Of a stretch of 64,000 bases of DNA, positions 1 through 64,000 are shown one piece after another. The stretch covers positions 207 through 64,206 of the forward strand of contig JAGTQC010000008.1 in the NCBI GenBank assembly GCA_018396535.1, in the 5' to 3' direction. Below the pieces are notes generated by a model that searched no databases, had not been told where the DNA came from, and worked only from the letters and a program-made list of their open reading frames with translations. Positions within the stretch are counted from its first letter, which is position 1, and the number at the start of each line of letters is the position of its first letter. A program made the position numbers and the translations under genes. The DNA is from Candidatus Bathyarchaeota archaeon. Lineage in GTDB: Archaea; Thermoproteota; CALKCG01; B24; DRYS01.

Positions 1-13
1 AACCATAGTAGAC

Positions 14-481
14 TTGTACACGCACCCCTCATTCGCATGGATCATATACCTGGACGGCAGACGCCTACTAGAGGAAACAGAAACCATAGATATAAACATC
101 ACGGGCGTAGAGGCAAAGGCATTAACTAAGGATGCTGAGACAATAGTTACAGCGGCACACGCGATATATAAGGAACACATCTACCTCCTATCGGACTATT
201 ACGTAACGAAGGAATGGCTCAGTAGAAAAGCGCTGGGCTTGGCTGAAGAGCTTAAAGCAGAGAAAGCAGTAGAGATAGCCCTAAGACTTAACAAGCAGAT
301 AGAGAGGGGCCAGGTAGAGACACCAGTAAAGCTCAGTCCAGTGCAGGTAGGGGGGATCTTGACGAGGAAGATCATTAAAGACCCGGATTTCAGAGCAACA
401 TCGATAAACTTGCTGAAACTTATAGCTAGAAAGAGAGCTATGCAACAACTAGTCCAGAGAATTAAAAGAAAAGCGTATTAA
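14..481 (+). CDS. hypothetical protein
   Basis: 155-aa ORF with a TTG start at the window edge. No motif recognised. Its last ~55 nt recur as a degenerate, stop-containing copy near 2500-2580. Confidence 0.4.
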   Translation: MYTHPSFAWIIYLDGRRLLEETETIDINITGVEAKALTKDAETIVTAAHAIYKEHIYLLSDYYVTKEWLSRKALGLAEELKAEKAVEIALRLNKQIERGQVETPVKLSPVQVGGILTRKIIKDPDFRATSINLLKLIARKRAMQQLVQRIKRKAY

Positions 482-726
482 TGTTCAAGGATAGTGAAAT
501 AGCGATAATAACGTCTGGAGGAAAGGTATGTTAGCTAAAGCATCAGTCAGCGAGCTTAAAGCATGGAAACGGTAACAACAGATCTGAAGATCGATTAGGT
601 AAGCAGAAGAAACGCTAGTAAAGCTTAACCTCATATAAGCTGTGGGAACTTCCGTGAGTAAATCCGTAAAAGACATAGACTTTAGAACAATAAGCATGAG
701 CGAAATGTTTGGAAAAGACTTAAAGC

Positions 727-1119
727 GTGTATTCGCATCCTTTAGGGTGTGGAACTATGGGCCATACATTAGCTGAGGTTAAACTTTACAACCCTAATGA
801 TCCCTCCAAGTCCTTAAAACTGAAACTGCTTGTTAATAGAGATAGCGCTTACAGCTGGATTAAACGCGGAAGGCTTGAGAGTCTAGGCATAAAACCCATG
901 ACAAAGTGGAGGTTTAAAACCATTGAAGGAAGAATAATTGAGCGAGGGATCGGTGAAGCAGTAATCGAATGCCTAGATGAGAGGGCTACCAGAATCGTCG
1001 TCTTTGCAGAAAAGAGTGATGCCGAAGTTCTAGGTGTTGACGCCCTCGAAGGTTTAAGGCTTGAGGTTGATCCCATAACGAAGCAGCTTAGAAAGGTTGA
1101 AGTACTACTAGCATTATAA
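727..1119 (+). CDS. putative small retropepsin-like (clan AA) aspartic protease with atypical active site
   Basis: 130 aa. The pattern LLVNRDSA ... VLGVDALEGLRLEVDP resembles small archaeal retropepsin-like proteins, but the usual D-T/S-G-A is D-S-A here. Confidence 0.4.
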   Translation: MYSHPLGCGTMGHTLAEVKLYNPNDPSKSLKLKLLVNRDSAYSWIKRGRLESLGIKPMTKWRFKTIEGRIIERGIGEAVIECLDERATRIVVFAEKSDAEVLGVDALEGLRLEVDPITKQLRKVEVLLAL

Positions 1120-1414
1120 CCATGGCATCACTCCTAATCCTCTTTCAGATGTTATTCACGCTCACACATAACTTTTTTATAGGTTTGGACTTATCTGAGG
1201 AGTCTCATAATTAAGGCAATAATTGTCCATTCAGCCCCAATCCTCATAATTTTCAGGCTTTTCCTATAAATAGCATTCCTAAAACTTCTCTGCTGACGGA
1301 GATATTTAACTCAGGTTATAAGCCTACAAGTTTCAAACGTGAAACTACACTTCAAACGCCTATTGAGGAAGGTTTATTAACTAGTAGACCTTTTAGTACT
1401 ACTAGTGGTAATAC

Positions 1415-1648
1415 TTGAGCATAGTGTTTAGTGTGAAGATTAGGAAGGAAGTAAAGGAGAGGATGGATAAGTTTAAAGATAGGATCAACTGGGCTGATGA
1501 GGTTAGGCGGTTTATCGAGGAGACTCTCAGGAGGCTGGATGCTGAAAGTAACTTTAACGCATTATTAGAGCATCTTGAAGCTGCCGAGTGGGGTGTGCCA
1601 GCAGGCTTCTCCACCAGGTCCGTGAGGGAGGACCGTGATAGTGGTTGA
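1415..1648 (+). CDS. vapB: VapB-like antitoxin (RHH/CopG-like N-terminus)
   Basis: 77-aa ORF overlapping the downstream PIN gene by 14 nt. N-terminal beta-strand plus helices (VFSVKIRKEVKERMDKF) is typical of small antitoxins. Confidence 0.6.
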   Translation: MSIVFSVKIRKEVKERMDKFKDRINWADEVRRFIEETLRRLDAESNFNALLEHLEAAEWGVPAGFSTRSVREDRDSG

Positions 1649-2033
1649 TTCCTCGGCGCTGATAGCCTTTTTCCTTCGAGAGGAGGGTTGGAGGAGCATA
1701 GCTAAGTACATGATCCAGACTATTTCGATCGATCTAGCATTAAAAGAGTTCTATAATGCTCTCTGGAAGAGCGTTAAAATAAGAAAACACATAAGCTTAG
1801 ACGACGTCGCAAAAATACTAAATCTCCTTCGATCCTACATAGAGAAGAACATGTTGATCGAGTCAGAGATAAAGTACCTGGATAAAGCTTTCAAAATAGC
1901 CTTAGACTACAACATCACGGTCTACGATGCTCTATACGTAGCACAAGCACTACAACACGGTAAACCACTACTAACCCTCGACCAAAAACAAAGGGAAGTA
2001 GCAAGAAAGCTAGGAATAAACATCATCCCATAA
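1635..2033 (+). CDS. vapC: PIN-domain ribonuclease toxin VapC
   Basis: 132 aa. N-terminal VVDSSALIAFF carries an acidic residue, and the central/C-terminal YDALYVAQAL and LLTLDQ match the PIN signature. It is translationally coupled to the upstream small ORF. Confidence 0.8.
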   Translation: MIVVDSSALIAFFLREEGWRSIAKYMIQTISIDLALKEFYNALWKSVKIRKHISLDDVAKILNLLRSYIEKNMLIESEIKYLDKAFKIALDYNITVYDALYVAQALQHGKPLLTLDQKQREVARKLGINIIP

Positions 2034-2499
2034 AATACGCAGTAACACTTAAACACATGAGTTTACGGAATCCAAAAGTACTTACCCCAGCGTCATAAGC
2101 ATCAACACTAGATGTTTTCGAGCTAGCCGAAGAGTCCAGAGCCTCTAGCTCGAAGTTTCAATATACTGCCGAACCCGCTCAAGCCTATAAACCTAAGCCA
2201 GCTGATGGAGCTAGGGAGGTATACAAAGCTCTCGAAGATGGAGCGGTATCTGATACGCCTCTTTACCATAATTTGCTTGAAAGCGTAATATAATGCTCAT
2301 GTTAAGCTTCTACCACGAATAGAGTATCGTAAGTCCATAGGGTCTAGTGTACTCTATTCTACCCGTCATCGGGTCGACTTTTATCCCAAGCCTAAGGATG
2401 ATTATAGCAGTCGTATCGGAGAAAGAGAGAATTACTCAACTTAAAGGAGTTGAAAGATGGTAGCGATAAAGGTCAAGCTTTAGAGCGGTAAGCATGAAT

Positions 2500-2580
2500 A
2501 CGGTAAGACTAGCGACAAAAAAGAGAGCAATACAACAACTAATCTAGAGGATAAAGGGGAGGTTATTAAAGCAGAAATTA
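2500..2580 (+). pseudogene. relic of a paralogue of ORF 14..481 (C-terminal end only)
   Basis: KKRAIQQLI*RIKGRLLK aligns by eye with RKRAMQQLVQRIKRKAY* at 430-483. About three quarters of the nucleotides are identical over ~55 nt, and an in-frame TAG replaces CAG. Confidence 0.35.
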
Positions 2581-2882
2581 TCCATCTTAAGTAATGCTGA
2601 AATCCATGTTTCCCTTTGAATAATCGAATTGGAGAAGCCTCGTATAATAGCTTTCTTTTAGAATAAGGCTTAAACTAGCTTATCTAAACAGATATGGCGG
2701 GGGTTAGGTAGGAGGTTATCTAGTCCTCGATACAGTCTAGATCTAATATGCTCCTCCCGCCTTAAGGATCTCGTTATCCTTGTAAATTCATGGATTATCG
2801 TTAAGCTATGTATCCTGATACTTATCCTTAAGCTTCTATCCCTATTCTATCTATACCTTACCATTTTTATATTAATCGATCC

Positions 2883-3080
2883 TTATCCTCTCCTTCTATA
2901 AACCGTATTGCTTGAATAATAGAATTTTATCTTCTCACGGAAATCTACAGCTATCCCTCTAAGTATGGAATCCCTAGCTGATTCTAGTTCAGCTATAGCT
3001 TCACGTATATCCTTCGAATCCTTTAATACTAGGATAGCCCATGTAATAGCTTCTAAAGCACCTTTAGTATAATCGTTCAT
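2883..3080 (-). CDS. hypothetical small helical protein
   Basis: 65-aa ORF, the only ORF of at least 60 aa in the otherwise ORF-free 2041-3628 stretch. No motif recognised. Confidence 0.25.
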   Translation of the reverse strand: MNDYTKGALEAITWAILVLKDSKDIREAIAELESARDSILRGIAVDFREKIKFYYSSNTVYRRRG

Positions 3081-3628
3081 GATCTTTACGATAATACTGT
3101 GATATATATGGATAAAAACATTGAATAAGTATATGATGGAGGGGGAGGAAGGGGTAGCTGAAAATATTCCGACATATAAGATCCATAGTAGGTAGCGAAA
3201 GTATTCGCTATACTCATAGTTAACTATCCATTAGGAGTTGGTATATCTCAAATATGATTAGGCTGATAACTAGTAAAAATCTGAGCTAGCGGTATGCTAA
3301 GATATCTTCTAGCAGGTTAGCTATATCTAATCTAGGATCTATATAAAAAGGGGTATGTGCTAGCTTTAATAATAAGTAGTATACCTGGAATAGTAGTCCA
3401 TAAAGATTTGATATCTATACATCAACTTTATAAATATGAAAATATAATTCACAATTTTTTACAGCTATACTTCTTGCGAAAGTAATCTCTAGTTTAGCAT
3501 CTATACTAGCTAGTATACTCTCCATGATTCGGGAGTTATAGAATTCACATAGTAGATAGATTGGAAGCGAAGCCTGGGGGAGGATATGTTAGATCTGGTG
3601 AAACCCTGATGGATATCTATGATCCATA

Positions 3629-3988
3629 CTATCTCTCCCTCAGTATAACAGTATACCTTCTTATATTCCTCTGCCCTACTACAGGTATCTCTAATTCAAG
3701 TGATACTACGTATACATCCGTTGTTTGAAGATTGTATCTATCACCATCATATACCGTGAAGGATACAGTCTCCCCAGACATCATCTTCTCCTGTAGATAT
3801 TTCACTACGCTATTAGTCCACGCTACATCCTTCTCCACGCATGATAGACGCCATACACGTTTCATACCATATGTGAATCGTTTCACCGTAACCTTCTCAT
3901 CCATCCATGACATCCACTCAGATCCTAGAGGCTCGCTTCTCTCTGAGAAATCGATTACATCGATCGTATAGTTATCTATCGTGAACAT
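3629..3988 (-). CDS. virus-cluster protein, last gene of operon (tail tip/baseplate candidate)
   Basis: The ATG at 3988 overlaps the upstream TAA by 1 nt (TAATG), so I prefer this start over the 4003 start in the ORF track. Beta-rich, with no motif. Confidence 0.55.
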   Translation of the reverse strand: MFTIDNYTIDVIDFSERSEPLGSEWMSWMDEKVTVKRFTYGMKRVWRLSCVEKDVAWTNSVVKYLQEKMMSGETVSFTVYDGDRYNLQTTDVYVVSLELEIPVVGQRNIRRYTVILRER

Positions 3989-4272
3989 TACATCTCCTCG
4001 CATTCTAGATCGATATCTATGAATTTATCTAGAGAGAACTGTTTCCTAATAGGCTTCCTAGCTGTACGTACCTCATTCACTAATGCTTTAACAACATCTA
4101 CGAAATCCTGTTCTGTAGGTTCCCTACCGATTAGTTCTCGAATCCTTCGAAGCCTATCCTCTACATCCCCATAATCTACCTCGATAATCCTAGTAGTCTG
4201 ATCAGGGAAATCCGCTTGGATTCGTAGGATTATCCTACCAGCTTTCGCATCCACTTGAACTATCCTTATCAT
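3988..4272 (-). CDS. virus-cluster small protein
   Basis: The internal ATG at 4272 forms an ATGA overlap with the stop of ORF 4269..5588. The longer 4371 start would overlap the upstream gene by ~100 nt. Confidence 0.55.
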   Translation of the reverse strand: MIRIVQVDAKAGRIILRIQADFPDQTTRIIEVDYGDVEDRLRRIRELIGREPTEQDFVDVVKALVNEVRTARKPIRKQFSLDKFIDIDLECEEM

Positions 4273-5588
4273 ACTCTCACATCCACAGCTACAAGACTTA
4301 TACATGCACCATAACCGCTTATGATGAGCGCTGACTGCTCGGGCTCTTGTATATCGAACGTATAGCTCCATAGGAGGCTTCCAGACCCCTGCGTCACATC
4401 CACGTCGAGACGTATGATCTTCACCGGATCATCAAACAATGGATCAAAGAGAATGTATGCTGTGCTTCCAGGCGGAAAGCGGAATAGGAGTGGTGCATAA
4501 TTCCCATTGTATGTTATTATCCAGGGGCAGATCCATGCTGAGATGTATACGATAGTATTCGTGTTAGCTTTTTCAACCTCGATCATATAGCTTGTATTCA
4601 CATCAACCTCGAGGCTTAAGCGTCCATGTGCTGGATGGTTTCTCTTACCGTTGTAGCTATAAATATTAAATGTTTTTTCTTCATTGTTTATCTTCAGCTT
4701 CACATAGTTTGTTCCAGAGCCTATGTTTGTCTCTGCATCATCGGTGTATGCTGATAGATCGATCATTAGATGCGTCTTCCTAAACGAGCCTATCGCAGTC
4801 ATTCTTGAAGATGTATTAAGTTGAAAACTACTCGAGTATACATCGAAATTTCTTTTGTTCATATCTGAGAAAGATATAGTTTTTAAAATAATGTTTGAAA
4901 TAGTAACGGTGATGTTATCGAGGCTTAACGCTATAATACTAAGCGTATGTTGGCCTGGTGTAAGCCCGAATATCGCATATTTCTTGGCGTTAGATATTGA
5001 TGAGGAGTGATATTCACCATTTAGATACATGTTATCGATCATGACGCCTATATAGCATGCTCCACCAGCTGAAGCTGTGAATGTTAAGAGAAGTGTTGAA
5101 TCGCTTGAAAGATTAAACGATTTAGATACTACTGTATCGTAGCTCTTCTTGTGATATATTATCTCGATGTATCTTATCGATCCAGAATAACTGCTACTAC
5201 CAGATCTGATGTATACTCGTATTGTTACGCTTTTATCTTTACCGAAGCATCTATTGATCACAAAGCTTCTCGAAACCCATGTAGCTGAGCCAAGATGCTC
5301 ATCAAGATGTATCTGCTCCTCACTTCCACCAGTCTCCTGGGCTGTAACCCTAACGCCAAAAAGTACACCACTACTCTGGTTAGTCTGATAGGATATCTTG
5401 TATACGCCTATATGACCGCCTGATTCTGGATTAAAAGTTACGGTTTTCACTAAAACATAGCTTGTACTACTAGTACTGTATGTGTTTGAATCGTAGTCTC
5501 GTACAGCATTCGCAACATTATAACTACTTGAATCTGAAACGAGTATCTGTTCATCGAGTATTCTCCATACTCTTTCACTTAAAATCAT
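4269..5588 (-). CDS. distal tail / baseplate / receptor-binding candidate
   Basis: 439-aa Ser/Thr/Asn-rich, beta-type sequence immediately downstream of the tape measure gene. The call rests on position. Confidence 0.55.
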   Translation of the reverse strand: MILSERVWRILDEQILVSDSSSYNVANAVRDYDSNTYSTSSTSYVLVKTVTFNPESGGHIGVYKISYQTNQSSGVLFGVRVTAQETGGSEEQIHLDEHLGSATWVSRSFVINRCFGKDKSVTIRVYIRSGSSSYSGSIRYIEIIYHKKSYDTVVSKSFNLSSDSTLLLTFTASAGGACYIGVMIDNMYLNGEYHSSSISNAKKYAIFGLTPGQHTLSIIALSLDNITVTISNIILKTISFSDMNKRNFDVYSSSFQLNTSSRMTAIGSFRKTHLMIDLSAYTDDAETNIGSGTNYVKLKINNEEKTFNIYSYNGKRNHPAHGRLSLEVDVNTSYMIEVEKANTNTIVYISAWICPWIITYNGNYAPLLFRFPPGSTAYILFDPLFDDPVKIIRLDVDVTQGSGSLLWSYTFDIQEPEQSALIISGYGACISLVAVDVRV

Positions 5589-5590
5589 TT

Positions 5591-7048
5591 CTACATCACC
5601 CTCGATATAACTATCCTCTTTGTAGGAGCATAGCGGGATGTAGGCTCTATCAACACTGTTTTAAGCTTCTCCTCTACAAGCCTAGCTAATTTCTCCTCAT
5701 CTACGCTACCGTATACAGCTACAAGAGGACCTGTAACCGTAACTATATTTCCACCTCCAGCTGGTATACCTGAAAACTCGTATACTATACCTCCTATACC
5801 TGACGATACTATACGATCAACCTCCCTCATCCCCCTCTCAGCTGTATCTACTATATCACGCCACATATCAGTCCATATAGATCCGCCAGTCAAAACCTTC
5901 CAAAGCCATTCGAAAGCTCCTCTTACACTATCTACAAGCCAGCTCCACACATTTCTAAACCAGCCTACGAAACCATCTATCACCGATACTATTCTATCAA
6001 TAACATTCTCGAGTATATCCCTTATACCAAACCAGTTCTCACGCCAAGCCATGAATAGGAAGCCTACAGCCGCTACTATACCCATGATAGCAAGCGTAAG
6101 CGGATTCGCTAAGAGAGGTATGATAGATGTAGATATCAATGTACCTAGAGATGAGAATGCGGATATCAAGCCTCCAGCACCTGCTACTGATGATGATAAG
6201 CTCATAACCTGACCTATGACGGATGGAATAGTTGTTAAAGCAAACTTCAAGTATATATCGTTTACATTATTCTGTACCTGTTGTAGACGTTCTACCGCAA
6301 GCCTTAGATCCTCTTGTGCCGCTTGTAATCTTTCCTCTGTTGATCTACGCTTCTCCTCGGTATCTGATATTAATTTATGTGTAGATTCAAGCATTTTTGT
6401 AACACTATCAACCTCCTTCTCTGTATCCCTGAGCGTTGCCTGAGCATTCTTTAATTCATCAGTTTTAAGCTTCAAATTCTCTGTAGCCTTCTGTAATGTA
6501 AGTCTAGCCTCCATAAGCTGTATCTCCTTTTCTTGTATTAATTCTGTATCATCTTTATGCAGTTTTTTAGCAATTCTCAGCTCTTCCTCAGCTTGCTTCA
6601 CGAATTCCTGAGCCCATCTAACCTCTTCCAAAGCCTGCTGATACTCTATCTGTTTTTGGTTTACAAGTTCTTGAACCTCTCTAAGCCTATTCAATAACTC
6701 AGCTCTACGATTCTCCAGCTCAGCCAATCTCGCTTGAGCGTTAGTTAGAGTTTCAGTTAATGATGCTAATTCCCTCTGTAGATTAGCTACACGTCTCTGC
6801 TGATCCTCAACACGATTCATAGCTATCTCAACACGTAGATTCGCATTCTCAAGACTCTGCATAAAATTGTATACAGTTAAACCTACATTCACAAGAGTAT
6901 TGAAATTATCCCACACCTTCGATACAACATTCTTCAAACTATCGAAACGCGACACATTATCCTCAACACTATCCGCTACATCTCGAAGCGTACCACTAGC
7001 CTCATCCACCGCTCTAAGCAGTATATCTACCTGAACCCTCTCAGCCAT
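5591..7048 (-). CDS. tail tape measure protein
   Basis: 485 aa. A long heptad-like coiled-coil N-terminal half (LQRELASLTETLTNAQARLAELENRRAELL...) is followed by Gly/Ala-rich hydrophobic segments. It sits after the chaperone and before the distal tail genes. Confidence 0.75.
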   Translation of the reverse strand: MAERVQVDILLRAVDEASGTLRDVADSVEDNVSRFDSLKNVVSKVWDNFNTLVNVGLTVYNFMQSLENANLRVEIAMNRVEDQQRRVANLQRELASLTETLTNAQARLAELENRRAELLNRLREVQELVNQKQIEYQQALEEVRWAQEFVKQAEEELRIAKKLHKDDTELIQEKEIQLMEARLTLQKATENLKLKTDELKNAQATLRDTEKEVDSVTKMLESTHKLISDTEEKRRSTEERLQAAQEDLRLAVERLQQVQNNVNDIYLKFALTTIPSVIGQVMSLSSSVAGAGGLISAFSSLGTLISTSIIPLLANPLTLAIMGIVAAVGFLFMAWRENWFGIRDILENVIDRIVSVIDGFVGWFRNVWSWLVDSVRGAFEWLWKVLTGGSIWTDMWRDIVDTAERGMREVDRIVSSGIGGIVYEFSGIPAGGGNIVTVTGPLVAVYGSVDEEKLARLVEEKLKTVLIEPTSRYAPTKRIVISRVM

Positions 7049-8445
7049 ATTTCCACACCCGGTCTAACCCAATAATAATATGCATACTCCATACCTGGTA
7101 ACGGATAGCTGTGAATGTATGATGCAAGTGTATGGAGTGGTAGAATACCCTTAGCTAAACACCGCTTATAATAGAGCGTTCTACCAAAGCATCTATATAC
7201 TCTAACCCTACTCAACCTCTTCTGTAGCTCTATCAATTTATCTTCAGGTAGGCTTCTAAGCCAATCGTATACTAGACGCCATGAAACCCTATTCTCAGGT
7301 TTAAAACCGTAGCTAGATAGTGTATCCTCGAATATCTTCATATCGCGATCATACTCCACCCTCCGTATCCCGCCAAGCTTCATACCAGCCTTCTCGAAGA
7401 ACGGGTTGTATATAGCCATAGCAGCCATAGCTTCTACGATATCTGCATCTGTACGTGTAAGAGTATCGGCTACTAGCCTAGCTCCTAATCCTACACCCCT
7501 CCACGATGGATGTACGACTACACGGCTTATAGCGAGAAGCTTCTTCGATTTAGCTAGATCTCGTAGATCCGAACCGAATACTCTTCTACGCATACGATTC
7601 GAGAGGGATGCATAGGAATATACGATAACACCTACGATATCATCGTGGTATACAGCTTTATACACGTTAGCTACGTAGACGGGTGTAAACCCCTTATAGT
7701 GGAATATCTCAAGCTTCATATAATCCTTCTTCCTACCTTCAACTATCTCTACATCCTTTAGTAGGCTGAAGGGTTTCGATTCGAATCTACGTTTCTCGAC
7801 TTTTGGAGGCTTGAGGAAGGGTTTTACTATTATTATGTCTGGGTTGAGATCTTCGATTATATCGTTATGGCTTGAAGCAGATATGAATGTCTTACCGTAT
7901 TTTCTAGCGATCTTCTGAGCTGTGTAGGCTACGACTCTAGCTGTAAGTCTATCGAGTAAACTACAAAATTCATCCACTATTATTGCTTCGTAATTCTCGG
8001 ATACAGCTTTATAGAATGTTTTAGCAAGTCTATAACGATACTTTTGTCCAGCTGAAAGCTCGCTATAGCTTCTTACGAATAGCATAGCTTCACCTAAGCC
8101 AGCCATACTCAGGAAATATAATGCCTCCCTCGTATCTCTACCGATGGATTCGCATAGAACCTCATCATCTGTTACAGCTACATCATCCATATCGACAGCT
8201 TTAGATCCATACAAGCTCTTGAAGGCTTTCAGAAGAGTGGTCTTACCCCCACCCGATTCGCCTGTAACGAATATCACAGATGGATCATCCCATTCAAGCC
8301 TGAAATCCTTGAACACCGTATAGTATTCATCCCTCTCACCTAGACCGAAGGCTCTAACGATATCGATTACACGTCTAGATGTGGATCTCGATACAGGCTT
8401 AAACTCTACAGAAATCTCCAATACGGGGAAGAGTGGGTAAACCAT
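7027..8445 (-). CDS. ABC-type ATPase fused to GNAT acetyltransferase domain
   Basis: Walker A GESGGGKTT, signature LSAGQKYR, Walker B AIIVDEF and H-loop SSHN. The C-terminal GNAT motif A is ISRVVVHPSWRGVGLGARL. Confidence 0.8.
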   Translation of the reverse strand: MVYPLFPVLEISVEFKPVSRSTSRRVIDIVRAFGLGERDEYYTVFKDFRLEWDDPSVIFVTGESGGGKTTLLKAFKSLYGSKAVDMDDVAVTDDEVLCESIGRDTREALYFLSMAGLGEAMLFVRSYSELSAGQKYRYRLAKTFYKAVSENYEAIIVDEFCSLLDRLTARVVAYTAQKIARKYGKTFISASSHNDIIEDLNPDIIIVKPFLKPPKVEKRRFESKPFSLLKDVEIVEGRKKDYMKLEIFHYKGFTPVYVANVYKAVYHDDIVGVIVYSYASLSNRMRRRVFGSDLRDLAKSKKLLAISRVVVHPSWRGVGLGARLVADTLTRTDADIVEAMAAMAIYNPFFEKAGMKLGGIRRVEYDRDMKIFEDTLSSYGFKPENRVSWRLVYDWLRSLPEDKLIELQKRLSRVRVYRCFGRTLYYKRCLAKGILPLHTLASYIHSYPLPGMEYAYYYWVRPGVEIWLRGFR

Positions 8446-8451
8446 AGCTGT

Positions 8452-8592
8452 TCACCAGTTTTTCGGTTTTCTCGTTTTGATACTCCTCTGCCTTTCGTAA
8501 TACCACTCCAGCCATGCGGTAAGAAAGTATACCTGATCGACTGTTAGCGATCCTATGTATTCGAGTGTATAGCCATACTCGTAGGCTATCAA
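8452..8592 (-). CDS. small ORF in the -1 frame of the chaperone gene (gpT-like extension)
   Basis: 46 codons, LIAYEYGYTLEYIGSLTVDQVYFLTAWLEWYYERQRSIKTRKPKNW. It is shorter than the ORF-track cutoff. Its frame stays open back through the slippery site at 8643-8649. Confidence 0.5.
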   Translation of the reverse strand: MIAYEYGYTLEYIGSLTVDQVYFLTAWLEWYYERQRSIKTRKPKNW

Positions 8593-8594
8593 GC

Positions 8595-8981
8595 CTAGGA
8601 GTTGAGCTTCCCTGCTTCTTCTAACAAAGCTCCTAACCGCTGGAAAGGGGTTACTATACGCATAAGTATCGCTGTAAATGCATCGACAGGCATCTCCCTT
8701 ACATCATCTATAGTGATGGATGGATCTACTTTATTTATAGCCTTCCATACGATTAGATAGTTGAGTTCATCATTTGATTTAGCCTGATTCCTTAGATCCA
8801 ATAGCTCTGTATATGTAAGTTTAGCGACTCTGATATAGCCTCCATAATCTGGTAGATATACATCGAGGATCTTCTTAGAGAGAATATCTTTAATCGAGAT
8901 CTGTCTAGCTTCAGCTTCCCTTACCTTCTCATACTTCTCTAGCTTACGCCTATATCCTTCTACCTTATCCTCCATACTCAT
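8595..8981 (-). CDS. tail assembly chaperone (gpG-like)
   Basis: 128-aa acidic protein between the tube candidate and the tape measure region. It has a -1 frame extension downstream, the conserved arrangement in long-tailed viruses. Confidence 0.55.
   Translation of the reverse strand: MSMEDKVEGYRRKLEKYEKVREAEARQISIKDILSKKILDVYLPDYGGYIRVAKLTYTELLDLRNQAKSNDELNYLIVWKAINKVDPSITIDDVREMPVDAFTAILMRIVTPFQRLGALLEEAGKLNS
8643..8649 (-). promoter_or_regulatory. candidate -1 programmed ribosomal frameshift heptamer C_CCT_TTC
   Basis: On the minus strand, acc cct ttc in the zero frame gives X_XXY_YYZ = CCCTTTC. An interrupted stem (TAGGAGCTT ... AAGCTCaactCCTA) begins about 7 nt downstream. Confidence 0.5.
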
Positions 8982-9013
8982 AGATCTACACCTATACGGC
9001 TATCGGTTTCGCG

Positions 9014-9406
9014 TTATGATTGAGTACTAAACGTTATAGCTGAAGCCTCCCCTTCTATACTCTCCATTATCACGCCATCCTGCTCTATCGTTAACTCCCA
9101 GCTAGTTAGGATAACGTTATTCAACGCTATCCTAGGCTTACCTATACCTACACCATCAGGTAGGATTTCTATCGTAATCTTAGATCCATCAAGTATATCT
9201 TGGGCATAGGTATTATCGATATACATCTTCTCTATCGATATTTTGAAACTCTTATTACCGCTATCTAGTATCACAGGCTTATCATCACCGATCGCGTATA
9301 TCTTAATCAGCTCAGCATCTATCGATACAGATACATCTGTAGCATACCCTATGGTAGATGTACCCTTCTTTACGATTGCTCTCCTACCTATGATAGGCGT
9401 AGACAT
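9014..9406 (-). CDS. major tail (tube) protein candidate
   Basis: 130-aa beta-rich ORF directly upstream of the chaperone gene. The call rests on position and size only. Confidence 0.5.
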   Translation of the reverse strand: MSTPIIGRRAIVKKGTSTIGYATDVSVSIDAELIKIYAIGDDKPVILDSGNKSFKISIEKMYIDNTYAQDILDGSKITIEILPDGVGIGKPRIALNNVILTSWELTIEQDGVIMESIEGEASAITFSTQS

Positions 9407-9421
9407 ATACCATCCACACCC

Positions 9422-9646
9422 CTATTCTTCATCAAGCCATACACTATACTCGTGAGCTATACCGCTAACTACGCCAGCAGCGAATACTATACCAGCTAAT
9501 ACTGCTGGATCTACTGTTAGAAATCCTAGGCTAGCGACAGCGCTAGCTAGTAGATAGATCGCTGTAGCGAAGAATATGCCTACGCCACTACCGTAGATGA
9601 AGCCCTTAGCTACACGGAATAATACGCTCTTCCTACCCATCCTCAA
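9422..9646 (-). CDS. small two-TM membrane protein in tail module
   Basis: 74 aa with two hydrophobic helices (FIYGSGVGIFFATAIYLLASAV and VLAGIVFAAGVVSGIA). Confidence 0.5.
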   Translation of the reverse strand: MRMGRKSVLFRVAKGFIYGSGVGIFFATAIYLLASAVASLGFLTVDPAVLAGIVFAAGVVSGIAHEYSVWLDEE

Positions 9647-9736
9647 CCACCTCCTAAGGCGTTTCTACGCCTATCCCGCAGATCCTAGCTAGAACCATTC
9701 TGATATGGATAGTCTAGGATCTGTCGGGGGCTAGAT

Positions 9737-10150
9737 CTACGGTTTATGGAGAATCATCCTTATCCTCAAAACCATTCTTACACCCTTTATGAATCCTTCC
9801 CCTATCTTCATACATTCTGAATCCCAGCGTATGAGCTTAGAATCGTCGACTATACCGTTAAGATCCTGTCTACTCGATAGGATATCATATACTCTTTCAC
9901 TAAGCTCCATAACGCTATCCTCAACCTCTTCTGGATTAGGTTTTAGATCAACTATCAAAACTTCGTAATCGTTACGATACTCGAATATACCACCTGTATA
10001 GGTGATATCGCCGCCGATCCAGATAACAGCTATGTAGGGGTATTTCTCGAATACTCTAGGATAACCTCTAAACCATGCCTTAACCCTACTCTGAAGCATG
10101 GGATCCGATCGTAGAAGGCTTATAATCGTATCTGATATCTCCTTAAGCAT
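9737..10150 (-). CDS. tail completion / terminator candidate
   Basis: 137 aa. It overlaps the upstream gene by 8 nt and lies between head-closure-type genes and the tube gene. Confidence 0.4.
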   Translation of the reverse strand: MLKEISDTIISLLRSDPMLQSRVKAWFRGYPRVFEKYPYIAVIWIGGDITYTGGIFEYRNDYEVLIVDLKPNPEEVEDSVMELSERVYDILSSRQDLNGIVDDSKLIRWDSECMKIGEGFIKGVRMVLRIRMILHKP

Positions 10151-10559
10151 TCCTCAATACCTCAGCTAGTATTTCAGGTAGGATTTCGAAAGCCTTCCTC
10201 AAGAATTCTCTAAAGAATGGTTGAGGTGGGAAGCCCGGATGGTATACACGCTTAGCGAAGATAACTCTTCCTTCGATATCGAAGCGGAGAGCTCTCGCTC
10301 TATGAGGTAGGATCTCGTGGGGTCTAGTACCAAGTATAAGGTATAACAGGTATTCCGGGCCTACCACAGCTATCCCATCCCTACGTAGTTCGATGTATAG
10401 TTCGTTTCGAAGTCTACCATCCTGTAAGGGTGTATGCATCCGTAGGATTTGCTCGATTCTAGAAGCCCAAGCTTCACTAGCTTCTCTCAGTATTATCCCA
10501 ACCCTATCCCTGAGCCTTGCTATAATCTCGATATTCGAAGCTACGATTTCCACCTTCAA
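10143..10559 (-). CDS. HK97 gp10-like head-tail joining protein candidate
   Basis: 138 aa. The segment MHTPLQDGRLRNELYIE resembles the conserved (V)P(V)DTG.LR.S region of gp10-family proteins. The position fits. Confidence 0.45.
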   Translation of the reverse strand: MKVEIVASNIEIIARLRDRVGIILREASEAWASRIEQILRMHTPLQDGRLRNELYIELRRDGIAVVGPEYLLYLILGTRPHEILPHRARALRFDIEGRVIFAKRVYHPGFPPQPFFREFLRKAFEILPEILAEVLRNA

Positions 10560-10561
10560 GC

Positions 10562-11146
10562 TTACCCAACCGCTATAACCGTTTGCTTGAATCGATCTAG
10601 TAGCTCGGTATTCCTTAATTCGAGGATAGGTGTATCCCTCCTCTCATTTCGTAGGAAGCGTATGAATTCGAGTAGGAATGAAGCTACAGATTCTATAACT
10701 ATAGATTCGATAACAGGGTCTACTTCTATAAAGCCTGATCTCATAGATAATCGTATACTCTGCTTAAGGTTTAGGTTTGGCTGATCGAGGAGGTAGATCC
10801 TATCGTCTACTCTAGTAAAGCCTATCGGAGACCATACTGGACCCCTATCATCCCCTATATTCTTCTCGACGCTTATAACCTGTATGATAGGGGTGTATGG
10901 TGGTATAATATACGATCCGCCACCATCTTCCACTCTTATATCCCTACCACGATAGACTACTGTTATATCTACTCCACCTTTGAAAAACCCGTTAGGTACA
11001 CTACAATACCTATCTACAAGTCTAGATGCCGTATCTATAAGTCTTCCGATATATGCTTCGAACCCCTCCTCATTATCGAAGCCGAAGCTATTGTAGTCTA
11101 ACCCCCCTATCCTATCCCTAACCTTTGATATATCTGCGTAACTCAT
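10562..11146 (-). CDS. head-tail connector/adaptor candidate
   Basis: 194 aa. The N-terminal helical region (ISKVRDRIGG ... IGRLIDTASRLVDRYC) resembles gp6-like connectors. The position fits. Confidence 0.45.
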   Translation of the reverse strand: MSYADISKVRDRIGGLDYNSFGFDNEEGFEAYIGRLIDTASRLVDRYCSVPNGFFKGGVDITVVYRGRDIRVEDGGGSYIIPPYTPIIQVISVEKNIGDDRGPVWSPIGFTRVDDRIYLLDQPNLNLKQSIRLSMRSGFIEVDPVIESIVIESVASFLLEFIRFLRNERRDTPILELRNTELLDRFKQTVIAVG

Positions 11147-11245
11147 ATCCTACCCTCTGAATAGTAATCTCTATACCCCTCCTACGCTTAACGCATCTAT
11201 CCACTACGTTACTAGCTAATACAATCTCATCAAGATTCACTCATC

Positions 11246-12253
11246 CTAGATACTGTAGACTCTACTCGAAAGTCTGAACATAGATTGTGTATTAGGCCCA
11301 TTCCTATATGCGACTCTAACATATCTAAGCGTTACGGGATGTCTCTCTATGCGTGCGACGTATATCGCCGTGCCATCCGGATTCACCAACTGCTCCGTCT
11401 GCGTATTCTTCACGGTTACCCAATCGGTATTGTTTGGGCTTTCCTGAATAATCAGTATACCAGGTTGATCTGAGACTGCGTGAGCGTTTATGAAGGCATG
11501 GTGGTCGTAGGGGGATGATGAGTTTATCTGTGTATCTCTCGATGTACCTATGAAGGATGAGTTTGCTCCGAGAGGTGTCGTCGAATCGGTGTAAGGTGTA
11601 GCTAGGAGGCGGGCGGTCGGTAGGACTATGCCTATCCTATTAGACCCTGTTTGTATAGAGGTGATGTTAACGGGTAGGGAGATGTTTCCTGAAGTTGAGC
11701 CTGTACTAGATACGATCCATGAGCTGATAGGTTCAGCATACAATACGACTAAGTCTACCTGTACATCACCTGTACCGATATTCCTTATCGATATAGGTAG
11801 CGGCTTGTTAGGTATCTTAGATGCTAGGTAAGGTCCATAGGGTGATCCGTTGACCCATAGCATTAGCATATCGGATTCCCATAATATTACGAATACATTC
11901 CAGCTCGTCTCCGTAACGCTCGCTGTCGTCGATCCTTCTACTGGATCCACCGTGCTCCTATACCTTAACGCACCGCTACTCCAGATAACGTAATCGCTAC
12001 CGCCATCGTAGAATCCTATCTGAAGGCTTGATGTAGCTGTGCTTCTAGCTACGGCGACTAGATAGCCGTAGATCCATCTACGCTTAGTCCTTACTTCACC
12101 GCCAGCCGGGAGTGTTAGGATACTAGCTGAAACCGATGGTGATCCAGTAACTATATTCCAATTATCTAGATTATCGAAATCGTCGCGGAATAGGTATCTA
12201 CCTGAAACCTTTACACCCTCCTCGTATATCGCTCTAATCTCATTACTACTCAA
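11246..12253 (-). CDS. LamG/ConA-like jelly-roll protein (head decoration or fibre candidate)
   Basis: 335 aa. The N-terminal half (FRDDFDNLDNWNIVTG ... WNVFVILWESDMLMLWVNG ... VDLVVLYAEP) has the pattern of concanavalin-like lectin/glucanase domains. Confidence 0.5.
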   Translation of the reverse strand: MSSNEIRAIYEEGVKVSGRYLFRDDFDNLDNWNIVTGSPSVSASILTLPAGGEVRTKRRWIYGYLVAVARSTATSSLQIGFYDGGSDYVIWSSGALRYRSTVDPVEGSTTASVTETSWNVFVILWESDMLMLWVNGSPYGPYLASKIPNKPLPISIRNIGTGDVQVDLVVLYAEPISSWIVSSTGSTSGNISLPVNITSIQTGSNRIGIVLPTARLLATPYTDSTTPLGANSSFIGTSRDTQINSSSPYDHHAFINAHAVSDQPGILIIQESPNNTDWVTVKNTQTEQLVNPDGTAIYVARIERHPVTLRYVRVAYRNGPNTQSMFRLSSRVYSI

Positions 12254-12295
12254 GCCGTAGCCCTCCTATAGGATGGATTGTTAGGGAAGGGGGTT

Positions 12296-14167
12296 CTAGT
12301 ATGTTGCAGGTGTCTTTATCTCGATTATACCGTTTTTATCGATTACCCCTATCGCGAACGTTATGCTTCCGGTTAACTTTATCCTTCTGTTAACGGTATC
12401 CCTCTCAGTCTCTATGAGTAGCTCCCTTTTCGGTGCGAATATCATACTATCCCTATGGATGAGGTATGCTGAAAGCCTATGGTTTATGGTATCGTGCTCA
12501 GGTAGGTTGTGGCATACTGCTATCTTTACTCCGAAGAGTTCTGTAATCCTACCTTCGCGTACTAGATCAGGTCTAGCGTATACTATAGCTTGGCTTCCTA
12601 CGATATCCTTCATCAACGATTCGTACATCCCAGGTGATAGGGTTAGGAGGCAATCTCCAGGATCGGCTGATTTAAAACTTGATAGTAGCTTACTTAGAGC
12701 TTCGACTATCCAATCAGCATCGAAGTTGACGGTAGAACTGCTCTTATCGATTTCAGGTATGCTTGGATCTGATATAAGGGTATCGAATATGTATCTATCG
12801 ACTGCTCTGAGAGCTGCTTCGCTAAACCTACCTTCAAGCTCTGATAGGAGATCTGGTGTAAGCTTCTCTATATCAGCATACGGTATCATAGTACATGCGG
12901 CAGCCTCCTTTAGTGTAGCTTGTACTACACCGTATAGATTCGTCTTAGCTGTAAGTGTATCGCCTACAGATGCTAGTACATCCATATCGAAATCCCTGAC
13001 ATAAGGTATATTCACTATATCTCCAGGCTTACCAGCTAGTATATCACTCCTCTTAACAAAGGTAGCTATCCTAGCTGCACTTACTTCTGGTAGGGTGAAG
13101 GGTGGGGTCCACTGTTCGCGAAGGCTACCGTTTCTCAAAGCATCTATGAAACGCCTCCTACCATCCATCATCAGATCGGCATCTTCTACGACCACGCCTT
13201 TCTGAGACATCTCTCCGATATCACCCCTATTTGTCGAACCCCCAGCACTTTCAAGCTCTGCCCCAGGCTGGGGTTGAGGCTTCATAGCTTCGTGAGTTTT
13301 GGAATCTGCCCCTTCGGTTGAGGCTTCATCTCGATGAGCTTCACGGAATTCTGGAGGTTCACGATCAAAGTCTTCGTAGTGTGCTCTTAGATGATTATAG
13401 ACAGCTCTACGATCCTCATCCGGTATATCTACTCCTCCTCTAGCACCCATCAACGCAGCCATAGCTGCTACGACTCCACGCCAAACCGTTACAAGCCTAC
13501 CATCAACCACATCATGGTGGGGGAGCTTGTATGAGCCAAAATTTTCAGGGTTTTCATGATCGTACCATGCGAATGCCCTCCTATACTTACTCCAATCTAT
13601 CTTGTCTTTATCACCAGATCCATCGCTTGAAGCCCATTTCCTTATACGCATCTCCGCAGCATCCGCATCCCACTCACGATCCATATCTGCTAGAGGCTCC
13701 CTCTCATACCTGACAGCCCTCTCCCCTACTAGATTTTCAACTACCATGATGTTCGCCTCTCTATCACCTGGCACAGCGACGAGGCTTAGCTCACGGAAAG
13801 CTAGATCGTGAGGTATACGTACACCATCCTCGACGTCGAGTATCTCATAATCCGCACCTATCGATACATGCTTGATCAATCCTCTACGAATCTTCTCAGC
13901 AACCTCTTCATCGTATATCTCAGCTTCGAAGACTACGGCTTTCTCATCCTCATCGTACCACGCATCTACAACTTTTCCAACAGCATTCATAGCGGATATA
14001 TGCTCAAGGTATACTGGTACACCTTTTAGGGTTGAGGCTGCTTTTCTAAGCTCATCCTCTAGATAACGGTTTAGATTCCTCGTGGTACCGGCATGTATAG
14101 CGTATCCTCTAACTCTTAGAGGCTTAGCTAGTAATGCTTCGACTGATGTTATCCATGATCTATGCAT
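12296..14167 (-). CDS. prohead protease - linker - HK97-type major capsid protein fusion
   Basis: The N-terminus (RVRGYAIHAG ... GVPVYLEH ... VGKVVDAWYDEDEKAVVFEAEI ... HVSIGADY) resembles HK97-family prohead protease. The middle carries the KLPHHD...AALMGARGG motif seen in phage protease/scaffold proteins. The ~300-aa C-terminus is capsid-like. Confidence 0.75.
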   Translation of the reverse strand: MHRSWITSVEALLAKPLRVRGYAIHAGTTRNLNRYLEDELRKAASTLKGVPVYLEHISAMNAVGKVVDAWYDEDEKAVVFEAEIYDEEVAEKIRRGLIKHVSIGADYEILDVEDGVRIPHDLAFRELSLVAVPGDREANIMVVENLVGERAVRYEREPLADMDREWDADAAEMRIRKWASSDGSGDKDKIDWSKYRRAFAWYDHENPENFGSYKLPHHDVVDGRLVTVWRGVVAAMAALMGARGGVDIPDEDRRAVYNHLRAHYEDFDREPPEFREAHRDEASTEGADSKTHEAMKPQPQPGAELESAGGSTNRGDIGEMSQKGVVVEDADLMMDGRRRFIDALRNGSLREQWTPPFTLPEVSAARIATFVKRSDILAGKPGDIVNIPYVRDFDMDVLASVGDTLTAKTNLYGVVQATLKEAAACTMIPYADIEKLTPDLLSELEGRFSEAALRAVDRYIFDTLISDPSIPEIDKSSSTVNFDADWIVEALSKLLSSFKSADPGDCLLTLSPGMYESLMKDIVGSQAIVYARPDLVREGRITELFGVKIAVCHNLPEHDTINHRLSAYLIHRDSMIFAPKRELLIETERDTVNRRIKLTGSITFAIGVIDKNGIIEIKTPATY

Positions 14168-14179
14168 AGTCTAGCCCTC

Positions 14180-14413
14180 CTAGATTATGAATGCATCTAC
14201 TAGTAGACCTAGGATTAATCCGAGCGTGTATTCGGCTACTTCTCCTGAAATCCTAGCTGGGGGATCTCCATCTATCAGATCTAGGATCTGCTTGAATATG
14301 AAGATGAGGGAGAAGAGCCATGGATAGCCTAATACTGCACCTATGAATCCGAATAGTATATGGAATATAACTCCATGCCTGAATTCTATTATCGTATTAA
14401 GTATACGCTTCAT
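14180..14413 (-). CDS. small two-TM membrane protein in head module
   Basis: 77 aa with two hydrophobic helices. It overlaps the portal gene end by 17 nt. Confidence 0.5.
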   Translation of the reverse strand: MKRILNTIIEFRHGVIFHILFGFIGAVLGYPWLFSLIFIFKQILDLIDGDPPARISGEVAEYTLGLILGLLVDAFII

Positions 14414-15791
14414 TATTCAGCACCTCGTATATCCTCGGGAAGTTTGAGTTATACCAATCTCTCGCTTTATCTATCGTCCAGTTGTATGCTTTCTTAAACC
14501 CGATCTTATACACCATACGCACCCCCGTCGACTTGGATCTAGCTACGACTATGTATATGCCTCTATCCGCATCTATCGTCGTATAGCGGATAGAGGGTTG
14601 ATCCGCATCCTCGGGATCTAGTAGGAGTAGGTATACTTCATCTATATCCTCCACCCATCTAGGCTTGAATAGTGGTTTAAACCTGGATTCCTCTATAGCT
14701 TCTATAGGGAACCCCATCTTTGCGAGCCACCTTCTAGCTTCGCTCGGATCTAGTACGAAGCTTTTTACAAGGTTAGCAATATCGCTTAACGTCAACTCGT
14801 CAAGTTTTGTACGAGGTAGACCCCAGTAGAGTCTAGGAGTTTCGCTTAACCCTTCAGCTTCGATTAGAGGTTTGAATACCTCTGCTTCTATCCTACGTTT
14901 AAGATACCTCTGTATACCTGCTACTCGTCTATCGACCGTGTCAAGCATTGTTCTAGCTGAAGCTTCGGTAGCGTTTCGAAGCCATGATAGTAGCGGAGCT
15001 TGTAGACCTTCGAATATCTGTTTATCTAGGTATTCGTAGTAGAATTCGAATCTAGCACGTGGATCTACGGTGAGGAGCTTGTAGTCTATGCTACCAGCTA
15101 GGATTATATCTTCATCTGGCTGTAGGTTTTCTAGGACTGCTTGTAGACGTTTTAAAGAATTCTCGTTATCAACCTTCCATATGATCTTCGGAGCTGCATA
15201 CCTGGATAGGATTTTAGCCATATCATCTATAGCTTTACGTTTAGCTTTCAATAGATCTAGGACTGGATGGAGGAGGCTTAGCCCGTATGCTGAGGTTCCT
15301 ACAGGATTATACTTTAGATGTATTATCTCTTCTGGTTTAAACTCTATTCGTCTACCCTTAGCTTCCTGTATATAGGCTTCCACCTCCCCGTACTCGTTAC
15401 GCTTAACCCTCATGGTTTTCGATGGTAGTAGTTTTAGATCGGTTAGACATCTACCTTGATAGATTTTCTCTATGAAAGCGTCGCCGTATATTAGCATAGA
15501 TCTAACCGATTCTCGTAGAAGATTATCCATATCTATCCTCTCAGCGAATCTATCCACTACCTCCTTAGCTCTTGTATCGTCGGCTACTGTATAGTATCCT
15601 ACACCTACTATTAGCTCGACGTATGTATCGATAGCAGCGTGAGCTATAGGATCCTCTCTATAGTATCTCTCTAATTCTTCTAGGCTTGTTTCGAATCTAG
15701 CTTCATACCTAAATATCGATGGTGATGTATCTACTAGCCCCTTCCTTCTAGCAGCTTTAGCAGCTTCGGCTACCCTTCTCAGTATACTCAT
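14397..15791 (-). CDS. portal protein
   Basis: 464 aa. Its start forms an ATGA overlap with the terminase stop. Size and position are canonical for a portal. Confidence 0.75.
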   Translation of the reverse strand: MSILRRVAEAAKAARRKGLVDTSPSIFRYEARFETSLEELERYYREDPIAHAAIDTYVELIVGVGYYTVADDTRAKEVVDRFAERIDMDNLLRESVRSMLIYGDAFIEKIYQGRCLTDLKLLPSKTMRVKRNEYGEVEAYIQEAKGRRIEFKPEEIIHLKYNPVGTSAYGLSLLHPVLDLLKAKRKAIDDMAKILSRYAAPKIIWKVDNENSLKRLQAVLENLQPDEDIILAGSIDYKLLTVDPRARFEFYYEYLDKQIFEGLQAPLLSWLRNATEASARTMLDTVDRRVAGIQRYLKRRIEAEVFKPLIEAEGLSETPRLYWGLPRTKLDELTLSDIANLVKSFVLDPSEARRWLAKMGFPIEAIEESRFKPLFKPRWVEDIDEVYLLLLDPEDADQPSIRYTTIDADRGIYIVVARSKSTGVRMVYKIGFKKAYNWTIDKARDWYNSNFPRIYEVLNNEAYT

Positions 15792-17185
15792 CTAAACATC
15801 CTCCTAAGATTGTATAATACTCGTCTACTCTTCGATATGCTTGGTATACCCTCTTTGGATGCGTATACTGCTAGAGCTAGAGCCCATAGCATATCGTCAT
15901 GGCTACCGCTGCTATGTGTGAATAGTATGTGTCCATCCTTTGTTAAACTAAATTTCTCAGAGTTCATCTCTACTATGAGATCTGGATCATATGGTATGGA
16001 TAGCCTACCCTCTATCATAGCTTGTTTTAGATATCCAAGTATCTCCTCCTTCCTCTGTATAGTGAGTGTAACCCCTTCGACTGGTATACCTATGCTACGC
16101 ATATCCTCTACGATATACTCTCCTACACCTGTCTGATCTACGTAGACTGCTATAATATCGCTCCATAGGTTGCATAGGTTTCTCATATAACCGATAATCG
16201 TCGTATAGCTTGTCTCCAGCGGGAAACGGTGGCAGTGTACGAGTTTTAGATGTTCTTCAACCTTCTCTACTATAGCTATGACGCTGTGATCGCGGTGTTT
16301 ACCTAGATCTAATCCGCTATAGAATATGCCTCTCGGTTTTGATTGGGGATCGTAGTATTCGAGTTCTGGATCTATGCATTTAGCGATTAGGTTTTGTGGA
16401 AGATAGCTATCCTCATCCTCTATGAATTCTGTTTCGAATTCTCTTTTAAAACGTTCCGGCGGTATTACTCTACGCATCTCCTCTATAAACTCCTGTTTAA
16501 CCAGTCCTGCCTCTACTACATCCCTCCATGTAGCTATATGCTTACTATAGCTTGGATCGCTACAGGCTTTGTAGAATACGCTATTCTTACTCCATGGGGT
16601 TGATGAGAGTACGAGTATACCATCGGTTGTAGCTAGCATAGGGTATATGACGCTGTAGATCAGGGTTTCGTCATCCTTTATGAATGCAGCCTCGTCTACG
16701 AGCACCTGGTGAGCTGTATAGCCTCTCAGTAAGTGGATGCTGCATGGTAGTGCTACTATCTGGCTTCCATTCCTGAATCTTATAGTAGTTCTCCTAACCC
16801 CGGTTTTCGATACGATCCTTTCTCTCAAGCTATCTGGTAGGTTTAGTAGGAAGTTTTGTATACGATCCATCATTATCATCGATTGCCTCATTGATGGTGA
16901 GACTATTAGGGTAAGGGTTTTAGGATGTATCGATGCATACCATATAGCTCTTAAAGCTATTACAGTAGTCTTCCCGCTCTGTCTAGAAAATCTAACTGCT
17001 ATACGTTTAGATTTATCGCGTAGAAGCCTCTCCTGGTATGGTGTGGGTTTGAAGCTGAATAGTTTGGTAGCGAATTCGACGGGGTCTGTAGGGATGCTAT
17101 CGTCTACCAGCTTATCGATTCTCGAATCCTTTTCGATTCTATCTCTTAGTGTTTTTAACTTCTTCTTCAAGTTTTTCAATCTCAC
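15788..17185 (-). CDS. terminase large subunit
   Basis: Walker A FSRQSGKTTV, Walker B/catalytic LVDEAAF and coupling motif SSTP. The C-terminal RNaseH-like nuclease has GLDLGKHRDHS, VYVDQTGVG and HDDMLWALALA. Confidence 0.9.
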   Translation of the reverse strand: MRLKNLKKKLKTLRDRIEKDSRIDKLVDDSIPTDPVEFATKLFSFKPTPYQERLLRDKSKRIAVRFSRQSGKTTVIALRAIWYASIHPKTLTLIVSPSMRQSMIMMDRIQNFLLNLPDSLRERIVSKTGVRRTTIRFRNGSQIVALPCSIHLLRGYTAHQVLVDEAAFIKDDETLIYSVIYPMLATTDGILVLSSTPWSKNSVFYKACSDPSYSKHIATWRDVVEAGLVKQEFIEEMRRVIPPERFKREFETEFIEDEDSYLPQNLIAKCIDPELEYYDPQSKPRGIFYSGLDLGKHRDHSVIAIVEKVEEHLKLVHCHRFPLETSYTTIIGYMRNLCNLWSDIIAVYVDQTGVGEYIVEDMRSIGIPVEGVTLTIQRKEEILGYLKQAMIEGRLSIPYDPDLIVEMNSEKFSLTKDGHILFTHSSGSHDDMLWALALAVYASKEGIPSISKSRRVLYNLRRMFR

Positions 17186-17405
17186 GTTCTATCTCCTCTA
17201 TCTCGGTATCCTTTAGAGCTCCGAGCATAACTTGAGCTATATAGGCTGCGAGCCTTAATGCTTCGAGCCTGATTTTTACACGTACTCTATTATCGTTAGC
17301 TATCCTTTCAGCTTTCTCGAAGCCTGTTTTTAATCTACGGTATATCTCTTCTCTCTCACTCGGTATCTTTATCATAAGGGGTTTGATTTTGATTAGGATT
17401 TTCAA
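17139..17405 (-). CDS. small coiled-coil protein (small terminase candidate)
   Basis: 88 aa with a TTG start in a TTGA overlap with the upstream frame. It overlaps the terminase start by 47 nt. The call rests on position only. Confidence 0.35.
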   Translation of the reverse strand: MKILIKIKPLMIKIPSEREEIYRRLKTGFEKAERIANDNRVRVKIRLEALRLAAYIAQVMLGALKDTEIEEIEREIEKLEEEVKNTKR

Positions 17406-17689
17406 CCTTTCCCATCCCCATACACATCTAGAACTGTATCGTTATAGCTTTTGGATGATGACCGCCCCTTTCCAGCTCTACGCATCTCCTCTCTTACTAT
17501 TCTACGAATTTCATCTAGGAGTTTAATACCTATGCTACTATTGAGTATATCTGATACTATCCTAGCTTCTGCTTCGTATACTGTATGCCTTATACTCCTC
17601 CTAGCTTTTATGAGTGTATTATCGTAGCCGTAGATTGTGTATATTAGCTCGATCTTCTCTTCCTCACTCAGTGTTTCCCACCCCCTGAT
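17405..17689 (-). CDS. open frame without canonical start, probably the frameshifted C-terminal continuation of ORF 17664..18353
   Basis: 95 codons open (IRGWETLSEEEKIELIYTIYGYDNTLIKARR...). The first ATG/GTG/TTG appears only about 30 codons from the end. The frame would join the upstream gene if the C5 run at 17681-17685 were one base shorter. Confidence 0.4.
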
Positions 17690-18353
17690 CTAGGTAGGCT
17701 ATCCTATCGAGTGTTAGACTGTATCTACGCCATAGCTCTGAATCTACATGTACCTTCCTTTCATCGAAGTATGCTGCTTCTATATACTCTATCGCTAACT
17801 CTCCACCGTTACTATATGGTATTAGGGGTGGGAGCTTCCTAACTCCGTGGATGGTCGTCTCTATGATATACCATAGGCTATCTATCCTTACCCTAGTCCA
17901 TGCGTGTCCGTAGTATCTATCTGATCCTGTTCTTGGCTTAACCACTCCTATCGATGTATAGGCATCGAATCCTAGTATTCTAAGTAGTGTTGTGCATAGG
18001 TTGGATGTATCTACGCATATACCGTAGCCTACCTCTATTAGACGTGATGGTTTTAGCCATGCGTAATCCTCCTCCCAGCTTCTCAAGTATATCTTGAATA
18101 TGGATCCGAATCTAAGCCATGGGAATACCTCTATCTTGAATCCTGTAGATGGCTTTCCATCGGCTGTGAATGGGTATCTAAGCTTATCTATGTTGAATCT
18201 GTATACTGCTTTAACAGTATCTATCTCTCTTCTACACCTTAGCTTTTCAGCTATTCTACATAGCTTCTCATCCCATACCTCTACGAATCTTCTTACATCT
18301 ATCAATTCTGATAGACTTAATGCTTTAAGCTTCTCCATAACGATCCCCATCAT
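17664..18353 (-). CDS. transglutaminase-like cysteine protease fold protein
   Basis: The spacing of GICVDTSNLCTTLLRILGF (Cys), YGHAWTRV (His) and a downstream acidic residue is typical of the transglutaminase-core/cysteine peptidase superfamily. Confidence 0.6.
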   Translation of the reverse strand: MMGIVMEKLKALSLSELIDVRRFVEVWDEKLCRIAEKLRCRREIDTVKAVYRFNIDKLRYPFTADGKPSTGFKIEVFPWLRFGSIFKIYLRSWEEDYAWLKPSRLIEVGYGICVDTSNLCTTLLRILGFDAYTSIGVVKPRTGSDRYYGHAWTRVRIDSLWYIIETTIHGVRKLPPLIPYSNGGELAIEYIEAAYFDERKVHVDSELWRRYSLTLDRIAYLDQGVGNTE

Positions 18354-18371
18354 CTGGGATACTCTAAGATT

Positions 18372-18602
18372 CTATCCAGCCTTGTATAGATCTCCTCTGA
18401 TAATCCTCTCGTATACCGGGTTTAGGTATCGTACTCCGTATAGTATCTCACCTTTATCGAAGTATACTATAGGCTCTACTACTATCCTCTCGCATACTTC
18501 TCTATCGTAGATCGATCTACGTCTAACCTCCTCTATGATCCTATACCTTAATCTACGCTTGATCGATGATGATCTAGAACGGTGGTGGGGCATATAGCTC
18601 AT
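18372..18602 (-). CDS. small basic protein, first gene of virus operon
   Basis: 76 aa with an Arg/Ser-rich N-terminus. No motif recognised. Confidence 0.4.
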   Translation of the reverse strand: MSYMPHHRSRSSSIKRRLRYRIIEEVRRRSIYDREVCERIVVEPIVYFDKGEILYGVRYLNPVYERIIRGDLYKAG

Positions 18603-18609
18603 CTCCTAG

Positions 18610-18663
18610 CGCCACTCAACCCTTCGAATCTTCATACATTATCATTCTCTGATTCGAGGGTGG
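18610..18663. repeat. interrupted inverted repeat upstream of the virus operon
   Basis: GCCACtcaaCCCtTCGAATC (18610-18629) pairs with GATTCGAGGGTGGC (18650-18663) around a ~20-nt spacer. Confidence 0.5.
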
Positions 18664-18785
18664 CGGCGGTCTTCAGGTTGCTCTGAGTTCCTCTAAGTTT
18701 CATAAAGTCCTATATAAATCTTTCGATCTAGGATAAAATCTTATATAGGCTTAGAGCATCATTAAGGTACTCTGGTGAACTCTAG

Positions 18786-18941
18786 GTGTCTGAGGAGAGG
18801 ATCTATGTTAAAGTTCTTCTTAGAGGTGATGTACTCAAGAATTTCCGGTATATTAAGAGTAGGCTTGGATTAGAGAGTGATGCTGAAGTCGTTAGATACC
18901 TTATAATGCAGGAGTATAGGAGGCTAACTGGTGAGCCATAG
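18786..18941 (+). CDS. ribbon-helix-helix (CopG-like) small regulator, divergent from virus operon
   Basis: 51-aa GTG-start ORF, below the track cutoff and directly preceded by an in-frame TAG. ERIYVKVLLRGDVLKNFRYIKSRLGLESDAEVVRYLIMQEYRRL fits a beta-strand/helix/helix pattern. Confidence 0.5.
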   Translation: MSEERIYVKVLLRGDVLKNFRYIKSRLGLESDAEVVRYLIMQEYRRLTGEP

Positions 18942-19089
18942 AGTTCGAGTATGCTGAGTTTAGGATACCTATTTTAAACGCTATCTTTATCCTACTAGAT
19001 GAGCTTTCCTCACGGTATCCTATATGAGCGATGTTTAAGTATTCTAAAGCTTCTCGAATAGCTTATGTATGGTTTAAGAGCTTCTTCGA

Positions 19090-21186
19090 TTATGTTTTTA
19101 GCTTAAGCTCTATAGGGTAGTAGACGTGTACGCTCTGCTCGTATAGGGGTGTGGAGTATTCTAGCAGTATGTATAGTATCGCTGTTCTACCTATATCTGG
19201 TATGTAGGCTGATAGAGCTGCATATACATCTATGCCTGGCTCTACGGCTATCCGATCGGTTGTATCTGAGATAACTACCCCGTTTACTATCGTTATATTC
19301 TTAGCTGTAGCTATCGTACCGCTGGTTAAACTGATATTCGCTGTTAGCTGATCTATGCTGCTTGAGGGGTTGAGGATTAGGCGTGTATAGTATATCTTGG
19401 TATCCGTGTTTACTATTCTTATGAAGTATGTGATCGTAGGTTTGTATGGGTTAGCTGATATATTTGCTGATATGGTAGCGGATGTTCTATTAGCTCCGAG
19501 TGTAACCTTGATTATCGTAGGGGTTTTATCTATCCTATAGGTATCCCCGCCGAGTATAGCATCTGTGGATGGGGTATGGTAGTCTATGCATATAGAGCCA
19601 TCGGGTAGTTTAACTACTATCCTACCATCCGATCCGGTACCTATAACAGTATCATATACTATATTCGCTAACGTTGGATCCCCTACCGCTATCGTGGATG
19701 AAACTAGGTTTCCAAGGTTATCCCATACCTCTACGGACATACCTGTATCCAACCCTGAGAAGTATAGGTATCTCGGATCTGATGTTGCTATTAGGAAATC
19801 GTCGAAGTATGCTTGGGTTAGATCTACCTGAACACCTATGTATGCAGGGGTGAATCTACTAGTATGGGTTGAGGAAGTGGATGTACTAGCTATGAGGCTA
19901 CCTATGGTATCGTATATTCTAGCTGTGATATTCACGGATATACTTGTAACCGTATAGTTTACTATGATGATATACCATGATGTAGGAGAGTAGCCTGGGA
20001 TAGTTTTCGATACGAGTATCCGCCATCCTCCGGTAGCTTCGACGTTATAGCTACGTATAGCTATATAGCCATCTCTAGATACCTCTACGGTGTACATTCT
20101 AGATCTACCATCATCCATCATAGATACTCCATAATATCCAGGGCCAGTCCTGTATCTTACCTTCGCAGCTATCCAGAGGCTTGTATAGCTTGAAAGGCTT
20201 ACGTTATAGTAGTATTGTGAAGTTCCGCCTAGCCCTCTATTATTATCGTTCCCCCATAGTACTCTACCCTTCCCATCTTGGATTATATCTGTACCCCATA
20301 TGCCTCCGTAGGATGCCCATCCGGGTACAGGGTATGTTTCGAAATCCGTGTATGCGACGGCTACCCTACCTATCCTATTTAGGGTGTATGTGTAGGGTGG
20401 GTAGTCTAGGGTTATAGGTGGTGGGGTTGGGTGTATGGAAGCTGAGAGTGGATGGTATGTGAATATGGATGCACCGGTGTATAGTATGATGGCTGCTAGG
20501 GTTATAGATGAGAGAGCTTGTATATGGTGGGGTTTATATCTGGATAGCCTATGTATGGCTGTATACCTGTTATCCTCTATGCTCTGCAGCGTTCTGCTAC
20601 CGTAACTCCAAGCAGCCCATATCATAGCTGCTATAGATAGGGTTGATGAGGTGTAGAGTAGTAGCTCGATTAGCCATGGGTAGATCGATATCAGGGTGTT
20701 GGCTATCGTTCTCTCAGCATAGATACCGGGGTATTCTATAGATCCTGCAAGCGTCTTGAATCTGAATGGGCCTTTATTCGCATACTGCATCAATACTCCT
20801 ACATCTACTGTGAAAGCTTGTATCAGATATCTTAGGATTCCGGAAGCTATTATGAGGGATAGTGAAGCACCGTATATGGTGGAGGCAGATGTTATCGGCT
20901 TTCTCTTAATCATTAGGAGTCCGATGATTATCGATGAGAGGATTACGGCTGTGTGGATGGCCATCGTAAGCGAGACTATTTGTACCGTATCTAGGTTGGG
21001 GAGTTTGATAAGCTTCCCGTTTGTATCGTAGCGTATCTCGTAGTTTATGAGGGATATGTACCCGTATACGTATCCTGTAAGGAATATCTGCGGGTATAGG
21101 AGGATTACTATGTATATTATGGAGAGGGTTATGGATGGTATACTACTAGCTAATAGTAGTATCCTGAATATTCTAGGTATAGTCAT
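19090..21186 (-). CDS. large polytopic membrane protein with extracellular LamG-like and beta-rich domains
   Basis: 698 aa. The N-terminal ~260 aa hold about 8 hydrophobic helices. A ConA/LamG-like segment follows (DFETYPVPGWASYGGIWG ... WYIIIVNYTV ... AYFDDFLIAT), then a Thr/Ile-rich beta region. Confidence 0.65.
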   Translation of the reverse strand: MTIPRIFRILLLASSIPSITLSIIYIVILLYPQIFLTGYVYGYISLINYEIRYDTNGKLIKLPNLDTVQIVSLTMAIHTAVILSSIIIGLLMIKRKPITSASTIYGASLSLIIASGILRYLIQAFTVDVGVLMQYANKGPFRFKTLAGSIEYPGIYAERTIANTLISIYPWLIELLLYTSSTLSIAAMIWAAWSYGSRTLQSIEDNRYTAIHRLSRYKPHHIQALSSITLAAIILYTGASIFTYHPLSASIHPTPPPITLDYPPYTYTLNRIGRVAVAYTDFETYPVPGWASYGGIWGTDIIQDGKGRVLWGNDNNRGLGGTSQYYYNVSLSSYTSLWIAAKVRYRTGPGYYGVSMMDDGRSRMYTVEVSRDGYIAIRSYNVEATGGWRILVSKTIPGYSPTSWYIIIVNYTVTSISVNITARIYDTIGSLIASTSTSSTHTSRFTPAYIGVQVDLTQAYFDDFLIATSDPRYLYFSGLDTGMSVEVWDNLGNLVSSTIAVGDPTLANIVYDTVIGTGSDGRIVVKLPDGSICIDYHTPSTDAILGGDTYRIDKTPTIIKVTLGANRTSATISANISANPYKPTITYFIRIVNTDTKIYYTRLILNPSSSIDQLTANISLTSGTIATAKNITIVNGVVISDTTDRIAVEPGIDVYAALSAYIPDIGRTAILYILLEYSTPLYEQSVHVYYPIELKLKT

Positions 21187-21205
21187 AGCTTCTGTCTAGC
21201 ACCTC

Positions 21206-22330
21206 CTAGTGTTTTACTAGGATTTGGATCCGTCTTCCATAACCTGCTAGTACGTATTCAACTTCTGCATATGCGTAGCGGCATCCCTCGGGTGGGTCTA
21301 TGAAGGCTACGCTACATCCTTCTACGATTACTTCTATAGAGCTATACCTCCATAGATCTCTGACATCGTATGCATACTTGAAGGTTATGTTTACAGCTAC
21401 TGGGAAGCCGTTAGGGTTATCGATGAGTAGGGAATCGTTGACGATGCTTATCCTTAAAGGTTTAGGATATACTTTAACAGTATAGTTTCCGACGAGTTTT
21501 CCTATATGGTTTAGGGAAGCGTATACTTGTACATAGGTCCAGCCTCTCGATCCTATCCTATAAGCTATATCCTTAGGGATAACGGCTACTATATGTGTTG
21601 TATTGAACGATGCTGGGATACGTACTCCGTCGATGTATAACTCGGTATAGGATAGTTGGAGATTGCCTACGTAGCTAGCTATCAATGTGCATGTTCTAGT
21701 ATCAAGCTCGATCCTAGATAGATGGATTAGGGGGAGCTCTAGTTTAGCAGCTTCGGGTATAGGTTGTGTAAAACCGTAGACGACTATTATGAATATTATT
21801 ATGGATGCTGAGGTCATAGTCGATGATAATCCTACGATTCTAGTTCTAGAAGTTTCTATTAAAGCTGATATAGCAGCGTATGTGAATAATGGTATCCATA
21901 CCTCCCTCCATAAGATTAGGAAGACTACACCCTTCACCATCCCCTTCGATACTGGGAATGGATCTGGTGTAGGATTTGCATCACCCTTCGTAACTATATA
22001 CCCATCCATACCGGGATAATCGCAGATATACCTGTGAGCTATATAGAAGCTTGGGGTTAACGAGTAGATGATAACATCACCTCTAGATGGTTCTACGTTA
22101 ATGAATAATGCTAGATCCCACCTCCTTATAGACGGCTCCATACTACTTGAGTAGACTATAACCCCGCCGAGGAAGCTTGGAGCGCCTAGACGGGAGAGGA
22201 GGGTGGATAGGAAGATAGCTGTGAAGAAGGCTAGGATAGCTGTAGGTAGAATCCTAGATAAGGCTGGGATAACAGATCTATATGGGAACTTTTTGAAAAA
22301 AGGGAGGGAGGTTTTTATGGTTAAGCTTAG
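21206..22330 (-). CDS. SipW/Sec11-type (S26B) signal peptidase I paralogue with ~190-aa C-terminal extension; N-terminus unresolved
   Basis: Motifs are SSSMEPS (the catalytic Ser lies just before the first ATG at 22141), IAHRYI (His) and VTKGDANPTPD. The open frame upstream of the ATG encodes a TM anchor (ILPTAILAFFTAIFLSTLL) but contains no ATG, GTG or TTG. Confidence 0.7.
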   Translation of the reverse strand, partial: LSLTIKTSLPFFKKFPYRSVIPALSRILPTAILAFFTAIFLSTLLSRLGAPSFLGGVIVYSSSMEPSIRRWDLALFINVEPSRGDVIIYSLTPSFYIAHRYICDYPGMDGYIVTKGDANPTPDPFPVSKGMVKGVVFLILWREVWIPLFTYAAISALIETSRTRIVGLSSTMTSASIIIFIIVVYGFTQPIPEAAKLELPLIHLSRIELDTRTCTLIASYVGNLQLSYTELYIDGVRIPASFNTTHIVAVIPKDIAYRIGSRGWTYVQVYASLNHIGKLVGNYTVKVYPKPLRISIVNDSLLIDNPNGFPVAVNITFKYAYDVRDLWRYSSIEVIVEGCSVAFIDPPEGCRYAYAEVEYVLAGYGRRIQILVKH

Positions 22331-22346
22331 TCAATGATCCCCACCA

Positions 22347-22952
22347 CTACGGCGGCGTCTCACCTGATGGTGTATAGACTATATGTATACTAAAGGTTCC
22401 TACTACACCGGTTATAGTGGTACCTTCTGGTATGTATACCATGAAGTCTATCTCCCAAATACCCCCGCTATCGAGTGTACCTATCTGTTGAGGGTCATTT
22501 GTGCTTATTTCTGTAAGCTCTATGGTATTAACAGTACCGCTTGGTGGTTCGGGATCTGGGTAGCCTTGTAAATCTCTAGATGCATCTTTTTCGAAGATTA
22601 TTAGCCAGACTTTGGATCCGCTTGGAAGGTTGCTTGTTCTATCGGCGAGGATTAGCCAAACATTATATGCTCTTCCATCTACATTATGTATGAGTATTAC
22701 GTTTTTATAGTATGTTGTACGGTATGTTGGATGGATAGTTATTTCTACGCTAGCCTTACTTCCACCGAGGTCTACCTTGATGGTATTGTCTGATTCTAGA
22801 TCAGGTTGATTTGCATTACTACCAGGCTCGAATATTATCGGTGGGCTTACAGGCTTTACTAATAGCTTGAATGGGTAGTAGGTGAATACGCTAGCTGTTG
22901 CGAAGGCTGCTACTAGTAGGGTTAGTGTTAGTGTAATTATCCTCTTCTCCAT
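22347..22952 (-). CDS. secreted beta-rich protein, TasA/camelysin-like filament subunit candidate
   Basis: 201 aa. The N-terminal signal peptide is MEKRIITLTLTLLVAAFATASVFT. The mature part is beta-strand rich. It lies immediately upstream of the dedicated signal peptidase paralogue. Confidence 0.5.
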   Translation of the reverse strand: MEKRIITLTLTLLVAAFATASVFTYYPFKLLVKPVSPPIIFEPGSNANQPDLESDNTIKVDLGGSKASVEITIHPTYRTTYYKNVILIHNVDGRAYNVWLILADRTSNLPSGSKVWLIIFEKDASRDLQGYPDPEPPSGTVNTIELTEISTNDPQQIGTLDSGGIWEIDFMVYIPEGTTITGVVGTFSIHIVYTPSGETPP

Positions 22953-22954
22953 AC

Positions 22955-22972
22955 CCTACCCCCAGGGGTAGG
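22955..22972. promoter_or_regulatory. perfect 8-bp palindrome (CCTACCCC ca GGGGTAGG) 3 nt upstream of the secreted-protein start codon
   Basis: Read directly from the sequence. A TTTTAAAG-like AT box lies about 30 nt upstream of the ATG on the minus strand. Confidence 0.35.
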
Positions 22973-23189
22973 TTAAGCTTTAAAACCTCTACTATAAGTA
23001 AAGGGGGTTTTAAACTTTTTCAGCCGTTTCTGTAAACTTTGTATGGATGGCTTTCCTGTATATTCCCTCCATACACTTACTCATATCTATGGATTGGGTA
23101 TGGTGGGGATCCATAGCGGAAGTTATGGTAAAAACGGGGGGGTCTACCTAAACTTATATCTATCCTCTACATATGATCTTGTATAGGTT

Positions 23190-23972
23190 TTGCTAGATGG
23201 TAGGCTAGTAGATCCTCTAAACCTATCCAAGATTATAGAATCTATCGTAGCTAGGAAGCGTATCGATGGAGGCTTGGATAGACGCTACTGGCGTTTTAGA
23301 GGTGGGAGATGGTATGGGGGTATAGCTACAGCGGATGCTGTAGGATGCTATCTTAGATGTGTATTCTGCTGGAGTTGGAGAGTTAGGGATAACCCCTATA
23401 CTGGTAGATTCTACTCTGCTAGAGATGTATGGGTTAGGCTGAGAGATATATGTATGCGTAGAGGTTATAGCCAGGTTAGGGTTAGCGGATGCGAACCTAC
23501 TATAGCCTTCGATCATCTAGAAGAGCTTATAAGCTTATCAGAATCTAGTAATCGATACCTATTCATACTAGAAACTAACGGTATACTGATAGGCGCGTAT
23601 AGAGAGTATGCTGAGAGACTCTCTAGATTTAAGAAGCTGCATGTTAGAGTATCTATTAAAGGATGCGATCCTAGAGAATTCTCTAAACTAACCCTAGCAG
23701 ATCCTAGAGGATTCGATCTTCAGATAGAAGCTTTGAAGAATCTTATCGATGAAGGTGTATCATGCCATCCAGCTGTTATGCTAAGCTTCAGCGATCCAGA
23801 ATCTAAAGCTAAACTAGTAGATAGGCTTAGAAGTATAGATGAGAAGCTTGTAGAAGAATTGGAGGAGGAGTATGTATTCCTATATCCGCATGTAGAGTAT
23901 AAGCTTAGAGAATACGGTTTGAAACCTAGGATAGCGTTTAAACCCGATGCTATACCTGAGGATCTAATCTAG
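23190..23972 (+). CDS. radical SAM protein
   Basis: The CxxxCxxC motif is CYLRCVFCW. GCEPT and ILETNG segments are typical of the radical SAM core. Confidence 0.8.
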   Translation: MLDGRLVDPLNLSKIIESIVARKRIDGGLDRRYWRFRGGRWYGGIATADAVGCYLRCVFCWSWRVRDNPYTGRFYSARDVWVRLRDICMRRGYSQVRVSGCEPTIAFDHLEELISLSESSNRYLFILETNGILIGAYREYAERLSRFKKLHVRVSIKGCDPREFSKLTLADPRGFDLQIEALKNLIDEGVSCHPAVMLSFSDPESKAKLVDRLRSIDEKLVEELEEEYVFLYPHVEYKLREYGLKPRIAFKPDAIPEDLI

Positions 23973-24874
23973 GTTTCGCTACATATAGATCTAACCCTAC
24001 ACCTACTGCATAACCTACTCCTACATAGGAGTTTATCCTGTATGTATGCTACAGTCTGTATCCATCCAGCTAACAATCCGTAATCCCTCCTAGCTAACCA
24101 GTGTAGGCATCCACCGTGTATAGGGCAGTCTACGCATAGATACCTCCTACACATGTATGGATTCCATGAGATACTCCAATCTATCAATCCAAGCCTCCTA
24201 GATATCCTCTGGAAATGTATATCTGATGAAGCCATATACGTCGCATCTCTACGACTGAATAGTAGGTAGGATGTAGCAGTTTTAGGACCTATCCACGGCC
24301 CCTCCTGTAGCTTAACCCTGAGTATGGATGGATCTATCCTATCCTCCAAATATTCTATCTTCTCGATATAGAACTGTATCTGTAGAGGTAGCTGAGCTAG
24401 ATGGAAGCTTCTAGATATCATACTAAGCTGCTCTATCCTAGCATATCTTGGATCACCTATACTCTCAGATATCATCCTAACCCATCTCACAGTATTCAGA
24501 TGGAAATCTGTATGCCTAGATAAAGCTACAGATACGAATAGCCATAACCTACTATACGGATCTATAGCTAACCCTACCCCCTCATAAGCTTCTAATAGAA
24601 GCCATACACGGCTAGCTCTACTCGAAGATAGCTTAGATACATACTCGTATGGATCAAACCATAAACCAGTAAGCTCTGAAACTATATCCTCAGATAAGGC
24701 TGATACCCCCTCAAACCTCAGTATCTTAGGTTCATAAAGCTTAAACCTTAAACCACTATACGCACCCACTATCTTAACATACCATCCATCGATTATAGAG
24801 TATAAAGGATAGGTGAACGATGGGTATAAGCTCATATCGAGATCATAAGGTTTATCTAAACGTATCGTAGGCAT
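23969..24874 (-). CDS. HhH-GPD superfamily DNA glycosylase (EndoIII-like) with Cys-rich C-terminus
   Basis: Helix-hairpin-helix WIGPKTATSYLLF, followed by SSDIHFQRISRRLGLI with the catalytic Asp position. The C-terminus has CxxxxCxxC and CSRCRVRSIC clusters. Confidence 0.65.
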   Translation of the reverse strand: MPTIRLDKPYDLDMSLYPSFTYPLYSIIDGWYVKIVGAYSGLRFKLYEPKILRFEGVSALSEDIVSELTGLWFDPYEYVSKLSSSRASRVWLLLEAYEGVGLAIDPYSRLWLFVSVALSRHTDFHLNTVRWVRMISESIGDPRYARIEQLSMISRSFHLAQLPLQIQFYIEKIEYLEDRIDPSILRVKLQEGPWIGPKTATSYLLFSRRDATYMASSDIHFQRISRRLGLIDWSISWNPYMCRRYLCVDCPIHGGCLHWLARRDYGLLAGWIQTVAYIQDKLLCRSRLCSRCRVRSICSET

Positions 24875-24918
24875 AGGGATCCCTAACGATACGATCCATA
24901 GGGGTAAGTCTTCCAGCT

Positions 24919-25893
24919 CTATAGCTTCGATACGATCTCCCTAACCCTATCCCTCAACTCTAAGCCTAGAGGCTTCCCCAACACCTTCATCATCATCCTA
25001 CAGAATGAGCATACATCGCTTTGAGAAGGCATACCGCATAAACCGCATCGTCTAACCTCGTATCTTGGCTGCGGATACTTCGATAAACTCCTAGCGATAG
25101 ATCTAGCGAAAGCTATCTTAAACCCTGGAGAATCCTCCTCCATACCGTCGAGAAACGCTCTTATCCTATCCTCCATACCTACACTGTGAAAGGGGCATTC
25201 TAAACTCTGATAGGGGATACCTGCGAAGCTTACGTAGAGAGCTGTATCCCTCTCATAAACCTCGTATAACGGTCTTATCCTACCTACTAGAAATCCATCA
25301 TACCCCTCCGTCTTAGGTCCAAGCTTACGTATATCCTCAAGATTCTGTAAGAGGAAATTCTTAAGTATGTATACTGCTAGATCATCTAAGTGGTGGCCTA
25401 ACGCCACCATATCGACACCAGCTTCTACACCTGCTAGATTCAATAGATATCTTTTAACAGCTCCGCATATACTACATGGAGGTCTATATATCCTCCTAGC
25501 AAGTTTAGGAATGCTTAAGCCTAATAGATCCTCTAACCCTATTATTGCATAACGTATACCAGCTATCCTACAAACCTTCTCTACGATCATCCTAGCCTCT
25601 GTGGAATACTCATCTATCCCTAGATCTATATGTAACGCTGTAAGTTCGAAATCGAATTTACCTGTAAGCTTCGATAATGTTAGAAGCATCGTAGAGCTAT
25701 CCTTACCACCGGAAACCGCGGCTAGAATCCTAGCTTTAGGCTTGATCATCCTATACCTCTTAACGGTATCCTCAACCCTAGCTAGGATGTAATCTAGGAA
25801 ATGTTCTTTACATAGGTTTAGCTTAGCATACCTTAGATACGTATCAGCTGGTCTACCGCATCTAGAGCATAGAGCTTCTCTTATAGGATTCAT
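24919..25893 (-). CDS. PP-loop ATPase, tRNA 2-thiolation protein (TtuA/Ncs6 family)
   Basis: PP-loop AAVSGGKDSSTML, flanked by N- and C-terminal CxxC...C zinc fingers (CSRCGR...C and CGLCGMPSQSDVCSFC). Confidence 0.8.
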   Translation of the reverse strand: MNPIREALCSRCGRPADTYLRYAKLNLCKEHFLDYILARVEDTVKRYRMIKPKARILAAVSGGKDSSTMLLTLSKLTGKFDFELTALHIDLGIDEYSTEARMIVEKVCRIAGIRYAIIGLEDLLGLSIPKLARRIYRPPCSICGAVKRYLLNLAGVEAGVDMVALGHHLDDLAVYILKNFLLQNLEDIRKLGPKTEGYDGFLVGRIRPLYEVYERDTALYVSFAGIPYQSLECPFHSVGMEDRIRAFLDGMEEDSPGFKIAFARSIARSLSKYPQPRYEVRRCGLCGMPSQSDVCSFCRMMMKVLGKPLGLELRDRVREIVSKL

Positions 25894-25994
25894 AGATTCA
25901 TATCTCTATCAAATCCTTTAAGCTGATAAACGTTAACGAAGCTAACGCTAGGTTAAGGTTTATCTATACCTAATCTGTTCACCAATAGTCTGAT

Positions 25995-27119
25995 ATGGAT
26001 GTATGCTTCGATAGACTTCTATCTATACTCCTACTCGAAGATCCTCCTGATAGGATACCATTCTACGATCTATTCGCAGATCTAGAGGTTATAGAAGCTT
26101 TAACAGGTTGCAAACTCTCGTTAGTTAGGGATCTTACGATCGGTAGGATTAAACGTATACTGGATGATGGATGTGAGGATAGGCTTAGACTCGATTACGA
26201 AGTTATCTTTAGATTCTATTATACACTCGGATACGATTATATACCTTTAACCCTCCCATCACCATTCCCTAGGTTTAACGTTAAACCTTGTAGGGATACC
26301 GCAGCTTTATCTCGAGGTTTAAGAATCTGGCAGGATGAATATAGAGGTACTATAGAATCTAGAGAAGATTTCGAAAGATATGATTGGCCTATAGAATCGG
26401 ATATACAGGATTCATACATAGCCTTATACCGTATACTCGAGAAGATCCTACCAGAAGGTATGATGGTGATACCTTTAACCCCAGGTGGTGTATTAGAGAA
26501 TGTTATGTGGCTTATGGGTACCGTACCATTCTCGAAAGCCATCTATACAGATATAACGCTAGTTAGGGATATGTTCGATAAGATAGGTAGGATCCTATCT
26601 TTTATATGCCGTCTAATGTCTGAGCAATCTATGGTTGGAGCTATATCTATGGGTGATGATATGGGTTATAAAAGTGGTCCTATGATATCACCTAGCCATC
26701 TAAGACGATATGTATTCCCATGGCATAAACTATGCGTAGATGAAGCTCATAGATCAGGTAAACCATTCATACTACATAGCTGTGGAAGGATAGATATCGT
26801 TATGGAGGATCTCATAGACTACGTAGGCATAGATGCTAAACATTCCTATGAAGACTCCTCATATCCTGTAACGAAGTATAAGAAGCTATACGGTGATAGA
26901 ATAGCTATACTCGGGGGTATAGATATGGATAAACTATCTAGGATGCCTCTAGAAGATTTCAAATCATATGTTAAATCCATTATAGATGAATGCGCTCCAG
27001 GCGGGGGATACGCTATCGGATGTGGGAATACTATAGCTAACTATGTAAAGATCGAGAATTATCTAGCTATGCTAGAGATAGGTAGAAGTTATGGTAGATA
27101 TAACCGTTTAAGATATTAA
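25995..27119 (+). CDS. uroporphyrinogen decarboxylase (URO-D/MtaA-like) family protein
   Basis: The C-terminal half (HSCGRIDIVMEDLIDYVGIDAKHSYED ... ILGGIDMDKL ... GGGYAIGCGNTI) matches the URO-D fold pattern. Confidence 0.65.
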   Translation: MDVCFDRLLSILLLEDPPDRIPFYDLFADLEVIEALTGCKLSLVRDLTIGRIKRILDDGCEDRLRLDYEVIFRFYYTLGYDYIPLTLPSPFPRFNVKPCRDTAALSRGLRIWQDEYRGTIESREDFERYDWPIESDIQDSYIALYRILEKILPEGMMVIPLTPGGVLENVMWLMGTVPFSKAIYTDITLVRDMFDKIGRILSFICRLMSEQSMVGAISMGDDMGYKSGPMISPSHLRRYVFPWHKLCVDEAHRSGKPFILHSCGRIDIVMEDLIDYVGIDAKHSYEDSSYPVTKYKKLYGDRIAILGGIDMDKLSRMPLEDFKSYVKSIIDECAPGGGYAIGCGNTIANYVKIENYLAMLEIGRSYGRYNRLRY

Positions 27120-27163
27120 AGAATTAAAGTTTAATATATCGGTGGATTCCAATCTATCTATCC

Positions 27164-27913
27164 GTGAATTCTAGAAGAGTATACTTCGTAGCGGTGTCAT
27201 CCATATCTACAGCATTAGTAGCTTTAGCTACTTTAGCTATACAAGTATCCATACCTACTACCCGTGGATACTTCAATATGGGTGAGGTTATGGTTTATAC
27301 GGTATCTCTAATATTCGGACCTAGGGTTGGAGGGTTAGCTGGGGGTCTAGGTTCTGCTCTAGCAGATATAGCTTCAGGCTATAGCTTCTACGCTCCGGCT
27401 ACGCTTGTAGCTAAAGGATTGGAAGGATATATAGTAGGTCGTATATCTAGGTTTAAACTGTGTATATCGCGTATATCCCATAGGATCCTATCGATAGCTA
27501 TACCTTTAATACTAACGTTAGCCTTCTGGTCTATCTCATCCCAGATGTATACAGGTTTAGCTGAGATTACTTTAATATACTATCCTTTAGAAGCTGAGAT
27601 ACCTCTAACCCTATGGATGATGGCGTCGATAGCTCTATTCATACTATTAACCGTATACGTATCTAGAGTAAGCTACGAGAATATGGTTAAAATCATCGCG
27701 ATACTATACGGTGGATCGGTTATGGTTCTATCCTACTATCTATATGAACAGATAGTGTTAGACGTCTATGCTTTAGTTGAAGTACCTATCAATATAGGTC
27801 AGATGCTGGTAGGTCTCATACTATCGATACCGTTATCAGAAGCTCTAGCTAGAATGAATTTACCTATGGTAATCGAAAATTATGACAGGTATTCTTCTAG
27901 GTCTAAGAGCTAA
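27164..27913 (+). CDS. ECF-transporter S-component-like membrane protein
   Basis: GYFNMGEVMVYTVSLIFGPRVGGLAGGLGSALADIASG ... APATLVAKGLEG is the typical S-component pattern. Multiple TM helices. Confidence 0.55.
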   Translation: MNSRRVYFVAVSSISTALVALATLAIQVSIPTTRGYFNMGEVMVYTVSLIFGPRVGGLAGGLGSALADIASGYSFYAPATLVAKGLEGYIVGRISRFKLCISRISHRILSIAIPLILTLAFWSISSQMYTGLAEITLIYYPLEAEIPLTLWMMASIALFILLTVYVSRVSYENMVKIIAILYGGSVMVLSYYLYEQIVLDVYALVEVPINIGQMLVGLILSIPLSEALARMNLPMVIENYDRYSSRSKS

Positions 27914-28591
27914 CCCTATTGCTAAACCTGCTATGAATCCTCCTATATGAGCCCAGAATGCTACCCCTGAGAAGTATAGCTGAGGTATTGTTACAGAGAG
28001 TATTCCTGCATATAGCTGGTATAAGAACCATCCTAATATGAATAATGCTGCGGGTATGCTTATAACAATAGGTATCCATCCTATCATAGTTACTATCCTA
28101 ACCGATGATGCTGGTAGTAGGACTAGATAAGCTCCGAGTATACCAGATATAGCTCCGGATGCTCCTACAGATGGTATATACTTGGGATCTATAATCTTCA
28201 TACCGGTCCATCCGTAGAGGATTATAGGCTCTGCTAGGTACACCTCTACGAGTGTATGAGCTATAGATGCAATCATCCCTGAAGCCATGTATAGTATGAA
28301 GAATCGGCGATGCCCTATCCTAGACTCTATAGGTCCACCGAATACTCCTAAGTATAGCATGTTACCTATTAGATGCATTATATCTCCATGAATAAACATC
28401 GATGTTACTATGGTATACAGAGCTTTACCCTCTACTATGTATGCAGGTGTTAATCCATACCTTTCTATAATATATTCATAGAATCTTCCCCCCGTATAAG
28501 CCATATACACCCATATAGCTACGTTTAAACCTATTAGGATCCAAGTTACTATAGGCGTTCTTCTAGGTATCCCAGCTTTCACAGGTATCAA
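27860..28591 (-). CDS. rhomboid family intramembrane serine protease
   Basis: FIHGDIMHLIGNMLYL and GASGAISGILGAYL (catalytic Ser) plus HIGGFIAG (His). About 6 TM helices. Confidence 0.85.
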   Translation of the reverse strand: MIPVKAGIPRRTPIVTWILIGLNVAIWVYMAYTGGRFYEYIIERYGLTPAYIVEGKALYTIVTSMFIHGDIMHLIGNMLYLGVFGGPIESRIGHRRFFILYMASGMIASIAHTLVEVYLAEPIILYGWTGMKIIDPKYIPSVGASGAISGILGAYLVLLPASSVRIVTMIGWIPIVISIPAALFILGWFLYQLYAGILSVTIPQLYFSGVAFWAHIGGFIAGLAIGLALRPRRIPVIIFDYHR

Positions 28592-28601
28592 GCTAAGGAA
28601 T

Positions 28602-29873
28602 CTAACGTGTTGGAATACTATATTTAAGCTTAGCTATCTCTCTAAAATTCTCATCCAGCCTTACAAACCCAGCTTTCAAACAGCTTATAGAGCCTCTATA
28701 TGGTGTTATAAGCTCTACGATACCCCTATCCCCATCAAGGAATATAGATCTCACCATACCTAAGCCTCTGAATACCTCTGTATGATCGTATATACCTACG
28801 AGTAGACCCTCGATAAGCTTATAGGGTATGACGATACATCTGACACCGCTATACTCCGTCTCTATAGGTTTATCAGAATCGATCCTAGCTATAACGTAGA
28901 GTATAGAACCAGTATGCTCGCCATAGATACAGTCGAAACCTAGAATTGTTGATATCTCCTTTAGCCTATCTGCTTGTAGTATAGCTCCTAAGCCTATAGG
29001 TAGATTTAGGAATCTAATCCATGAAATAGGTATCTTCCTAACAGCTGAATCGATGAAGTACTTCCTATAGCATAGCTCCCTCCTACTCTTCCTATCCGAT
29101 CTACTCTTCCCTCTTATACACTTCGGTGGTGGTAGCTTGATGATAGCTGATCCTATGATCTTCGCTTTATCCTCGATTAAACCTAGATCTATATCCCCGT
29201 CTATAACAACTACAACCCTAGGCTTCAACTCTTCTATAATCCTAGCCTTATATGGTATAGCCTCGGTGGTGAACCATCCATCAGTATTGGTCACCGTAGC
29301 TCTAGAACTTGATGAAGCTTTAGATTTAAGATATACCAGCGATCTTACAACCTCATCTATAGAGTTATATGGGGTAAGCGATCCTATGAATACAGCCTCT
29401 TCAAACTTGAGATTAAATAAATCTACGGTAGGTTTATCTAGCATTACATAGCTTAAAGCTCCAGGTGGACCTATATCCGTCTGACCTAGATCTCCATCGA
29501 TAACAGCTACAGGCTTTACACCCATATTCAAAATATAGTTCGCAAGCATTAGAGTGAAAGTAGATTTACCTACATCCACACCGCCAAGTACTAATGCATC
29601 TATTCGATCCAGCCTAGCTATATCTTCTATAGTTTCAATCCACTCTCTTGGGAAAACCTCTCCTTTAACCCTTTCAAAAGGTGGATTCGAAGCCGACACT
29701 ACCTCGATTTCGCTATCCTCTAGAAACTCTAGAGGTATACTTCTACCCTCTCGAACTATAATCTTCCCCCTACCCCTATACTCTACACCCAGTACTCTTA
29801 AAGCTCCTGATAATAGCCTAATACATGCAGGGCCATCAACTATTATCGAGTAACCCGCCTCAATTCTAGTCAT
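28602..29873 (-). CDS. Clp1/Grc3-type polynucleotide 5'-hydroxyl kinase
   Basis: P-loop GGVDVGKSTFTLMLANY, followed by IDGDLGQTDIGPPGALS, typical of Clp1-family kinases. Confidence 0.7.
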   Translation of the reverse strand: MTRIEAGYSIIVDGPACIRLLSGALRVLGVEYRGRGKIIVREGRSIPLEFLEDSEIEVVSASNPPFERVKGEVFPREWIETIEDIARLDRIDALVLGGVDVGKSTFTLMLANYILNMGVKPVAVIDGDLGQTDIGPPGALSYVMLDKPTVDLFNLKFEEAVFIGSLTPYNSIDEVVRSLVYLKSKASSSSRATVTNTDGWFTTEAIPYKARIIEELKPRVVVVIDGDIDLGLIEDKAKIIGSAIIKLPPPKCIRGKSRSDRKSRRELCYRKYFIDSAVRKIPISWIRFLNLPIGLGAILQADRLKEISTILGFDCIYGEHTGSILYVIARIDSDKPIETEYSGVRCIVIPYKLIEGLLVGIYDHTEVFRGLGMVRSIFLDGDRGIVELITPYRGSISCLKAGFVRLDENFREIAKLKYSIPTR

Positions 29874-29955
29874 ATTTCCACACCGTTTCCCAATCGAAGG
29901 TTTAGGCTACATAGAATTTAAACATAGGTTCTGCATATTAGTTTTAACCAGGTAT

Positions 29956-30627
29956 TTGACCCTACAATTCATACCTACCGGATGCTCTAAGCTAGATGAA
30001 CTATTAGGTGGAGGTATCCCGATAGGTAGGCTCACACTTATATATGGTGAAGCTAGTAGTGGTAAAACTACTATAGCTCTACAAGTATCAGTTTCAGCCG
30101 CTAGGATAGGTTTGAAGGTTCTATACATGGATTGCGATAATAGTCTCCGTATCGAAAGACTTAGAGCTATTACCAAGGAGGATTTCGATAATCTATCCAA
30201 ACGGATAATAGTATCTAGACCCGAAAGCTTCATAGAACAAAGCTTGATAATAGGATCACTACCTAGGATAATATCCAGGGATGTAGGTCTTGTAGTCGTG
30301 GATAGCATTACGAACCTATATCGTGAAGCTATATCTCTAGAAGAACCTTTCACAGTGAATTGGGAGTTTAATCGTCAGATAGCATTACTTAAAGAATCAG
30401 CTATAACGAAAAATATAGCGGTATTGGCTATAAGCCAAGTTAGAAGCGTCTTAGAAACTGGAGGTATCGAACCAGTATCTCGTAGGATTATGCTATACTG
30501 GCCTGATATCGTAATAACCCTTTCAAAGACTACTAGACCTGGTATCATCTTATGCGAAGTTAAGAAGGGAGGGGTCCCAGGAAAGTTCTACGCTCATATA
30601 TCAGATCAAGGCTTAGTATCCATCTAG
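29956..30627 (+). CDS. RadA paralogue (RadB/aRadC-like, KaiC-type ATPase)
   Basis: IPTGCSKLDELLGGGIPIGRLTLIYGEASSGKTTIALQ (Walker A) and VVVDSITNLY (Walker B). Confidence 0.8.
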   Translation: MTLQFIPTGCSKLDELLGGGIPIGRLTLIYGEASSGKTTIALQVSVSAARIGLKVLYMDCDNSLRIERLRAITKEDFDNLSKRIIVSRPESFIEQSLIIGSLPRIISRDVGLVVVDSITNLYREAISLEEPFTVNWEFNRQIALLKESAITKNIAVLAISQVRSVLETGGIEPVSRRIMLYWPDIVITLSKTTRPGIILCEVKKGGVPGKFYAHISDQGLVSI

Positions 30628-30633
30628 ATACGC

Positions 30634-31008
30634 TTATATTAGTTTACGCCATAATTTAGCATCAAAGAGTATGTATAATACTATAGATGATACTAGCAGC
30701 ATCGCCATCCCCACTATTAGAAGCATATTGCTAGTCCTAGGATCATAGGAATACCTATAGCTTATAGCTACCATGATTAAACCTAGAAAGCCTAAGGTAT
30801 ATAATCCAGCTATCGTTAGAGTCTCAGTAACGACTTGGTCTCGTATCGTAGGATTAACTATAGCTATCCTTCTACTCCCAGATGCATCTGTATAGATAAT
30901 GTATGGCTGCACCCCCTCCACGATAACGTATACGGATCCTGATAGAAGGAATACAGTTATAGCTATAGCGAGTATATAAATCCAGTATTCACCGAGTTTA
31001 ATCTTCAA
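30634..31008 (-). CDS. three-TM membrane protein, possible OSTC/DC2-like oligosaccharyltransferase accessory subunit
   Basis: 124 aa with 3 predicted TM helices, divergent from aglB. The pattern after TM1 (SGSVYVIVEGVQP...) and the Gly-rich TM2 resemble eukaryotic OSTC as I recall it. This is unverified. Confidence 0.45.
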   Translation of the reverse strand: MKIKLGEYWIYILAIAITVFLLSGSVYVIVEGVQPYIIYTDASGSRRIAIVNPTIRDQVVTETLTIAGLYTLGFLGLIMVAISYRYSYDPRTSNMLLIVGMAMLLVSSIVLYILFDAKLWRKLI

Positions 31009-31151
31009 CCTATAGCCACCTTATTACTAGTGGATTGGGTAATAGCTAAACATCTACTTAAATATTCCTAGTCTCTTATAACTGAAGGATCACCGTTAAC
31101 AAATAGTTCTTTGAAAACGTTTATAGCTGATGATCTTACTAATCTAAGATT

Positions 31152-31337
31152 ATGCCTCAGAGAATTATATGTAAATCATGTGGGCATATTCTCTATGAGA
31201 GTGTTGAATTCGTATACCCTGGAGAAGTCATAAATAGTTATGGCGGGGTATGTCCATCATGTAGATCTAAAATATTATTCAATGCAGATGATGCTAGGAT
31301 AGAGTTAAAGCCCGCTCAGAAGCATCGAATATCATAA
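31152..31337 (+). CDS. small zinc-ribbon protein
   Basis: 61 aa with CKSCGH ... CPSCRS, two CxxC pairs. Confidence 0.5.
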   Translation: MPQRIICKSCGHILYESVEFVYPGEVINSYGGVCPSCRSKILFNADDARIELKPAQKHRIS

Positions 31338-31391
31338 AAGGTTATATAATTCAAGCCCATCATCATTTAACCCCATGAGGTTAGAGGCTAC

Positions 31392-33533
31392 TTGAAGTTT
31401 AAACTAGGTATACCAACTTACATATCGGTAGAGAATCTAGCAAGGAGTATACTATCGTGGCTTAAAACGTTTTGGATCCCTATAACCCTAGCTATTATAT
31501 GTATGCTAGCATTCTATATAAGGATACAACCCCTACTAAATGTTTGGGATCTAGGCTTCTATCTACACGAATATGATACATACTTTCAGTATAGGGTAAC
31601 TGAGCGTATACTACATGAAGGTTTATCCTCATGGTATAGCTGGTATGATACTAGAAGTTGGTATCCATACGGCAGGGATATAGCTAAATCCAGCTACATA
31701 GGTTTACCGTTAGCTGGAGCTGTTTTCTACCGTATCATAGAACTGCTAGGTATAGATATCCCTCTAATAGGAGCTCTAGTATTATTCCCACCTATAATGG
31801 CTATCTTCATGTGTATATCGATATTCTTCCTAGGTCGGGAGATGGGGGGTAGTATAGTAGGCTTACTATCATCCCTACTTCTAGCCATAGCTCCTGCTAA
31901 CATAAGTAGGACGTTCGCAGGATGGTACGACGATGAATCTATAGGTATACTCACATTCATATTAACAATCCTATTCTACGTGAAAGCCGTTAAGAATAGG
32001 AATCTACACATTAGTCTAGCCTATAGTCTTATAGCAGGTTTATCGTTAGGCTATTTAATAGCTTCATGGGGTAGTAGCTTCTACGTACTAGCTCTCATAG
32101 CTCTATCTACGTTTATAGCTATGTTGGTATCCTTCGATAGGAATCTGGTAGTAGCATACATACCTATCGTAGCTGTGTCTGTTCTCATAGCTATGCAGAT
32201 ACCTAGAATAGGGTATAGCTTCCTCTATGATTCTACAGTTCTACTAAGCTACGGTATAGTAGTCCTACTACTATTGAAGTTGTGTCTAAGGAAGTTCTGT
32301 GGAGATAAGAGTGGTAGGATCTTCCTAGCTATCCTAGGTTTATCCGCGCTATCTAGTATAGTATCGATCGCTATGGGTATAATACGCTTACCTGGTGGTA
32401 AATATCTGGCAGTGATAAACCCGATCTATAAGAGGGAGGTTGCTTTAATAAGATCTGTTGGTGAGCATCAATCTACTACATGGGCTCAGTTATTCATGTC
32501 TACAGGCTTCCTAAGTCTTTTCATACCGTTCTACATCATTCAAGCTTTTAGAAAGCGTAGTTTCGAGCATATATTGGTATCCGTATGGGTCATCACATCT
32601 CTGTACTTTACAGCTTCATTCGCACGTTTAGAGCTACTGTTAGCCCCAGCTATATCAATCGTAGCGGCTTACAGTCTATATGAGATAGCTAAACCGTTAG
32701 CATCCTATACCGTATCTGTGAGTAAAGTTCGCCGCAATCGTAGAATACTATACGGTATGCGTAGGGATCTAGCTATAGCATCTATAGTTATGATAACGTT
32801 ACTAGCTATACTTCCGATAGCATACGTGGTGTATATAACGTACTTCTATTACGGCACCCTACCTAGTATACTAGAATTATCAGCACGTTATAATAGACCA
32901 TACACCGATTGGGTAGAGGCTTTAGCCTGGATGAAGGAGAATCTAGGGGGTAGATCCGTAGTATTATCATGGTGGGATTACGGATACTGGATAACCGTTC
33001 TAGGTAACTGTACTACTCTAGCAGATAACGCTACCATAAACTCTACCCAGATCGCTATCATAGCTAAGATCTTCATATCCCCGGAAAATACTTCCATCCC
33101 CCTCATGGAAAGATATAACGTTACACATATAGTCGTCTTCACAAGCTGGACTGCTATAGGTCAAGGTACAGGTATATTCATACCTGATGGCACTGGTGAA
33201 GAGGGTAAATTTATATGGATGATAAGAATAGCTAACGATGAATTCGGAGAATTCAACGAGACAAATTACATCGATGTAAACGTAGGTGCTCCGACTTCAA
33301 GATTCTACGAATCAGTATTAGGCAGAATCATACCATTCCAATTCTATACTAGGGATACACAGACGGGGTTAAACCTATACTTCTTCAAAGGCTTCTATCG
33401 ATCAAAATACCTAGAACCAGTATTCATATCTAGCAGTCTTAGAAAGGCTGAAGACCCATCATACTCAGGGTGGTGTGGTGGAGTTCTAATTTACAAGGTT
33501 AATTACCCTTCCACCATTAATACTACTCCGTAA
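31392..33533 (+). CDS. aglB: dolichyl-phosphooligosaccharide-protein glycotransferase AglB (STT3 homologue)
   Basis: 713 aa. The N-terminus has multiple TM helices, and the WWDYGYW motif lies in the C-terminal soluble domain. Confidence 0.9.
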   Translation: MKFKLGIPTYISVENLARSILSWLKTFWIPITLAIICMLAFYIRIQPLLNVWDLGFYLHEYDTYFQYRVTERILHEGLSSWYSWYDTRSWYPYGRDIAKSSYIGLPLAGAVFYRIIELLGIDIPLIGALVLFPPIMAIFMCISIFFLGREMGGSIVGLLSSLLLAIAPANISRTFAGWYDDESIGILTFILTILFYVKAVKNRNLHISLAYSLIAGLSLGYLIASWGSSFYVLALIALSTFIAMLVSFDRNLVVAYIPIVAVSVLIAMQIPRIGYSFLYDSTVLLSYGIVVLLLLKLCLRKFCGDKSGRIFLAILGLSALSSIVSIAMGIIRLPGGKYLAVINPIYKREVALIRSVGEHQSTTWAQLFMSTGFLSLFIPFYIIQAFRKRSFEHILVSVWVITSLYFTASFARLELLLAPAISIVAAYSLYEIAKPLASYTVSVSKVRRNRRILYGMRRDLAIASIVMITLLAILPIAYVVYITYFYYGTLPSILELSARYNRPYTDWVEALAWMKENLGGRSVVLSWWDYGYWITVLGNCTTLADNATINSTQIAIIAKIFISPENTSIPLMERYNVTHIVVFTSWTAIGQGTGIFIPDGTGEEGKFIWMIRIANDEFGEFNETNYIDVNVGAPTSRFYESVLGRIIPFQFYTRDTQTGLNLYFFKGFYRSKYLEPVFISSSLRKAEDPSYSGWCGGVLIYKVNYPSTINTTP

Positions 33534-34074
33534 CCTCTACATCCACAGCTATACCTTGCTTTATAAGCTGGATAGCATTTTCCTCCGGTATGTAAGCTAC
33601 ATCTTCAGCTTTAAAGGGACCGTAAACCTTGAGGTCTACCCCTACGAACGATGAAGTGGCACTCTTAAATCTTACAAGCTTCAGTCTCTCAACACTGGAA
33701 ATAGTCTCTGAAGGTATATACCTCCCTTCAACTATACGTCTAACCATACGGTTATATTCATCTATTATTCTCGATATCTCCCTAGCGTAAGGTTTTTCAT
33801 CATCTGTCAGCTTCTCCCACTCTATGCCCCCCCTCTTAGATGCATATATAATCTTGCTAAGTCTCAGGTAACATAAATCCTCGATAAGTTTAACACTAAT
33901 ATCTAAAACCTTAGCTAGAAGTTTTCCTTGTATACTCTCTCTATCTGCAAGCCTTCCTTCCTCCCTAAGTCTCTTTATAAAATCGTTAAGTCTCCTATAG
34001 AAATCCACAGGTAGAGATTGCAGCTCTAAACTGAACGCCTCTTTCTTCCAAGCATCTAGAAGCTCTTCGTACAC
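33523..34074 (-). CDS. GINS subunit (Gins15/Gins51 type)
   Basis: The helical A-domain (LQSLPVDFYRRL ... LRLSKII) and C-terminal B-domain (FVGVDLKVYGPFKAEDVAYIPEENAIQLIKQGIA) are both present. It lies directly downstream of priS, as in other crenarchaea. Confidence 0.7.
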   Translation of the reverse strand: MYEELLDAWKKEAFSLELQSLPVDFYRRLNDFIKRLREEGRLADRESIQGKLLAKVLDISVKLIEDLCYLRLSKIIYASKRGGIEWEKLTDDEKPYAREISRIIDEYNRMVRRIVEGRYIPSETISSVERLKLVRFKSATSSFVGVDLKVYGPFKAEDVAYIPEENAIQLIKQGIAVDVEVTE

Positions 34075-34085
34075 ACCTTTACCTC

Positions 34086-35336
34086 CTAGCTAGATATGTA
34101 TGCTACACCCTTGCATAACAATAAGAGTGCTGGTTGTAGTGGTAAGTATACATACTCATCTTTAAACGGTCCAAAATATTCCTCACCCACTCTAAACCTA
34201 GGTGATAGATGTACGTAGAGTTTAACCTGCTCATCAGAATTCCTAAACGGCATAGCTTCAGATAGTGGATCATAATCTTCTAGAGATTCCATACTGGATC
34301 CAACCCTAGCTTTAATGAATCCAGTTTTACCGTGAAGAGAACCTGGTAGACGTATTAGCCTATGTGTATCGAGCGTAACTACTGGATCTATCCTAACCGC
34401 TAGGTACTCTACGACTTTAGCTATAAGCTTTCTAAGATTCGCTACCCCTATCTCTCTAGCTATCCCATCAAACTCCCCCTCCAATACCTTCTCCAGAATT
34501 CTATCCCTACTATTAACTATAGCTTCAACCCCCCTCCTTCCTAAACCTATAGCGCTAAACCCCTCGATAGATGTTGAAGATATAAAATCATATAACGCTC
34601 TAATCATCCTAAGCTTAGCTCCATTCACACCTTTCGATATGATCATCCGATCAAGGTATATAGTAGGATCTAAGCCTACACATAGCAGATAATCTGCTAT
34701 CTCCCTTCTAGCATTCTGGTCGAGCCCCTCAACCTCTCCAGATACGTGTATATGGAAACCTCTATGTCCAGAGAAGTATATATTCACAGTATCCTCCCTT
34801 ATACCAAAATCCGAGGATAGAATATCTAAAAGCTTCATAGCTTCACGTTTAGCCGCTATCAAACATCCTTCACAGAACCATACTCTCTGCTCAAGCTTAT
34901 CCCCGCCGCAGTTAGGACACTTATCAGGTGCTTCACCAACCCCTTCACATCCACATGATAAGCATAACCACCGGTCATGCTCAACTTTACAGTTAGTAGG
35001 TATATGATCTGCATCTATATCGAAAATAAGCTCAGCCCCCATCCATCCTTTTGCATCCATAGATGCAGTAGGATTTATATACAAAGCCGAGGAGTAGTAG
35101 CAATCTGAAGGATTATTCCTCCTAAGGTATTCTATAAGCTCATCTTTAGTTCTAAACGATAAATGTCTTACTATGCCTTTATCGAATAAGTTGAAACCGA
35201 ACTCTCTGCTAGCTATCCTTGTGGGCTCTTCGATAAACTTTCTAGCTATTTTTGAATAATACCTTGAGAATATACTCTTCACAAACCTCTTCGTATCCTG
35301 TTTAAGCTTCTCCCCGCTCTCCCCCAACAGTATCAC
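34086..35336 (-). CDS. priS: DNA primase small (catalytic) subunit PriS
   Basis: ELIFDIDADH catalytic acidic motif, Zn-binding CLSCGC...CPNCGG insertion, and FSGHRGFHIHV and RLPGSLHGKTG motifs. Confidence 0.85.
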   Translation of the reverse strand: MILLGESGEKLKQDTKRFVKSIFSRYYSKIARKFIEEPTRIASREFGFNLFDKGIVRHLSFRTKDELIEYLRRNNPSDCYYSSALYINPTASMDAKGWMGAELIFDIDADHIPTNCKVEHDRWLCLSCGCEGVGEAPDKCPNCGGDKLEQRVWFCEGCLIAAKREAMKLLDILSSDFGIREDTVNIYFSGHRGFHIHVSGEVEGLDQNARREIADYLLCVGLDPTIYLDRMIISKGVNGAKLRMIRALYDFISSTSIEGFSAIGLGRRGVEAIVNSRDRILEKVLEGEFDGIAREIGVANLRKLIAKVVEYLAVRIDPVVTLDTHRLIRLPGSLHGKTGFIKARVGSSMESLEDYDPLSEAMPFRNSDEQVKLYVHLSPRFRVGEEYFGPFKDEYVYLPLQPALLLLCKGVAYISS

Positions 35337-36378
35337 CCTCCTTTATCCTTATAACCCTACGTATACCCCTTCTATAACGTATAAGTGGATGTTTGACCCC
35401 TCTACATCTTTCATCTTCTAAGCATAAACCATGCGTCTTCAACGTCGAGCAGCTTGGAGATGTATACTTAGTCATAGATCCCCTCATACCCGCTATATGC
35501 TCAACCTGGTACCTGGTTATCCTTTCATTAGCATCCGGTATAGATATAAACATCTTAACTACATCATCTACTGTTAAGCCTATATTGAGTAAAAAGCTTG
35601 CAAGAGTAAACCTAGCTATGTGAGGTAGATGTTTTCCCTCCTTCAAAGTTGTATACATAGCTTTTATGCATGGTGGGAGAGCATCCTCTACGAATCCTAC
35701 CTCGGCTCCAGTCCATTCGCCATACTTTGCTCTTCTATCAGAAAGCATACCTATGATAGCTACAAGCTTAGCCTCCAATCTACGCGGAGGTTTAGCATCA
35801 CTGAGCAAAGGTTTAGCTAAAATATTTAGAAGATTATCTTGGATAGCTTCTGATAGAAGTCTTATAAGTTCCCTCCTAGAAAGTAAAACCCATCCTTCAT
35901 CTAGGATCCTGTTAACAAGCTTCCATCTAGGATCATGGAATCTTGAAGCGTACCTAATGTAATCTATGACGTAGAGCTTCGCGTAGACCCCCTTCACATC
36001 CACTCTGAAACCTAAACGTGAAGCTAATGTCGCTATCAGGAAGCTTGGTTCTCCTTCTAAAAGCTCCCTCGCTCTTAAAGATTCTGCTAACGCATACCTC
36101 CTTTTAAGAAATTCATCACCTGCAAACTTAACCAGAAGAATAGCTACAGGGAATGATGCTATCTCTAGTCTAGGATCATCAAGGTTTAACGAAACGATAC
36201 CCCTCTCTATAGCTTCGACTACACGTAGATATGCTCTATCGATTACCGGTTGAAAATAGTCTGCATCGAAATCCTTAGTTGTAACCCCCATCTCTTCTAG
36301 ATACTCAGCCGCCTCCCTTAGAAAGGGATATTTAGCTAAATCCCTCTCAGTAAATTTGTAGCCCTTGTTTAAAGCCAT
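35302..36378 (-). CDS. priL: DNA primase large subunit PriL
   Basis: 358 aa. The C-terminal Fe-S domain has PPCI ... SPSCSTLKTHGLCLEDERC. It overlaps priS. Confidence 0.8.
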   Translation of the reverse strand: MALNKGYKFTERDLAKYPFLREAAEYLEEMGVTTKDFDADYFQPVIDRAYLRVVEAIERGIVSLNLDDPRLEIASFPVAILLVKFAGDEFLKRRYALAESLRARELLEGEPSFLIATLASRLGFRVDVKGVYAKLYVIDYIRYASRFHDPRWKLVNRILDEGWVLLSRRELIRLLSEAIQDNLLNILAKPLLSDAKPPRRLEAKLVAIIGMLSDRRAKYGEWTGAEVGFVEDALPPCIKAMYTTLKEGKHLPHIARFTLASFLLNIGLTVDDVVKMFISIPDANERITRYQVEHIAGMRGSMTKYTSPSCSTLKTHGLCLEDERCRGVKHPLIRYRRGIRRVIRIKEGDTVGGERGEA

Positions 36379-36526
36379 ACTCTAACCAAGAAAAATATAC
36401 CATCTAGCGATAAAACTTTTCTATAATCCTATATTCGAATAAACTTAACCTCCTAGTCAATGCTTATCATACCGTATTGCTAACTGTAACGTTTATACGC
36501 TTAATAAGCACCATATCTTTATAGGG

Positions 36527-37753
36527 TTGGGTCGGGAAGAATTCTTTAAAGCCATTAAGGATACTATAGAATCTATCAAGCCTATAGGTAGACGAGGGGG
36601 CTCCACTCTATTAATCCATCATGATGAAGCTGATGGTATATGTTCCGCGGCTATAGCTTTAAAAGCTTTGGAAAGTATAGGTTTTACGGTTAAATCAGTA
36701 TGCCTCGAAAAGCTCTATAGAGAGGTTCTAGAGGAGATATACAGTAAATCAGCATACGATATCATAGTATTTACAGATATCGGTAGTGCTCATGCAGGCT
36801 ATATATCCAAGTTAAACGTAGATAACATACCAACCATAATACTCGATCATCATAAACCTGAAAAATCATCTAACCCCTCCGTCTTCAATCTCTCACCGGA
36901 CCTATACGGCATAGATGGAGATGAAGTATCTGCTTCGACTGTAACATACATATTCGCTAAAACTATACATCCTAAGTTAGAGGATCTCTCGTATTTAGCG
37001 TTGATAGGTTCAGCAGAGATACCTGGGCCGCTTAAAGGCTTAGATCTGGAAGCCGCTATGGACGCTATACGTATAGGGGCTGCAGAACCATCTGGTAGAA
37101 ATGATTATAGAATCAAAGCTATGGGTAAACCTTTATCATATAAGAGGTTATCCACAATCCTATCCATATTGGGATCCGTAGGCTACTATAGAGGTGGACC
37201 TATACTCGGATTGAAAGCATGTCTTGAAGGATTAACCGATCAGATCGAAAGCTTCGCATCTAAGCTTGAAGAGGAGAGAAAGGAAGCTAACCGTAAACTC
37301 CTATCGAAATTGTATAAGAGTGGATTGAATATAGATGGTTATACACAATGGTTCCATGCTGGGAACACGTTTTCAAGTATGGGTGTTAAAGTTATCGGAA
37401 GCTTCTGCTCATACCTAAAATATCAAAGGAGTATAGTTAGGCAGGATTTATACATCATAGGTTTCATGAACATGTCTAGGGAGATACCTGGATTCAACCC
37501 TCTAAGAAGCGACTATAGTAAGATTTCAGGTAGACTTCCAGACAAGCTTGAGAGCGATGTTAGAAATGGGTTAAAACCACCGCTCTCGACTATAATCCCC
37601 ATAGCGTGCGAAGCTCATGGAGGCTTCGGCGACGGGCATATATCCGCTGCATCCGGCATCATCTTAAAGGGTAGAGAGGAGGATTTCATAGGAACGTTCA
37701 ATAAACTAATCTCAGAGTATAGTAGAGTATCAGCTAATACTAAGATAGTATAG
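36527..37753 (+). CDS. DHH/DHHA1 phosphoesterase (RecJ/GAN/Cdc45-like)
   Basis: Motifs HHDEADGICSAA, FTDIGS, ILDHH and the DHHA1 segment AHGGFGDGHISAASG. Confidence 0.75.
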   Translation: MGREEFFKAIKDTIESIKPIGRRGGSTLLIHHDEADGICSAAIALKALESIGFTVKSVCLEKLYREVLEEIYSKSAYDIIVFTDIGSAHAGYISKLNVDNIPTIILDHHKPEKSSNPSVFNLSPDLYGIDGDEVSASTVTYIFAKTIHPKLEDLSYLALIGSAEIPGPLKGLDLEAAMDAIRIGAAEPSGRNDYRIKAMGKPLSYKRLSTILSILGSVGYYRGGPILGLKACLEGLTDQIESFASKLEEERKEANRKLLSKLYKSGLNIDGYTQWFHAGNTFSSMGVKVIGSFCSYLKYQRSIVRQDLYIIGFMNMSREIPGFNPLRSDYSKISGRLPDKLESDVRNGLKPPLSTIIPIACEAHGGFGDGHISAASGIILKGREEDFIGTFNKLISEYSRVSANTKIV

Positions 37754-40165
37754 GCTATTCGTTATCTTCTCAGCTTCTTTCGGAGGTTTATCGAAAGATA
37801 CAGCCTCTAATCTATGCATCCGTTTAAGATCATCCATAAATAGTTTAATCCTATCAGATGCATAAATAATACCCTTTAGAGGGTTATTCAACGGTATTCC
37901 AATCTTCTTCTTAATCCTCCATATACCACTATTGAATTCTATTATATACTCGGTATATTCTCTAAGCTTCTCATTCACAGGCACAATTTCAGGTATTCTC
38001 TCCTTATGTACAGTCCCTCCATAGATGCTTCTCCATATAGCATCCGTTATGAATGGGCATATAGGTGCTAGTAATCTAAGGATAACCCGCAACACATAGT
38101 GTAGTGTATACCATGCAGATAGCTGTTCTTCTTTACTGAAAGTTCTATCACTATTGTATGCCCTAGGCTTAACAGCTTCGATATAGTGATCTGCGAATAT
38201 GTTCCATACAAAGTATCTTATGTTATTACTTGCTTCGAAGAAATCTAGCTTCTCATAATCTTCTACACACACTTCTACAAGTCTGTTGGCTTCAGCTATT
38301 ACCCATTCATCTATAGGTTTAAGTCTATCGGGTTTATCTACGATTGGGAATTGGGAGATAAACCTAGCTATATTCCAAAGCTTAGTTAAGAATAATCTAG
38401 CAGAGCTTAACTTAGACTCTGAGAATCTGTAATCTGATCCGAGTTTAGCCTCTGATGCAGCCCAGAATCTGAAAGCGTCGGCGCCATACTTATCTAGAAT
38501 GGGTTCAGGGTATACGACATTACCTTTAGATTTATGCATAGCTTCACCCTTCTCATCCAAACCCATACCTGAAATCCTTATATATTTGAAGGCTGGTCTA
38601 CCCGTAAGTTCATACACTCTTAAAATGGTATAGTATAGCCACGTTCTGATTATATCATAGCCTTGAGGCCTTAGCACGTTACCGGATAGTTTCTCATAGA
38701 GCTTAGGATTACGTCTATATCCTGTTATATATAGTGGGCTTATACTAGAATCCATCCAAGTATCTAGGGTCCTCTCCTCGCCTATAAGCTCCGCAGAACC
38801 GCAGTATAAGCATCTACCCATAGGAGGTTGCTCCTTCCACGGCTTATAGTACCTTCCAGGTTCAGGTAAGTTCACCCTACCACACCTTTTACAGTACCAT
38901 ATAGGTATCTCTGTACCATAGAATCTCCTTCTAGAAATGGGCCAATCCGTCTTTATACCTTCGATCCAATCTATAAGTCTCTGTTTAGCTGATTCAGGGT
39001 AGAATTTCATATTGTCTAATATCTTTATTATATCATCTAGGAAATCTACTTGTTTAAGATAGAACTCCCTCATATGTATGAACTCTATAGGGTTCTTAGA
39101 CCTCCAGCAAATCGGGACTCTATGCTTAATCCTATCGATCTTCTCGATAACCCCCATTGCTTTAAGATCCTCTATTATCCTACTTCTAGCTTTCTCTACC
39201 GTAAGACCAGCATATATCCCAGCGTTAGCATTCATACATCCATCAGGATCTATAGCTACCATAGGCTTCAATCCAAGCTCCCTGAATAATCTTATATCTA
39301 CTTGATCCCCGTAGGAGCACACCATAACTAAGCCTGTACCGAATTCAGGTTTTGCAGCTGGGTGGGGGATTATAGGTACGGTATGCCTATATATTGGTAC
39401 TATAGCTCTAGCCCCTTCTAAACCCCTGTACCTATCATCGTTAGGATTGAATATTATTGCCGCACAACTACATAGCAGTTCAGGTCTCGTAGAAGCTACT
39501 ACTATGTAGCCGCCGCCTTCGATTTCGAATCTAATGTATACTAGGTCTGTATCCTTCTCATCGCTATACTCGACCTCAGCATCAGCTATAGTCGTATGAC
39601 ATACAGGACACCAGTTCACTGGATATTCAGCTTCATAGATCATACCCTTATGCCAGAGCTCTATGAACGTCTCCTGAGTTAGACTCCTATACTCAGGGCT
39701 ATCAGTCCTGTAGTATTCTTTCAGATCGCAGCTCATCCCAAGCCGTCTAACAACCCATATAAGCTGTTTCTCTATATCATCTAGATACTCTTTACAAATT
39801 CTCTCGAAATCCTCTCTACTAACGTTATGGCAGCTTATACCATATGTTCTCTCCACTTGCACCTCAACTGGAAGACCGTTTCTATCCACGCCAAACGGGA
39901 ATAGAACGTTATACCCCTTCATTCTAAAGTATCTAGCGACCATATCTATTTGTGCATAGTGCGCAGCACCGCCAACATGCCATCTGGCAGAAGCATAAGG
40001 TGGAGGGGTATCTATAGCTATACTAGGCTTATCAGAGTTAGGGTCGAACTTGTATATTTCCTCCCTCTCCCATAGATCTATGAGATTAACTTCGAGTTCA
40101 GGCCTCCATCGACTCTCCGCTATCTTAGGTTTAAGTATTTCCTCACCCATATCTAAGCTCCTCAC
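37730..40165 (-). CDS. valS: valyl-tRNA synthetase (class Ia)
   Basis: 811 aa. PPPYASARWHVGGAAHY (HIGH region), FPFGVDRNGLPVE and MHKSKGNVV (KMSKS region). Size and motifs fit archaeal ValRS better than LeuRS or IleRS. Confidence 0.75.
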   Translation of the reverse strand: MRSLDMGEEILKPKIAESRWRPELEVNLIDLWEREEIYKFDPNSDKPSIAIDTPPPYASARWHVGGAAHYAQIDMVARYFRMKGYNVLFPFGVDRNGLPVEVQVERTYGISCHNVSREDFERICKEYLDDIEKQLIWVVRRLGMSCDLKEYYRTDSPEYRSLTQETFIELWHKGMIYEAEYPVNWCPVCHTTIADAEVEYSDEKDTDLVYIRFEIEGGGYIVVASTRPELLCSCAAIIFNPNDDRYRGLEGARAIVPIYRHTVPIIPHPAAKPEFGTGLVMVCSYGDQVDIRLFRELGLKPMVAIDPDGCMNANAGIYAGLTVEKARSRIIEDLKAMGVIEKIDRIKHRVPICWRSKNPIEFIHMREFYLKQVDFLDDIIKILDNMKFYPESAKQRLIDWIEGIKTDWPISRRRFYGTEIPIWYCKRCGRVNLPEPGRYYKPWKEQPPMGRCLYCGSAELIGEERTLDTWMDSSISPLYITGYRRNPKLYEKLSGNVLRPQGYDIIRTWLYYTILRVYELTGRPAFKYIRISGMGLDEKGEAMHKSKGNVVYPEPILDKYGADAFRFWAASEAKLGSDYRFSESKLSSARLFLTKLWNIARFISQFPIVDKPDRLKPIDEWVIAEANRLVEVCVEDYEKLDFFEASNNIRYFVWNIFADHYIEAVKPRAYNSDRTFSKEEQLSAWYTLHYVLRVILRLLAPICPFITDAIWRSIYGGTVHKERIPEIVPVNEKLREYTEYIIEFNSGIWRIKKKIGIPLNNPLKGIIYASDRIKLFMDDLKRMHRLEAVSFDKPPKEAEKITNSLYYLSIS

Positions 40166-40276
40166 GATTAAACGACCGTGGACTATATGGTTAAGATATA
40201 CACTTAGATTCGTTTAAACTTTAACTCTACCAGTCTAGTCTGTCAATAATTAGCAGACAGTATACCTCGAGTAGCT

Positions 40277-41005
40277 ATGTCTATTATAAAGCTTGCAGCT
40301 ACGGCAGATATACATGCACCTAGGTATACGAAGCTTTTTGAATATAGCTTATCGAATACAGATTTAAGCGATGTAGATATACTACTACTTGCAGGTGACA
40401 TAGTCCTTCACAACGATTATAGACAAATGGATGGAGTTATCAGTAAGATAACGGAATTCTACGATGGGCCAATCTATGCATGTTTCGGAAACGAAGAGTA
40501 TCATGGATATGAAACAGAGTATCGCAGATTAGGTAAGATAGTATGGCTTGATGACGAATCCTCCACAATAAGCTTAAATGGATTAAGGATCGGAATAGTA
40601 GGGTCAAGAGGTGCTCTAGACTCCCCTACAAATTGGCAGAGGAAGTTTAGACCGGATATAAAATCTATTTACGCTAATAAACCTTCGCTTATGGTTAAGC
40701 TGCTATCATCACTTAACGTCGATCTAAAGATAGTCCTAACACACTATTCGCCTACCTATAAGACCTTGAGAGGCGAAGATCCTAATATATGGGTGTATCT
40801 AGGATGCAAGGCTATGGAGCCTACTATAGCCTACACGAATATATGGATACATGGGCATGCGCATAAGGGTATGATAGAATCGATAAAGATAAACGGTATA
40901 CCAGTATACAATGTAAGCCTGCCCGCTAGAAAGAGAATAGTAATAATAGAGGTTAGAGCCGAAAAGAAGAGTAGAGGCTTAGATGGATTCTTCGCTAAGT
41001 ACTAG
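40277..41005 (+). CDS. calcineurin-like metallophosphoesterase
   Basis: Motifs ADIHAP, LLLAGDI, GNEEYH, THYSP and GHAH. Confidence 0.8.
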   Translation: MSIIKLAATADIHAPRYTKLFEYSLSNTDLSDVDILLLAGDIVLHNDYRQMDGVISKITEFYDGPIYACFGNEEYHGYETEYRRLGKIVWLDDESSTISLNGLRIGIVGSRGALDSPTNWQRKFRPDIKSIYANKPSLMVKLLSSLNVDLKIVLTHYSPTYKTLRGEDPNIWVYLGCKAMEPTIAYTNIWIHGHAHKGMIESIKINGIPVYNVSLPARKRIVIIEVRAEKKSRGLDGFFAKY

Positions 41006-41016
41006 ATATCTCTAGC

Positions 41017-41541
41017 CTAAAACTTAGTATACCTCCACAGTATCTCGTCCCCATCACTTACAAGCTTAAGATTAGCAGCTACCTCACCCATAACATAATC
41101 TTTAGTATCCTTTACACGTACATAGTATATCCAGTACATATTTGTCATAGGATCGTTAGCTATGCCATCTATAGAATCTACCCATATACCGAATGGATAC
41201 TCGATATACCTAACAGATGCTACAGATAATAGAGCTTGAAAAACAGTACTCCTACTTCTAGGTACAGGTACTTCTCTATACACTCTAACCGTACCATTAC
41301 CATAGTCTATAACTACATCTACAAAGTTAATTTTAGATAACCTAGCTACATACGATCCTACATCTTTTTTAAGCCTATCGTTTTCATCACTAAGAGATCT
41401 TATATCGTTTCTAAGCCTTTCATTATCCATATATAACCAGCTGGCTGCTATGGATGAGAGAAGAGCCCATATGAGTAGTATAACTACCGCGTAGCTTCTT
41501 AATTTAGATGAGCGTTTTTCCATATATGGAATTATTTCCAC
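41017..41541 (-). CDS. membrane-anchored protein with DUF4430-like (transcobalamin-like) domain
   Basis: N-terminal TM helix and coiled coil, then YGNGTV ... FQALLSVASVRYIEYPFGIWVDSIDGIAND ... YWIYYV. Confidence 0.5.
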   Translation of the reverse strand: MEIIPYMEKRSSKLRSYAVVILLIWALLSSIAASWLYMDNERLRNDIRSLSDENDRLKKDVGSYVARLSKINFVDVVIDYGNGTVRVYREVPVPRSRSTVFQALLSVASVRYIEYPFGIWVDSIDGIANDPMTNMYWIYYVRVKDTKDYVMGEVAANLKLVSDGDEILWRYTKF

Positions 41542-41560
41542 ATATGGAAAATATAAACTT

Positions 41561-42088
41561 TTACCTTATACCTAACCTCTCTAAGTATGAGACTATCGGA
41601 TGGGTAAGCATACTTAACGCTAATCCTGTTGATATCTCGTGTATGGGACCCATAGGGTATGGTGTAGGTAGAAACAATCCTAGTATAGCTACGATTAAAG
41701 CTCTTTCTATGGTCCCATAAAATGGTATTGCAAGTGCTATAGATGTTATTACATCGTAGATTAAAGTTAAGATAAACCCAGCTAAAAATAAATCCATCCT
41801 AGACATGCTTTTAGCATCCTTTAATATGGAACCTGCTAGCAATCCTACAAAACCCATACATGGGGCTGTAGCTGCGGTCCAGTAGCCTAAACCGAAGAAT
41901 ACAGAATCTGATATAAACATAGATAGGAAACCTATGAGGAATCCCATTTTACCATCTAGGAGTACCCCACCTATTATTGTTATAAAAGCAACTAGCTTAA
42001 CGTTGGGGAATGCTGCTAAAGCTATACGGCTAGCTACCGATAGAGATGTCAGCGACGCTATTAATGCTAGCTTTAAGCTTCTTCTCAT
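41561..42088 (-). CDS. ECF S-component-like small membrane protein
   Basis: 175 aa with 5-6 TM helices, adjacent to the DUF4430-like gene. Confidence 0.5.
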   Translation of the reverse strand: MRRSLKLALIASLTSLSVASRIALAAFPNVKLVAFITIIGGVLLDGKMGFLIGFLSMFISDSVFFGLGYWTAATAPCMGFVGLLAGSILKDAKSMSRMDLFLAGFILTLIYDVITSIALAIPFYGTIERALIVAILGLFLPTPYPMGPIHEISTGLALSMLTHPIVSYLERLGIR

Positions 42089-42141
42089 TCACCATATATG
42101 GATAATATTCCAGGTATATATGTCTTATCATCTATCGGTTT

Positions 42142-43314
42142 CTAAGTGGATACTGGTTGTAGAGGTCTGAGTATAAAGTTTGATCTTCTCATTAGTTCTC
42201 GTATCGGTAGTTTTTGAGGACACCTCTTTTCACATTCGCCACACCCAATACATCTACTAGCACTTCTATCTTCCGGAACTTCCTTCAGATACTCTTCAAC
42301 TATAATTCTTTTCTCTTCCTCTCTTTCTGTCATTAGTATTCTATTCATGTAACTAATTATAGTGGGTATTTCGATACCTCTCAAGCACGGTATACAATAC
42401 CGGCATCCTGTACAACCTATAAAGCCGTATTTAAGATACATACGCCTAACCCTTTCTATTATATGCAGTTCATCTTTGCTTAGAATACCTGGTTCAGCTA
42501 TATTAGCTGTAGCTATATTCTCTACGACTTGCTCAAACTTGCTCATACCGCTTAATGCTACAGTTACCTCTGGATGGTTCCAAACCCATAGTAACGCCCA
42601 TTGTGCAGGTGTTCTCTTAAAGCCTATTTCATCAAATACTGCTTGGACTTCAGGTGGAGGTGGTATCGCTAATAATCCACCTCTTATAGGCTCCATAACT
42701 ACCACGGCTAATCCCTTAGAAGCAGCATATCTGAGACCCATAGTTCCAGGGGTTCTCCTACTACTCTCTACATCTAAATAGTTATACTGTATCTGACAAA
42801 ATGTCCATCCACTATAACCGTCTATCACTTCTTTGAATATCCCGAATTCATCGTGGAAGCTAAACCCTAAATATCCTATCTTACCATCATGGATCTTCCT
42901 TTCAGCCCAATCCAGTACGTTAAGTTCTAGTACCTTACGCCATCTATCTCTGTCTAGCCCGTGCATAAGATATAAGTCTATACTATCAACTTTAAGTCTT
43001 CTCCTTTGTTCATCGAAAATCTTATCAAGCTCATCCCTAGATCTAATCATGCCTATAGGCATTTTAGTAGCTACCTTAACCTTGCCATGATATCCTTCAC
43101 TCAAAAGTTTACCTATCAGAATCTCACTATTCCCTCCATGATACATATAAGCTGTATCTATATAGTTTACACCATGATCAATAGCATACTTCATCATTCT
43201 CATAGCTTCAGGCTCATCTATCTGTCTCATATCTCCGACTACTGGAAGTCTCATAGCCCCAAATCCTAGGATCGAAGACATCCAATCAGTCTTACCAAAC
43301 CTTCTATACTTCAT
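42142..43314 (-). CDS. aldo/keto reductase with C-terminal 4Fe-4S domain
   Basis: MKYRRFGKTDWMSSILGFGAMRLP is a typical AKR N-terminus, so I prefer this start over 43404. The C-terminus has CTGCRYCIPC and CIGCGECEKRCP. Confidence 0.8.
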   Translation of the reverse strand: MKYRRFGKTDWMSSILGFGAMRLPVVGDMRQIDEPEAMRMMKYAIDHGVNYIDTAYMYHGGNSEILIGKLLSEGYHGKVKVATKMPIGMIRSRDELDKIFDEQRRRLKVDSIDLYLMHGLDRDRWRKVLELNVLDWAERKIHDGKIGYLGFSFHDEFGIFKEVIDGYSGWTFCQIQYNYLDVESSRRTPGTMGLRYAASKGLAVVVMEPIRGGLLAIPPPPEVQAVFDEIGFKRTPAQWALLWVWNHPEVTVALSGMSKFEQVVENIATANIAEPGILSKDELHIIERVRRMYLKYGFIGCTGCRYCIPCLRGIEIPTIISYMNRILMTEREEEKRIIVEEYLKEVPEDRSASRCIGCGECEKRCPQKLPIRELMRRSNFILRPLQPVST

Positions 43315-44339
43315 CCTGCACACCAGCCTGTATGACTTTAGTAGAATATTGTGATGCAATATTATAAATGTGTCGTATCTATATAGGGTGGTGTAAGCCT
43401 TCACCTAATTCGCTAATACTATTCCTAATCTTAACCAAATATCAGAATCGTGTATTCAAAAGCATTATACTCGAAGATAGAGAGCTTAGTAATTTCGTAA
43501 AGAACTAGTTATGATTGTTGGTAGACTTAGGTATAGTATCTCATAACATACGCCATAGTTCCTCATGCTATATGCTATGCTGAATTTGAGTTATCACATG
43601 ATAATCACATCTTCATATACATACTTTAAATTAAAGCTTCTTAGATGATTATACCTCAGAAGCTATCAAGTTATATAATTATGAAGCCTTAAATCTCGTA
43701 CAACATCTATCTTACTGTAATATTCATGCATCTTACACTTTTAACTATAAATACTCTACTTAATTTCAAAGAAGATTTAAGTTTAAGAAACAATTATTTC
43801 AAGCTTATCAATAGTAAAATGAATCTTCGATTAATATCTATTAAATTTTGAAGCGTACGTGCTGCTCTGCTATTTACATATAATTCTAAAGAATCTACAA
43901 GATTAGTTTACATATTACTACCCATATTCGTAAACTTCATCCATCTACACCTATACTTAACTTACACATAATTTAGCTCTCTGGATGCTTCGTGGAATCT
44001 AATAATCGTCTGCATTTTAGATATTGTAGTAACTAAAGTCTTACTTATCATACTAGCTTAGTTAGATTCACGTGTATTTTAGCTATGGCCTTCTATATAG
44101 TCGCCTTTAAATTCATTAGAATTAGATCTATATATCTGAGTCAAGTAAAATAATAATCCTAAACTATCGGTTCATAATACTTTTAATACTCTTAGAGAAG
44201 GCACCATGCAGTTTAGAGTGTTAGTAGATAATTCTATGTGTGGAAAATGTGATTTTTGTAGAACTGTTCTTTCATTACGTTAACTTTAGTTATCTTGCAT
44301 GTTATTACGTATACCTTTATAAAGCTTGGAGGATTATCG

Positions 44340-45080
44340 AGAATAACCGTATGAGAAGTATAGTTAAGATATCTATAGATTGCGTGGGGTATAGTGTACC
44401 TGAAGGCTTAACCTTGGGATAGGCTCTAAAGCTATGCGGTTATAGCTTCGACACGTTTCCAACTAGGGTCGGCCATATTCTCCTTGTGGTATTCTAGTTG
44501 ATGGAGGAGCTTATTAGATCATGTATAACCAGTGTTAGAGATGGAATAGGATCAAGACTGATTAAGTAATGTACCGCCACTTAGAATTATGGATGAGCCA
44601 TCCCCTCTACTGTTGGAGGTAAAGCGACGCCATGGTTTGAAGTTAGAGAGCCGGGTGGATTTACAGAAGTAGCTATATGGGCTATCGGATTTTAATTTTA
44701 GATGTAGAAGTTACCAGAATTATAACATAAAATAATTCATCAACCTCATATACTCCATATGAAGCTACTCTTCTTGTAACATATTATCGCAGGTTTCATA
44801 GAGTTAACGGTATAGCTATAAGCGATGGAGAGCCCCCAATAGCCGCTGGCTTATAGAATATTTGAAAAACTTAGGAGATTGAATAGCGTTAGCGAAGCTA
44901 GATTACACCTGGATAGTAATGGTACTATACTAACCTCTGACCACATAAAGTGATTTAGTGGAAACTAGGGTTAATGATGTAGGAGTTGTACCTAAAGGTC
45001 TTAGTACGTAAACTTTCATGAATATAACGGTATAAACTATAGAAAGTTAGTTGAGCTCATCAACTAAAGACCGGTTGGGT
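44340..45080 (+). pseudogene. decayed radical SAM activase-like gene (PflA/AmmeMemoRadiSam-like)
   Basis: Fragments lie in shifting frames with stops: VKISIDCVGYSVPEGLTLG*, FTEVAIWAIGF*F*M* (Cys-motif region), GIAISDGEPPIAAGL*, IFEKLRRLNSVSEARLHLDSNGTIL. Confidence 0.45.
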
Positions 45081-45413
45081 ATCGTTAAGTGTATGGTAAG
45101 GTATAAGGGTGAAGTATACGTAGGTAGGTGCAGTATACCGTATAACAGAGCTTTTATAAGCGTATAGTAACTTACCTAGATATGCTTTACATTAGCATCT
45201 ATAGATTTTGATATTCATATGCGTTCTATACTGCTTCCCAGTTTTCCATAGAAAAGATGTATGTAGATCGAGTTGTTGAGAAATGCTGAAAGTTAAGCAT
45301 GTAATTAATAATGTAGATGTAGGATTGGAATATATATCATAGTTCAGACAGTATTCGGTCATGCAAGACCGTAATATAGCATCATACCATCTAAAGCTAT
45401 CTTTGGATCGAAA

Positions 45414-45424
45414 CTTTTATATTA
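45414..45424 (+). promoter_or_regulatory. candidate TATA box for rpoK operon
   Basis: CTTTTATATTA is centred about 33 nt upstream of the ATG at 45452, compatible with a short-leader archaeal promoter. Confidence 0.3.
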
Positions 45425-45451
45425 TTAGAGTTAATAGTTTATCAAGCTCTC

Positions 45452-45811
45452 ATGCCTCCACAAATTACTTATACTAGCTACGAGATTTACGAAGGAACTG
45501 ATTCAGGTGATGTATCTGAGCCGCAGGATACTGATAGAGGAGATTCTGAGAATAGTGGTAAGATTATCGGGCCTCCTCGTTTAACGAAATATGAGAAAGC
45601 TCGTATAGTAGGTGTACGTGCTTTGCAAATAGCTATGGGTGCCCCGATCCTAATTAAGCTTCCACCAAATACTGATAAATCGCCTTTCTCTATAGCGCTT
45701 TACGAACTCGAGAAAGGTGTGTTACCCATAACCATAAGGAGAAAGCTTCCTGATGGAAGTTTTCAAGATATACCTTTAAAATGGCTTATAGAAGGTAGGA
45801 GAAATGAGTAA
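45452..45811 (+). CDS. rpoK: DNA-directed RNA polymerase subunit Rpo6 (RpoK) with acidic N-terminal extension
   Basis: The core LTKYEKARIVGVRALQIAMGAPILIKL is preceded by ~43 Asp/Glu/Ser-rich residues. Confidence 0.85.
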   Translation: MPPQITYTSYEIYEGTDSGDVSEPQDTDRGDSENSGKIIGPPRLTKYEKARIVGVRALQIAMGAPILIKLPPNTDKSPFSIALYELEKGVLPITIRRKLPDGSFQDIPLKWLIEGRRNE

Positions 45812-46394
45812 GCCTAGAATACCGCCCATACTAATCTCTATAATTCTAATAATTCTAGCTTTAGCTCTCGCTTACGGTGTATATGCTTCATTAGTATATG
45901 CATTTAAAACAAGGCATCCTATTGGCTATGTAGTAGGTACAAGTATGCTTCCGACTCTTCAACCCGGTGATTTAGTTATCATTGTAGGGGTTGAAGCTGA
46001 GGATATAGTTGTAGGTGATATTATAGTTTTTCAACCCCCCTATCGTTCTGAACCTATAATCCATAGGGTTATAGCTGTAGAAAAGATAGGTGGTAACATA
46101 TATATAACCACTAAAGGTGATAATAATCGCGTATCACTACCGGATGAGATACGCTTTCCTGTAAGTTATGTTATAGGTAAGGTTGTATATAGAGTACCTT
46201 ATATCGGGTGGATGCTCTACTTTATTCAAGCACCAGTGGTCGCTATACCTGGTATAGGCGAAGTTAAGCTGGGTTTCATATTGATAATATTACTATCACT
46301 AGTCTATATAATTCAAGATATAGTTGCTCATAGAAAGACTGAGAGATCTAAAGAAGCAGAGGACGTATGCGAGAATGCTGGGTTACAAATTTAA
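45804..46394 (+). CDS. signal peptidase I, archaeal/ER type (S26B), housekeeping copy
   Basis: N-terminal TM helix, then GTSMLPTLQPGDLVII (Ser), IIHRVI (His) and TKGDNN. Confidence 0.85.
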   Translation: MSKPRIPPILISIILIILALALAYGVYASLVYAFKTRHPIGYVVGTSMLPTLQPGDLVIIVGVEAEDIVVGDIIVFQPPYRSEPIIHRVIAVEKIGGNIYITTKGDNNRVSLPDEIRFPVSYVIGKVVYRVPYIGWMLYFIQAPVVAIPGIGEVKLGFILIILLSLVYIIQDIVAHRKTERSKEAEDVCENAGLQI

Positions 46395-46430
46395 TATAGG
46401 AGGTTTTTAAAGTTTATAAAAGAGCTTGTT

Positions 46431-47006
46431 ATGAGTAAGGAGTCTAAACTTAGGGAGCCTACCATAAGGATTGAGAATGTCGTATCTTCCGTAACGCTTG
46501 ATCAACCTATAGACCTATTATCTGTTATGAAGGCTGTACCGGATATGGTGGAGTATAAACCTGAACAGTTTCCAGGCCTCGTTTTTAGATTAAAGAAACC
46601 TAAGACAGCTACCCTTATATTTGCATCGGGTAAAATGGTATGTACAGGAGCTAAATCTGAAGCGTTAGCTAAGAGAGCTGTTAGGAAGGTTCTAAAGTAC
46701 CTCAAGGATAACGGTATACTAATAGTATCACGTCCTGAAATTAAGATACAGAATATAGTAGCTTCCGCAGATATACATGCTAGGATAGATCTCGAAAAAG
46801 CTGTATTCGCTTTAGGACGTACAATGTATGAGCCTGAGCAGTTTCCAGGTTTAATCTATCGTATGGATGAACCTAAGGTTGTTATGCTCCTATTCGCAAG
46901 CGGGAAACTAGTATGTACTGGTGCTAAGAAAGAATCTGAAGTAAAGGAGGCAGTATATAGGCTTAGGGATGAGCTCGAACAGAAGCAGCTATTATACTAT
47001 GAGTAG
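46431..47006 (+). CDS. tbp: TATA-box binding protein
   Basis: Two direct repeats: IENVVSSV ... EQFPGLVFRL ... LIFASGKMVCTGAKS, and IQNIVASA ... EQFPGLIYRM ... LLFASGKLVCTGAKK. Confidence 0.95.
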   Translation: MSKESKLREPTIRIENVVSSVTLDQPIDLLSVMKAVPDMVEYKPEQFPGLVFRLKKPKTATLIFASGKMVCTGAKSEALAKRAVRKVLKYLKDNGILIVSRPEIKIQNIVASADIHARIDLEKAVFALGRTMYEPEQFPGLIYRMDEPKVVMLLFASGKLVCTGAKKESEVKEAVYRLRDELEQKQLLYYE

Positions 47007-48619
47007 ATTCTCTCTTTAAGTTTCTTAAAAATAAAACCAGATTCTATGGGTACTAGAGGTGTGAAGACGCTATAGTATCTGAAGCTGGATGCATCCTCCA
47101 GGGTTTCCGTAGTTCCTCCCCCAGCTATGTATCCATCTACGAAGGAATCTATGATATCCTTGAGTAGCTTTAGATCACCATTTGGAATTTCTATACTCGT
47201 AAGATATAATAGCTCAGCTATATCCCATCCTAGGCTCTGATTAGATTCTTTAAATTGCTCTAGATCCAGTATGTATAGTCTCCCATCTGATCCGAATAAT
47301 ATATGGCTAGGCTTAACATCACCTAAACGATAGCCTAGATTATGTATTCTACCTATCAGGCTACCGAGGAGTCCATAGATTTCACGTATTTTTTCACTAC
47401 ATCTTTTAAGCATAGATTTGAGGCTCTCCCCATACACGTATTCTCTAACCATATACAATTTTCTAAGATCTATACATATTATCGGCGTATATGGTAGCCC
47501 TTCCTCGCTAAATTTCATAAGTCCTAGATACTCGTTGAGTAGCCTATTCTTAGGTTTAACTTCAAAATCTACAGCTAGCTGTGACCATAAGGATACTGGT
47601 ATCCATTTAGCTAAATCAAATCTTCCATACATTTTGACAAGTATTCTTTTACCATCGCCATCGACCAGGTACGTTAAGCTAAATGGATGCCCTATCCTTC
47701 TAACTTTAGGTTTCTCGAATCCAAGCTCTTTCAGTATAGTTGATAGAGCTTCACCACGATCAGCAACCTGTATACCTCTATGCGTAGGTAGATAGATATG
47801 CCCACGTATGTCAAGCTTAAAATCTGAAGCTCTATATGATCTCAGGAGTTTAGATATAAACTCCTCTAGGAATACTTTAAGGAAAACATCTCTACCAGCA
47901 TAGGTATGTACTGTATAAGATTTAACTACTCTAACCATCTTCCCGCTAATCCTCTTGATAATGTATCTCTTACCATCTATAAGCGATAGTATAGATCTAT
48001 CTAATTGTATGAATCCATCCTGGAGCTTAATATATCCATCAGATTCTATAGATTTTAAGGCTTCGTATAATCCATCCATAATAATCCTAAGATTCTTTTC
48101 CCCTCTATCGCCTGATAGCATAAGCTTGTAGCTATAACCTACTGGTGGGTACGTCTTAGCTCTTCTACTTAGATAGCATAGAGGTATGTAGGTAGGATCT
48201 ATTAGAAGATATTCTATTACGGTTTTATACGTGTATGCAAGCTCCAATAGCTCTTCCAAAGCTACTCTTCTTTTCATAGATATCTCCCACATCCTCACGT
48301 ACTCTCTATTCGATAACGGTATGAATGGTGTGAAAAGTCTACCAGATACGAAATCGCCTAGGATCGAATCTCTTATATCTGCTTCGAATATCTCTCTATC
48401 CACAGCTAGGATAGCTAACTTAACCCTACCAAATGGTTTATAATGATACTGTATCCTCGCAGACAGCCCATCCATCACGGCTATCACGTCATAATCGCTA
48501 TCTTCCCTAGCATAACCTGAAACTCTAGATCCATACAGTATCACAGCTCTAACAGATTCAGCCCCCTCCTCAGATGCTACCTTATCTACTAGCTCCAATA
48601 TACTATTGCTTAGGTCCAT
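46997..48619 (-). CDS. fusion of minimal nucleotidyltransferase domain and RIO/Bud32-like protein kinase domain
   Basis: N-terminus: VILYGSRVSGYAREDSDYDVIAV (GS...DxD of the Pol-beta superfamily). C-terminus: MVREYVYGESL, IHNLGYRLGDVKPSHILF and LYILDLEQF (catalytic and DFG-like loops). Confidence 0.6.
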   Translation of the reverse strand: MDLSNSILELVDKVASEEGAESVRAVILYGSRVSGYAREDSDYDVIAVMDGLSARIQYHYKPFGRVKLAILAVDREIFEADIRDSILGDFVSGRLFTPFIPLSNREYVRMWEISMKRRVALEELLELAYTYKTVIEYLLIDPTYIPLCYLSRRAKTYPPVGYSYKLMLSGDRGEKNLRIIMDGLYEALKSIESDGYIKLQDGFIQLDRSILSLIDGKRYIIKRISGKMVRVVKSYTVHTYAGRDVFLKVFLEEFISKLLRSYRASDFKLDIRGHIYLPTHRGIQVADRGEALSTILKELGFEKPKVRRIGHPFSLTYLVDGDGKRILVKMYGRFDLAKWIPVSLWSQLAVDFEVKPKNRLLNEYLGLMKFSEEGLPYTPIICIDLRKLYMVREYVYGESLKSMLKRCSEKIREIYGLLGSLIGRIHNLGYRLGDVKPSHILFGSDGRLYILDLEQFKESNQSLGWDIAELLYLTSIEIPNGDLKLLKDIIDSFVDGYIAGGGTTETLEDASSFRYYSVFTPLVPIESGFIFKKLKERIYS

Positions 48620-48715
48620 AATACCCCCTACTCGACCCTCTTCATTCGTATATCTATAGACTCGATCCTATAATCTTTAAGAACGCGTTACGTTATAATA
48701 AAAGTCGATAAAGCT

Positions 48716-49345
48716 TTGGTATATGTATCGCTAGCTCTAGATTTCATAGATCTAAACGATGCTCTGAAGATAGCCGAGAAATGCTACAGATTCTTCGATA
48801 TATTAGAAGCTGGTACACCGCTCATTAAAGCTGAAGGTTCTAAGCGCTGTATAGATGCGTTAAGAAAATTCAATTTACCCATATACCTAGACCTTAAAAC
48901 AGTCGATGTAGGGGGATTGGAGGCTCTCCTATCGGCAGACCCAGTCAGATACGCTACGGTATTGGCCCTGTCCGATGAGTCTACGATAAGGGATTTCCAT
49001 AATGTATGTAAATCTAAAGGCGTATACTCAGTTATGGATACTATAAGGTGTAACATCAATAGGATTGGTGAAATAGATGTACCGGTAGACTATGTAGCTA
49101 TACATTTGGGAGTAGATGAGAGGAGGGTTGGAGGGGATATAGTATCTGTAGTGAAGATATTTAGAAGCGTATATGGTGATAGACGTCTAGCAGTAGGAGG
49201 AGGCCTATCACCTGAGAAAATATCGAATTTACTACCCTTGCTACGTGGTGACGATATATTAATAGTTGGATCCTATGTTTCAAGATCAAGTAATCCAGAG
49301 GAATCAGCTAAGCAGCTGAGGGGGGTCATGGATGAATTCATATAG
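48716..49345 (+). CDS. hxlA: 3-hexulose-6-phosphate synthase (OMP decarboxylase family)
   Basis: SLALDFIDLNDAL, ILEAGTPLIKAEG and DLKTVDVG match the HPS pattern. Confidence 0.7.
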   Translation: MVYVSLALDFIDLNDALKIAEKCYRFFDILEAGTPLIKAEGSKRCIDALRKFNLPIYLDLKTVDVGGLEALLSADPVRYATVLALSDESTIRDFHNVCKSKGVYSVMDTIRCNINRIGEIDVPVDYVAIHLGVDERRVGGDIVSVVKIFRSVYGDRRLAVGGGLSPEKISNLLPLLRGDDILIVGSYVSRSSNPEESAKQLRGVMDEFI

Positions 49346-50489
49346 TATAGATGATATTTTCCAAATTTTCCCAGATAACTATCTTAAGTTATGCGATCTA
49401 CTCAGATCATTCGAGCTACCAGAGAGCATGCTATTTGATAAACTTAAATCTATGGTTGAAGAATCACATAGAATATTATGCATAGGTACAGGTAGATCTG
49501 GTGACGTAGCTGATATACTATCTAAGTTTCTACGTAATCTTGGTTTCCATAGTTACGGACCAGAGGAGCTGCCATATATGTTTGGTAAGAATGATCTAGT
49601 CATAGCAATATCTGGTAGTGGTTCAACTCCGTATACGCTTGAAATAGTTAGGATTGCTAAAAGCATAAGCGCGCATATAGTAGGGTTTACATCCAACTTG
49701 GATTCCCCACTGGTTAAATTCCTAGACCTAGTATTTCATATACCAGGTGCACCTAAACGTAAACCCTTAAGATATGAGGTCATATCGCTGTCAGGCATAT
49801 ACTCTACACCGCTACTAATGTTGGGAGGTACTTTATTCGAGCTCAGAACACTCCTAGTTATACTTTCATTCATAGGCTATATGGCTCTAGGTTTAAACCC
49901 GTATAGCGTTTTCATGGATATGGTCTCGCTCTGCGCATCCTTCAAGCCTAATTATGATCAAGTTAAGTCACTGTATACTCTTATACCTAAACCTAGAAGC
50001 TTAAAAAACCCTTTATCAGGTAAGACTGTCGCTGTAGGTGAAGGTCTTTCAGGTATAGTTGCTAGATTCTTTATAACGCGGCTAAGGCATTGTGCTCACC
50101 CGGATGAGGAAAGGGTATGCTTCTATTGGCGTGATAGGGGCAGCGTAGCTTTAAAGCCGGGAGATCTTACACTCATAGTATCTGGCTCTGGTGAAGGTAT
50201 ACCAGCGGTTATGGCTAGAATAGCTAGAATGAAGAATTCTAAAGTTGCATCGATAACATCATACCTGGATTCTGAGCTAGCTAAGCTATCAGATGTAGTA
50301 GTCTATGTACCTGGACGAGTACTACAATATATAGATGGACTCAGAGGTAGCTATCTACCCATGGATCCAAAACAGTCTATATTCGAGCTTAGGACAATAA
50401 TATTGTTAGAGACGCTTATACAGTCTATAGCTCGTATAGAAGGTTTAACCGATAGGGATTTATGGGCTCATCATCCAGACTTCATGTAG
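49332..50489 (+). CDS. hxlB: 6-phospho-3-hexuloisomerase-like protein with two SIS domains
   Basis: Two SIS repeats: ILCIGTGRSGDVA ... LVIAISGSGST, and TVAVGEGLSGIVA ... LTLIVSGSGEG. It overlaps the hps-like gene by 14 nt. Confidence 0.65.
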   Translation: MNSYSIDDIFQIFPDNYLKLCDLLRSFELPESMLFDKLKSMVEESHRILCIGTGRSGDVADILSKFLRNLGFHSYGPEELPYMFGKNDLVIAISGSGSTPYTLEIVRIAKSISAHIVGFTSNLDSPLVKFLDLVFHIPGAPKRKPLRYEVISLSGIYSTPLLMLGGTLFELRTLLVILSFIGYMALGLNPYSVFMDMVSLCASFKPNYDQVKSLYTLIPKPRSLKNPLSGKTVAVGEGLSGIVARFFITRLRHCAHPDEERVCFYWRDRGSVALKPGDLTLIVSGSGEGIPAVMARIARMKNSKVASITSYLDSELAKLSDVVVYVPGRVLQYIDGLRGSYLPMDPKQSIFELRTIILLETLIQSIARIEGLTDRDLWAHHPDFM

Positions 50490-50568
50490 TTTTCAAGTTA
50501 ACGCTTTTCTATAAGATCGTCTTAGACTAGGTTTACAGGATCTACGCTGTATGGATGGGAGAATCTGA

Positions 50569-51696
50569 ATGTCTGATAGGAGGTTCGTAGTTACACCTTG
50601 GGAGGTTAGAGGGGAGGTAGACTACGATAAGCTGATAGAAGAATTCGGTGTACAACCGATAAGCGAAGAACTAGAGGAGAGATTCAAGAGGTATACTGGA
50701 GGAAAACTTCATCTACAAATTAGGAGAAGAATATTCTTCTCGCATAGAGACTTCGATTGGATATTGGACTCCTATGATTCCGGAGAGCGATTCTTCCTAT
50801 ACACTGGTAGAGGGCCATCCGGGCATACACATATAGGCCATATAATACCTTGGATATTCACTAAGGATCTACAGAAGTGTTTCGATGTAGAAGTATACTT
50901 CCAGCTTACAGATGATGAAAAGTTCTTAGTTAAACCAGATCTAAGATTGGAGGATACGATTAGCTATGCATATGATAACGCCTTAGATGTTATAGCATGT
51001 GGATTTGAGAAGGGTAAAACATGGCTCTTCCTAGATACAGAGTATATCAAAACATTGTACAGTATAGCTTTAAGGATAGCTAAACATACAACATTCTCTA
51101 CCGTTAAAGCTGTCTTCGGTTTCACAAGCTCTACTAACATAGGTATGATATTCTTTCCAGCTATACAGGCTGCACCCTGCTTCCTTCCGTCAGTAGTGAG
51201 GGGACGTAATATTCCATGTCTAATACCCGCTGCGATAGATCAGGACCCATACTGGCGTGGTGTAGCTAGAGCAGTAGCTCCTAAGCTTGGATTCTATAAG
51301 CCTGCACAGATACACTGTAAATTCCTACCCGGATTAGGTAGAGGTGGTAAAATGAGTGCCAGTCAACCTGAGACCGCTATATTCACAACAGATAAACCTG
51401 AAGTAGCTGAAGTTAAGATTATGAACGCATACACAGGTGGTCAGCCTACAGTTAGGGAGCAAAAGGCTAAAGGAGGTAATCCTGACATATGTCCGATATA
51501 CCACTACTACCTATTCCTCTTCGAAGAAGATGATAGTAAACTAAAGGAAAGATATCTAAATTGTCGCAGCGGCTCACTACTCTGTGGAGACTGTAAGGAG
51601 AACCTAGCTAAACGTGTATCATCCTTCCTTAAGGATCATCAGAAGCGACGCATGGAAGCTAGAAATATTCTAGAAGATTTCATCCTCAGAGATTAG
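50569..51696 (+). CDS. trpS: tryptophanyl-tRNA synthetase
   Basis: HIGH region GRGPSGHTHIGH and KMSAS motif (GGKMSASQP). Confidence 0.85.
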   Translation: MSDRRFVVTPWEVRGEVDYDKLIEEFGVQPISEELEERFKRYTGGKLHLQIRRRIFFSHRDFDWILDSYDSGERFFLYTGRGPSGHTHIGHIIPWIFTKDLQKCFDVEVYFQLTDDEKFLVKPDLRLEDTISYAYDNALDVIACGFEKGKTWLFLDTEYIKTLYSIALRIAKHTTFSTVKAVFGFTSSTNIGMIFFPAIQAAPCFLPSVVRGRNIPCLIPAAIDQDPYWRGVARAVAPKLGFYKPAQIHCKFLPGLGRGGKMSASQPETAIFTTDKPEVAEVKIMNAYTGGQPTVREQKAKGGNPDICPIYHYYLFLFEEDDSKLKERYLNCRSGSLLCGDCKENLAKRVSSFLKDHQKRRMEARNILEDFILRD

Positions 51697-51706
51697 AGGT
51701 GAGATT

Positions 51707-53245
51707 ATGAAGGATAGGATTAACCTATCAAACATTGGGCGTAGGATAATAGAGTTAATGGGTAGTATAGGATCACCTATCTATATGGATAGACTTGCAT
51801 CTATGCTAGATCTATCCGTAAGCCAGGTTGCTTCGATAATAGAGGATCTCAGATCCAAGGGCCTCATAGAGTGTATTAAAGAGGATTATCTCTCTATTAG
51901 GGTTACTAGTGAAGGTGAATCTTACCGTAGATTAGGTCTTCCTGAAAGGCGTTCTATACGTAAGCTTCTAGAGCTTGGCTCTATACCTATAACTAGGCTT
52001 TTGGAAGAGGTTGGATTGACGGATGCGGAGGCTAGGATAGCTAGCATATGGCTTATAAAGAGGGGTTGGGCTAAGATAGAAGATATCGGCGGTATTAAGG
52101 TACTGAAACCTATAGTTGAATGTGAACCTGAACTTACAGCTGATGAAAAACTTCTAGAGTCTATAGGTCTGGAATATTCTATTCCTATTAATGCTCCTAG
52201 AGATCTGATAGAAGCTCTAGCCGTATTGGAGAAAAGGAAGCTTGTAGAGAAGGATGTTAGACATAGGGTTATCGTTAGGCTAACAGATTACGGCTTAAAA
52301 GTTGCCAGAGGTGAGGTGCAAGTTCTGGAGGAAGTTACGAGGGTTACAAGTAGTCTACTTGTGAGTGGTGGATGGCGCAATGTTGTATTCAAACCCTATG
52401 ATGTAACGTTACCAGTATACCAGCTCTACCCAGGTAGAAGACATTTCCTCAGACAAGTTCTAGATTATATGAGGCGTATATGGGTTGAGATGGGGTTCAA
52501 GGAGATGGAGGGACCGATAGTGGAGACTGCATTCTGGGATTTCGATGCTTTATATGTACCGCAAGATCATCCAGCTAGAGATATGCAAGACACATTCTAT
52601 CTTAAGAATCCTAGATATGGTAGTCTACCAGATCGTAGTTTAGTCGAAAAAGTTAGGGCAGCTCATGAATATGGAGGAAGTACAGGATCTAGGGGTTGGC
52701 GGTATATGTGGAGTGATGAGGAAGCTAGAAGGTGCTTACTAAGAACTCATACAACATGCCTTTCTGCTAGAACTATCGCTACGCTTAAGAAATGTGATCT
52801 ACCAGCTAAATTCTTCTCTATAGGTAGGGTTTTCAGGAATGAAACCTTAAGCTGGAAGAGTTTATGCGAATTTTATCAAACAGATGGTATCGTAGTTGAT
52901 GAGAAAGCTACGTTTGCCCATCTCCTAGGATACTTAAAGAGATACTTCACTATGTTAGGCTTCAGAGATATAAGGTTTCGTCCAGCATACTTCCCCTATA
53001 CTGAGCCCTCTGTGGAGATAGAGGTCTATCACCCGGTTTATAAGCAGTGGCTTGAGCTTGGTGGCGCAGGTGTATTCAGGCCTGAAGTCGTAGAAACCCT
53101 TTTAGGTATGGATATACCAGTATTAGCATGGGGTCCAGGATTAAATCGTATAGTTATGATGAACTATGGTATCAAGGATATAAGGGAGCTTCATGCGAAT
53201 GATCTTAGACAGCTACGTGAGTTACCTGATTGGATAGGTGTATAA
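51707..53245 (+). CDS. pheS: phenylalanyl-tRNA synthetase alpha subunit
   Basis: Class II core motifs (HPARDMQDTFY, LRTHTT, FSIGRVFRNE, GAGVFRPEV) with N-terminal winged-helix repeats. Confidence 0.9.
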   Translation: MKDRINLSNIGRRIIELMGSIGSPIYMDRLASMLDLSVSQVASIIEDLRSKGLIECIKEDYLSIRVTSEGESYRRLGLPERRSIRKLLELGSIPITRLLEEVGLTDAEARIASIWLIKRGWAKIEDIGGIKVLKPIVECEPELTADEKLLESIGLEYSIPINAPRDLIEALAVLEKRKLVEKDVRHRVIVRLTDYGLKVARGEVQVLEEVTRVTSSLLVSGGWRNVVFKPYDVTLPVYQLYPGRRHFLRQVLDYMRRIWVEMGFKEMEGPIVETAFWDFDALYVPQDHPARDMQDTFYLKNPRYGSLPDRSLVEKVRAAHEYGGSTGSRGWRYMWSDEEARRCLLRTHTTCLSARTIATLKKCDLPAKFFSIGRVFRNETLSWKSLCEFYQTDGIVVDEKATFAHLLGYLKRYFTMLGFRDIRFRPAYFPYTEPSVEIEVYHPVYKQWLELGGAGVFRPEVVETLLGMDIPVLAWGPGLNRIVMMNYGIKDIRELHANDLRQLRELPDWIGV

Positions 53246-53248
53246 GGT

Positions 53249-54952
53249 ATGCCTGTTGTATCGGTTAAGCTTAGAGATTTCTGTAGCCTTCTAGGATTGG
53301 ATCTAAGTATAGATGATCTAAGAGATAAAATGCCTATGATGGGTATAGCTTGGGAAAGGGATTATGAAGATGGATTCGATGTAGAGGTATTTCCTAATAG
53401 ACCGGATATGTTCTCTGTAGAAGGTCTTGCAAGAGCTTATGCAGGATTCATAGGTGTGAGTAATGGTTTGCGAAGTTATAATGTTAGAGAGAATGGACCT
53501 ATAGTATACGTAGATAGGAGTATGGCATCTATCAGACCTTATATACTCGTAGCTCTTATAGATGGTGTAGACATATCTGAATACTCCTTAGAATCGATAA
53601 TACAGCTTCAAGAAAAGCTTCACTTATCGTACTGTAGAGATAGACGTAAAGCTTCGATAGGTATACATGATGCAAGTAGACTAGAGTATCCTCTAATATA
53701 CAAAGCCGTAGGTGGGGACGAGCTTAGGTTCAAGCCTCTAGATTTTGATGAGGAATTAACTCCTAGAGAGATAATAGAGAAGCATCCTAAGGGTATAGCG
53801 TATGGGCATCTAATACGTGGCTACGGGTTATATCCTATACTCATGGATGCTAGGGGTAGGGTTCTAAGCATGCCTCCGATAATAAACGGAGAGTTTACGA
53901 GAGTTACTACGTCAACTAAGCGGCTCTTACTAGATGTTACTGGCTTAGATATGGATATAGTTTCTTCGGTTATGAAGATCCTTGTATGCAATATATGTGA
54001 AAGAGGCGGTGTGATCTATAGAGGCGAAGCTATCTACGAGTATGATACACCGCTGGGTATGCGTGTTAAAGCCCCGATTCTAGAACCATATACGATGAAA
54101 CTCGATCTAAGTAGAGCCTGTAGACTCATAGGTGTAGATATAAGCATAGAAGAAGCTCTAAAACTTCTTAAACGCATGAGATATGACGCTAAGGTTGTCG
54201 ATGAAAAAACTATAGAAGTATACATACCGCCGTATAGAGTGGATATTATGCATTGGGTTGATCTAGCTGAAGATCTACTAATAGCATTTGGCTACAATAA
54301 AGTTGAGCCAGTTATACCTGCTATAGCCACTATAGGTGGCGAAAGTCCAATAGAACTATTTACTAGGAAAATCCGAGAGATAATGGTTGGTTTAGGTTTC
54401 CAAGAAGTTATGACATACATACTTACAAACCCTATAGATCAATTCGATCTCATGAGGGTTGATAGATCTCCATATGTAGAGATAGAGAACCCTAAGACTT
54501 TAGAGTTCACCATGTGTAGACTATGGCTCCTTCCATGTCTGATGAATGTCCTCGCCTCGAATAAGCATAACCCATATCCTCAGAAGATATTCGAAGCGGA
54601 TGATGTAGTAGTATTAGACCAATCCTCAGAGACTGGGGCTAGAAATCTAAGAAAGATGGCGGCGGCTTCAGCTCATGCTGAAGCAGATTTTGCAGAAGCA
54701 AAAGCTATAGCAGAAGCGTTGATGAGATGTTTAGGGCTTCAAGCATCCTATAAACCCTTAATTCATCCATCATTTATAGATGGTAGAGCAGCAGCGATAG
54801 AAGTTGATGGGGAGGAAATAGGTTTCCTAGGGGAAATACATCCCGAAATACTCGAGAATCTAGGATTAGAAAATCCTGTAGCCGCATTGGAAGTGAATTT
54901 AGAGTTATTATACAACATAATTAAAAGGAGGAAAGGGATATTGGATCTATAG
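53249..54952 (+). CDS. pheT: phenylalanyl-tRNA synthetase beta subunit
   Basis: 567 aa directly downstream of pheS. It has B3/B4- and B5-like regions (FPNRPDMFSVEGLARA). Confidence 0.9.
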   Translation: MPVVSVKLRDFCSLLGLDLSIDDLRDKMPMMGIAWERDYEDGFDVEVFPNRPDMFSVEGLARAYAGFIGVSNGLRSYNVRENGPIVYVDRSMASIRPYILVALIDGVDISEYSLESIIQLQEKLHLSYCRDRRKASIGIHDASRLEYPLIYKAVGGDELRFKPLDFDEELTPREIIEKHPKGIAYGHLIRGYGLYPILMDARGRVLSMPPIINGEFTRVTTSTKRLLLDVTGLDMDIVSSVMKILVCNICERGGVIYRGEAIYEYDTPLGMRVKAPILEPYTMKLDLSRACRLIGVDISIEEALKLLKRMRYDAKVVDEKTIEVYIPPYRVDIMHWVDLAEDLLIAFGYNKVEPVIPAIATIGGESPIELFTRKIREIMVGLGFQEVMTYILTNPIDQFDLMRVDRSPYVEIENPKTLEFTMCRLWLLPCLMNVLASNKHNPYPQKIFEADDVVVLDQSSETGARNLRKMAAASAHAEADFAEAKAIAEALMRCLGLQASYKPLIHPSFIDGRAAAIEVDGEEIGFLGEIHPEILENLGLENPVAALEVNLELLYNIIKRRKGILDL

Positions 54953-55387
54953 AGCTTTAGGTTTCAACTTATGAACATCCTAAAAAGACATCTATATCAA
55001 CATACAACCCCTCCATCCATCTAGACTCCCATCGTATTTTCCTTAGTGAAATAGCAGAATGTTTCGATAATGTGATTATTACAACATTGGATGGTATCTG
55101 TAACGGTGATAGCTTTAGCTATAAGCGTTATTAGTTGCTTATAGATTACTTTAAATTTTATCTAAGGTGATTATAAAGTCTTAGGGAATGTTTTTATTGC
55201 TAATAAGTTCACTAAATATTATAAAAGAGTCACGATATGTGAATCTAAATCACGAATTGCGATTATGAAATATATTTTCTTAAAGTTTCTAAAATCTGTA
55301 TAACCGTCATATATCTATGTATAAATATATCATTTTCTTATATGTATCAAAGATACCCTTATTATCTAACTGCTTTTTGAAGTTGAA

Positions 55388-56239
55388 CTAATATCTCCCT
55401 ACACTTATCTCTCGCTTATCTCTTGCATATGGTTCCATATATGGTTGTCCCCCTCCATAGAGACAACCATCTAGGCATATATAGAGCGGTACTCTCATTT
55501 AGTTCCCTTATCTTAAGTTTTCGACAACCCTCTCTATCTGCTCTATACCTATGGCTTTAGCTAGCTATCCACCCGATTCATCCTCATCTAATTCTATCCT
55601 ATCGAAATTAGATTCTGGTAGTGAATCTACATCTACCTTAGCTAGTAATCTTGTAGTCTCCCTGGTAGTTAACGTTAATTTTCTTCCAATCTTTCTAGCT
55701 AGGTATGGAGTAATCCATATAGAATCTCTACGATCTAGCATGGGTGGTTTAACCACATACTCTGATAAGCTTGGATGACATATATGTATATACCTGATCT
55801 TCAGCTTCAATATATAGGATAGGATAAGCTTTACTTCGTTTTTAGAAGTAGTTACCGTAAGTTTAGGTTTCCATAAAACGACTCTACCAACCCCAACCCT
55901 TCTTAAAGCCTCTACTATCTTACCATAGAGATCTCCACCTATATTTAACGCTTCACATAGACCTGCAACCGCTTCATGCTCTATATATATCGGGAGCCGC
56001 CCCTCTACTAAGCATAATACCTATATATACCTAGTAGAGTCTGCCTCGATTATAACTCCTACTGGGTAGTACACAGCACATTGACCACATGCTATACATG
56101 ATGCCTCATCTAGTTTAATACCGAATAGTGTGGTGACGATCGTATTTATACTCCTGTAAGCATAATCCAAAACAGTCATCACATTACGGCATACAGTAAT
56201 ACAGCGTCCGCATACAATACATTTCCCCCATCTAAGCAT
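55388..56239 (-). pseudogene. decayed [FeFe]-hydrogenase catalytic subunit (HydA-like) gene
   Basis: Ferredoxin part: CIVCGRC...CIACGQCAVYYPVG. The H-domain relics are broken by stops and frame changes:
- HEAVAGLCEALNIGGDLYGKIVEALRRVGV
- ICHPSLSEYV, in place of TSCCPGW
- TLTTRETTRLLAKVDVDSLPESNFD
- YICLDGCLYGGGQPY, the P3 motif
The MPCxxKK region is missing. Confidence 0.6.
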
Positions 56240-57300
56240 AAGATAGAGCCTTCTACATTGAATAGCTTCTCCTTAACTAATGGAAATCGTTTTTCACATT
56301 GTTTAATTCACTTACCTTCTTAGAATCCTCTTTATCAAATCTAGAAATTCATAGCAGTCTATGGGCATCCTCTAATATAGTAATCTATATTCTACATTTA
56401 CATATAGGATTCCCCTTTAGAGGTAGATTATGTGCTATCTCATGGGTATCTACCTCAATATCGTTTTGATAAATCTCCTTAAGCCGGGATACCTCCAAGT
56501 AGGGCGCACGTCCCTAAAGCCACTAATATCTTAGACTTACCTCTGATTGCTTTCAATTTTTCTTCATCCTCATTTGATACCATAGCTCCTTCGACTAAAG
56601 CTGCATCGCATGATTCAATCTCAGTATTTATCTGCGTCATCATAGGGCTGATGGTTTCCATACCCTCCTCTAATATCATTTCTAGAAGGGTTTCACCGAT
56701 ACGTAGCAGTTCGTTAATACAGTCTGAGCAGCTTCCCAGCTGGTAGATACGTATCTTCATATATAGTCTTAAGCCCCTATCTATATTCACTCTCCTCAAA
56801 TGGATTAAGTAGAAGCTTAACTATCGTATTATAGCCTGGATAACTTGAACCATATATTGAAAACTTGTCTAACACCGTATCCAAGTTTATACCATATTTA
56901 GCGTAAAGCTTAGCTGCCTCACGTATAATATCAGTAGATGTTATAGGTCCACGGTGTCCTTCGTAAATCTTCCCTTTGCGTGGGCGCACTCCTTTGCAAC
57001 CTGCACTCGTTATAGGTCCAAGGTATGCTTCCCCTCTAGCTAGTAGACAATTATCCCCATGCAAGGGGCATTCAGCACATACAAGTATACCCTCAACCCC
57101 ATACTCTTTACACAACTCTAAAAGTTTACATAATCCTTTCCTAGGGTATGAATGGCATGCTACCTTATGGGTTGCGAGTATTGCTTCTAGAGCTATTCTA
57201 CGCGCTTCCCCTAACCCTAGTATTATCTGTTTCTATAGATAGTTTATCGGATACAGGAAATGTGTGAAGGTACAAATCTGCCTGTTCATGATAATTCGAC
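56240..57300 (-). pseudogene. [NiFe]-hydrogenase small-subunit-like segments (group-3 HydD/HoxY-like), degenerate and out of order
   Basis: 57115-56777: VCAECPLHGDNCLLARGEAYLGPITSAGCKGVRPRKGKIYEGHRGP, i.e. the C-terminal pattern with several Cys ligands replaced. 56799-56479: KIRIYQLGSCSDC ... AALVEGAM ... ILVALGTCALLGGIPA, i.e. the N-terminal pattern. Confidence 0.5.
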
Positions 57301-59011
57301 TATACATACTCTACATGTAGCTTCAATTGTCCGCATATAATACATTATACTAGAATCTATCTTATACGATCCATTATCGCTTCTAGCTATAGCTTATACT
57401 GGGCATTGTTTAGCGCATAAGCCGCATCCTACGCAGGTATTTTTCATCAATCATATAATCTACAAGCCTACTACAAACCTTTGCAGGACATTTTTCGCTT
57501 TTATATGTATTTCATACTTCATTTCTAAAGTATTTTAACGTAGATGGAATAGGGTTTGGCGCTGTTTGACCTAGAGCGCATAGACTCGCATTCTTCATAA
57601 ACATCCCTACCTCCTCGAGTATCTCGAGATTATTCTCAGATCCCTCCCCTTCGATGATTCTTGTTAACGTATCGTATAGTATCTTAGATCCAACTCTACA
57701 AGGGATACACTTACCGCATGACTCAGCCATGGTAAACGATGTGAAGAATCTAGCTATATCGACTATACAATTTCCACAATCTATAACTATCAATCCTCCT
57801 GAACCCATTATAGCACCTGCCGATGTTAAACTCTCATAGTCCATAGGTAGATCTAGCATACTCTCTAGGAGACATCCACATGAAGGTCCACCTATTTGAA
57901 CCGCTTTAAATTTTCTCCTCTCTAACGCCTCCAGCTAGCTTAAATATCAAATCCTTCACAGTTATATCTATCGGAACCTCTACAACAGCAGTTCTCGCAG
58001 CGGATCCAGTTATACAGAAAACCTTTGTACCTTTGCTTCTATCCGTACCATATGAGGCAAATTTTCCCATCCATCATTATAGTAGCTACATGAGCAAGAG
58101 TTCCACATTATTTATCACAGTAGGTTTATCAAATAACCCGTATGTAGCTGGATAGGGTGGGCGTTGTCTAGGCATAGCTCTTCCCCCCTCAATAGCGGCT
58201 AGCATAGCAGTTTCTTTACCACATACAAATGCTCCAGCACTACGGGCAACCTCTACATCGAAGTCTGAGTATGATATGTTACGGCCTAGGAGACCGTAGC
58301 ATCTAGCATCCTTTACAGCCTTCATAGCGTAAGCCGCGGTTATCAATCCTTCAAGAACTCTATGAAGATCAGCCTCTGCTAACATCCTATTCATGAAAGC
58401 TCCCGGGCCCCCTTATCAGCGTTGTACACAACATATTTAGGTTGTTGCCCTTTAGCTTCTCTACAAATGCTCCACTTCAGCCATGTAGGAAAGTCTGCCT
58501 TACCTCTTCCTCTTAAACCAGACTTCTTAATAACTTCAATAACATCTTTAGGTCTAGATTCTAAAGCCCTAGCTAGTCCACGGTATCCTCCATAAACTAT
58601 ATAATCCTCTATAGATTCAGAATCGACTATTCCACAATTTCTAGTAACCCATCTTACCTGATGTTTGAAGAAATCTATCTCATCTAGTAAAGGTACTTCA
58701 GATTCACCTCTAGCCGATCCAACTCTATTTCTAAGAGCGAATGCTTCGCTAACATCACCTCCTAGATATGCATCTAGAATTTCGCCTACAGATTCAGGTC
58801 TCACCCTACCATAGATTGCAGAAGGCATTCCATTTCTATGGATCTCTACTATAGGCTCCATATAACATAACCCCATACATCCAACTGGTATAACAGAAGC
58901 CTCCACCCTTCTTTTCTCGACTTCTTTTAAAACTAAATGATACACATCCCTAGCTCCGACTGCTAGCCCACAACCACCCATACCGATAGAAATCTTTAAT
59001 CCACTTCCCAC
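57301..59011 (-). pseudogene. decayed NuoF/HydB-like flavoprotein subunit gene with N-terminal Trx-like 2Fe-2S domain and C-terminal 4Fe-4S extension
   Basis: Split over at least 3 ORFs plus gaps:
- GLRGRGKADFPTWLKW ... NADKGARELS*
- LHRVLEGLITAAYAM ... GAFVCGKETAMLAAIEGG
- GSGGLIVID ... ESCGKCIPCRVG ... LCALGQTAPNP
There is an in-frame TGA at 57512-57514, further frameshifts, and an internal deletion. Confidence 0.7.
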
Positions 59012-59181
59012 TCTTAATCTCAGATATCCTGAACTTTATCTTCTCCCTACAATCTACTTCATCATGGCATAGGGGGCCGTTAATCCTACAATCTATGTAC
59101 TACTTTCTACAAGGAGTTTCTACTGAATGTCTACATATACTGCAACATCTATCCATTAGATTCCATCGCATCATACCGCTT

Positions 59182-59693
59182 TCATCTAGATTTAGGATTA
59201 TCAACTTTAGCTCTAGATCTGTAAGATGTACGTATTTCATTAAAGCCGACTTTGCCATATACTTCGTCGTTCACCTTAATTACAGGTGCTAAGCTGCAGC
59301 ATCCTAGACACCTAACCTTCAAGACTATAAATAATCCATCCGTAAATGTTCTTCCATTAGGCTTTATACCAAGGAGGTTTAAGAGAAACTTGTAGTTTTC
59401 AGAATTGCCTCTAATATAGCATGCTGTACTCATACATATCTGCACTACATATGTGCCTGGAGGCTCTAAGATGAATTGGTGGTAGGAGGTAGCGACTCCA
59501 TAGATAGTACTCAAAGGTACCCCTAAATGATTGGAGATATATTCTAGGCTCGTTTTCGAAGGATATCCTAACTTTGCTTGAATTGATTGTAAGATAGGGA
59601 TTAACCCCCTCTTATATCTAATAAACGTCTTATAGCATCTTCTAAGACCTCTTCCATTAATTCATTGTTTTCCATTTCAGTAGTACGCTGCAT
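59182..59693 (-). pseudogene. NuoE/HoxE-like 2Fe-2S subunit gene with one frameshift
   Basis: MQRTTEMENNELMEEVLEDAIRRLLDIRGG* then, one frame over, LIPILQSIQAKLGYPSKTSLEYISNHLGVPLSTIYGVATSYHQF ... CMSTACYIRG ... CLGCCSLAP. The break is at the C5 run 59605-59609. Confidence 0.7.
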
Positions 59694-60473
59694 TACCTCA
59701 CCCCGTTACATGATCTTAATCTAAACATAGATAGTGTTATTCCTATTATGTAACCATGAGGTGAAAACAGGTATTTAATACCTTCTTCAAACAGTCAATC
59801 TTAATCTCTTCTACCCATTGGATTCCAGGATCATTGTATAGAGTAGCTGGGTCATCTAGAATAACACTATTGTATGGTACTATAGTCTCAGATAAAGCCA
59901 TTTCAAAAGAACCCTCCTTACACTTATAAACCCTAAGGGATTATTCGAAGTAGTTTAAAGCTATTAAGATTAGAAAATTGTTGCATATTTAAATTGTATC
60001 TCCATACATATATCCATCAACCTGCTCACCCATCCTATTACACTAAAATCTAGTATGATTAGAGCCCTTAATAATAACGATTATTCATATGGGATATCCT
60101 TTTAATCAATCATAGTTCCATTTTCATACTGTTCGTATCCATAATCTTCTTTCCCGACTCCATTATTCTTGTCTTACCAAACAAGAATTTTTCTTAGAGA
60201 AGCGGATTAAAGTAATATTTTCTCATATATTCCAAGATAGCTGCTTTGAAGTGACTTTAGTATCTGGGTAAGTATTCTACTTTTAGGTATCTCGCAGCTT
60301 TTCAATACAGTACCCGGATTATATGAAAATATCTTAATTCATTATTACTATAGTTAGTCTTTATGTATTGATTAAAAATCTTTAACAAGAGGAAGCATTT
60401 TTGTTAAAAATAAGTTATGTTATGAAATAATAGTTTATTATTTCATACTATAAATAGTAATATAAAATGACTA

Positions 60474-61865
60474 TCATTGTTGACGCGTAGTCAGCGTTGT
60501 TATACTTTCTGATGGAAATGTTAACTCTAATGTCATATCTTTAGCAACTACATCTCCAATATATTTGCAGTATTCAGTTCTTGATGTACGATATTGCTTG
60601 AAGAGTGATATTGAAGTAATATTCTTTAATATTATTTTAGTGGTTATATCAGATTTACCTCTATTTATCACGACAATCGTAATATCATTATTTTTCTCAT
60701 CTAAGTATGCTGAAACTAATAGTTGAGAATCGATACTCTTCGCATCTATTCTTATAGAACCTGGGCTTATGAATTTAAAAAACTGTTTAACTGCGTAGTA
60801 TTTAGGTGTAACATTATAGTGATCGCCCGCTCTACTTATGCTGATCAACCCGGTTTCCCTATACCAGAAAAGCTCCCATACTAGGTATGCTGAAGCATTA
60901 CCATATACTAATGTATTATGGATGTGTTGAACTGTATACAGTGCCTCCTCGTATGTCCCTGCGTAGGGGAAGTCTAGATAGCTATACTCTGTCATCCATA
61001 ATGGTTTACCATATCTAGTACAATAGCTAGCTATCGCTTTAAGCCATGATACTCCTTCATCAGGATTAGTAAAGGGTATATCATATAGGTGTATAGCGAA
61101 GACATCGACGTATCGAGCCGCATCCGGATCAGACATTACCACTTCTATATACCTAAGCGCTTTTTGGATACCTGATGTTTCTGGGATAACTATTTTCGCT
61201 GTTATGCCCTCCCTTTCAAATTTTTTACCAACAACCTTAATTAAATCTCTCAACTGTTCAGGTGTGTAAACACAAGTTTCCCATGTAGCAGTATAGTCAG
61301 GCTCATTCTGTATACCTATCCAGCCTATATCTATACCATGATGCTTCTTATACCCTAGAATATACGCAGATATCCACTCCGCATACTCTTCATACATCTC
61401 TGGTAGGAGATAACCGTCATCTGTTTCTCGTAGATTACTCTTCATCCATGCTGGGGGGCTCCAAACGGAAGCCATAAACTTCGTAACACCCCTCTTCATA
61501 GCTTCTATAGCATTCCACACTTGATCCTGATCCACTGTGAAATCGTATGCCTCCCAGTTAAATCTATTTGGATCATCATCATCGTTTATACTTTCGATTT
61601 TAGTCCAAGCTCTCAGTCTGTAGATGCATATCCCGAGATCAGAGAAGAGTAGATCTGCAACTTCTGTCCTATATGGCTCTCTAAGATTCTTTAGAAGCCA
61701 CTCATAGTATGCGCCTGAACCGCCAAATCCATCGATCCTTTGATACTTTCTCGCTCCGTCAACCTCTATAGATTTTTCACCTATATTTTGGATAAGAAAA
61801 TATGATATCAACCCTACCAATATAACTATGGTGAGTATTAAGAGTCTTCTCTTCACTTTAAACAC
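60474..61865 (-). CDS. membrane-anchored glycoside hydrolase, GH30-like
   Basis: N-terminal TM helix, then QRIDGFGGSGAYY, WIGIQNEPD (acid/base Glu region) and WMTEYS (nucleophile region). Confidence 0.65.
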   Translation of the reverse strand: MFKVKRRLLILTIVILVGLISYFLIQNIGEKSIEVDGARKYQRIDGFGGSGAYYEWLLKNLREPYRTEVADLLFSDLGICIYRLRAWTKIESINDDDDPNRFNWEAYDFTVDQDQVWNAIEAMKRGVTKFMASVWSPPAWMKSNLRETDDGYLLPEMYEEYAEWISAYILGYKKHHGIDIGWIGIQNEPDYTATWETCVYTPEQLRDLIKVVGKKFEREGITAKIVIPETSGIQKALRYIEVVMSDPDAARYVDVFAIHLYDIPFTNPDEGVSWLKAIASYCTRYGKPLWMTEYSYLDFPYAGTYEEALYTVQHIHNTLVYGNASAYLVWELFWYRETGLISISRAGDHYNVTPKYYAVKQFFKFISPGSIRIDAKSIDSQLLVSAYLDEKNNDITIVVINRGKSDITTKIILKNITSISLFKQYRTSRTEYCKYIGDVVAKDMTLELTFPSESITTLTTRQQ

Positions 61866-62153
61866 ATTATAGTTAATGTCTCTTCCTCCATATCAACCTT
61901 TCTTTACATAGTGAATTAACTACTCGGTTTTAAGAAGGGGAAATACTAAGTATCATGTATGATTCCTACCCATTAACTCGTTGAGGTATAGATGTATTCT
62001 ACCATGATGATAAGTTTCTCTAAGGGTATAGCTATGCTAGTATAATGGTTAATCTCCATCAGAAGATGAAAATGTAAACGATATCACCACGTAGATAAAG
62101 AGGATATCGATGGTTGGGTTGCAGCTATTCTGGAATATGTCTGACAAGTTTTT

Positions 62154-63296
62154 TCAATCTTTATTATCTTTAGTTAGATGCTCGATAAAGGCTGCTGCGA
62201 TGTAGTAGTATGCTGGTTTAGGTCTATACGATTCATCGAAGATTAAAGCTGCGCCATAACCGCTGAAGTGGCTAGGTATCCATGAATACCTATCCGTGAA
62301 ACCCCACATCACAAATGCTTTACAATTCTTCGCCGATAGACATACCTTAATGATTTCACGGTATATCTCTGCTTGTCTGATGAGATCATCCCATCTAGCA
62401 GGCATTCTAATCCGAACATCCATCTCAGTTATATGAACTTCTAATCCTAGCTCGTTTAAACGTCTGATATTAGCTGCCACCTCCTGAGGATTAGGTGGAT
62501 TTTCTAGGCTTATATGCATTTGCAATCCAACACCATGTATCGGTACACCCTTCTCTATAAGGCTCTTAACAAGATTGTATACGGCATTAGACTTCGTATT
62601 CAAACCCTCAGCACCGTAATCATTATAGAAGAGTAAAGCTTGTGGATCAGCTTCATGAGCCCATCTAAATGCTAACTCGATATACTCTGGACCAATAGTC
62701 CTCAACCAGATGGTATCTCTTAAAGTTCCGTCATCGTTTATAGCTTCGTTAACTACATCCCATGCGTAAATCCTCCCTCTATAGCGTCCTACAACTGTCA
62801 TGATATGTTCACGTAGAATATTCATTAATTCCTCACGTGTATATCTCCCCTGTGTAATCCATGTAGGAAGTTGCTGATGCCAAACAAGAGTATGGCCGCG
62901 TACCTTCATCCCATTAGATTCGGCAAAGCTAACTATATGATCTGCATCATCGAAGGAATATACATCTAATTCTGGATGAACTAGCCCAAACTTTAAAGCA
63001 TTCTCAGTCGTCAGGATATTAAACTCCTGCTTAACTGTATAAGCGTAATCTGAAATATCAAGAAGACTACGTTCTACAGCAACCCCAATGTAAATCCCAC
63101 ATTTCTCAGCTAGATTTCTTAATGAAGGCACCGCCATTCTAACCACCATGATATGTCTCCTAAGTTCTGAAACCTGGTTATATAACTCTTTAATCTCCAC
63201 TTCAATAATTAAACCTCTAATGATAGAGAGTATAGCTAGTATCGCTACTAGAACGAGAATAATCCTATAGGCTAACTTTATTTCTAACGTTTTCAT
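62154..63296 (-). CDS. membrane-anchored GH10 endo-1,4-beta-xylanase
   Basis: N-terminal TM helix, then GHTLVWHQQLP, WDVVNEAIND (acid/base Glu) and HITEMDV (nucleophile Glu). Confidence 0.85.
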   Translation of the reverse strand: MKTLEIKLAYRIILVLVAILAILSIIRGLIIEVEIKELYNQVSELRRHIMVVRMAVPSLRNLAEKCGIYIGVAVERSLLDISDYAYTVKQEFNILTTENALKFGLVHPELDVYSFDDADHIVSFAESNGMKVRGHTLVWHQQLPTWITQGRYTREELMNILREHIMTVVGRYRGRIYAWDVVNEAINDDGTLRDTIWLRTIGPEYIELAFRWAHEADPQALLFYNDYGAEGLNTKSNAVYNLVKSLIEKGVPIHGVGLQMHISLENPPNPQEVAANIRRLNELGLEVHITEMDVRIRMPARWDDLIRQAEIYREIIKVCLSAKNCKAFVMWGFTDRYSWIPSHFSGYGAALIFDESYRPKPAYYYIAAAFIEHLTKDNKD

Positions 63297-63918
63297 ACTA
63301 ATTAAATAGATATTTAGTAAACCTCTCTAATTAACCTAAATACTGCCTCCTACTTATATCATGCTGGACTATCAGAAGACCTTAATCTAGAGTAGCTGTA
63401 AGATCCTCTACCAAACAATTCATCACTTCCGCTACTTTCAGAGAAGAATATGATGTAATGAAAGTTATAATTTAATTATAATGATCGATGAAATTGGTAA
63501 GTTTAGAACAGTGGTTGGCCTTAAACTTAAATTTACTGATAAAAGTAAGTTTTCTGAGGTAACCCCTGTCTTTATACCTATCGGTAGATTCTTCCTTTTA
63601 GATCTATTTTTACTATAATTATTGTCTTTTTTGATTGTATACTTTGAATAATGCTCACATCGTGATGTATATTGCATTAATAAATGTGGAATAGCTCGTT
63701 TTAAGTTTGAAGGAAAACTTATACATAACTTTGTTATAAAAGGCATAGGTGTCTTTATGAGCGTTAAGGTAGTAAGGAAGAAGGGTAATTAAAGGAATAA
63801 TAAATAATGTGATCATGATTGGAAGCCTACAGAAACAACTGATGCATATACGCATCTGAAGCTTGCATATGGCAGGCGTAGTGAGAAAAATTTTTATCGG
63901 CTATTCCCTAAATGCTAA

Positions 63919-64000
63919 ATGAGGTCCTCTCCGATGGGTACGGTCTTGTTTGTTTGCGTTGAGAATAGCTTTAGGAGTCAGATTGCTGAGGCATATTTTA
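63919..64000 (+). CDS. low-molecular-weight phosphotyrosine phosphatase / ArsC-type arsenate reductase, 5' fragment cut by window end
   Basis: MRSSPMGTVLFVCVENSFRSQIAEAYF contains the CX5R(S/T) P-loop. Confidence 0.5.
   Translation, partial: MRSSPMGTVLFVCVENSFRSQIAEAYF

Follow-up and report, generated by a model that had tools for sequence, protein, structure and literature searches.

The window analysed here, a 64,000-nucleotide stretch of a contig from a hot-spring/vent Bathyarchaeia archaeon, contains a virus-type element extending over approximately 2.4–19.0 kb. According to the ORF list, 20 contiguous intact ORFs form a single minus-strand operon of 15–16 kb running from 18602 to 3629, outside of which the element also holds a 65-aa gene (2883–3080) and a divergent 51-aa regulator gene (18786–18941). 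Four-nucleotide ATGA overlaps join the TerL stop to the portal start (15788–15791) and the g18 stop to the g19 start (4269–4272), confirming the same-strand head-tail operon with start/stop overlaps described in the initial annotation. The operon encodes, in order, a TerS-like protein, TerL, the portal, a protease-major capsid protein (MCP) fusion, connectors, tube, a chaperone with a −1 frameshift, an ABC-ATPase/GNAT protein, the tape measure and the tail tip. This order had been called canonical, and profile matches back it from TerL, portal and protease-capsid fusion through connectors and tube to the tape measure. The ORF list and profile searches together show a complete and ordered set of intact virion genes.

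The first gene of the operon encodes a basic 76-aa protein (g01; 18372–18602) without a profile match, which keeps its first position in B24 and, at 52% identity, in L157/L015, an orthologous element in the genome of another Bathyarchaeia species. It is followed by a transglutaminase-like cysteine protease (g02; 17664–18353; Transglut_core 4.7e-08, DUF553), a candidate envelope-degrading enzyme for lysis or entry whose homologues occur close to TerL in 12 related loci, mostly on its upstream side. An 88-aa coiled-coil protein (g03; 17139–17405; weak match to DUF8136) is encoded immediately upstream of TerL and overlaps it, both here and in relatives, a position that makes it a candidate small terminase (TerS). 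The large terminase itself (TerL; 15788–17185) is of the Mu gp28/T4-like type (phrog_2, E=1e-43; Terminase_6N, E=1e-12) and bears the Walker A RQSGKTT and LVDEAAF motifs; the best 120 of its 875 homologues are 48–75% identical and, where named, carry Bathyarchaeia, Nitrososphaerota or Thermoprotei MAG names. Downstream lie the portal gene (14397–15791; Portal_Mu 2e-15, Phage_portal 3e-13, phrog_9232 1e-29) and an ORF for a 77-aa membrane protein (g06; 14180–14413) with a 53% identical homologue at the same position in L157. Profile matches identify the next product (12296–14167) as an S78-like prohead protease fused to an HK97-type MCP, with Peptidase_S78 on residues 19–144 and major-head PHROGs on residues 367–621. 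Its MCP domain is 60% identical to the MCP of virus L238, whose precomputed Pfam matches include PF05065 (Phage_capsid), and fused orthologues (64–68% identical) occur in L015/L157 and B24; a single-sequence structure model of the capsid protein, with a pLDDT of 33, did not confirm the fold. The terminase, portal and capsid assignments proposed initially are thus supported by profile matches. After the capsid gene, a beta-rich 335-aa protein (g08; 11246–12253) has weak matches only, on its C-terminus, to F5/8 type C, DUF6385 and XepA-like profiles; it is absent from L157, is 65% identical to the same-position gene of the co-occurring virus L238, and is a candidate head decoration or fibre protein.

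Connector functions are assigned to a head-tail adaptor (10562–11146; phrog_442 6e-05), an HK97 gp10-like tail completion protein (Neck1; 10143–10559; phrog_5 4.8e-08), homologues of which in L017 and L238 carry PF04883, and a connector-sized 137-aa protein (g11; 9737–10150) with 50–52% identical same-position homologues in L157 and B24. A 74-aa protein with two TM segments (g12; 9422–9646; phrog_22428 1.3e-06), 82% identical in L157, precedes the tail tube protein (9014–9406), which matches Phage_tube_2 (2e-04) and tail PHROGs and is 59–66% identical to homologues in relatives, products that themselves have only a weak Phage_tube_2 match. The tail assembly chaperone pair (8452–8981) comprises G (8595–8981) and a T-part in the −1 frame (8452–8592). 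A canonical slippery heptamer CCCTTTC (C_CCT_TTC) lies at 8649–8643 on the minus strand, the −1 frame is open across it into a 46-aa ORF, and the same arrangement is found in L157, L017 and L101 with AAATTTT, TTTTTTA or TTTTTTC, which bears out the frameshift signal noted previously. Between the chaperone and the tape measure is an unexpected accessory gene for an ABC-type ATPase fused to a GNAT acetyltransferase (7027–8445; ABC_tran, AAA_22, GNAT, phrog_11143 1e-30); many of its 675 homologues have an N-terminal ParB domain, and the gene occupies the same position in L157 and B24 and adjoins TerL in other relatives. The tape measure protein (5591–7048) matches phrog_305 (6e-08) and six further tape measure PHROGs and displays coiled-coil and TM features.

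Next comes a 439-aa candidate distal tail or host-recognition protein (g18; 4269–5588) lacking a profile match, whose homologues in two short contigs are 75–80% identical whereas the L157 orthologue shares only 28%. Two tail-tip-associated proteins follow: the 94-aa g19 (3988–4272; gene call with the start corrected to the ATGA overlap), found after g18 in L101, L155 and L157, and the 119-aa g20 (3629–3988), which is 53–60% identical in L155 and L157. Homology with L155, a complete virus-like contig and one of the two short contigs with a g18 homologue, stops exactly at the g20 stop codon, past which L155 continues through small genes into a Csf1 (type IV CRISPR-Cas) gene. The region from 2041 to 3628 had been described as devoid of intact genes; this does not hold, as the 65-aa helical protein encoded there (2883–3080, minus strand) belongs to the element because a 64% identical homologue directly follows g20 in L157. 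It is the last conserved gene of the element, with further homologues beside a regulator homologue in L132 and, in L146, close to TerL and ABC-GNAT.

At the opposite end, the 51-aa putative RHH-type regulator (18786–18941, plus strand) and the structural operon are transcribed back-to-back across a promoter region (18603–18785) with BRE/TATA matches facing both ways. The minus-strand match AAAGATTTATATA (18711–18723), predicted from its pattern to serve the structural operon, is the sole exact match in the 64 kb, and a near-match, AAAATCTTATATA (18735–18747, plus strand), lies ~40 nt upstream of the regulator gene; most other one-mismatch matches are located just upstream of host genes. The operon motif is kept upstream of g01 in L157 and L015 despite saturated synonymous sites between the elements. 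Homologues of the regulator are found in viral contigs L132 and L146. Its designation as an RHH gene is consistent with its sequence pattern and with its positional equivalent in L017, a PF01402 (RHH_1) protein, but the protein has no profile match that would establish the fold. We propose that this regulator may repress the operon.

Across 2041–19090, Pfam, PHROGs and NCBIfam searches of all ORFs on both strands detected neither a recombinase nor a helicase or replication gene, in agreement with the initial annotation, and the ORFs scanned elsewhere in the window yielded none either. Likewise, ARAGORN found no tRNA in the window, Rfam gave no match, att-like repeats did not exceed chance, and profile searches of the small ORFs yielded no candidate replication initiator. 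The integrase and att-repeat search suggested earlier therefore recovered neither in the window, and the 980 bases of source contig beyond its left end add no integrase-like gene, the reach on this side being bounded by source contigs that in several assemblies stop 2.5–5 kb from the tail genes. The right side consists of 45 kb of housekeeping genes. The element is present on every contig that has the flanking 698-aa gene, and neither an empty site nor a circular junction was seen among the 9–15 contigs per look-up. Since it carries genes neither for copying nor for inserting its DNA, the element appears to be a non-autonomous derivative left over from a known group of viruses.

Judged by sequence similarity, its genes are part of the mosaic gene pool that Fuxivirus-like Bathyarchaeia siphoviruses share. 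Complete members carry a non-structural module of ~10–15 kb that is missing here; their non-structural operon lies at the exact spot where the element has the small regulator and then host DNA. In L240 (TerL 68% identical), a divergent operon of 12 genes, including those for a conserved 548-aa protein, an SbcD-like nuclease and a methyltransferase, lies directly upstream of the same transglutaminase to TerL-portal genes, and IMG/VR relatives carry a CysH-like gene, nucleases and methyltransferases, with integrases in 3 of 13. The orthologous element L157/L015 sits on an 86.5-kb contig with other chromosomal surroundings. Its gene content matches from g01 through to the 65-aa gene, and the adjoining 5.5 kb upstream and 1.8 kb downstream contain membrane-protein genes, a DUF1616 protein gene and an ABC-transporter gene but no non-structural module. 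All of its ORFs are intact (dN/dS 0.05–0.38 with saturated dS) and 8 of the 11 SNPs between two samples of this lineage are synonymous; six of these SNPs lie together in ~200 bp of the capsid gene, a pattern that one recombination import from an active virus could explain. The B24 element, which may likewise lack the non-structural module on its downstream side, has a pN/pS of 0.12 (21 S / 8 N and 154 S / 61 N). Bathyarchaeia (TACK) are already known from metagenomes to have tailed viruses and proviruses (PMC10848311, PMC11705971), making the argument that tailed particles are poorly documented in a TACK-like host weaker than stated.

Among 20 loci from at least 10 metagenome assemblies, the interval 2369–20225 is free of polymorphism (zero SNPs over 17.8 kb versus ~75 variable sites in 11 kb of flanks), reaching ~1.1–1.3 kb into the host gene on the right. 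Identical copies occur in strains with different flank haplotypes. Given zero SNPs within the element and polymorphism on both flanks, it is a recent arrival or sweep in the population and not an old vertically inherited locus, and this copy may have intact genes simply because it is young. The comparison of synteny points the same way: instead of the same locus in all relatives, the flanking genes differ in every relative examined. Codon usage, initially described as the same as in the host, is close but not identical (RSCU of the element correlates with that of the host at r = 0.90, as against 0.98 when the host genes are split into two halves), with a GC3 of 0.389 in the element and 0.341 in the host.

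We consider the element best read as a Fuxivirus-like Bathyarchaeia siphovirus of which the late (virion) half is integrated in the chromosome and the non-structural half is absent, and tentatively favour, with a probability of roughly 45%, a defective provirus of the PBSX/GTA type that is non-autonomous yet particle-competent. The earlier choice between a recently inactivated provirus and a domesticated particle-producing element stands, narrowed by profile matches that mark the head-tail genes as virus-derived. A serious rival, although we hold it to be doubtful, is an inert remnant of a temperate provirus that very recently lost its early, replication and integration half, produces nothing and has intact genes for want of decay time, its sweep being due perhaps to superinfection immunity from the retained regulator or to hitch-hiking. 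Zero polymorphism shows the copy to be young, and the incompletely host-like codon usage and the related viruses L238 and L239 in the same sample series also fit this reading. Of the archaeal provirus regions that have been predicted, more than 90% are incomplete (PMC13573593), and the lone TerL that sits within housekeeping genes of other Bathyarchaeia (L236) demonstrates that this family does leave decay products. However, in the sister element L157/L015 the non-structural half is missing on both sides, yet the element is fully intact with synonymous-biased, if few, SNPs; promoter and frameshift signals are conserved; and random decay would not be expected to remove the early half precisely while sparing all late genes in two or more lineages.

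Unlikely, in our estimation, is a still-mobile minimal or helper-dependent virus, for which the ~16–17 kb unit would be the whole genome and replication and integration would be provided by host functions or a co-infecting Fuxivirus-like helper. The identical copies amid different flank haplotypes, the differing chromosomal context between species and the related viruses in the same samples are compatible with such spread, as are recent module exchange (g18 75% identical to L155, g08 65% to L238) and the adjacency in L132 of homologues of the two end genes, the 65-aa gene and the regulator, as if circular ends were joined. Against it stand the lack of att repeats, of excised or empty-site contigs among the 9–15 per look-up and of a candidate replication initiator among the small ORFs, and the extension of the SNP-free block into the right host gene, which fits homologous recombination better than site-specific integration. 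A true GTA, anciently domesticated, vertically inherited and kept by the host for DNA exchange, would match the element in size and content, the RcGTA head-tail cluster being ~15 kb, and would account for structural-only elements under purifying selection in two or three Bathyarchaeia lineages. We nevertheless regard it as improbable, since a non-syntenic locus and an element much younger than its flanks argue against old vertical inheritance, as do mosaicism with other viral contigs and a composition slightly off that of the host; non-synteny and youth do not argue against a particle-competent defective element. We give least credence to an ordinary complete provirus with its integrase and replication module just past the assembled contig end. 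Breaks to the left of the tail recur in several independent assemblies, a pattern that can indicate a repeat or variable region, but a VapBC pair and other genes, polymorphic unlike the element, lie between the tail and the contig end, complete relatives have their non-structural operon upstream of TerL and not beyond the tail, and the right side is occupied by housekeeping genes.

As a particle-competent defective provirus, the element may still make particles. Based on homology, procapsids would be built and matured by the protease-MCP fusion and, upon derepression, the TerS-like protein and TerL would package DNA through the portal. The adaptor, Neck1 and g11 would link heads with tails, in which the tube protein would assemble on the tape measure with the help of G/GT chaperones generated by −1 frameshifting, and g18–g20 would form the tip; more speculatively, the transglutaminase-like protease may open the cell envelope. 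Lacking integrase, excisionase and replication genes, the element cannot excise, amplify or re-integrate unaided, and any packaging would begin in situ on the chromosome, possibly by a headful mechanism as suggested by the Mu/T4-type TerL family. If packaging occurs, particles would carry the element together with neighbouring host DNA. In this respect the element would resemble PBSX, GTAs and lateral transduction.

The window carries a complete and intact virion operon of the Caudoviricetes type, consisting of 20 uninterrupted ORFs (g01–g20) on the minus strand from 18602 down to 3629. This confirms the overall observation of the initial annotation with small corrections, and both ATGA junctions that it had read are present among several stop/start overlaps. 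The large terminase (TerL; 15788–17185) matches phrog_2 (E=1e-43 over residues 13–447) and Terminase_6N (1e-12) and contains Walker A and B motifs, supporting both the ATPase and the nuclease half proposed for it, and the portal-sized ORF at 14397–15791 is a portal protein by profile (Portal_Mu 2e-15; Phage_portal 3e-13; phrog_9232 1e-29). Profile searches further identified a fusion of an S78-type prohead protease with the major capsid protein (MCP; 12296–14167), a head-tail adaptor (10562–11146), a Neck1/gp10-like protein (10143–10559), a tail tube protein (9014–9406) and a tape measure protein (5591–7048). For the capsid, profiles bear out the protease–capsid fusion suggested earlier and indicate an HK97-type MCP (major-head PHROGs 544, 267 and 3437 at residues 367–621), whereas the HK97 fold was not confirmed by structure, the single-sequence AlphaFold model reaching a pLDDT of 33. 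The MCP domain is 60% identical to the unfused MCP of L238, a viral contig recovered in the same series of samples, which carries precomputed Pfam assignments PF05065 (Phage_capsid) and PF25209; a PDB profile search with the capsid returned a best capsid chain at only E=0.023.

The remaining genes of the operon, likewise on the minus strand, include a transglutaminase-like cysteine protease (TGase; 17664–18353), an 88-aa candidate small terminase whose gene overlaps that of TerL, a pair of small membrane proteins, a 335-aa protein rich in beta structure (g08) directly after the capsid gene and three tail-tip genes (g18–g20; 3629–5588). The match of g08 to a XepA-like domain is weak and far below the cut-off, and no other sequence relation to the defective prophage PBSX was found. 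The -1 frameshift signal postulated for the chaperone pair (8595–8981 and 8452–8592) is a canonical slippery heptamer, C_CCT_TTC at 8649–8643, with the -1 frame open across it, and three relatives have the same layout with different canonical heptamers. An unexpected ABC-ATPase/GNAT fusion (7027–8445) lies between chaperone and tape measure. This protein has 675 homologues, many with an N-terminal ParB domain; its gene occupies the same gap in the orthologous sister element L157 and in the related B24 element, and adjoins TerL in other viral contigs (L020, L136, L141, L146, L148). In the B24 element, two paralogous opposite-strand genes (334 and 328 aa; L021 15688–17687) separate it from the tape measure.

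At the downstream border, the left flank had been described as lacking intact genes, yet a conserved 65-aa ORF (2883–3080) is encoded on the operon strand 550 bp past the last tail gene. Its 64% identical homologue directly follows the tail genes in L157, and remoter homologues lie beside a homologue of the 51-aa regulator in one viral contig (L132) and near TerL in another (L146); homology and position place this ORF within the element. It was the only match when 2041–3628 was searched for decayed genes (tblastx and blastn against all relatives). At the upstream border, a putative regulator of 51 aa (18786–18941, plus strand) is separated from the divergent operon by 183 bp. Within this interval lies the sole exact match in the window to the archaeal BRE/TATA pattern (18711–18723, minus strand), and a near-match on the opposite strand lies ~40 nt upstream of the regulator gene. 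The operon motif is kept in L157 and in L015, an element of the same type from another sample, despite saturated synonymous sites between the elements. Judged from these motifs, the operon promoter of the element is conserved, and a small regulator gene diverges from it. In its vicinity there is also a VapB/VapC (RHH_12/PIN) pair (1415–2033, plus strand), and the B24 element likewise has, at a distance of a few kb, a PIN gene preceded by a small partner gene (L021 2–684, minus strand), with an RHH_12 gene closer; since toxin–antitoxin pairs are common in archaeal genomes, this may be coincidence. A 155-aa ORF at the left end of the window (14–481, plus strand) has 21 variable sites with nonsynonymous slightly exceeding synonymous changes, and contigs of several independent assemblies end 2.5–5 kb to the left of the tail genes, a pattern suggestive of variable or repeated DNA there.

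Replication and integration genes are absent on either side of the element. Searches against Pfam, PHROGs and NCBIfam of every ORF on both strands between 2041 and 19090 returned no recombinase, replication protein, helicase or polymerase, in agreement with the initial reading of this interval, and no integrase or recombinase was found among the scanned ORFs of the whole window or in the 980 bases of the source contig beyond it. The window contains no tRNA genes or Rfam matches. Direct repeats between the flanks, a mark of integration raised by the initial annotation, occur at about chance level (8 shared 9–10-mers between the border regions against 4.7 expected), with no att-like repeat at plausible borders. 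All contigs with exact TerL, g18 or the flanking 698-aa protein share one integrated arrangement, with no empty-site or excised forms among them, and whole IMG/VR contigs showed no terminal repeats. Upstream of the operon there is only the 51-aa regulator, followed by host membrane-protein genes. The nearest three (698, 311 and 201 aa) encode membrane or secreted proteins; they were rejected as element parts since they have no homologues adjoining any related cluster and are polymorphic, unlike the element. PDB sequence and profile searches with the two flanking secreted proteins yielded no informative match. A DUF3782/PDDEXK gene upstream of the L157 and B24 clusters was also rejected, being absent from the window. 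The remainder of the window is archaeal housekeeping DNA (PriS/PriL, GINS51, TBP, AglB/STT3, Clp1, several aminoacyl-tRNA synthetases and GH10/GH30 glycosidases), including between such genes a ~2 kb ORF-poor, AT-rich stretch (43400–45450; GC 0.33–0.36) with neither Rfam match nor tandem repeats.

Complete relatives indicate where an early module would be expected. In contig L240 (TerL 68% identical), a 12-gene operon is divergent from the same genes from TGase to TerL and portal; among its products are a methyltransferase, an SbcD-like nuclease and a 548-aa protein that is conserved. Thirteen IMG/VR relatives carry CysH-like genes, nucleases and methyltransferases in the 8–10 kb upstream of TerL, several of them with the same large protein and three with tyrosine integrases. 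The position of this early operon is taken in the window by the 51-aa regulator and then host DNA.

The same DNA is present in at least 10 public assemblies, including the NCBI MAGs GCA_038846255.1 and GCA_038860835.1, which allowed the window to be compared with 20 loci. Across these there are no variable sites within 2369–20225 (17.8 kb), whereas the left (1–2368) and right (20226–29000) flanks have ~30 and ~45, respectively. Six of the 20 loci were retrieved via the flanking 698-aa protein and hence not selected on any element gene; these too have no SNPs in 10 kb of the element and 4–31 in the flanks. The common ancestor of the element copies is therefore much younger than that of the surrounding DNA, reflecting either recent acquisition by several strains or a sweep through recombination; the element has spread recently in this population. 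The SNP-free block reaches at least ~1.1 kb into the right-hand neighbouring host gene, and homologous recombination accounts for this extent no less well than site-specific integration does. Codon usage, which had appeared to be the same as in housekeeping genes, is near that of the host but distinguishable from it (RSCU r 0.90 for element versus host against 0.98 for host versus host; GC3 0.389 against 0.341). Among the sampled strains, the secreted 201-aa protein encoded three genes upstream (22347–22952, minus strand) has 29 nonsynonymous and no synonymous variable sites, which suggests strong diversifying selection; it is possibly a surface or virus-receptor protein.

The structural-only state is also present in a second species. 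In the 86.5-kb JGI contig L157, a 14.6-kb stretch encodes g01–g20 followed by the 65-aa gene, with the gene order unchanged (TerL 67%, portal 73%, protease–capsid 64% and ABC/GNAT 66% identical to the window); neither an integrase nor an early module is encoded in the 5.5 kb before it or the 1.8 kb after it. The neighbouring genes bear no relation to those around the window element: upstream are membrane-protein genes and genes for a DUF1616 and a coiled-coil protein, and downstream is one for the ATPase of an ABC transporter. Beyond the promoter, the 5′ side is occupied by the regulator in the window and by an unrelated 143-aa gene in L157, so the early half may have been lost independently in the two lineages. 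Host genes lie directly upstream of a further related cluster (L017), and host-like genes upstream of the B24 element (L019/L021/L156; pN/pS 0.12), of which only the upstream end is covered. All ORFs are intact in both the window element and L157, with dN/dS of 0.05–0.38 at saturated dS. L157 and L015 differ by 11 SNPs, eight synonymous and three nonsynonymous, where by our own estimate, assuming that ~1/4 of sites are synonymous, ~2.7 synonymous changes would be expected under neutrality; six of the 11 cluster in the capsid gene and may represent one recombination event. The SNP pattern of the L157/L015 lineage may reflect purifying selection on structural genes in the non-autonomous state.

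Relatives of the element are mosaic, TerL being well conserved throughout while other modules vary. TerL has 875 homologues, the best 120 of which are 48–75% identical, and the named ones among these derive from Bathyarchaeia, Nitrososphaerota or Thermoprotei MAGs and one Woesearchaeota MAG. Every GTDB genome with a protease–capsid relative is a MAG of the Bathyarchaeia type (titled Bathyarchaeia, Bathyarchaeota, Bathyarchaeales or Hecatellales), and the GenBank phage set, which lacks Fuxivirus, includes no close relative (best TerL 32%; MCP matches confined to the protease part). The g08 protein is 65% identical to a gene of the L238 contig and absent from L157, and the search with g18 yielded only two sufficiently distant relatives. 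In contig L155, g18 is 75% identical and homology to the window ends exactly at the g20 stop codon; the contig runs on into small genes and Csf1 (type IV CRISPR-Cas; 4363–4896), as in the virus Fuxivirus, which connects the tail module with viruses of the Fuxivirus kind. When the protease–MCP alignment was used to scan IMG/VR and GTDB, it mostly recovered another kind of element with only the protease domain in common. In 24 Bathyarchaeia genomes (L024–L047), for example the complete genome CP170178.1 (L037, 10001–14017), this S78 domain is ~55% identical to that of the window, with, in most, a portal of only ~29% identity ~3 kb downstream; by sequence comparison, these represent a different, widespread element type sharing only the protease. 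An isolated but intact TerL gene (product 56% identical), preceded by an ORF of 106 aa, lies among the housekeeping genes for eIF-1A, RIO1, Lon and Hjc (L236 10001–11347), without a portal or capsid gene nearby, and the same protein occurs on Bathyarchaeia contigs of up to 1.3 Mb.

Based on these results, the element is best read as a tailed Bathyarchaeia provirus that is incomplete or defective, of the PBSX/gene transfer agent (GTA) type, which supports and sharpens the original choice between an inactivated provirus and a domesticated particle element. An ordinary provirus with its other half beyond the contig end is unlikely, because the intervening left flank is polymorphic host-like DNA and the early operon of complete relatives is upstream of TerL; neither an integrase at the end, nor an att or tRNA target, nor a contiguous early module was found. 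We disfavour an old, vertically inherited GTA: a domesticated element had been predicted to occupy the same locus in all relatives, whereas the flanks differ in L157/L015, B24 and L017, so that long-term inheritance at a conserved, syntenic locus is not seen, and the copy is young, with zero SNPs between polymorphic flanks, and mosaic with other viral contigs. A helper-dependent or minimal virus is a less probable reading. The serious rival is a provirus that was truncated only recently and is inert, because the window copy could be intact simply on account of its youth.

The intact gene set suggests that the operon could still build DNA-filled tailed particles. As there are no excision or replication genes, packaging would have to begin on the chromosome and, by analogy, particles would carry host DNA, a function that would resemble PBSX, GTAs or lateral transduction. 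We tentatively propose, at a probability of roughly one in four, that Bathyarchaeia harbour PBSX/GTA-like particle elements as a class of their own, structural-only and preserved by selection since the loss of all replication and integration genes, and spreading between strains by in situ self-packaging with neighbouring host DNA and recombination at the homologous locus. Such packaging and homologous replacement would explain the 17.8-kb SNP-free block within polymorphic flanks.

What makes the element of note is that the structural-only state recurs and that the sister lineage bears signs of constraint. Little is understood of gene flow in Bathyarchaeia, which are abundant but uncultured. 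An intact virion operon unable to propagate as a virus, with a sister copy in the same state, offers TACK archaea a concrete, testable candidate for DNA transfer by particles or for a weapon of the phage-tail/PBSX kind, and the proposed class, if true, would give this group its first candidate for virus-like gene transfer particles defined by sequence. As only a fresh deletion derivative, the element would date a very recent provirus sweep in hot-spring populations; even then it shows what the late-gene module and its promoter look like in a large and mosaic family of Bathyarchaeia siphoviruses, and neighbours a hypervariable secreted protein that could be a receptor.

PBSX, a defective prophage of Bacillus subtilis, is chromosomal, has a complete head-tail set without replication or integration functions and forms particles carrying only host DNA. 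The element resembles it in its chromosomal location, structurally complete head-tail set, small repressor or regulator gene divergent from the late operon and absence of replication and integration genes. However, PBSX occupies a conserved locus in related strains, whereas the element occurs in varying contexts, and particle production, host-DNA packaging and killing have been demonstrated experimentally for PBSX, whereas the element is known here from its genes.

Tailed viruses and proviruses of Bathyarchaeia have been described from metagenomes ('Fuxiviridae', 'Kunpengviridae' and BATPV proviruses; PMC10848311, PMC11705971). Host class and hot-spring or vent habitat are common to the element, Fuxivirus and related siphoviruses, and BATPV, and the element has the hallmark set of the Fuxivirus group (TerL, portal, HK97-type MCP, tube and tail genes). 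Its relatives with 57–75% identical TerL or tail-tip proteins carry Fuxivirus-like accessory genes, namely Csf1, CysH-like genes and methyltransferases. Set beside its published description, Fuxivirus has a complete 31,982-bp genome from hot springs with the non-structural half present (PMC10848311), whereas the element comprises the virion half and a small regulator only. Membership of the proposed 'Fuxiviridae' would call for genome-wide gene sharing with Fuxivirus, including type IV-B CRISPR-Cas and Cas4; the element itself has no cas genes, and relatives with its TerL or tail-tip genes encode Csf1 and CysH-like proteins. The definition of the BATPV proviruses relied on an integrase, a tRNA and direct repeats (PMC11705971), all three of which the element lacks.

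With RcGTA of Alphaproteobacteria, the element shares a ~15-kb head-tail cluster in canonical order, a T4/Mu-like TerL and the lack of integrase and replication genes (PMC5721377, PMC11841831). RcGTA structural genes are under purifying selection while non-autonomous, which for the element is only suggested, from the sister lineage. RcGTA is vertically inherited over long times and regulated by host systems, whereas the element has different genomic contexts in different species, is younger than the DNA on either side and shows recombination with other viral contigs. To our knowledge, the only archaeal GTA is VTA of Methanococcus voltae, which has no firmly assigned gene cluster. Lateral transduction in Staphylococcus aureus involves in situ packaging by non-excising prophages, and by analogy, packaging in situ from an integrated pac site would be the only route for a terminase without excision and replication genes.

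Follow-up and report, generated by a model that had tools for sequence, protein, structure and literature searches.

We found that the minus strand at 19090..22952 of the window, the whole 64-kb stretch of DNA analysed here, probably carries an operon of four modules for a non-type-IV surface filament: a pilin with a signal peptidase dedicated to it, a membrane partner and a lectin-tipped adhesin, with Sec-dependent export and donor-strand exchange like those of TasA-superfamily threads and bundling pili. The modules lie in three co-directional genes, in the positions that the original prediction gave them from open reading frames (22347..22952, peptidase stop codon at 21206, and 19090..21186). 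Dozens of archaeal contigs carry the same trio in this order, so the grouping of these genes is more than chance. Among 21 loci with enough flank, the peptidase was present in every one and all four modules in 18, in three gene orders; together with the jelly-roll, donor-strand fold of the pilin, this co-occurrence supports the surface filament system that had been predicted.

The window comes from a hot-spring archaeon. The features of the locus are listed below, all on the minus strand.

22979..22986: TATA-like box TTTTAAAG, 27-34 nt 5′ of the pilin ATG (read from the sequence)
22347..22952: major pilin precursor, 201 aa (ORF; family alignment; AF2; Foldseek)
22339..22345: Shine-Dalgarno-like GGTGGGG preceding the TTG of the short ORF
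22278..22334: short ORF with TTG start, MTKLNHKNLPPFFQKVPI and stop, crossing the T tract; +1 shift needed to enter the peptidase
22296..22301: oligo-T tract (T6), 46 nt 3′ of the pilin stop codon
21206..22330: two-domain S26B signal peptidase, open frame of 374 codons (motifs, TIGR02228, hydropathy, homologues)
19090..21186: 698-aa protein (ORF)
20557..21186: membrane module of that protein, residues 1 to ~210, four helices with two extracellular beta-hairpin inserts (AF2, hydropathy)
20398..20544: internal signal peptide (residues 215-240), pilin-type cleavage site and donor strand GA/SIFTYHPLSASIHPTPPPITL (residues 239-263) (motif, hhalign, homologues)
19777..20394: L-type (legume/ConA-like) lectin domain, ~residues 265-470 (Foldseek; pLDDT >90)
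19090..19770: middle beta domain (~residues 473-553) and C-terminal pilin-like jelly-roll domain (~555-698) (AF2; hhalign)

The TATA-like box is a candidate operon promoter that would give a near-leaderless mRNA, a function suggested by the usual archaeal promoter spacing.

Dedicated signal peptidase and its reading frame

Catalytic motifs (SSSMEP, with the serine at 22142..22144, AHR and TKGDAN..D) identify the product of the second gene as a divergent signal peptidase of the ER type (S26B), which scored 52.2 bits against TIGR02228 (cut-off 51.85) and matched SEC11A/C weakly. It is paralogous to a housekeeping copy at 45804..46394 that matched TIGR02228 with 98 bits. An N-terminal membrane helix, the catalytic domain and further hydrophobic segments precede a predicted extracellular beta domain of ~185 aa, which begins after the third hydrophobic segment; both peptidases, and a beta-rich C-terminal extension of ~190 aa on this one, had been predicted and were recovered. 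No profile similarity between this C-terminal domain and the pilin was detected by hhalign. The published architecture of TafD likewise has a beta domain outside the membrane (the catalytic domain comes first, then membrane helices and a C-terminal Ig-like domain); deletion and complementation showed that this enzyme is needed for pilin processing (PMC11821415).

The T6 tract is the sole run of five or more T on the sense strand of the locus. Six or more consecutive T were found within 70 nt 3′ of the pilin stop codon in 42 of 45 distinct loci, against ~2% expected by chance, and the tract is kept regardless of which gene comes next. No RNA structure was predicted around it (z = -0.05); it may act as an intrinsic terminator of the archaeal kind or as an attenuator. 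At this tract, too, the frame of the peptidase start codon and the frame of the peptidase body diverge. The body frame is open from 22330 and contains no ATG, GTG or TTG until an ATG at 22141, which is the Met of SSSM, so that the 311-aa ORF reported by gene callers starts too late to include the N-terminal membrane helix and the nucleophile serine. In the window the tract sets the only plausible start codon out of frame, as three independent assemblies agree, and with no in-frame start codon the dedicated enzyme may not be made here. The short ORF is identical in the three assemblies, and homologous out-of-frame N-terminal ORFs were found in loci L005, L008, L013 and L037, all out-of-frame examples coming from metagenome assemblies. 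At L001, the one type-A locus from a cultured isolate, the peptidase is in frame; L006, the other locus from an isolate, has diverged too far to be scored. Full-length peptidase homologues of 349-366 aa with proper start codons were found in L001 and L053. Production of the whole peptidase here would need a +1 shift at the tract, by ribosomal or transcriptional slippage, or a change in tract length, failing which the housekeeping peptidase would have to cut.

A system that is off or decaying in this organism, with the peptidase gene a pseudogene without a start and the pilin processed at most by the housekeeping enzyme, would account for the missing start codon 5′ of the catalytic serine, for the same state in three assemblies and for gene calls that give only a product without the nucleophile; thread and ABP loci are moreover reported to work with a generic peptidase (PMC9715654, PMC9245690). 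We nevertheless consider it rather unlikely, as 63 open codons 5′ of the first ATG still encode the membrane helix and SSSMEP, and the out-of-frame layout recurs with intact catalytic motifs in at least four lineages that diverged deeply (30-56% identity between their peptidases). L008 and L013 have homologous out-of-frame N-terminal peptides in common, and the two substitutions nearest the tract between L013 and L037 are synonymous in the alternative frame. Genes further downstream remain intact, and there is adaptive change in the pilin: its gene holds half of all mismatches between near-identical strains (20.6 kb at 99.85% identity), with 14 nonsynonymous and 0 synonymous codon changes, and N-glycosylation sequons differed (0 vs 2). 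We count this variation in favour of surface exposure of the pilin.

Pilin fold and closest relatives

The 201-aa protein has one N-terminal hydrophobic segment by hydropathy (residues 5-23), then A18-T19-A20/S21, and its Sec-type signal peptide comprises residues 1-20 with a predicted cut between A20 and S21. The donor strand SVFTYYPFKLLVKPVSPPIIF and a jelly-roll body follow, ending in a C-terminal ETPP that is invariant in the family alignment (A1, 31 sequences; 130 representative clusters from the profile search). The AF2 model was beta-rich (pLDDT 86), and Foldseek ranked first the thread subunit Saci_0406 (7pnb_A; E 1.5e-8, TM 0.60/0.65) and second the bundling pilin AbpA (7ueg_A; E 6.1e-6, TM 0.49/0.54). 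Modelling shows, in these predicted structures, a jelly-roll, donor-strand pilin fold, and the classical signal peptide and beta-rich mature part foreseen in the original prediction were both borne out. The signal peptide is of signal-peptidase-I type, so the sequence agrees with the proposed independence from type IV pili.

Among solved structures, the thread of Sulfolobus acidocaldarius (Saci_0406, PDB 7pnb; PMC9715654) is the closest relative and the best structural match of the pilin. Both proteins have a signal-peptidase-I-type signal peptide followed by an aromatic-rich donor strand (VFTYYP..PPIIF in the pilin, DVIYYY..PPMYF in Saci_0406) and a proline-rich C-terminus, and a T7 tract just 3′ of Saci_0406 resembles the oligo-T run after the pilin gene. 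Neighbouring genes of Saci_0406 encode a secreted ~440-aa protein with a pilin-like N-terminus (SA/SVYYFF) and a polytopic membrane protein with beta-hairpin inserts; neither has detectable sequence similarity to the accessory proteins of the window. The pilin is without the N-terminal Asp and YYY motif that are tied to the thread isopeptide bond (PMC9715654), and the Saci_0406 cluster is without a dedicated peptidase, unlike the locus described here. Sequence homology between the pilin family and Saci_0406 was not significant beyond the N-terminus (E 2.2 in a profile search of the PDB; hhalign 56%, N-terminal 39 residues only), and a reading of the ten weakest of the 130 pilin profile matches revealed no thread-like sequence.

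The protein had been described as TasA-like, which holds only at the level of the superfamily in which threads, ABP, Tafi and TasA have been grouped (bioRxiv 10.64898/2026.01.04.697558), because 0 of 31 family members matched PF12389, the Pfam family of TasA, at a threshold as loose as E<=10. The pilin matched no Pfam family, and a Pfam search gave no match to PF12389, DUF1102 or DUF5305. Membership of the TasA/camelysin family proper, which would make the locus the equivalent of Bacillus tapA-sipW-tasA, its product a matrix fibre and the large protein a single platform or anchor, is quite unlikely. A dedicated ER-type peptidase does adjoin a secreted beta-rich subunit, AbpA is a published TasA homologue (PMC9245690) and the superfamily does embrace TasA, but in addition to the PF12389 result no TasA structure was present among the top 50 Foldseek matches, and the large protein consists of two modules that are separate genes elsewhere. 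The logic of the B. subtilis tapA-sipW-tasA operon is the same: a fibre subunit is accompanied by its dedicated ER-type peptidase and by an accessory protein. There, the N-terminal strand of the accessory protein primes polymerisation. In the window, by comparison, the pilin falls outside PF12389, the peptidase has an extra extracellular domain, and the accessory protein has lectin and pilin-like domains and is made as a membrane-protein fusion.

The 698-aa fusion protein

The 698-aa protein joins two modules, one in the membrane and the other a secreted lectin adhesin with its own pilin-type signal peptide and donor strand; this modularity follows from homologues occurring both split and fused. 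About eight transmembrane helices had been predicted; we found ~5, four in the membrane module (AF2 pLDDT ~90; topology from hydropathy and positive-inside loops) and one as the internal signal peptide. The membrane module is a separate 175-aa gene overlapping the end of the peptidase gene in L053, and is also separate, downstream of the peptidase, in L009. It is a candidate peptidase partner or assembly platform; the large protein as a whole, for which a role as assembly platform or anchor had been suggested, is not a single platform.

The strict motif [AGS][AGS][VI]F.Y[YH]P has two occurrences in six frames of the window, in the pilin and the 698-aa protein only, and the donor-strand region of the latter aligned with the pilin N-terminus (hhalign probability 95%, E 2.2e-8). 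Stand-alone homologues of the C-terminal module (alignment A3) start at the fusion point with their own signal peptide, and a low-confidence linker (residues 239-252) sits between well-modelled parts of the AF2 model. The domain predicted as LamG-like was recovered as a ConA/legume-lectin-like domain, which Foldseek matched with probability 1.0 to numerous legume lectins (TM on target 0.5-0.6) and also to the A-domains of staphylococcal Aap and SasG; in the model it is a candidate adhesin head. Residues 555-679 aligned with the pilin body (hhalign probability 87%, E 3.6e-6, 118 columns).

In an alternative without a filament, the 201-aa protein might act as a monomer, secreted or associated with the S-layer, and the 698-aa protein as a lectin anchored in the membrane, while the second, paralogous peptidase would simply widen secretion capacity: the case for a filament comes from sequence and from monomer AF2 models, which cannot show polymerisation, and lectin domains are common in non-filament surface proteins. 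We regard this as very unlikely, given that both best structural matches are filament subunits in polymerised form, that an extended conserved N-terminal strand past the cleavage site is common to two proteins of the operon, that the adhesin ends in a pilin-like domain, and that the gene set (subunit, peptidase, membrane partner, tip protein) fits Tafi and AbpX loci as described. The suggested viral link is not supported, and it is extremely improbable that the locus belongs functionally to the adjacent provirus as a receptor, superinfection-exclusion or adhesion module encoded by the virus: the locus abuts a terminase/portal/capsid cluster in the window and L002, but in the neighbourhoods examined for viral genes (window, L002 and L001) this adjacency was confined to this species, in Ignisphaera sp. 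4213-co (L001) the operon is surrounded by ordinary genes of the cell and by none of viral kind, the operon recurs in dozens of other contigs, the other flank in the window holds housekeeping genes (radical SAM, TtuA), and GC content is unchanged across the locus.

Proposed assembly and related systems

In the filament system that we favour, the pilin would be transcribed from its own TATA-like promoter, and the T tract may end most transcripts, which would leave pilin in excess over the accessory proteins. After export by Sec, the pilin would be cut after A20 by the two-domain S26B peptidase of the operon, and the freed strand would insert into the beta-sheet of a neighbouring subunit. The 698-aa protein would be a precursor, its fifth helix serving as an internal signal peptide at which cleavage would yield two products. 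One would be the four-helix membrane protein, probably working with the peptidase or as an assembly platform; loci that encode this module separately have its gene just 3′ of that for the peptidase. The other would be a secreted ~458-aa protein with donor strand, lectin, middle and pilin-like domains, which may join the filament as nucleator, tip adhesin or anchor, as proposed for TapA and AbpB, and would bear a sugar-binding head. We infer the polymerisation, polarity and cleavage sites of the putative filament, by analogy with threads, ABP and Tafi as regards pilin cleavage and polymerisation.

Tat-fimbriae (Tafi) loci have been described from haloarchaea, with Sec-type relatives in Thermococcales and Archaeoglobales and components TafA/E, TafD and TafG (PMC11821415, PMC12337348). 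Like the locus in the window, they combine a donor-strand pilin, a dedicated two-domain S26 peptidase with an extracellular C-terminal domain (Ig-like in TafD), a membrane accessory protein and adhesin-like or tip proteins. The signal peptides of the window locus, by contrast, belong to the Sec type and not to the Tat type, no DUF5305 or DUF1102 Pfam match was found, the membrane module is here fused to the adhesin, and among solved structures threads and ABP come closest to the pilin. ABP, represented by AbpA as the second and weaker structural match, likewise pairs a donor-strand filament with a larger secreted multi-domain partner, the TapA-like AbpB, proposed as nucleator and adhesin; its operon is reported without a dedicated peptidase, unlike the window locus. 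FimH-type tip adhesins of chaperone-usher pili also join a lectin and a pilin-like domain in one secreted protein, by analogy only, as FimH has no donor strand of its own whereas the adhesin here has an N-terminal one and no chaperone or usher. The locus would represent a variant, not previously described, of a recently recognised class, the donor-strand filament loci of the TasA superfamily.

The locus and its genomic setting

The three co-directional genes of the original prediction are real and lie on the minus strand of the window. Their interpretation as a filament locus was supported and sharpened, and the observation behind it stands with two corrections. We refer to the 201-aa protein as the pilin, to the dedicated S26B enzyme as the peptidase, and to the membrane part and the secreted part (donor strand, lectin and pilin-like domain) of the 698-aa protein as its N-module and C-module, respectively.

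Features of the locus and of the adjoining region in the window
27-34 nt 5′ of the pilin ATG, minus strand: TATA-like TTTTAAAG, read from the sequence
22952..22347, minus strand: pilin ORF, 201 aa
22330 (frame open from here) to 21206 (end of stop codon), minus strand: peptidase reading frame
21186..19090, minus strand: 698-aa ORF
18372..18602: 76-aa ORF
17664..18353, minus strand: transglutaminase-core protein, 229 aa (PF01841, E 4.7e-8)
15788..17185, minus strand: terminase gene
14397..15791, minus strand: portal gene
12296..14167, minus strand: capsid-like gene
about 3600..18600: tailed-virus-like (Caudoviricetes-type) cluster as a whole

The locus is bordered on its far side by ordinary cellular genes (radical SAM, TtuA-like enzyme) and on its near side by the transglutaminase-like gene and then the terminase/portal/capsid cluster, with no shift in GC content across it. 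A Caudoviricetes-type cluster directly adjoins a pilus locus in a hyperthermophilic Thermoproteota genome, and does so likewise in L002, another assembly of the window species. The boundary of the provirus was marked neither by a tRNA gene, as ARAGORN found none in the whole window (1..64000), nor by an informative junction in Logan contig L065 from the same species, which stops about 195 nt past the 698-aa gene. The 229-aa transglutaminase gene and the 76-aa ORF lie between provirus and pilus locus, and both are absent beside the operon of the isolate Ignisphaera sp. 4213-co (L001), the one other genome neighbourhood looked at for them. There the genes around the operon are ordinary cellular ones and none nearby is viral, and among the neighbourhoods looked at the adjacency to a provirus seen in the window and L002 is therefore specific to the window species; the suggested link to the virus was not supported. 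An STT3/AglB oligosaccharyltransferase gene (window about 30634..32953, from the L002 gene table), accompanied by a small ORF with a weak OST3/OST6 match, is located 8-10 kb from the pilus locus and bears on pilin glycosylation.

Two scans, of genome contigs and of metagenome contigs, yielded 61 further loci, and co-occurrence was counted in the 21 whose contig extends 4.3 kb or more past the 3′ end of the pilin gene. The peptidase was present in all 21 and all four modules in 18, and shorter contigs were consistent as far as their sequence reaches. The modules occur in three gene orders, which delimit them from one another.

The pilin and its diversification between strains

The pilin has one N-terminal hydrophobic segment followed by the cleavage site A18-T19-A20↓S21 and a conserved SVFTYYPFKLLVKPVSPPIIF, giving a predicted mature N-terminus of S-V-F-T-Y-Y-P. 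Thirty relatives were found in Ignisphaera, Desulfurococcales, other Thermoprotei and MAGs labelled Bathyarchaeia. In the family alignment (A1) the consensus ASVFxYYP, which contains no Asp, comes straight after the signal peptide, a GSNANQPDLG / ITIHPTYxxTYYKN core is conserved and a C-terminal ETPP is invariant. Residues N46 and D51, also invariant in A1, are no more than candidate partners of an inter-subunit isopeptide bond. A search of 1.84 billion representative proteins with the pilin profile returned 130 clusters (E<=1e-3), and no thread-like sequences were recognised among the ten weakest of these 130 matches. Neither the window protein nor any of the 31 A1 members matched a Pfam or NCBIfam family, and the UniRef name "DUF1616" attached to relative P0009 was not reproduced by the family scans. 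In some relatives, such as P0081 (492 aa), the pilin domain continues into an added C-terminal region of about 300 aa, and the giant protein P0174 (6585 aa) has 14 partial matches to the pilin profile. In three metagenome loci (L042, L055 and L059) the pilin-like match is immediately followed by another, partial one, which in L055 and L059 coincides with the pilin-like N-terminus of the C-module and in L042 may be a tandem second pilin gene.

An AlphaFold model of the pilin (pLDDT 86.2, pTM 0.76) placed residues 18-38 in an extended conformation outside the jelly-roll body. Foldseek produced just two PDB matches at E<=0.001: the Sulfolobus acidocaldarius thread subunit Saci_0406 (7pnb_A; E 1.5e-8, probability 1.00, TM 0.60/0.65, 199 columns) and, in second place, the Pyrobaculum bundling pilin AbpA (7ueg_A; E 6.1e-6), with chaperone-usher pilins ranked far below both. 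The jelly-roll and donor-strand fold that had been anticipated is thus borne out by the model, which combines a jelly-roll head with an extended N-terminal donor strand in the manner of thread pilins. Sequence similarity to Saci_0406 was confined to the signal peptide and donor strand: hhalign aligned only the N-terminal 39 residues (56%, E 1.2e-4), BLASTP found 31% identity over 73 aa (E 0.008), and an hmmsearch of PDB sequences with the pilin profile reached Saci_0406 at a marginal E of 2.2. Because the fold matches 7pnb and 7ueg and the sequence link is limited to the N-terminus, we class the pilin as a thread/ABP-like donor-strand type that forms a separate family of the TasA superfamily, as this is defined in bioRxiv 10.64898/2026.01.04.697558. 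The proposed relation to TasA survives at the level of superfamily fold; it does not extend to PF12389 (TasA/camelysin, Peptidase_M73), which matched none of the 31 A1 members (hmmscan, E<=10), nor to TasA structures, none of which was among the top 50 Foldseek matches.

Pilin alleles were compared between three assemblies of the window species (window 22347..22952, L002 10001..10606 and L065 1235..1840). Over 20.6 kb the window and L002 share 99.85% identity; of their 30 mismatches, 15 are inside the pilin gene of 606 nt (binomial p about 1e-15). Fourteen codons differ, every one of them by a nonsynonymous change and none by a synonymous one; the chance of 0/14 is about 0.02 by a rough calculation in which about a quarter of random changes are synonymous. 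Most of the changes lie between residues 142 and 185. N-glycosylation sequons are absent from the window allele and number two in the other allele, including the family-conserved N84-V-T. The third assembly, L065, carries the second allele with one further nonsynonymous change. As judged from these sequences, the pattern fits an exposed surface protein under diversifying selection.

The peptidase, the fusion protein and known systems

A second S26B peptidase with a beta-rich C-terminal extension, in addition to a housekeeping copy at 45804..46394, had been predicted and was found as described. The peptidase has the motifs SSSMEP, AHR and TKGDANPTPDP, corresponding to the Ser/His(/Asp) signature of S26B enzymes, scores 52.2 bits against TIGR02228 (archaeal signal peptidase I, cut-off 51.85) and has SEC11A and SEC11C as its best PDB sequence matches. 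The housekeeping enzyme scores 98 bits against the same model, and the catalytic cores of the two share 36% identity. The catalytic domain is followed by more hydrophobic segments and then by a beta-rich C-terminal region of about 185 aa that is kept in all relatives; hhalign found nothing linking this domain to the pilin or the C-module. The layout of catalytic domain, two to three hydrophobic segments and beta domain fits the published description of TafD, the peptidase of the Tafi system, in which the catalytic domain at the N-terminus is followed by membrane helices and, at the C-terminus, by an Ig-like domain outside the cell (PMC11821415). Deletion and complementation of tafD showed that TafD is needed for pilin processing (PMC11821415).

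The 698-aa protein had been described as about eight TM helices followed by a LamG-like domain. Its model (pLDDT 86.5) instead begins with four long helices that carry two beta-hairpin inserts. A basic loop and a fifth helix (215-239) come next, and then a linker modelled with low confidence (239-252) and three beta domains; the lectin-type domain was upheld. Loop charges are consistent with the hairpins and everything after helix 5 being outside the cell. Directly after helix 5 the protein contains GA↓SIFTYHPLSASIHPTPPPITL, the cleavage and donor-strand motif of the pilin, which in its strict form occurs only twice in the six frames of the 64-kb window (in the pilin and here), and hhalign matched this segment to the pilin N-terminus (95%, E 2.2e-8). 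Likewise, a tblastn search of L001 with the first 41 residues of the pilin matches the interior of the large gene. In some other loci the two modules are separate genes. Eight of 32 relatives are stand-alone C-modules of 460-478 aa that start at the fusion point, several of them with a visible ordinary signal peptide. Locus L053 has the order pilin, 513-aa C-module, peptidase and 175-aa N-module homologue, with the gene for this membrane protein overlapping the end of the peptidase gene, and in L009 the C-module is upstream on the opposite strand and the N-module stands alone after the peptidase. Given these split genes and the pilin-type motif within it, the 698-aa protein is best read, at the level of sequence, as a precursor that would be cut internally into a membrane protein and a secreted protein. 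Precursors in which an internal signal peptide links a membrane protein and a secreted adhesin are unusual in design.

Within the secreted part, an L-type lectin domain matched more than 30 legume lectins with a Foldseek probability of 1.0, as well as the A-domains of the staphylococcal adhesins Aap and SasG. This domain is modelled with the legume-lectin beta-sandwich fold, and sugar binding is a candidate function. The C-terminal domain aligned with the pilin body over 118 columns (hhalign 87%, E 3.6e-6), indicating by sequence comparison that the two are homologous. By analogy, a donor strand, lectin head and pilin-like domain together would be expected of a tip adhesin, nucleator or anchor subunit, a type of role proposed for TapA and AbpB (PMC9245690). 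No Pfam or NCBIfam family was matched by the 698-aa protein or 29 relatives, and a profile search of PDB sequences with it returned nothing.

Loci of the TasA, Tafi and AbpX systems encode, besides a donor-strand subunit and tip or minor subunits, a signal peptidase I of their own and a membrane accessory protein (PMC11821415, PMC12337348, bioRxiv 10.64898/2026.01.04.697558), and the window locus, with its pilin fold, signal peptidase I and tip-like protein, falls within the TasA-superfamily locus definition of the last of these. Unlike Tafi loci, it shows no TafG-type DUF5305 accessory protein, no DUF1102 pilin and no Tat signal peptide: PF17231 (DUF5305) and DUF1102 matched no member of A1 or of A3, the alignment of 698-aa protein relatives, and the signal peptides of the locus contain no twin-arginine motif. 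Published thread and ABP clusters, on the other hand, are reported without a dedicated peptidase (PMC9245690, PMC11821415). Thread pilins of the Saci_0406 family (arCOG10215) have a mature N-terminus of Asp and then a YYY motif, the partner of the Asn57 isopeptide bond; the window pilin has neither Asp nor YYY there. For comparison we obtained the S. acidocaldarius thread cluster (saci_0404-0408) via Saci_0406. Of its proteins, one is polytopic with hairpin inserts and another is secreted, 442 aa long and has the N-terminus SA↓SVYYFF; they resemble the N-module and C-module, respectively, in architecture only. The peptidase, N-module and C-module showed no similarity to the five Saci_0406 neighbours (BLASTP; hhalign probability <=0.5%), and homology of the accessory genes is therefore not claimed. 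At the thread locus L020 (8622..9171), a T7 tract is followed by an ORF with a signal peptide and a donor-strand-like DYVLFYTSTNTI, which an in-frame TGA separates from the called 131-aa ORF; the 442-aa gene is next. This TGA-split ORF may bear on the published puzzle of a pilin-like protein without a signal peptide in the thread cluster.

The window locus thus combines a thread-like pilin with a Tafi-like biogenesis set. Particular to it are a pilin family without a Pfam model, a membrane module fused to an adhesin via an internal signal peptide, the lectin and pilin-domain composition of that adhesin, a putative terminator tract inside the peptidase gene, and a frame break.

The oligo-T tract and the frame break

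The frame break is the most novel lead of the locus. The peptidase frame is open from 22330, but the first ATG, GTG or TTG in it is the ATG at 22141 that encodes the Met of SSSM, so that the 311-aa product of the gene callers would be without the membrane helix and the nucleophile serine.

Features at the 5′ end of the peptidase gene
22334, minus strand: TTG start preceded by GGTGGGG (Shine-Dalgarno-like); ORF and GGTGGGG together span 22278..22345
22301..22296, minus strand: T6 tract between the pilin stop and the peptidase body

The TTG, the only upstream start codon, opens an ORF of 18 codons and requires a +1 shift at T6 to reach the peptidase; a gene with an in-frame start upstream of both helix and nucleophile was found neither in the window nor in two further assemblies. 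Sequencing error was rejected as the cause, since the region is identical in three independent assemblies (window, JGI 3300022544 and SRA run SRR10491509). A non-canonical start codon was rejected as a general solution on the layout of L005, where just two codons of open peptidase frame precede the tract and an ATG-initiated ORF in another frame ends at it.

A run of at least six T within 70 nt after the pilin stop was present in 42 of 45 distinct loci, the chance expectation being about 2%. Whether the peptidase or the C-module comes next makes no difference to the presence of the tract, nor does an intergenic position, and selection on an 'FF' peptide motif was thereby rejected as its cause. 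T6 is the sole run of at least five T on the sense strand of the window locus, and a T7 tract is also found 3′ of Saci_0406. No RNA structure was found around the tract, and a bacterial promoter/terminator scan of the locus was uninformative for an archaeon. Archaeal transcription terminates at oligo-T tracts, and from this the simplest reading is that the tract is a terminator or attenuator of the oligo-T type, which sets how much pilin is made relative to the accessory proteins.

Where the peptidase gene directly follows the pilin, its 5′ end overlaps the tract, and its start codon is out of frame with the peptidase body in about 9 of 20 lineages (about 40%), all of these cases being metagenome assemblies.

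Shift needed to reach the peptidase body
+1 (majority): window, L005, L008/L029, L013, L037
-1: L015, L033, L047, L051

All out-of-frame lineages retain an intact membrane helix and intact catalytic motifs. The frame break may reflect ribosomal frameshifting, transcriptional slippage, phase variation or loss of function. L039 (T7, in frame) and L047 (T6, out of frame) differ by one T in the tract, with 326/331 identity, and this sequence difference points towards phase variation. Three observations point towards a stable, tolerated or programmed layout: T6 is fixed in the window species across three samples; the out-of-frame N-terminal peptides of L008 and L013, whose peptidases are 56% identical, are homologous (MT[KR]P..[RK]SFF) and both end just past the tract; and the two substitutions nearest the tract between L013 and L037 are synonymous in the alternative frame. 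Programmed frameshifting in archaea is established so far only as the -1 case of fucA1 (PMC8037382). Added to the terminator reading is a more tentative proposal, to which we would give rather less than even chances, that the tract is also a recoding or phase switch. In the out-of-frame lineages the peptidase would then be made only by +1/-1 slippage of ribosome or polymerase or after a change in tract length, and the supply of processed pilin and adhesin would be low or stochastic. Combined with the strong diversification of the pilin, the outcome would be on/off and antigenic-type variation of the filament, for which viruses using it as a receptor may be the driving force.

Thread filaments are abundant on Sulfolobus, and their assembly machinery is still called elusive (PMC9715654, PMC11607397). 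The window locus joins a thread-like pilin to recognisable biogenesis parts, namely a two-domain peptidase, a membrane partner and a donor-strand adhesin, and its proteins are targets for tests of filament priming, anchoring and binding specificity. The break in frame at the tract and the pilin divergence of 14 nonsynonymous to 0 synonymous changes suggest variable selection on filament expression and surface chemistry.

Follow-up and report, generated by a model that had tools for sequence, protein, structure and literature searches.

The window, the 64-kb stretch of DNA analysed here, carries at 55362-59940 on its minus strand the remains of hydC, hydB, hydD and a hyhS-hydA fusion gene, with a GcvH-like gene upstream, all of them pseudogenes. 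With a probability of about 90%, these are adjacent non-functional pseudogenes of a six-gene locus that is intact in thermophilic Bathyarchaeia relatives. An enzyme type described recently has here undergone ordinary pseudogenisation, and since close hot-spring relatives still have the operon intact, this can be regarded as ordinary gene loss. The first-pass annotation had described a hydrogenase-type operon being lost by its lineage at 55388-59693. The lesion map against the intact relative L007 and the syntenic copies in relatives bear this out, and the region is real, although its bounds are wider, reaching down to 55362 and up to the GcvH-like remnant at 59749-59940. The annotated mixture of NuoE-type, NuoF-type and [NiFe] small-subunit parts with an [FeFe] H-domain homologue also stands, all of these having been recognised in the decayed locus.

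Organisation of the locus

Between the flanking PheRS-beta and GH30-like genes, the longest open reading frame on either strand is 206 aa at most. Neither the Rfam nor the tRNA scan gave a match in the window, so RNA genes do not account for this ORF-poor stretch. The following features were delimited:

53249-54952, plus strand: PheRS-beta gene (pheT), intact flank
55362-56760, minus strand: hyhS-hydA fusion pseudogene (PF01058 and Fer4; projection from L007)
56488-56489, minus strand: polymorphic 1-nt frameshift within the fusion pseudogene (assembly comparison)
56777-57325, minus strand: hydD pseudogene, NuoG-like conduit (PF10588; comparison with L007 HydD)
57326-59156, minus strand: hydB pseudogene, NuoF-like diaphorase (PF01512, PF10531 and PF10589 on separate pieces)
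59182-59693, minus strand: hydC pseudogene, NuoE-like, [2Fe-2S] thioredoxin-like (PF01257; projection from L007)
59749-59940, minus strand: GcvH-like remnant, C-terminal part only (tblastn with the relatives' proteins)
60474-61865, minus strand: GH30-like gene, the other flank

With the minus-strand stop-to-stop pieces as queries, Pfam matches were obtained to Complex1_51K (two pieces), SLBB, NADH-G_4Fe-4S_3, a 2x[4Fe-4S] ferredoxin, NADH_4Fe-4S (E 4.5e-30) and Oxidored_q6 (E 4.6e-12); the window's H-like pieces gave no Pfam match. Fragments such as Complex1_51K, Oxidored_q6 and NADH_4Fe-4S could mislead automated pipelines into crediting this population with hydrogenase or NADH-dehydrogenase capacity that is absent. 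The host genome is archaeal, as annotated, with primase PriS/PriL, GINS, TBP and AglB all encoded within the window, and the flanking housekeeping genes share 78% nucleotide identity with MAGs labelled Bathyarchaeia or Bathyarchaeota.

Intact, syntenic operons, with one uninterrupted HSP per gene, were found in L007 and in the Bathyarchaeia MAG loci L008, L009 and L010, which supplies the intact copy in close relatives that the first-pass annotation had proposed to look for. In these relatives hydC, hydB, hydD and the fusion gene are contiguous and in the same order as their pseudogenes in the window. A second, independently decayed copy is present in L012.

Lesions in the individual genes

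Lesions were mapped against L007, the intact syntenic relative, at 87-90% nucleotide identity. The four hyd genes together carry 27 small frameshifting indels, five premature stops, deletions of 63 and about 171 nt, and at least 12 lost cysteines, cluster ligands among them. Programmed frameshifting or recoding was rejected because the lesions are too numerous and too varied in kind.

Of the GcvH-like gene, residues 84-136 of the L007 protein map to 59907-59749 (tblastn, 66% identity, E 1.7e-19), the L008 homologue extends the match to 59940, and there is a 5-nt deletion near the 3' end. The N-terminal half and the HTH regulator gene that relatives have upstream are either absent from 59941-60449 or beyond recognition there; the L007 segment that holds both the HTH gene and the GcvH N-terminus (3579-4797) has no blastn counterpart in window 59936-60449. 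The least damaged gene is hydC, with a 1-nt deletion near 59623 (after codon 23), an in-frame 9-nt deletion near 59228, 90% projected amino acid identity to L007 HydC and all five cysteines retained; its piece 59661-59185 matches 2Fe-2S_thioredx (PF01257, E 2.7e-36). The frameshift annotated in this NuoE-like gene is thus present, but it lies about 20 nt from the G5/C5 run in which it had been placed. With one early frameshift, all its cysteines and an open frame of 146-159 codons, hydC is almost whole, and a residual small protein is possible.

The ancestral domain order of hydB is still recognisable: a Cys-rich N-terminal extension, Trx-like, FMN, SLBB and NuoF 4Fe-4S domains, and a C-terminal 2x[4Fe-4S] domain. 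Compared with L007 HydB (647 aa), it has nine small frameshifts, an inserted TAG at 59102-59100 and a TAA at 57396, and the C-terminal [4Fe-4S] motif is truncated by the deletion of about 171 nt at 57325. A NuoF-type diaphorase would show a GRGGAGFPTG/W loop and an uninterrupted 51K domain; in the window the glycine-rich FMN/NADH loop reads GRGKADFPTW, versus GRGGAGFPTW in L007 and L008, and 63 nt (21 codons of the 51K domain) are missing at 58323. Both the altered conserved residues, with GRGKADFPTWLKW replacing GRGGAGFPTWLKW of an intact relative, and the internal deletion had been noticed in the first-pass annotation. The in-frame TGA listed there is not a lesion of its own, as the TGA closing the first NuoF-like piece results from a 1-nt deletion at 58414.

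Against L007 HydD (226 aa), hydD has lost its [2Fe-2S] N-terminus together with the first 45 codons and carries a TGA at 57288, frameshifts at 57264 and 57211, and the substitutions C104Y, C145Y, C158R, C165Y, C168H and C225Y. What is left are a His-ligated [4Fe-4S] motif and two [NiFe]-small-subunit-type C-terminal clusters with cysteines lost. The comparison with L007 agrees with the annotated 4Fe-4S motifs with missing cysteines, and [NiFe] small-subunit-like segments were likewise found in the relic.

The fusion gene encoded a [NiFe] small-subunit N-domain (proximal cluster), a 2x[4Fe-4S] ferredoxin and a reduced [FeFe] H-domain homologue; the joining of a HyhS N-terminal domain to a C-terminal H-domain is seen in the L007 projection, with Oxidored_q6 on the N-terminal piece. 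At 83% projected amino acid identity to the L007 fusion (462 aa), it has 15 frameshifting indels and premature stops at 56310 (TGA) and 55567 (TAG), the ancestral stop being TAA at 55364-55362, and C233Y removes a ferredoxin cluster ligand. In place of a canonical P2 (MPCxxKK with the cluster-ligand cysteine) the window has ITPYLARK versus ITPCLARK in relatives, a change (C352Y) of a cysteine invariant in the family, so P2 is present with Cys replaced by Tyr and is not deleted, as had been annotated. At P1, instead of TSC[CS]PGW, the window reads ILYIEAE and intact close relatives IPYSEAE; a cysteine at this position was found in none of ten aligned family members. As all intact close relatives lack the P1 cysteines, their absence is a family trait and not decay. 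The ICHPSL that had been taken for a degenerate P1 corresponds to IRHPSL, downstream of the P1 position. The P3 pattern (CxxGCxxGGGQP) is still readable, as annotated: it is kept as CLDGCLYGGGQP at about 55477-55442, but frameshifts at 55517 and 55483 sever it from the remainder of the gene.

Reality of the breaks and alternative explanations

Between the window and L007, dN/dS is 0.26 for the hyd genes and 0.09 for GH30 next to them. Of the substitutions at positions that do not vary among L008-L010, 139 are window-derived and 72 L007-derived, a ratio of 1.93, compared with 1.37-1.47 in flanking genes; constraint on PheRS-beta was assessed by an alignment-based relative-rate test. The acceleration at conserved sites is modest (1.9 versus about 1.4). 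Over 17.7 kb, eight of the ten sites that differ between strains fall in the relic and two in GH30, and none lies in 45249-55300. The locus thus combines many independent disabling lesions, reproduced in independent data as described below, with relaxed constraint. Three metatranscriptomes (X20-X22), which come from a study that also supplied several of the DNA runs, contain essentially no reads of this organism at all, a single one mapping within 13 kb.

The first-pass annotation had raised the possibility that the frame breaks are read errors. A living operon, its frames broken only by sequencing or assembly mistakes (homopolymer miscalls, for instance), is scarcely conceivable. One 1-nt indel does vary between assemblies (56488/56489). 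However, the same broken sequence is found, at 99.86-100% identity, in NCBI MAGs, Logan assemblies and a JGI metagenome, and its breaks are shared by at least six independent hot-spring assemblies from different samples and studies; because these reproduce them, the contigs of run X1 at 153-176x depth with zero gaps, the breaks are not errors. No break at all occurs in the 11 kb of flanking genes, and indel miscalls can be discarded as the source since they cannot yield the 63-nt and roughly 171-nt deletions, substituted stops and about ten Cys-to-Tyr/Arg/His changes. As for the variable indel, the base is missing in the window and present in L002 and L004 of the same population, and this polymorphism indicates that decay is still going on. 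It is more conceivable, though unlikely, that decay is partial and that some pieces, e.g. the NuoE-like hydC frame or the C-terminal 4Fe-4S piece of hydB, are expressed and kept for another redox role. The hydC frame 59661-59185 is open, matches PF01257 with all cluster cysteines present, and its dN/dS is 0.29 and not 1, yet a pairwise value below 1 is expected when most divergence predates inactivation. Moreover, the hydC start region is frameshifted, with no ATG, GTG or TTG start in frame before 59514; ten of its changes are window-derived versus two L007-derived; and the partner HydB is destroyed. To our knowledge, NuoE-type proteins do not work alone (complex I, HydABC). Probably, then, nothing at the locus is still functional.

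It had also been suggested that the operon is a bacterial-type bifurcating [FeFe] hydrogenase (NuoE/NuoF/HydA) that was acquired horizontally and is now being lost. Bacterial HydABC does have homologues of the NuoE-like and NuoF-like subunits and of the H-domain, but a recent acquisition of this kind is very improbable. Each of the ten top-ranking homologues of the fusion is either archaeal or an unnamed metagenome protein, and all ten share the same architecture (Oxidored_q6, Fer4 and Fe_hyd_lg_C), and all 49 of the best genome loci are archaeal. The closest homologues, archaeal fusions, are 49-63% identical to the fusion, versus 24-39% over part of the protein for bacterial HydA, and both the HyhS fusion and a HydD with small-subunit clusters belong to the archaeal hybrid type. 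In several Bathyarchaeia, at 70-90% nucleotide identity, GH30 lies on one side of the operon and PheRS on the other, which points to vertical descent within the clade, and the GC content of the relic (0.37-0.39) lies inside the range across the window. Judging from these comparisons, a recent bacterial transfer is not indicated.

Relation to known hydrogenases

According to Greening et al. (Cell 2024, PMC11216029), hybrid complexes of group F [FeFe] and group 3f [NiFe] hydrogenases, in which a HyhS-H-domain fusion is combined with HydB, HydC and HydD, occur in Bathyarchaeia, Thermoproteia and Asgard archaea. The decayed locus shares with them the [NiFe] small-subunit/ferredoxin/[FeFe] H-domain fusion and the contiguous hydC, hydB and hydD, and it is by this shared architecture that the window clade, part of a short subfamily without P1 cysteines, is assigned to the type. 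The full five-gene cluster with HyhL, the [NiFe] large subunit, is found in more distant family members (P0007, P0009 and, among the archaeal genome loci L013-L057, 43), whereas the window copy is dead and its clade (window, L007-L012) lacks HyhL at the locus and carries, upstream, genes for a GcvH-like protein and an HTH regulator instead. A tblastn search with two HyhL proteins gave no match in the 64-kb window or in L007-L012 (4-18 kb each), and in the window the fusion gene directly follows hydD. In L013-L057 the HyhL matches adjoin the fusion gene except in L013. The L013 match is weak, on the opposite strand and downstream. No HydE, HydF or HydG maturase is encoded within the 64-kb window, in which a radical-SAM ORF (23190-23972, 260 aa) matches the generic family only; most archaea with [FeFe] hydrogenases have no HydE/HydF/HydG genes (PMC11216029).

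The fusion family aligns to canonical HydA (hhalign probability 100%, E 9e-45). In the PDB profile search of the family the bifurcating HydA 8a6t_A was the top match (E 2e-42) and [NiFe] small subunits were also matched; Foldseek returned the same two classes with HydA on top. The AlphaFold model of P0002 has a mean pLDDT of 67, good in the H-like domain and poor in the ferredoxin region, and serves for the fold class only. The fusion of intact relatives scores PF01058 and PF02906. The short subfamily (430-470 aa) has no P1 cysteine and only three invariant cysteines in its H-like domain, the Met preceding the P2 cysteine is Thr, and the Met preceding the first P3 cysteine is not conserved, whereas longer relatives retain P1 cysteines (IIPCCYSA in P0085, SWCPSA in P0087-P0091).

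Like HydABC of Thermotoga maritima (7p5h) and Thermoanaerobacter kivui (8a6t), the relic family combines NuoE-like and NuoF-like subunits in which the domains follow the same order, and its P2 and P3 can be aligned. However, the N-terminus of bacterial HydA is of the [2Fe-2S]/His-cluster kind and its H-domain is complete, at about 350 aa and with TSC[CS]PGW, while the relic family has a [NiFe] small-subunit N-terminus, a separate NuoG-like hydD and an H-like domain of about 200 aa without P1 cysteines. HydABCSL of Acetomicrobium mobile (7t2r), whose chains 7t2r_E and 7t2r_A are among the PDB profile and Foldseek matches, shares the NuoE-like, NuoF-like and NuoG-like modules and a group 3 [NiFe] small subunit; it has a [NiFe] large subunit and no H-domain, whereas the window clade has an H-domain homologue and no large-subunit gene at the locus. 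Nar1/NARFL proteins are non-catalytic Fe-S homologues of the H-domain, eukaryotic and stand-alone, with four cysteines for the C-terminal cluster. As in the short subfamily, the H-domain fold is kept and residues of the [2Fe] subcluster environment are missing, but the fusion family sits in a NuoEF-type operon and retains the GGGQP motif. Among the matches listed (the best 60 of 157 in the PDB profile search and 50 from Foldseek) no protein of the Nar1 type was noticed, neither search being aimed at Nar1.

Proposed history

The ancestral locus would have comprised an HTH regulator, the GcvH-like gene, hydC, hydB, hydD and the hyhS-hydA fusion, between the GH30 glycosidase gene and pheT. By homology, the products of the four intact hyd genes would form a soluble complex with flavin and iron-sulfur centres, of the kind known as archaeal group F hybrid hydrogenase, in which HydB is predicted to bind FMN and NAD(P)H, HydC to carry a [2Fe-2S] cluster and HydD to relay electrons through a [2Fe-2S], a His-ligated [4Fe-4S] and two clusters of the [NiFe]-small-subunit type, with the fusion subunit presumably joining the [NiFe] small-subunit proximal-cluster domain, the ferredoxin and the reduced [FeFe] H-domain. 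The role of this complex as a 'hydrogenase' is itself putative, because the close relatives have neither a [NiFe] large subunit gene nor the P1 cysteines. Selection on the whole locus was probably released in the window lineage once it had separated from that of L007. The locus would then have gathered small indels, premature stop codons, the two larger deletions and substitutions biased from GC to AT, many Cys codons becoming Tyr codons, and the decay appears to be fixed in the population and ongoing. The locus is thus a case of loss, datable in principle, for a recently described hybrid hydrogenase type: throughout this Bathyarchaeia clade the locus has no gene for the [NiFe] large subunit, and whole-operon decay then followed in at least two lineages.

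Tentatively, the hot-spring Bathyarchaeia clade might hold a distinct derivative of the hybrid hydrogenase, with four hyd genes, no large subunit gene, no P1 cysteines and a GcvH-like gene and HTH regulator upstream, which is under purifying selection in several lineages, possibly for something other than H2 catalysis, and has repeatedly and independently been lost (window lineage, L012). Purifying selection in several lineages would then mean that the intact operon does something. The short subfamily without P1 cysteines is widespread in Thermoproteota and so bears on the catalytic competence of all 'group F' sequences. If this derivative exists, the relic would be the last step in the stepwise dismantling of a hybrid hydrogenase, and its intact cousins would offer a natural test of what a three-cysteine H-domain can do.

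Gene content of the relic

The relic lies between two intact genes:

53249-54952, plus strand: pheT (PheRS-beta), 567 aa
60474-61865, minus strand: GH30-type glycosidase gene, 463 aa

In the ~5.5 kb separating them, the largest ORF on either strand is at most 206 aa, and the remainder of the 64-kb window carries long, tightly packed ORFs. Stop-to-stop pieces from a three-frame translation of the minus strand were compared with Pfam. The first match along the relic is 2Fe-2S_thioredx (NuoE-like, E 2.7e-36), followed by two Complex1_51K pieces, one SLBB piece and NADH_4Fe-4S (E 4.5e-30), which together are one NuoF-like protein with a Trx-like domain ahead of it. Next comes an NADH-G_4Fe-4S_3 match and then a segment whose CxxCxxxGxxC...CLGPxTxxGC pattern is that of group 3 [NiFe] small subunits in their C-terminal half. 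Further along are Oxidored_q6 (the small-subunit N-domain) and a 2x[4Fe-4S] ferredoxin. The two final pieces have no Pfam match; the second contains CLDGCLYGGGQP. These ordered NuoE-like, NuoF-like, 4Fe-4S, small-subunit and ferredoxin pieces, with this last sequence, agree with the gene inventory of the first-pass annotation.

Intact relatives and lesions

A homology search with a read-through of the relic's 3' half retrieved archaeal proteins of 429-471 aa with an Oxidored_q6 + Fer4 (+ Fe_hyd_lg_C) architecture. The top match, P0001, is encoded on contig L007, which shows full synteny with the window at 87-90% DNA identity. Its gene order is GH10, GH30, HTH regulator, GcvH-like, hydC (NuoE-like, 173 aa), hydB (NuoF-like, 647 aa), hydD (NuoG-like, 226 aa), a hyhS-hydA fusion (462 aa with the start at MKVRIYQ) and convergent pheT. 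This order recurs at 70-80% nt identity in L008, L009 and L010, from MAGs labelled Bathyarchaeia or Bathyarchaeota, and every gene there matches in one HSP without a break. Close relatives, proposed earlier as the place to look for an intact copy, thus retain one in synteny. Lesions were called from the alignment of the window to L007.

Lesions in the relic relative to L007 (minus strand)
59907-59749: GcvH-like remnant, C-terminal third only, 66% identity
~59623: hydC, one 1-nt deletion; also one in-frame 9-nt deletion
59102-59100: hydB, inserted TAG after codon 18
58323: hydB, 63-nt deletion, 21 codons of the FMN domain gone
57396: hydB, TAA stop
hydB, elsewhere: nine small frameshifts; loop GRGGAGF changed to GRGKADF
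57325: hydB/hydD junction, deletion of ~171 nt
57288: hydD, TGA; also two frameshifts
hydD, cysteine substitutions: C104Y, C145Y, C158R, C165Y, C168H, C225Y
56310 and 55567: fusion gene, TGA and TAG, respectively; also 15 frameshifting indels
fusion gene, cysteine substitutions: C233Y (ferredoxin ligand), C352Y

Through the junction deletion, hydB has lost its end, including two Cys of its final [4Fe-4S] motif, and hydD its [2Fe-2S] N-terminus. The upstream HTH gene is essentially gone from the window. In the Bathyarchaeia clade, an HTH regulator and a GcvH-like (PF01597) gene are conserved ahead of the operon (L007:3935-5018; L008:5673-6757; L010:3337-4374; window remnant 59749-59940). The lipoyl-lysine position of the GcvH-like protein is seemingly unconserved in L007 (NVERDF) versus L008 (DVKN). 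In Bathyarchaeia HydB, a conserved Cys-rich stretch of ~45 aa (MDKCCSICRHSxETPCRxYxxCRIxGPLCHDxxxC; window 59156-59010, L007:5592-5740) extends the N-terminus ahead of the Trx-like domain and may form an additional metal site. In L008, the hydB gene call (608 aa) leaves this extension out, though it is encoded there.

Sequencing error could produce such frame breaks, and the first-pass annotation had named raw reads as the check. The PheRS-beta protein of the window is present on 23 contigs in public assemblies. Six of these places were listed (three NCBI MAGs, two Logan assemblies and one JGI metagenome), and all six show identical fragmented gene calls beside it; they match the window at 99.86-100% identity along as much as 17.7 kb. 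The relic stretch was found in sixteen sequencing runs of hot-spring metagenomes from several studies (2017-2024). In the deep run X1, the contigs covering it have a word depth of 153-176x and show a single substitution and zero gaps, and pieces from low-coverage runs are identical to the window. This recurrence across independent assemblies, together with the depth of X1 without gaps, excludes sequencing error. One MAG assembly, GCA_038818215.1, has ~227 extra bases (L005:11367-11468 versus window 56489-56615) that duplicate the stretch beginning at 56489, the site of the polymorphic indel; this is probably an artefact of assembly where the strains vary.

Identity of the ancestral operon

Compared with the PDB, the ferredoxin and H-domain parts of the fusion family (alignment A1) match bifurcating HydA 8a6t_A (E 2e-42), 7p5h_A and CpI, and its N-domain matches the [NiFe] small subunits P. 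furiosus SHI delta, Mvh G, HoxY and A. mobile HydS. A Foldseek search with the predicted AlphaFold structure of family member P0002 points to the same two classes. With hhalign, the family aligns to canonical HydA at a probability of 100% (E 9e-45). Greening et al. 2024 (PMC11216029) defined the combination of a HyhS-HydA fusion, hydB, hydC and a NuoG-like hydD as the group F hybrid [FeFe]/[NiFe] hydrogenase. The parent system is therefore already known.

The published five-gene cluster has HyhL, the [NiFe] large subunit, between hydD and the fusion gene, as do the distant family members P0007 (Asgard) and P0009 (Zestosphaera); the Bathyarchaeia HTH and GcvH-like genes are not part of it. Using tblastn, HyhL was found in 43 genome loci among L013-L057, adjoining the fusion gene in all except L013, where a separate weak large-subunit match (25% identity) lies downstream on the opposite strand. 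It was not found by tblastn in the window or L007-L012, the Bathyarchaeia clade, in which hydD abuts the fusion gene.

The P1 motif of the H-domain departs as well. Canonical P1, TSC[CS]PGW, is placed by hhalign opposite 'IP[YVLR]S[EP][AV]E' of the fusion family, and none of the ten aligned members (P0001-P0010) has a Cys at the equivalent position. Their H-like domain has just three invariant Cys, two of them in P3 and the third in P2. The degenerate P1, read earlier as decay, is therefore characteristic of the lineage and present in intact genes. The 'ICHPSL' taken for P1 corresponds to a segment downstream of it, 'IRHPSL', and P2, thought deleted, is present as ITPYLARK. In this short subfamily (A1; L007:8233-9621), P1 Cys is absent even in members from HyhL-containing five-gene clusters, Ser and Glu of 'SEAE' are invariant at its position, and the three invariant Cys are one short of the four ligands of a [4Fe-4S]H cluster. 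An exhaustive profile search retrieved bridging relatives (P0085, 'IIPCCYSA'; P0082, 'IPCSEAA') and a longer subfamily (P0087-P0091, 563-580 aa) with 'SWCPSA' and a full-size H-domain. What remains of interest is the HyhL-less, P1-less Bathyarchaeia variant behind the relic and its repeated loss; the relic is also a caution for automated metabolic annotation.

Decay, origin and parallel loss

For the four hyd genes, dN/dS between the window and L007 is 0.26, versus 0.09 for GH30. Where L008-L010 are invariant at the nucleotide level, the relic has 139 derived substitutions in the window versus 72 in L007 (ratio 1.93), the corresponding ratios in the flanks being 1.37 (GH30) and 1.47 (pheT). 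GC-to-AT transitions make up 79/139 of the changes in the window and a smaller share, 33/72, in L007, and because of this bias many Cys (TGY) codons changed to Tyr (TAY). Over 55380-59700, the transitions derived in the window are 48 G>A and 31 C>T. Strains of its population differ at ten positions over 17.7 kb, of which eight fall in the relic and the other two in GH30; the 10 kb of housekeeping genes show no difference. Among the eight is a 1-nt indel at 56488/56489, so one frameshift of the fusion gene is still polymorphic. The pairwise dN/dS, well below 1, suggests inactivation only some way along the branch after the L007 split. The relic is a pseudogene cluster of ordinary mechanism: relaxed selection, then mutational decay. 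The lesions, the relaxed selection and the polymorphic frameshift uphold the earlier reading of a hydrogenase-type operon being lost.

Its possible horizontal acquisition from bacteria is not upheld. Among the matches listed from a fusion scan of GTDB species genomes, 49 archaeal loci were found (Bathyarchaeia, Desulfurococcales, Thermofilaceae, Wolframiiraptor, Ignisphaera, Pyrobaculum and Archaeoglobales), and bacterial loci gave partial matches only. Synteny at 70-90% nt identity, exclusively archaeal nearest homologues and an unremarkable base composition of the relic argue for vertical inheritance within the Bathyarchaeia clade rather than recent bacterial transfer. The genome is archaeal, as first stated, with PriS/PriL, GINS51, AglB/STT3, TBP, RpoK and RadA-like proteins encoded in the window; no hydrogenase maturation genes were found in these 64 kb.

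L012 (CAZBGY010000036.1, 1-2340), a Bathyarchaeia MAG contig 88-90% identical to L008/L011, carries a copy of this operon that decayed independently, in another lineage. A deletion of ~4.1 kb fuses a GH30 remnant directly to the hydB C-terminus; further lesions are stops in the hydB remnant, one hydD frameshift and two fusion frameshifts, and one HydD position has changed from Cys to Tyr in both L012 and the window. Based on this second decayed copy, operon loss appears recurrent in hot-spring Bathyarchaeia. L011, from the same MAG, is a nearly intact operon copy with one hydB frameshift.

Other features of the window

In the 2 kb at 43404-45452, the only ORF of at least 60 aa on either strand is 60 aa long, and there are no Rfam or tRNA matches and no significant repeats; the stretch may likewise be decayed, or else non-coding. 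A small ORF at 1415-1648 is the upstream partner of a PIN-like ORF at 1635-2033. At 12296-17185 (probably about 3600-22000), the minus strand carries a head-tailed (Caudoviricetes-like) provirus or viral island with many small or unannotated ORFs and the following genes:

15788-17185, minus strand: terminase large subunit (PF03237)
14397-15791, minus strand: portal protein (PF06074/PF04860)
12296-14167, minus strand: weak prohead-protease match (PF04586, E 5.9e-4; 20.4 bits, under the 21-bit Pfam cut-off)
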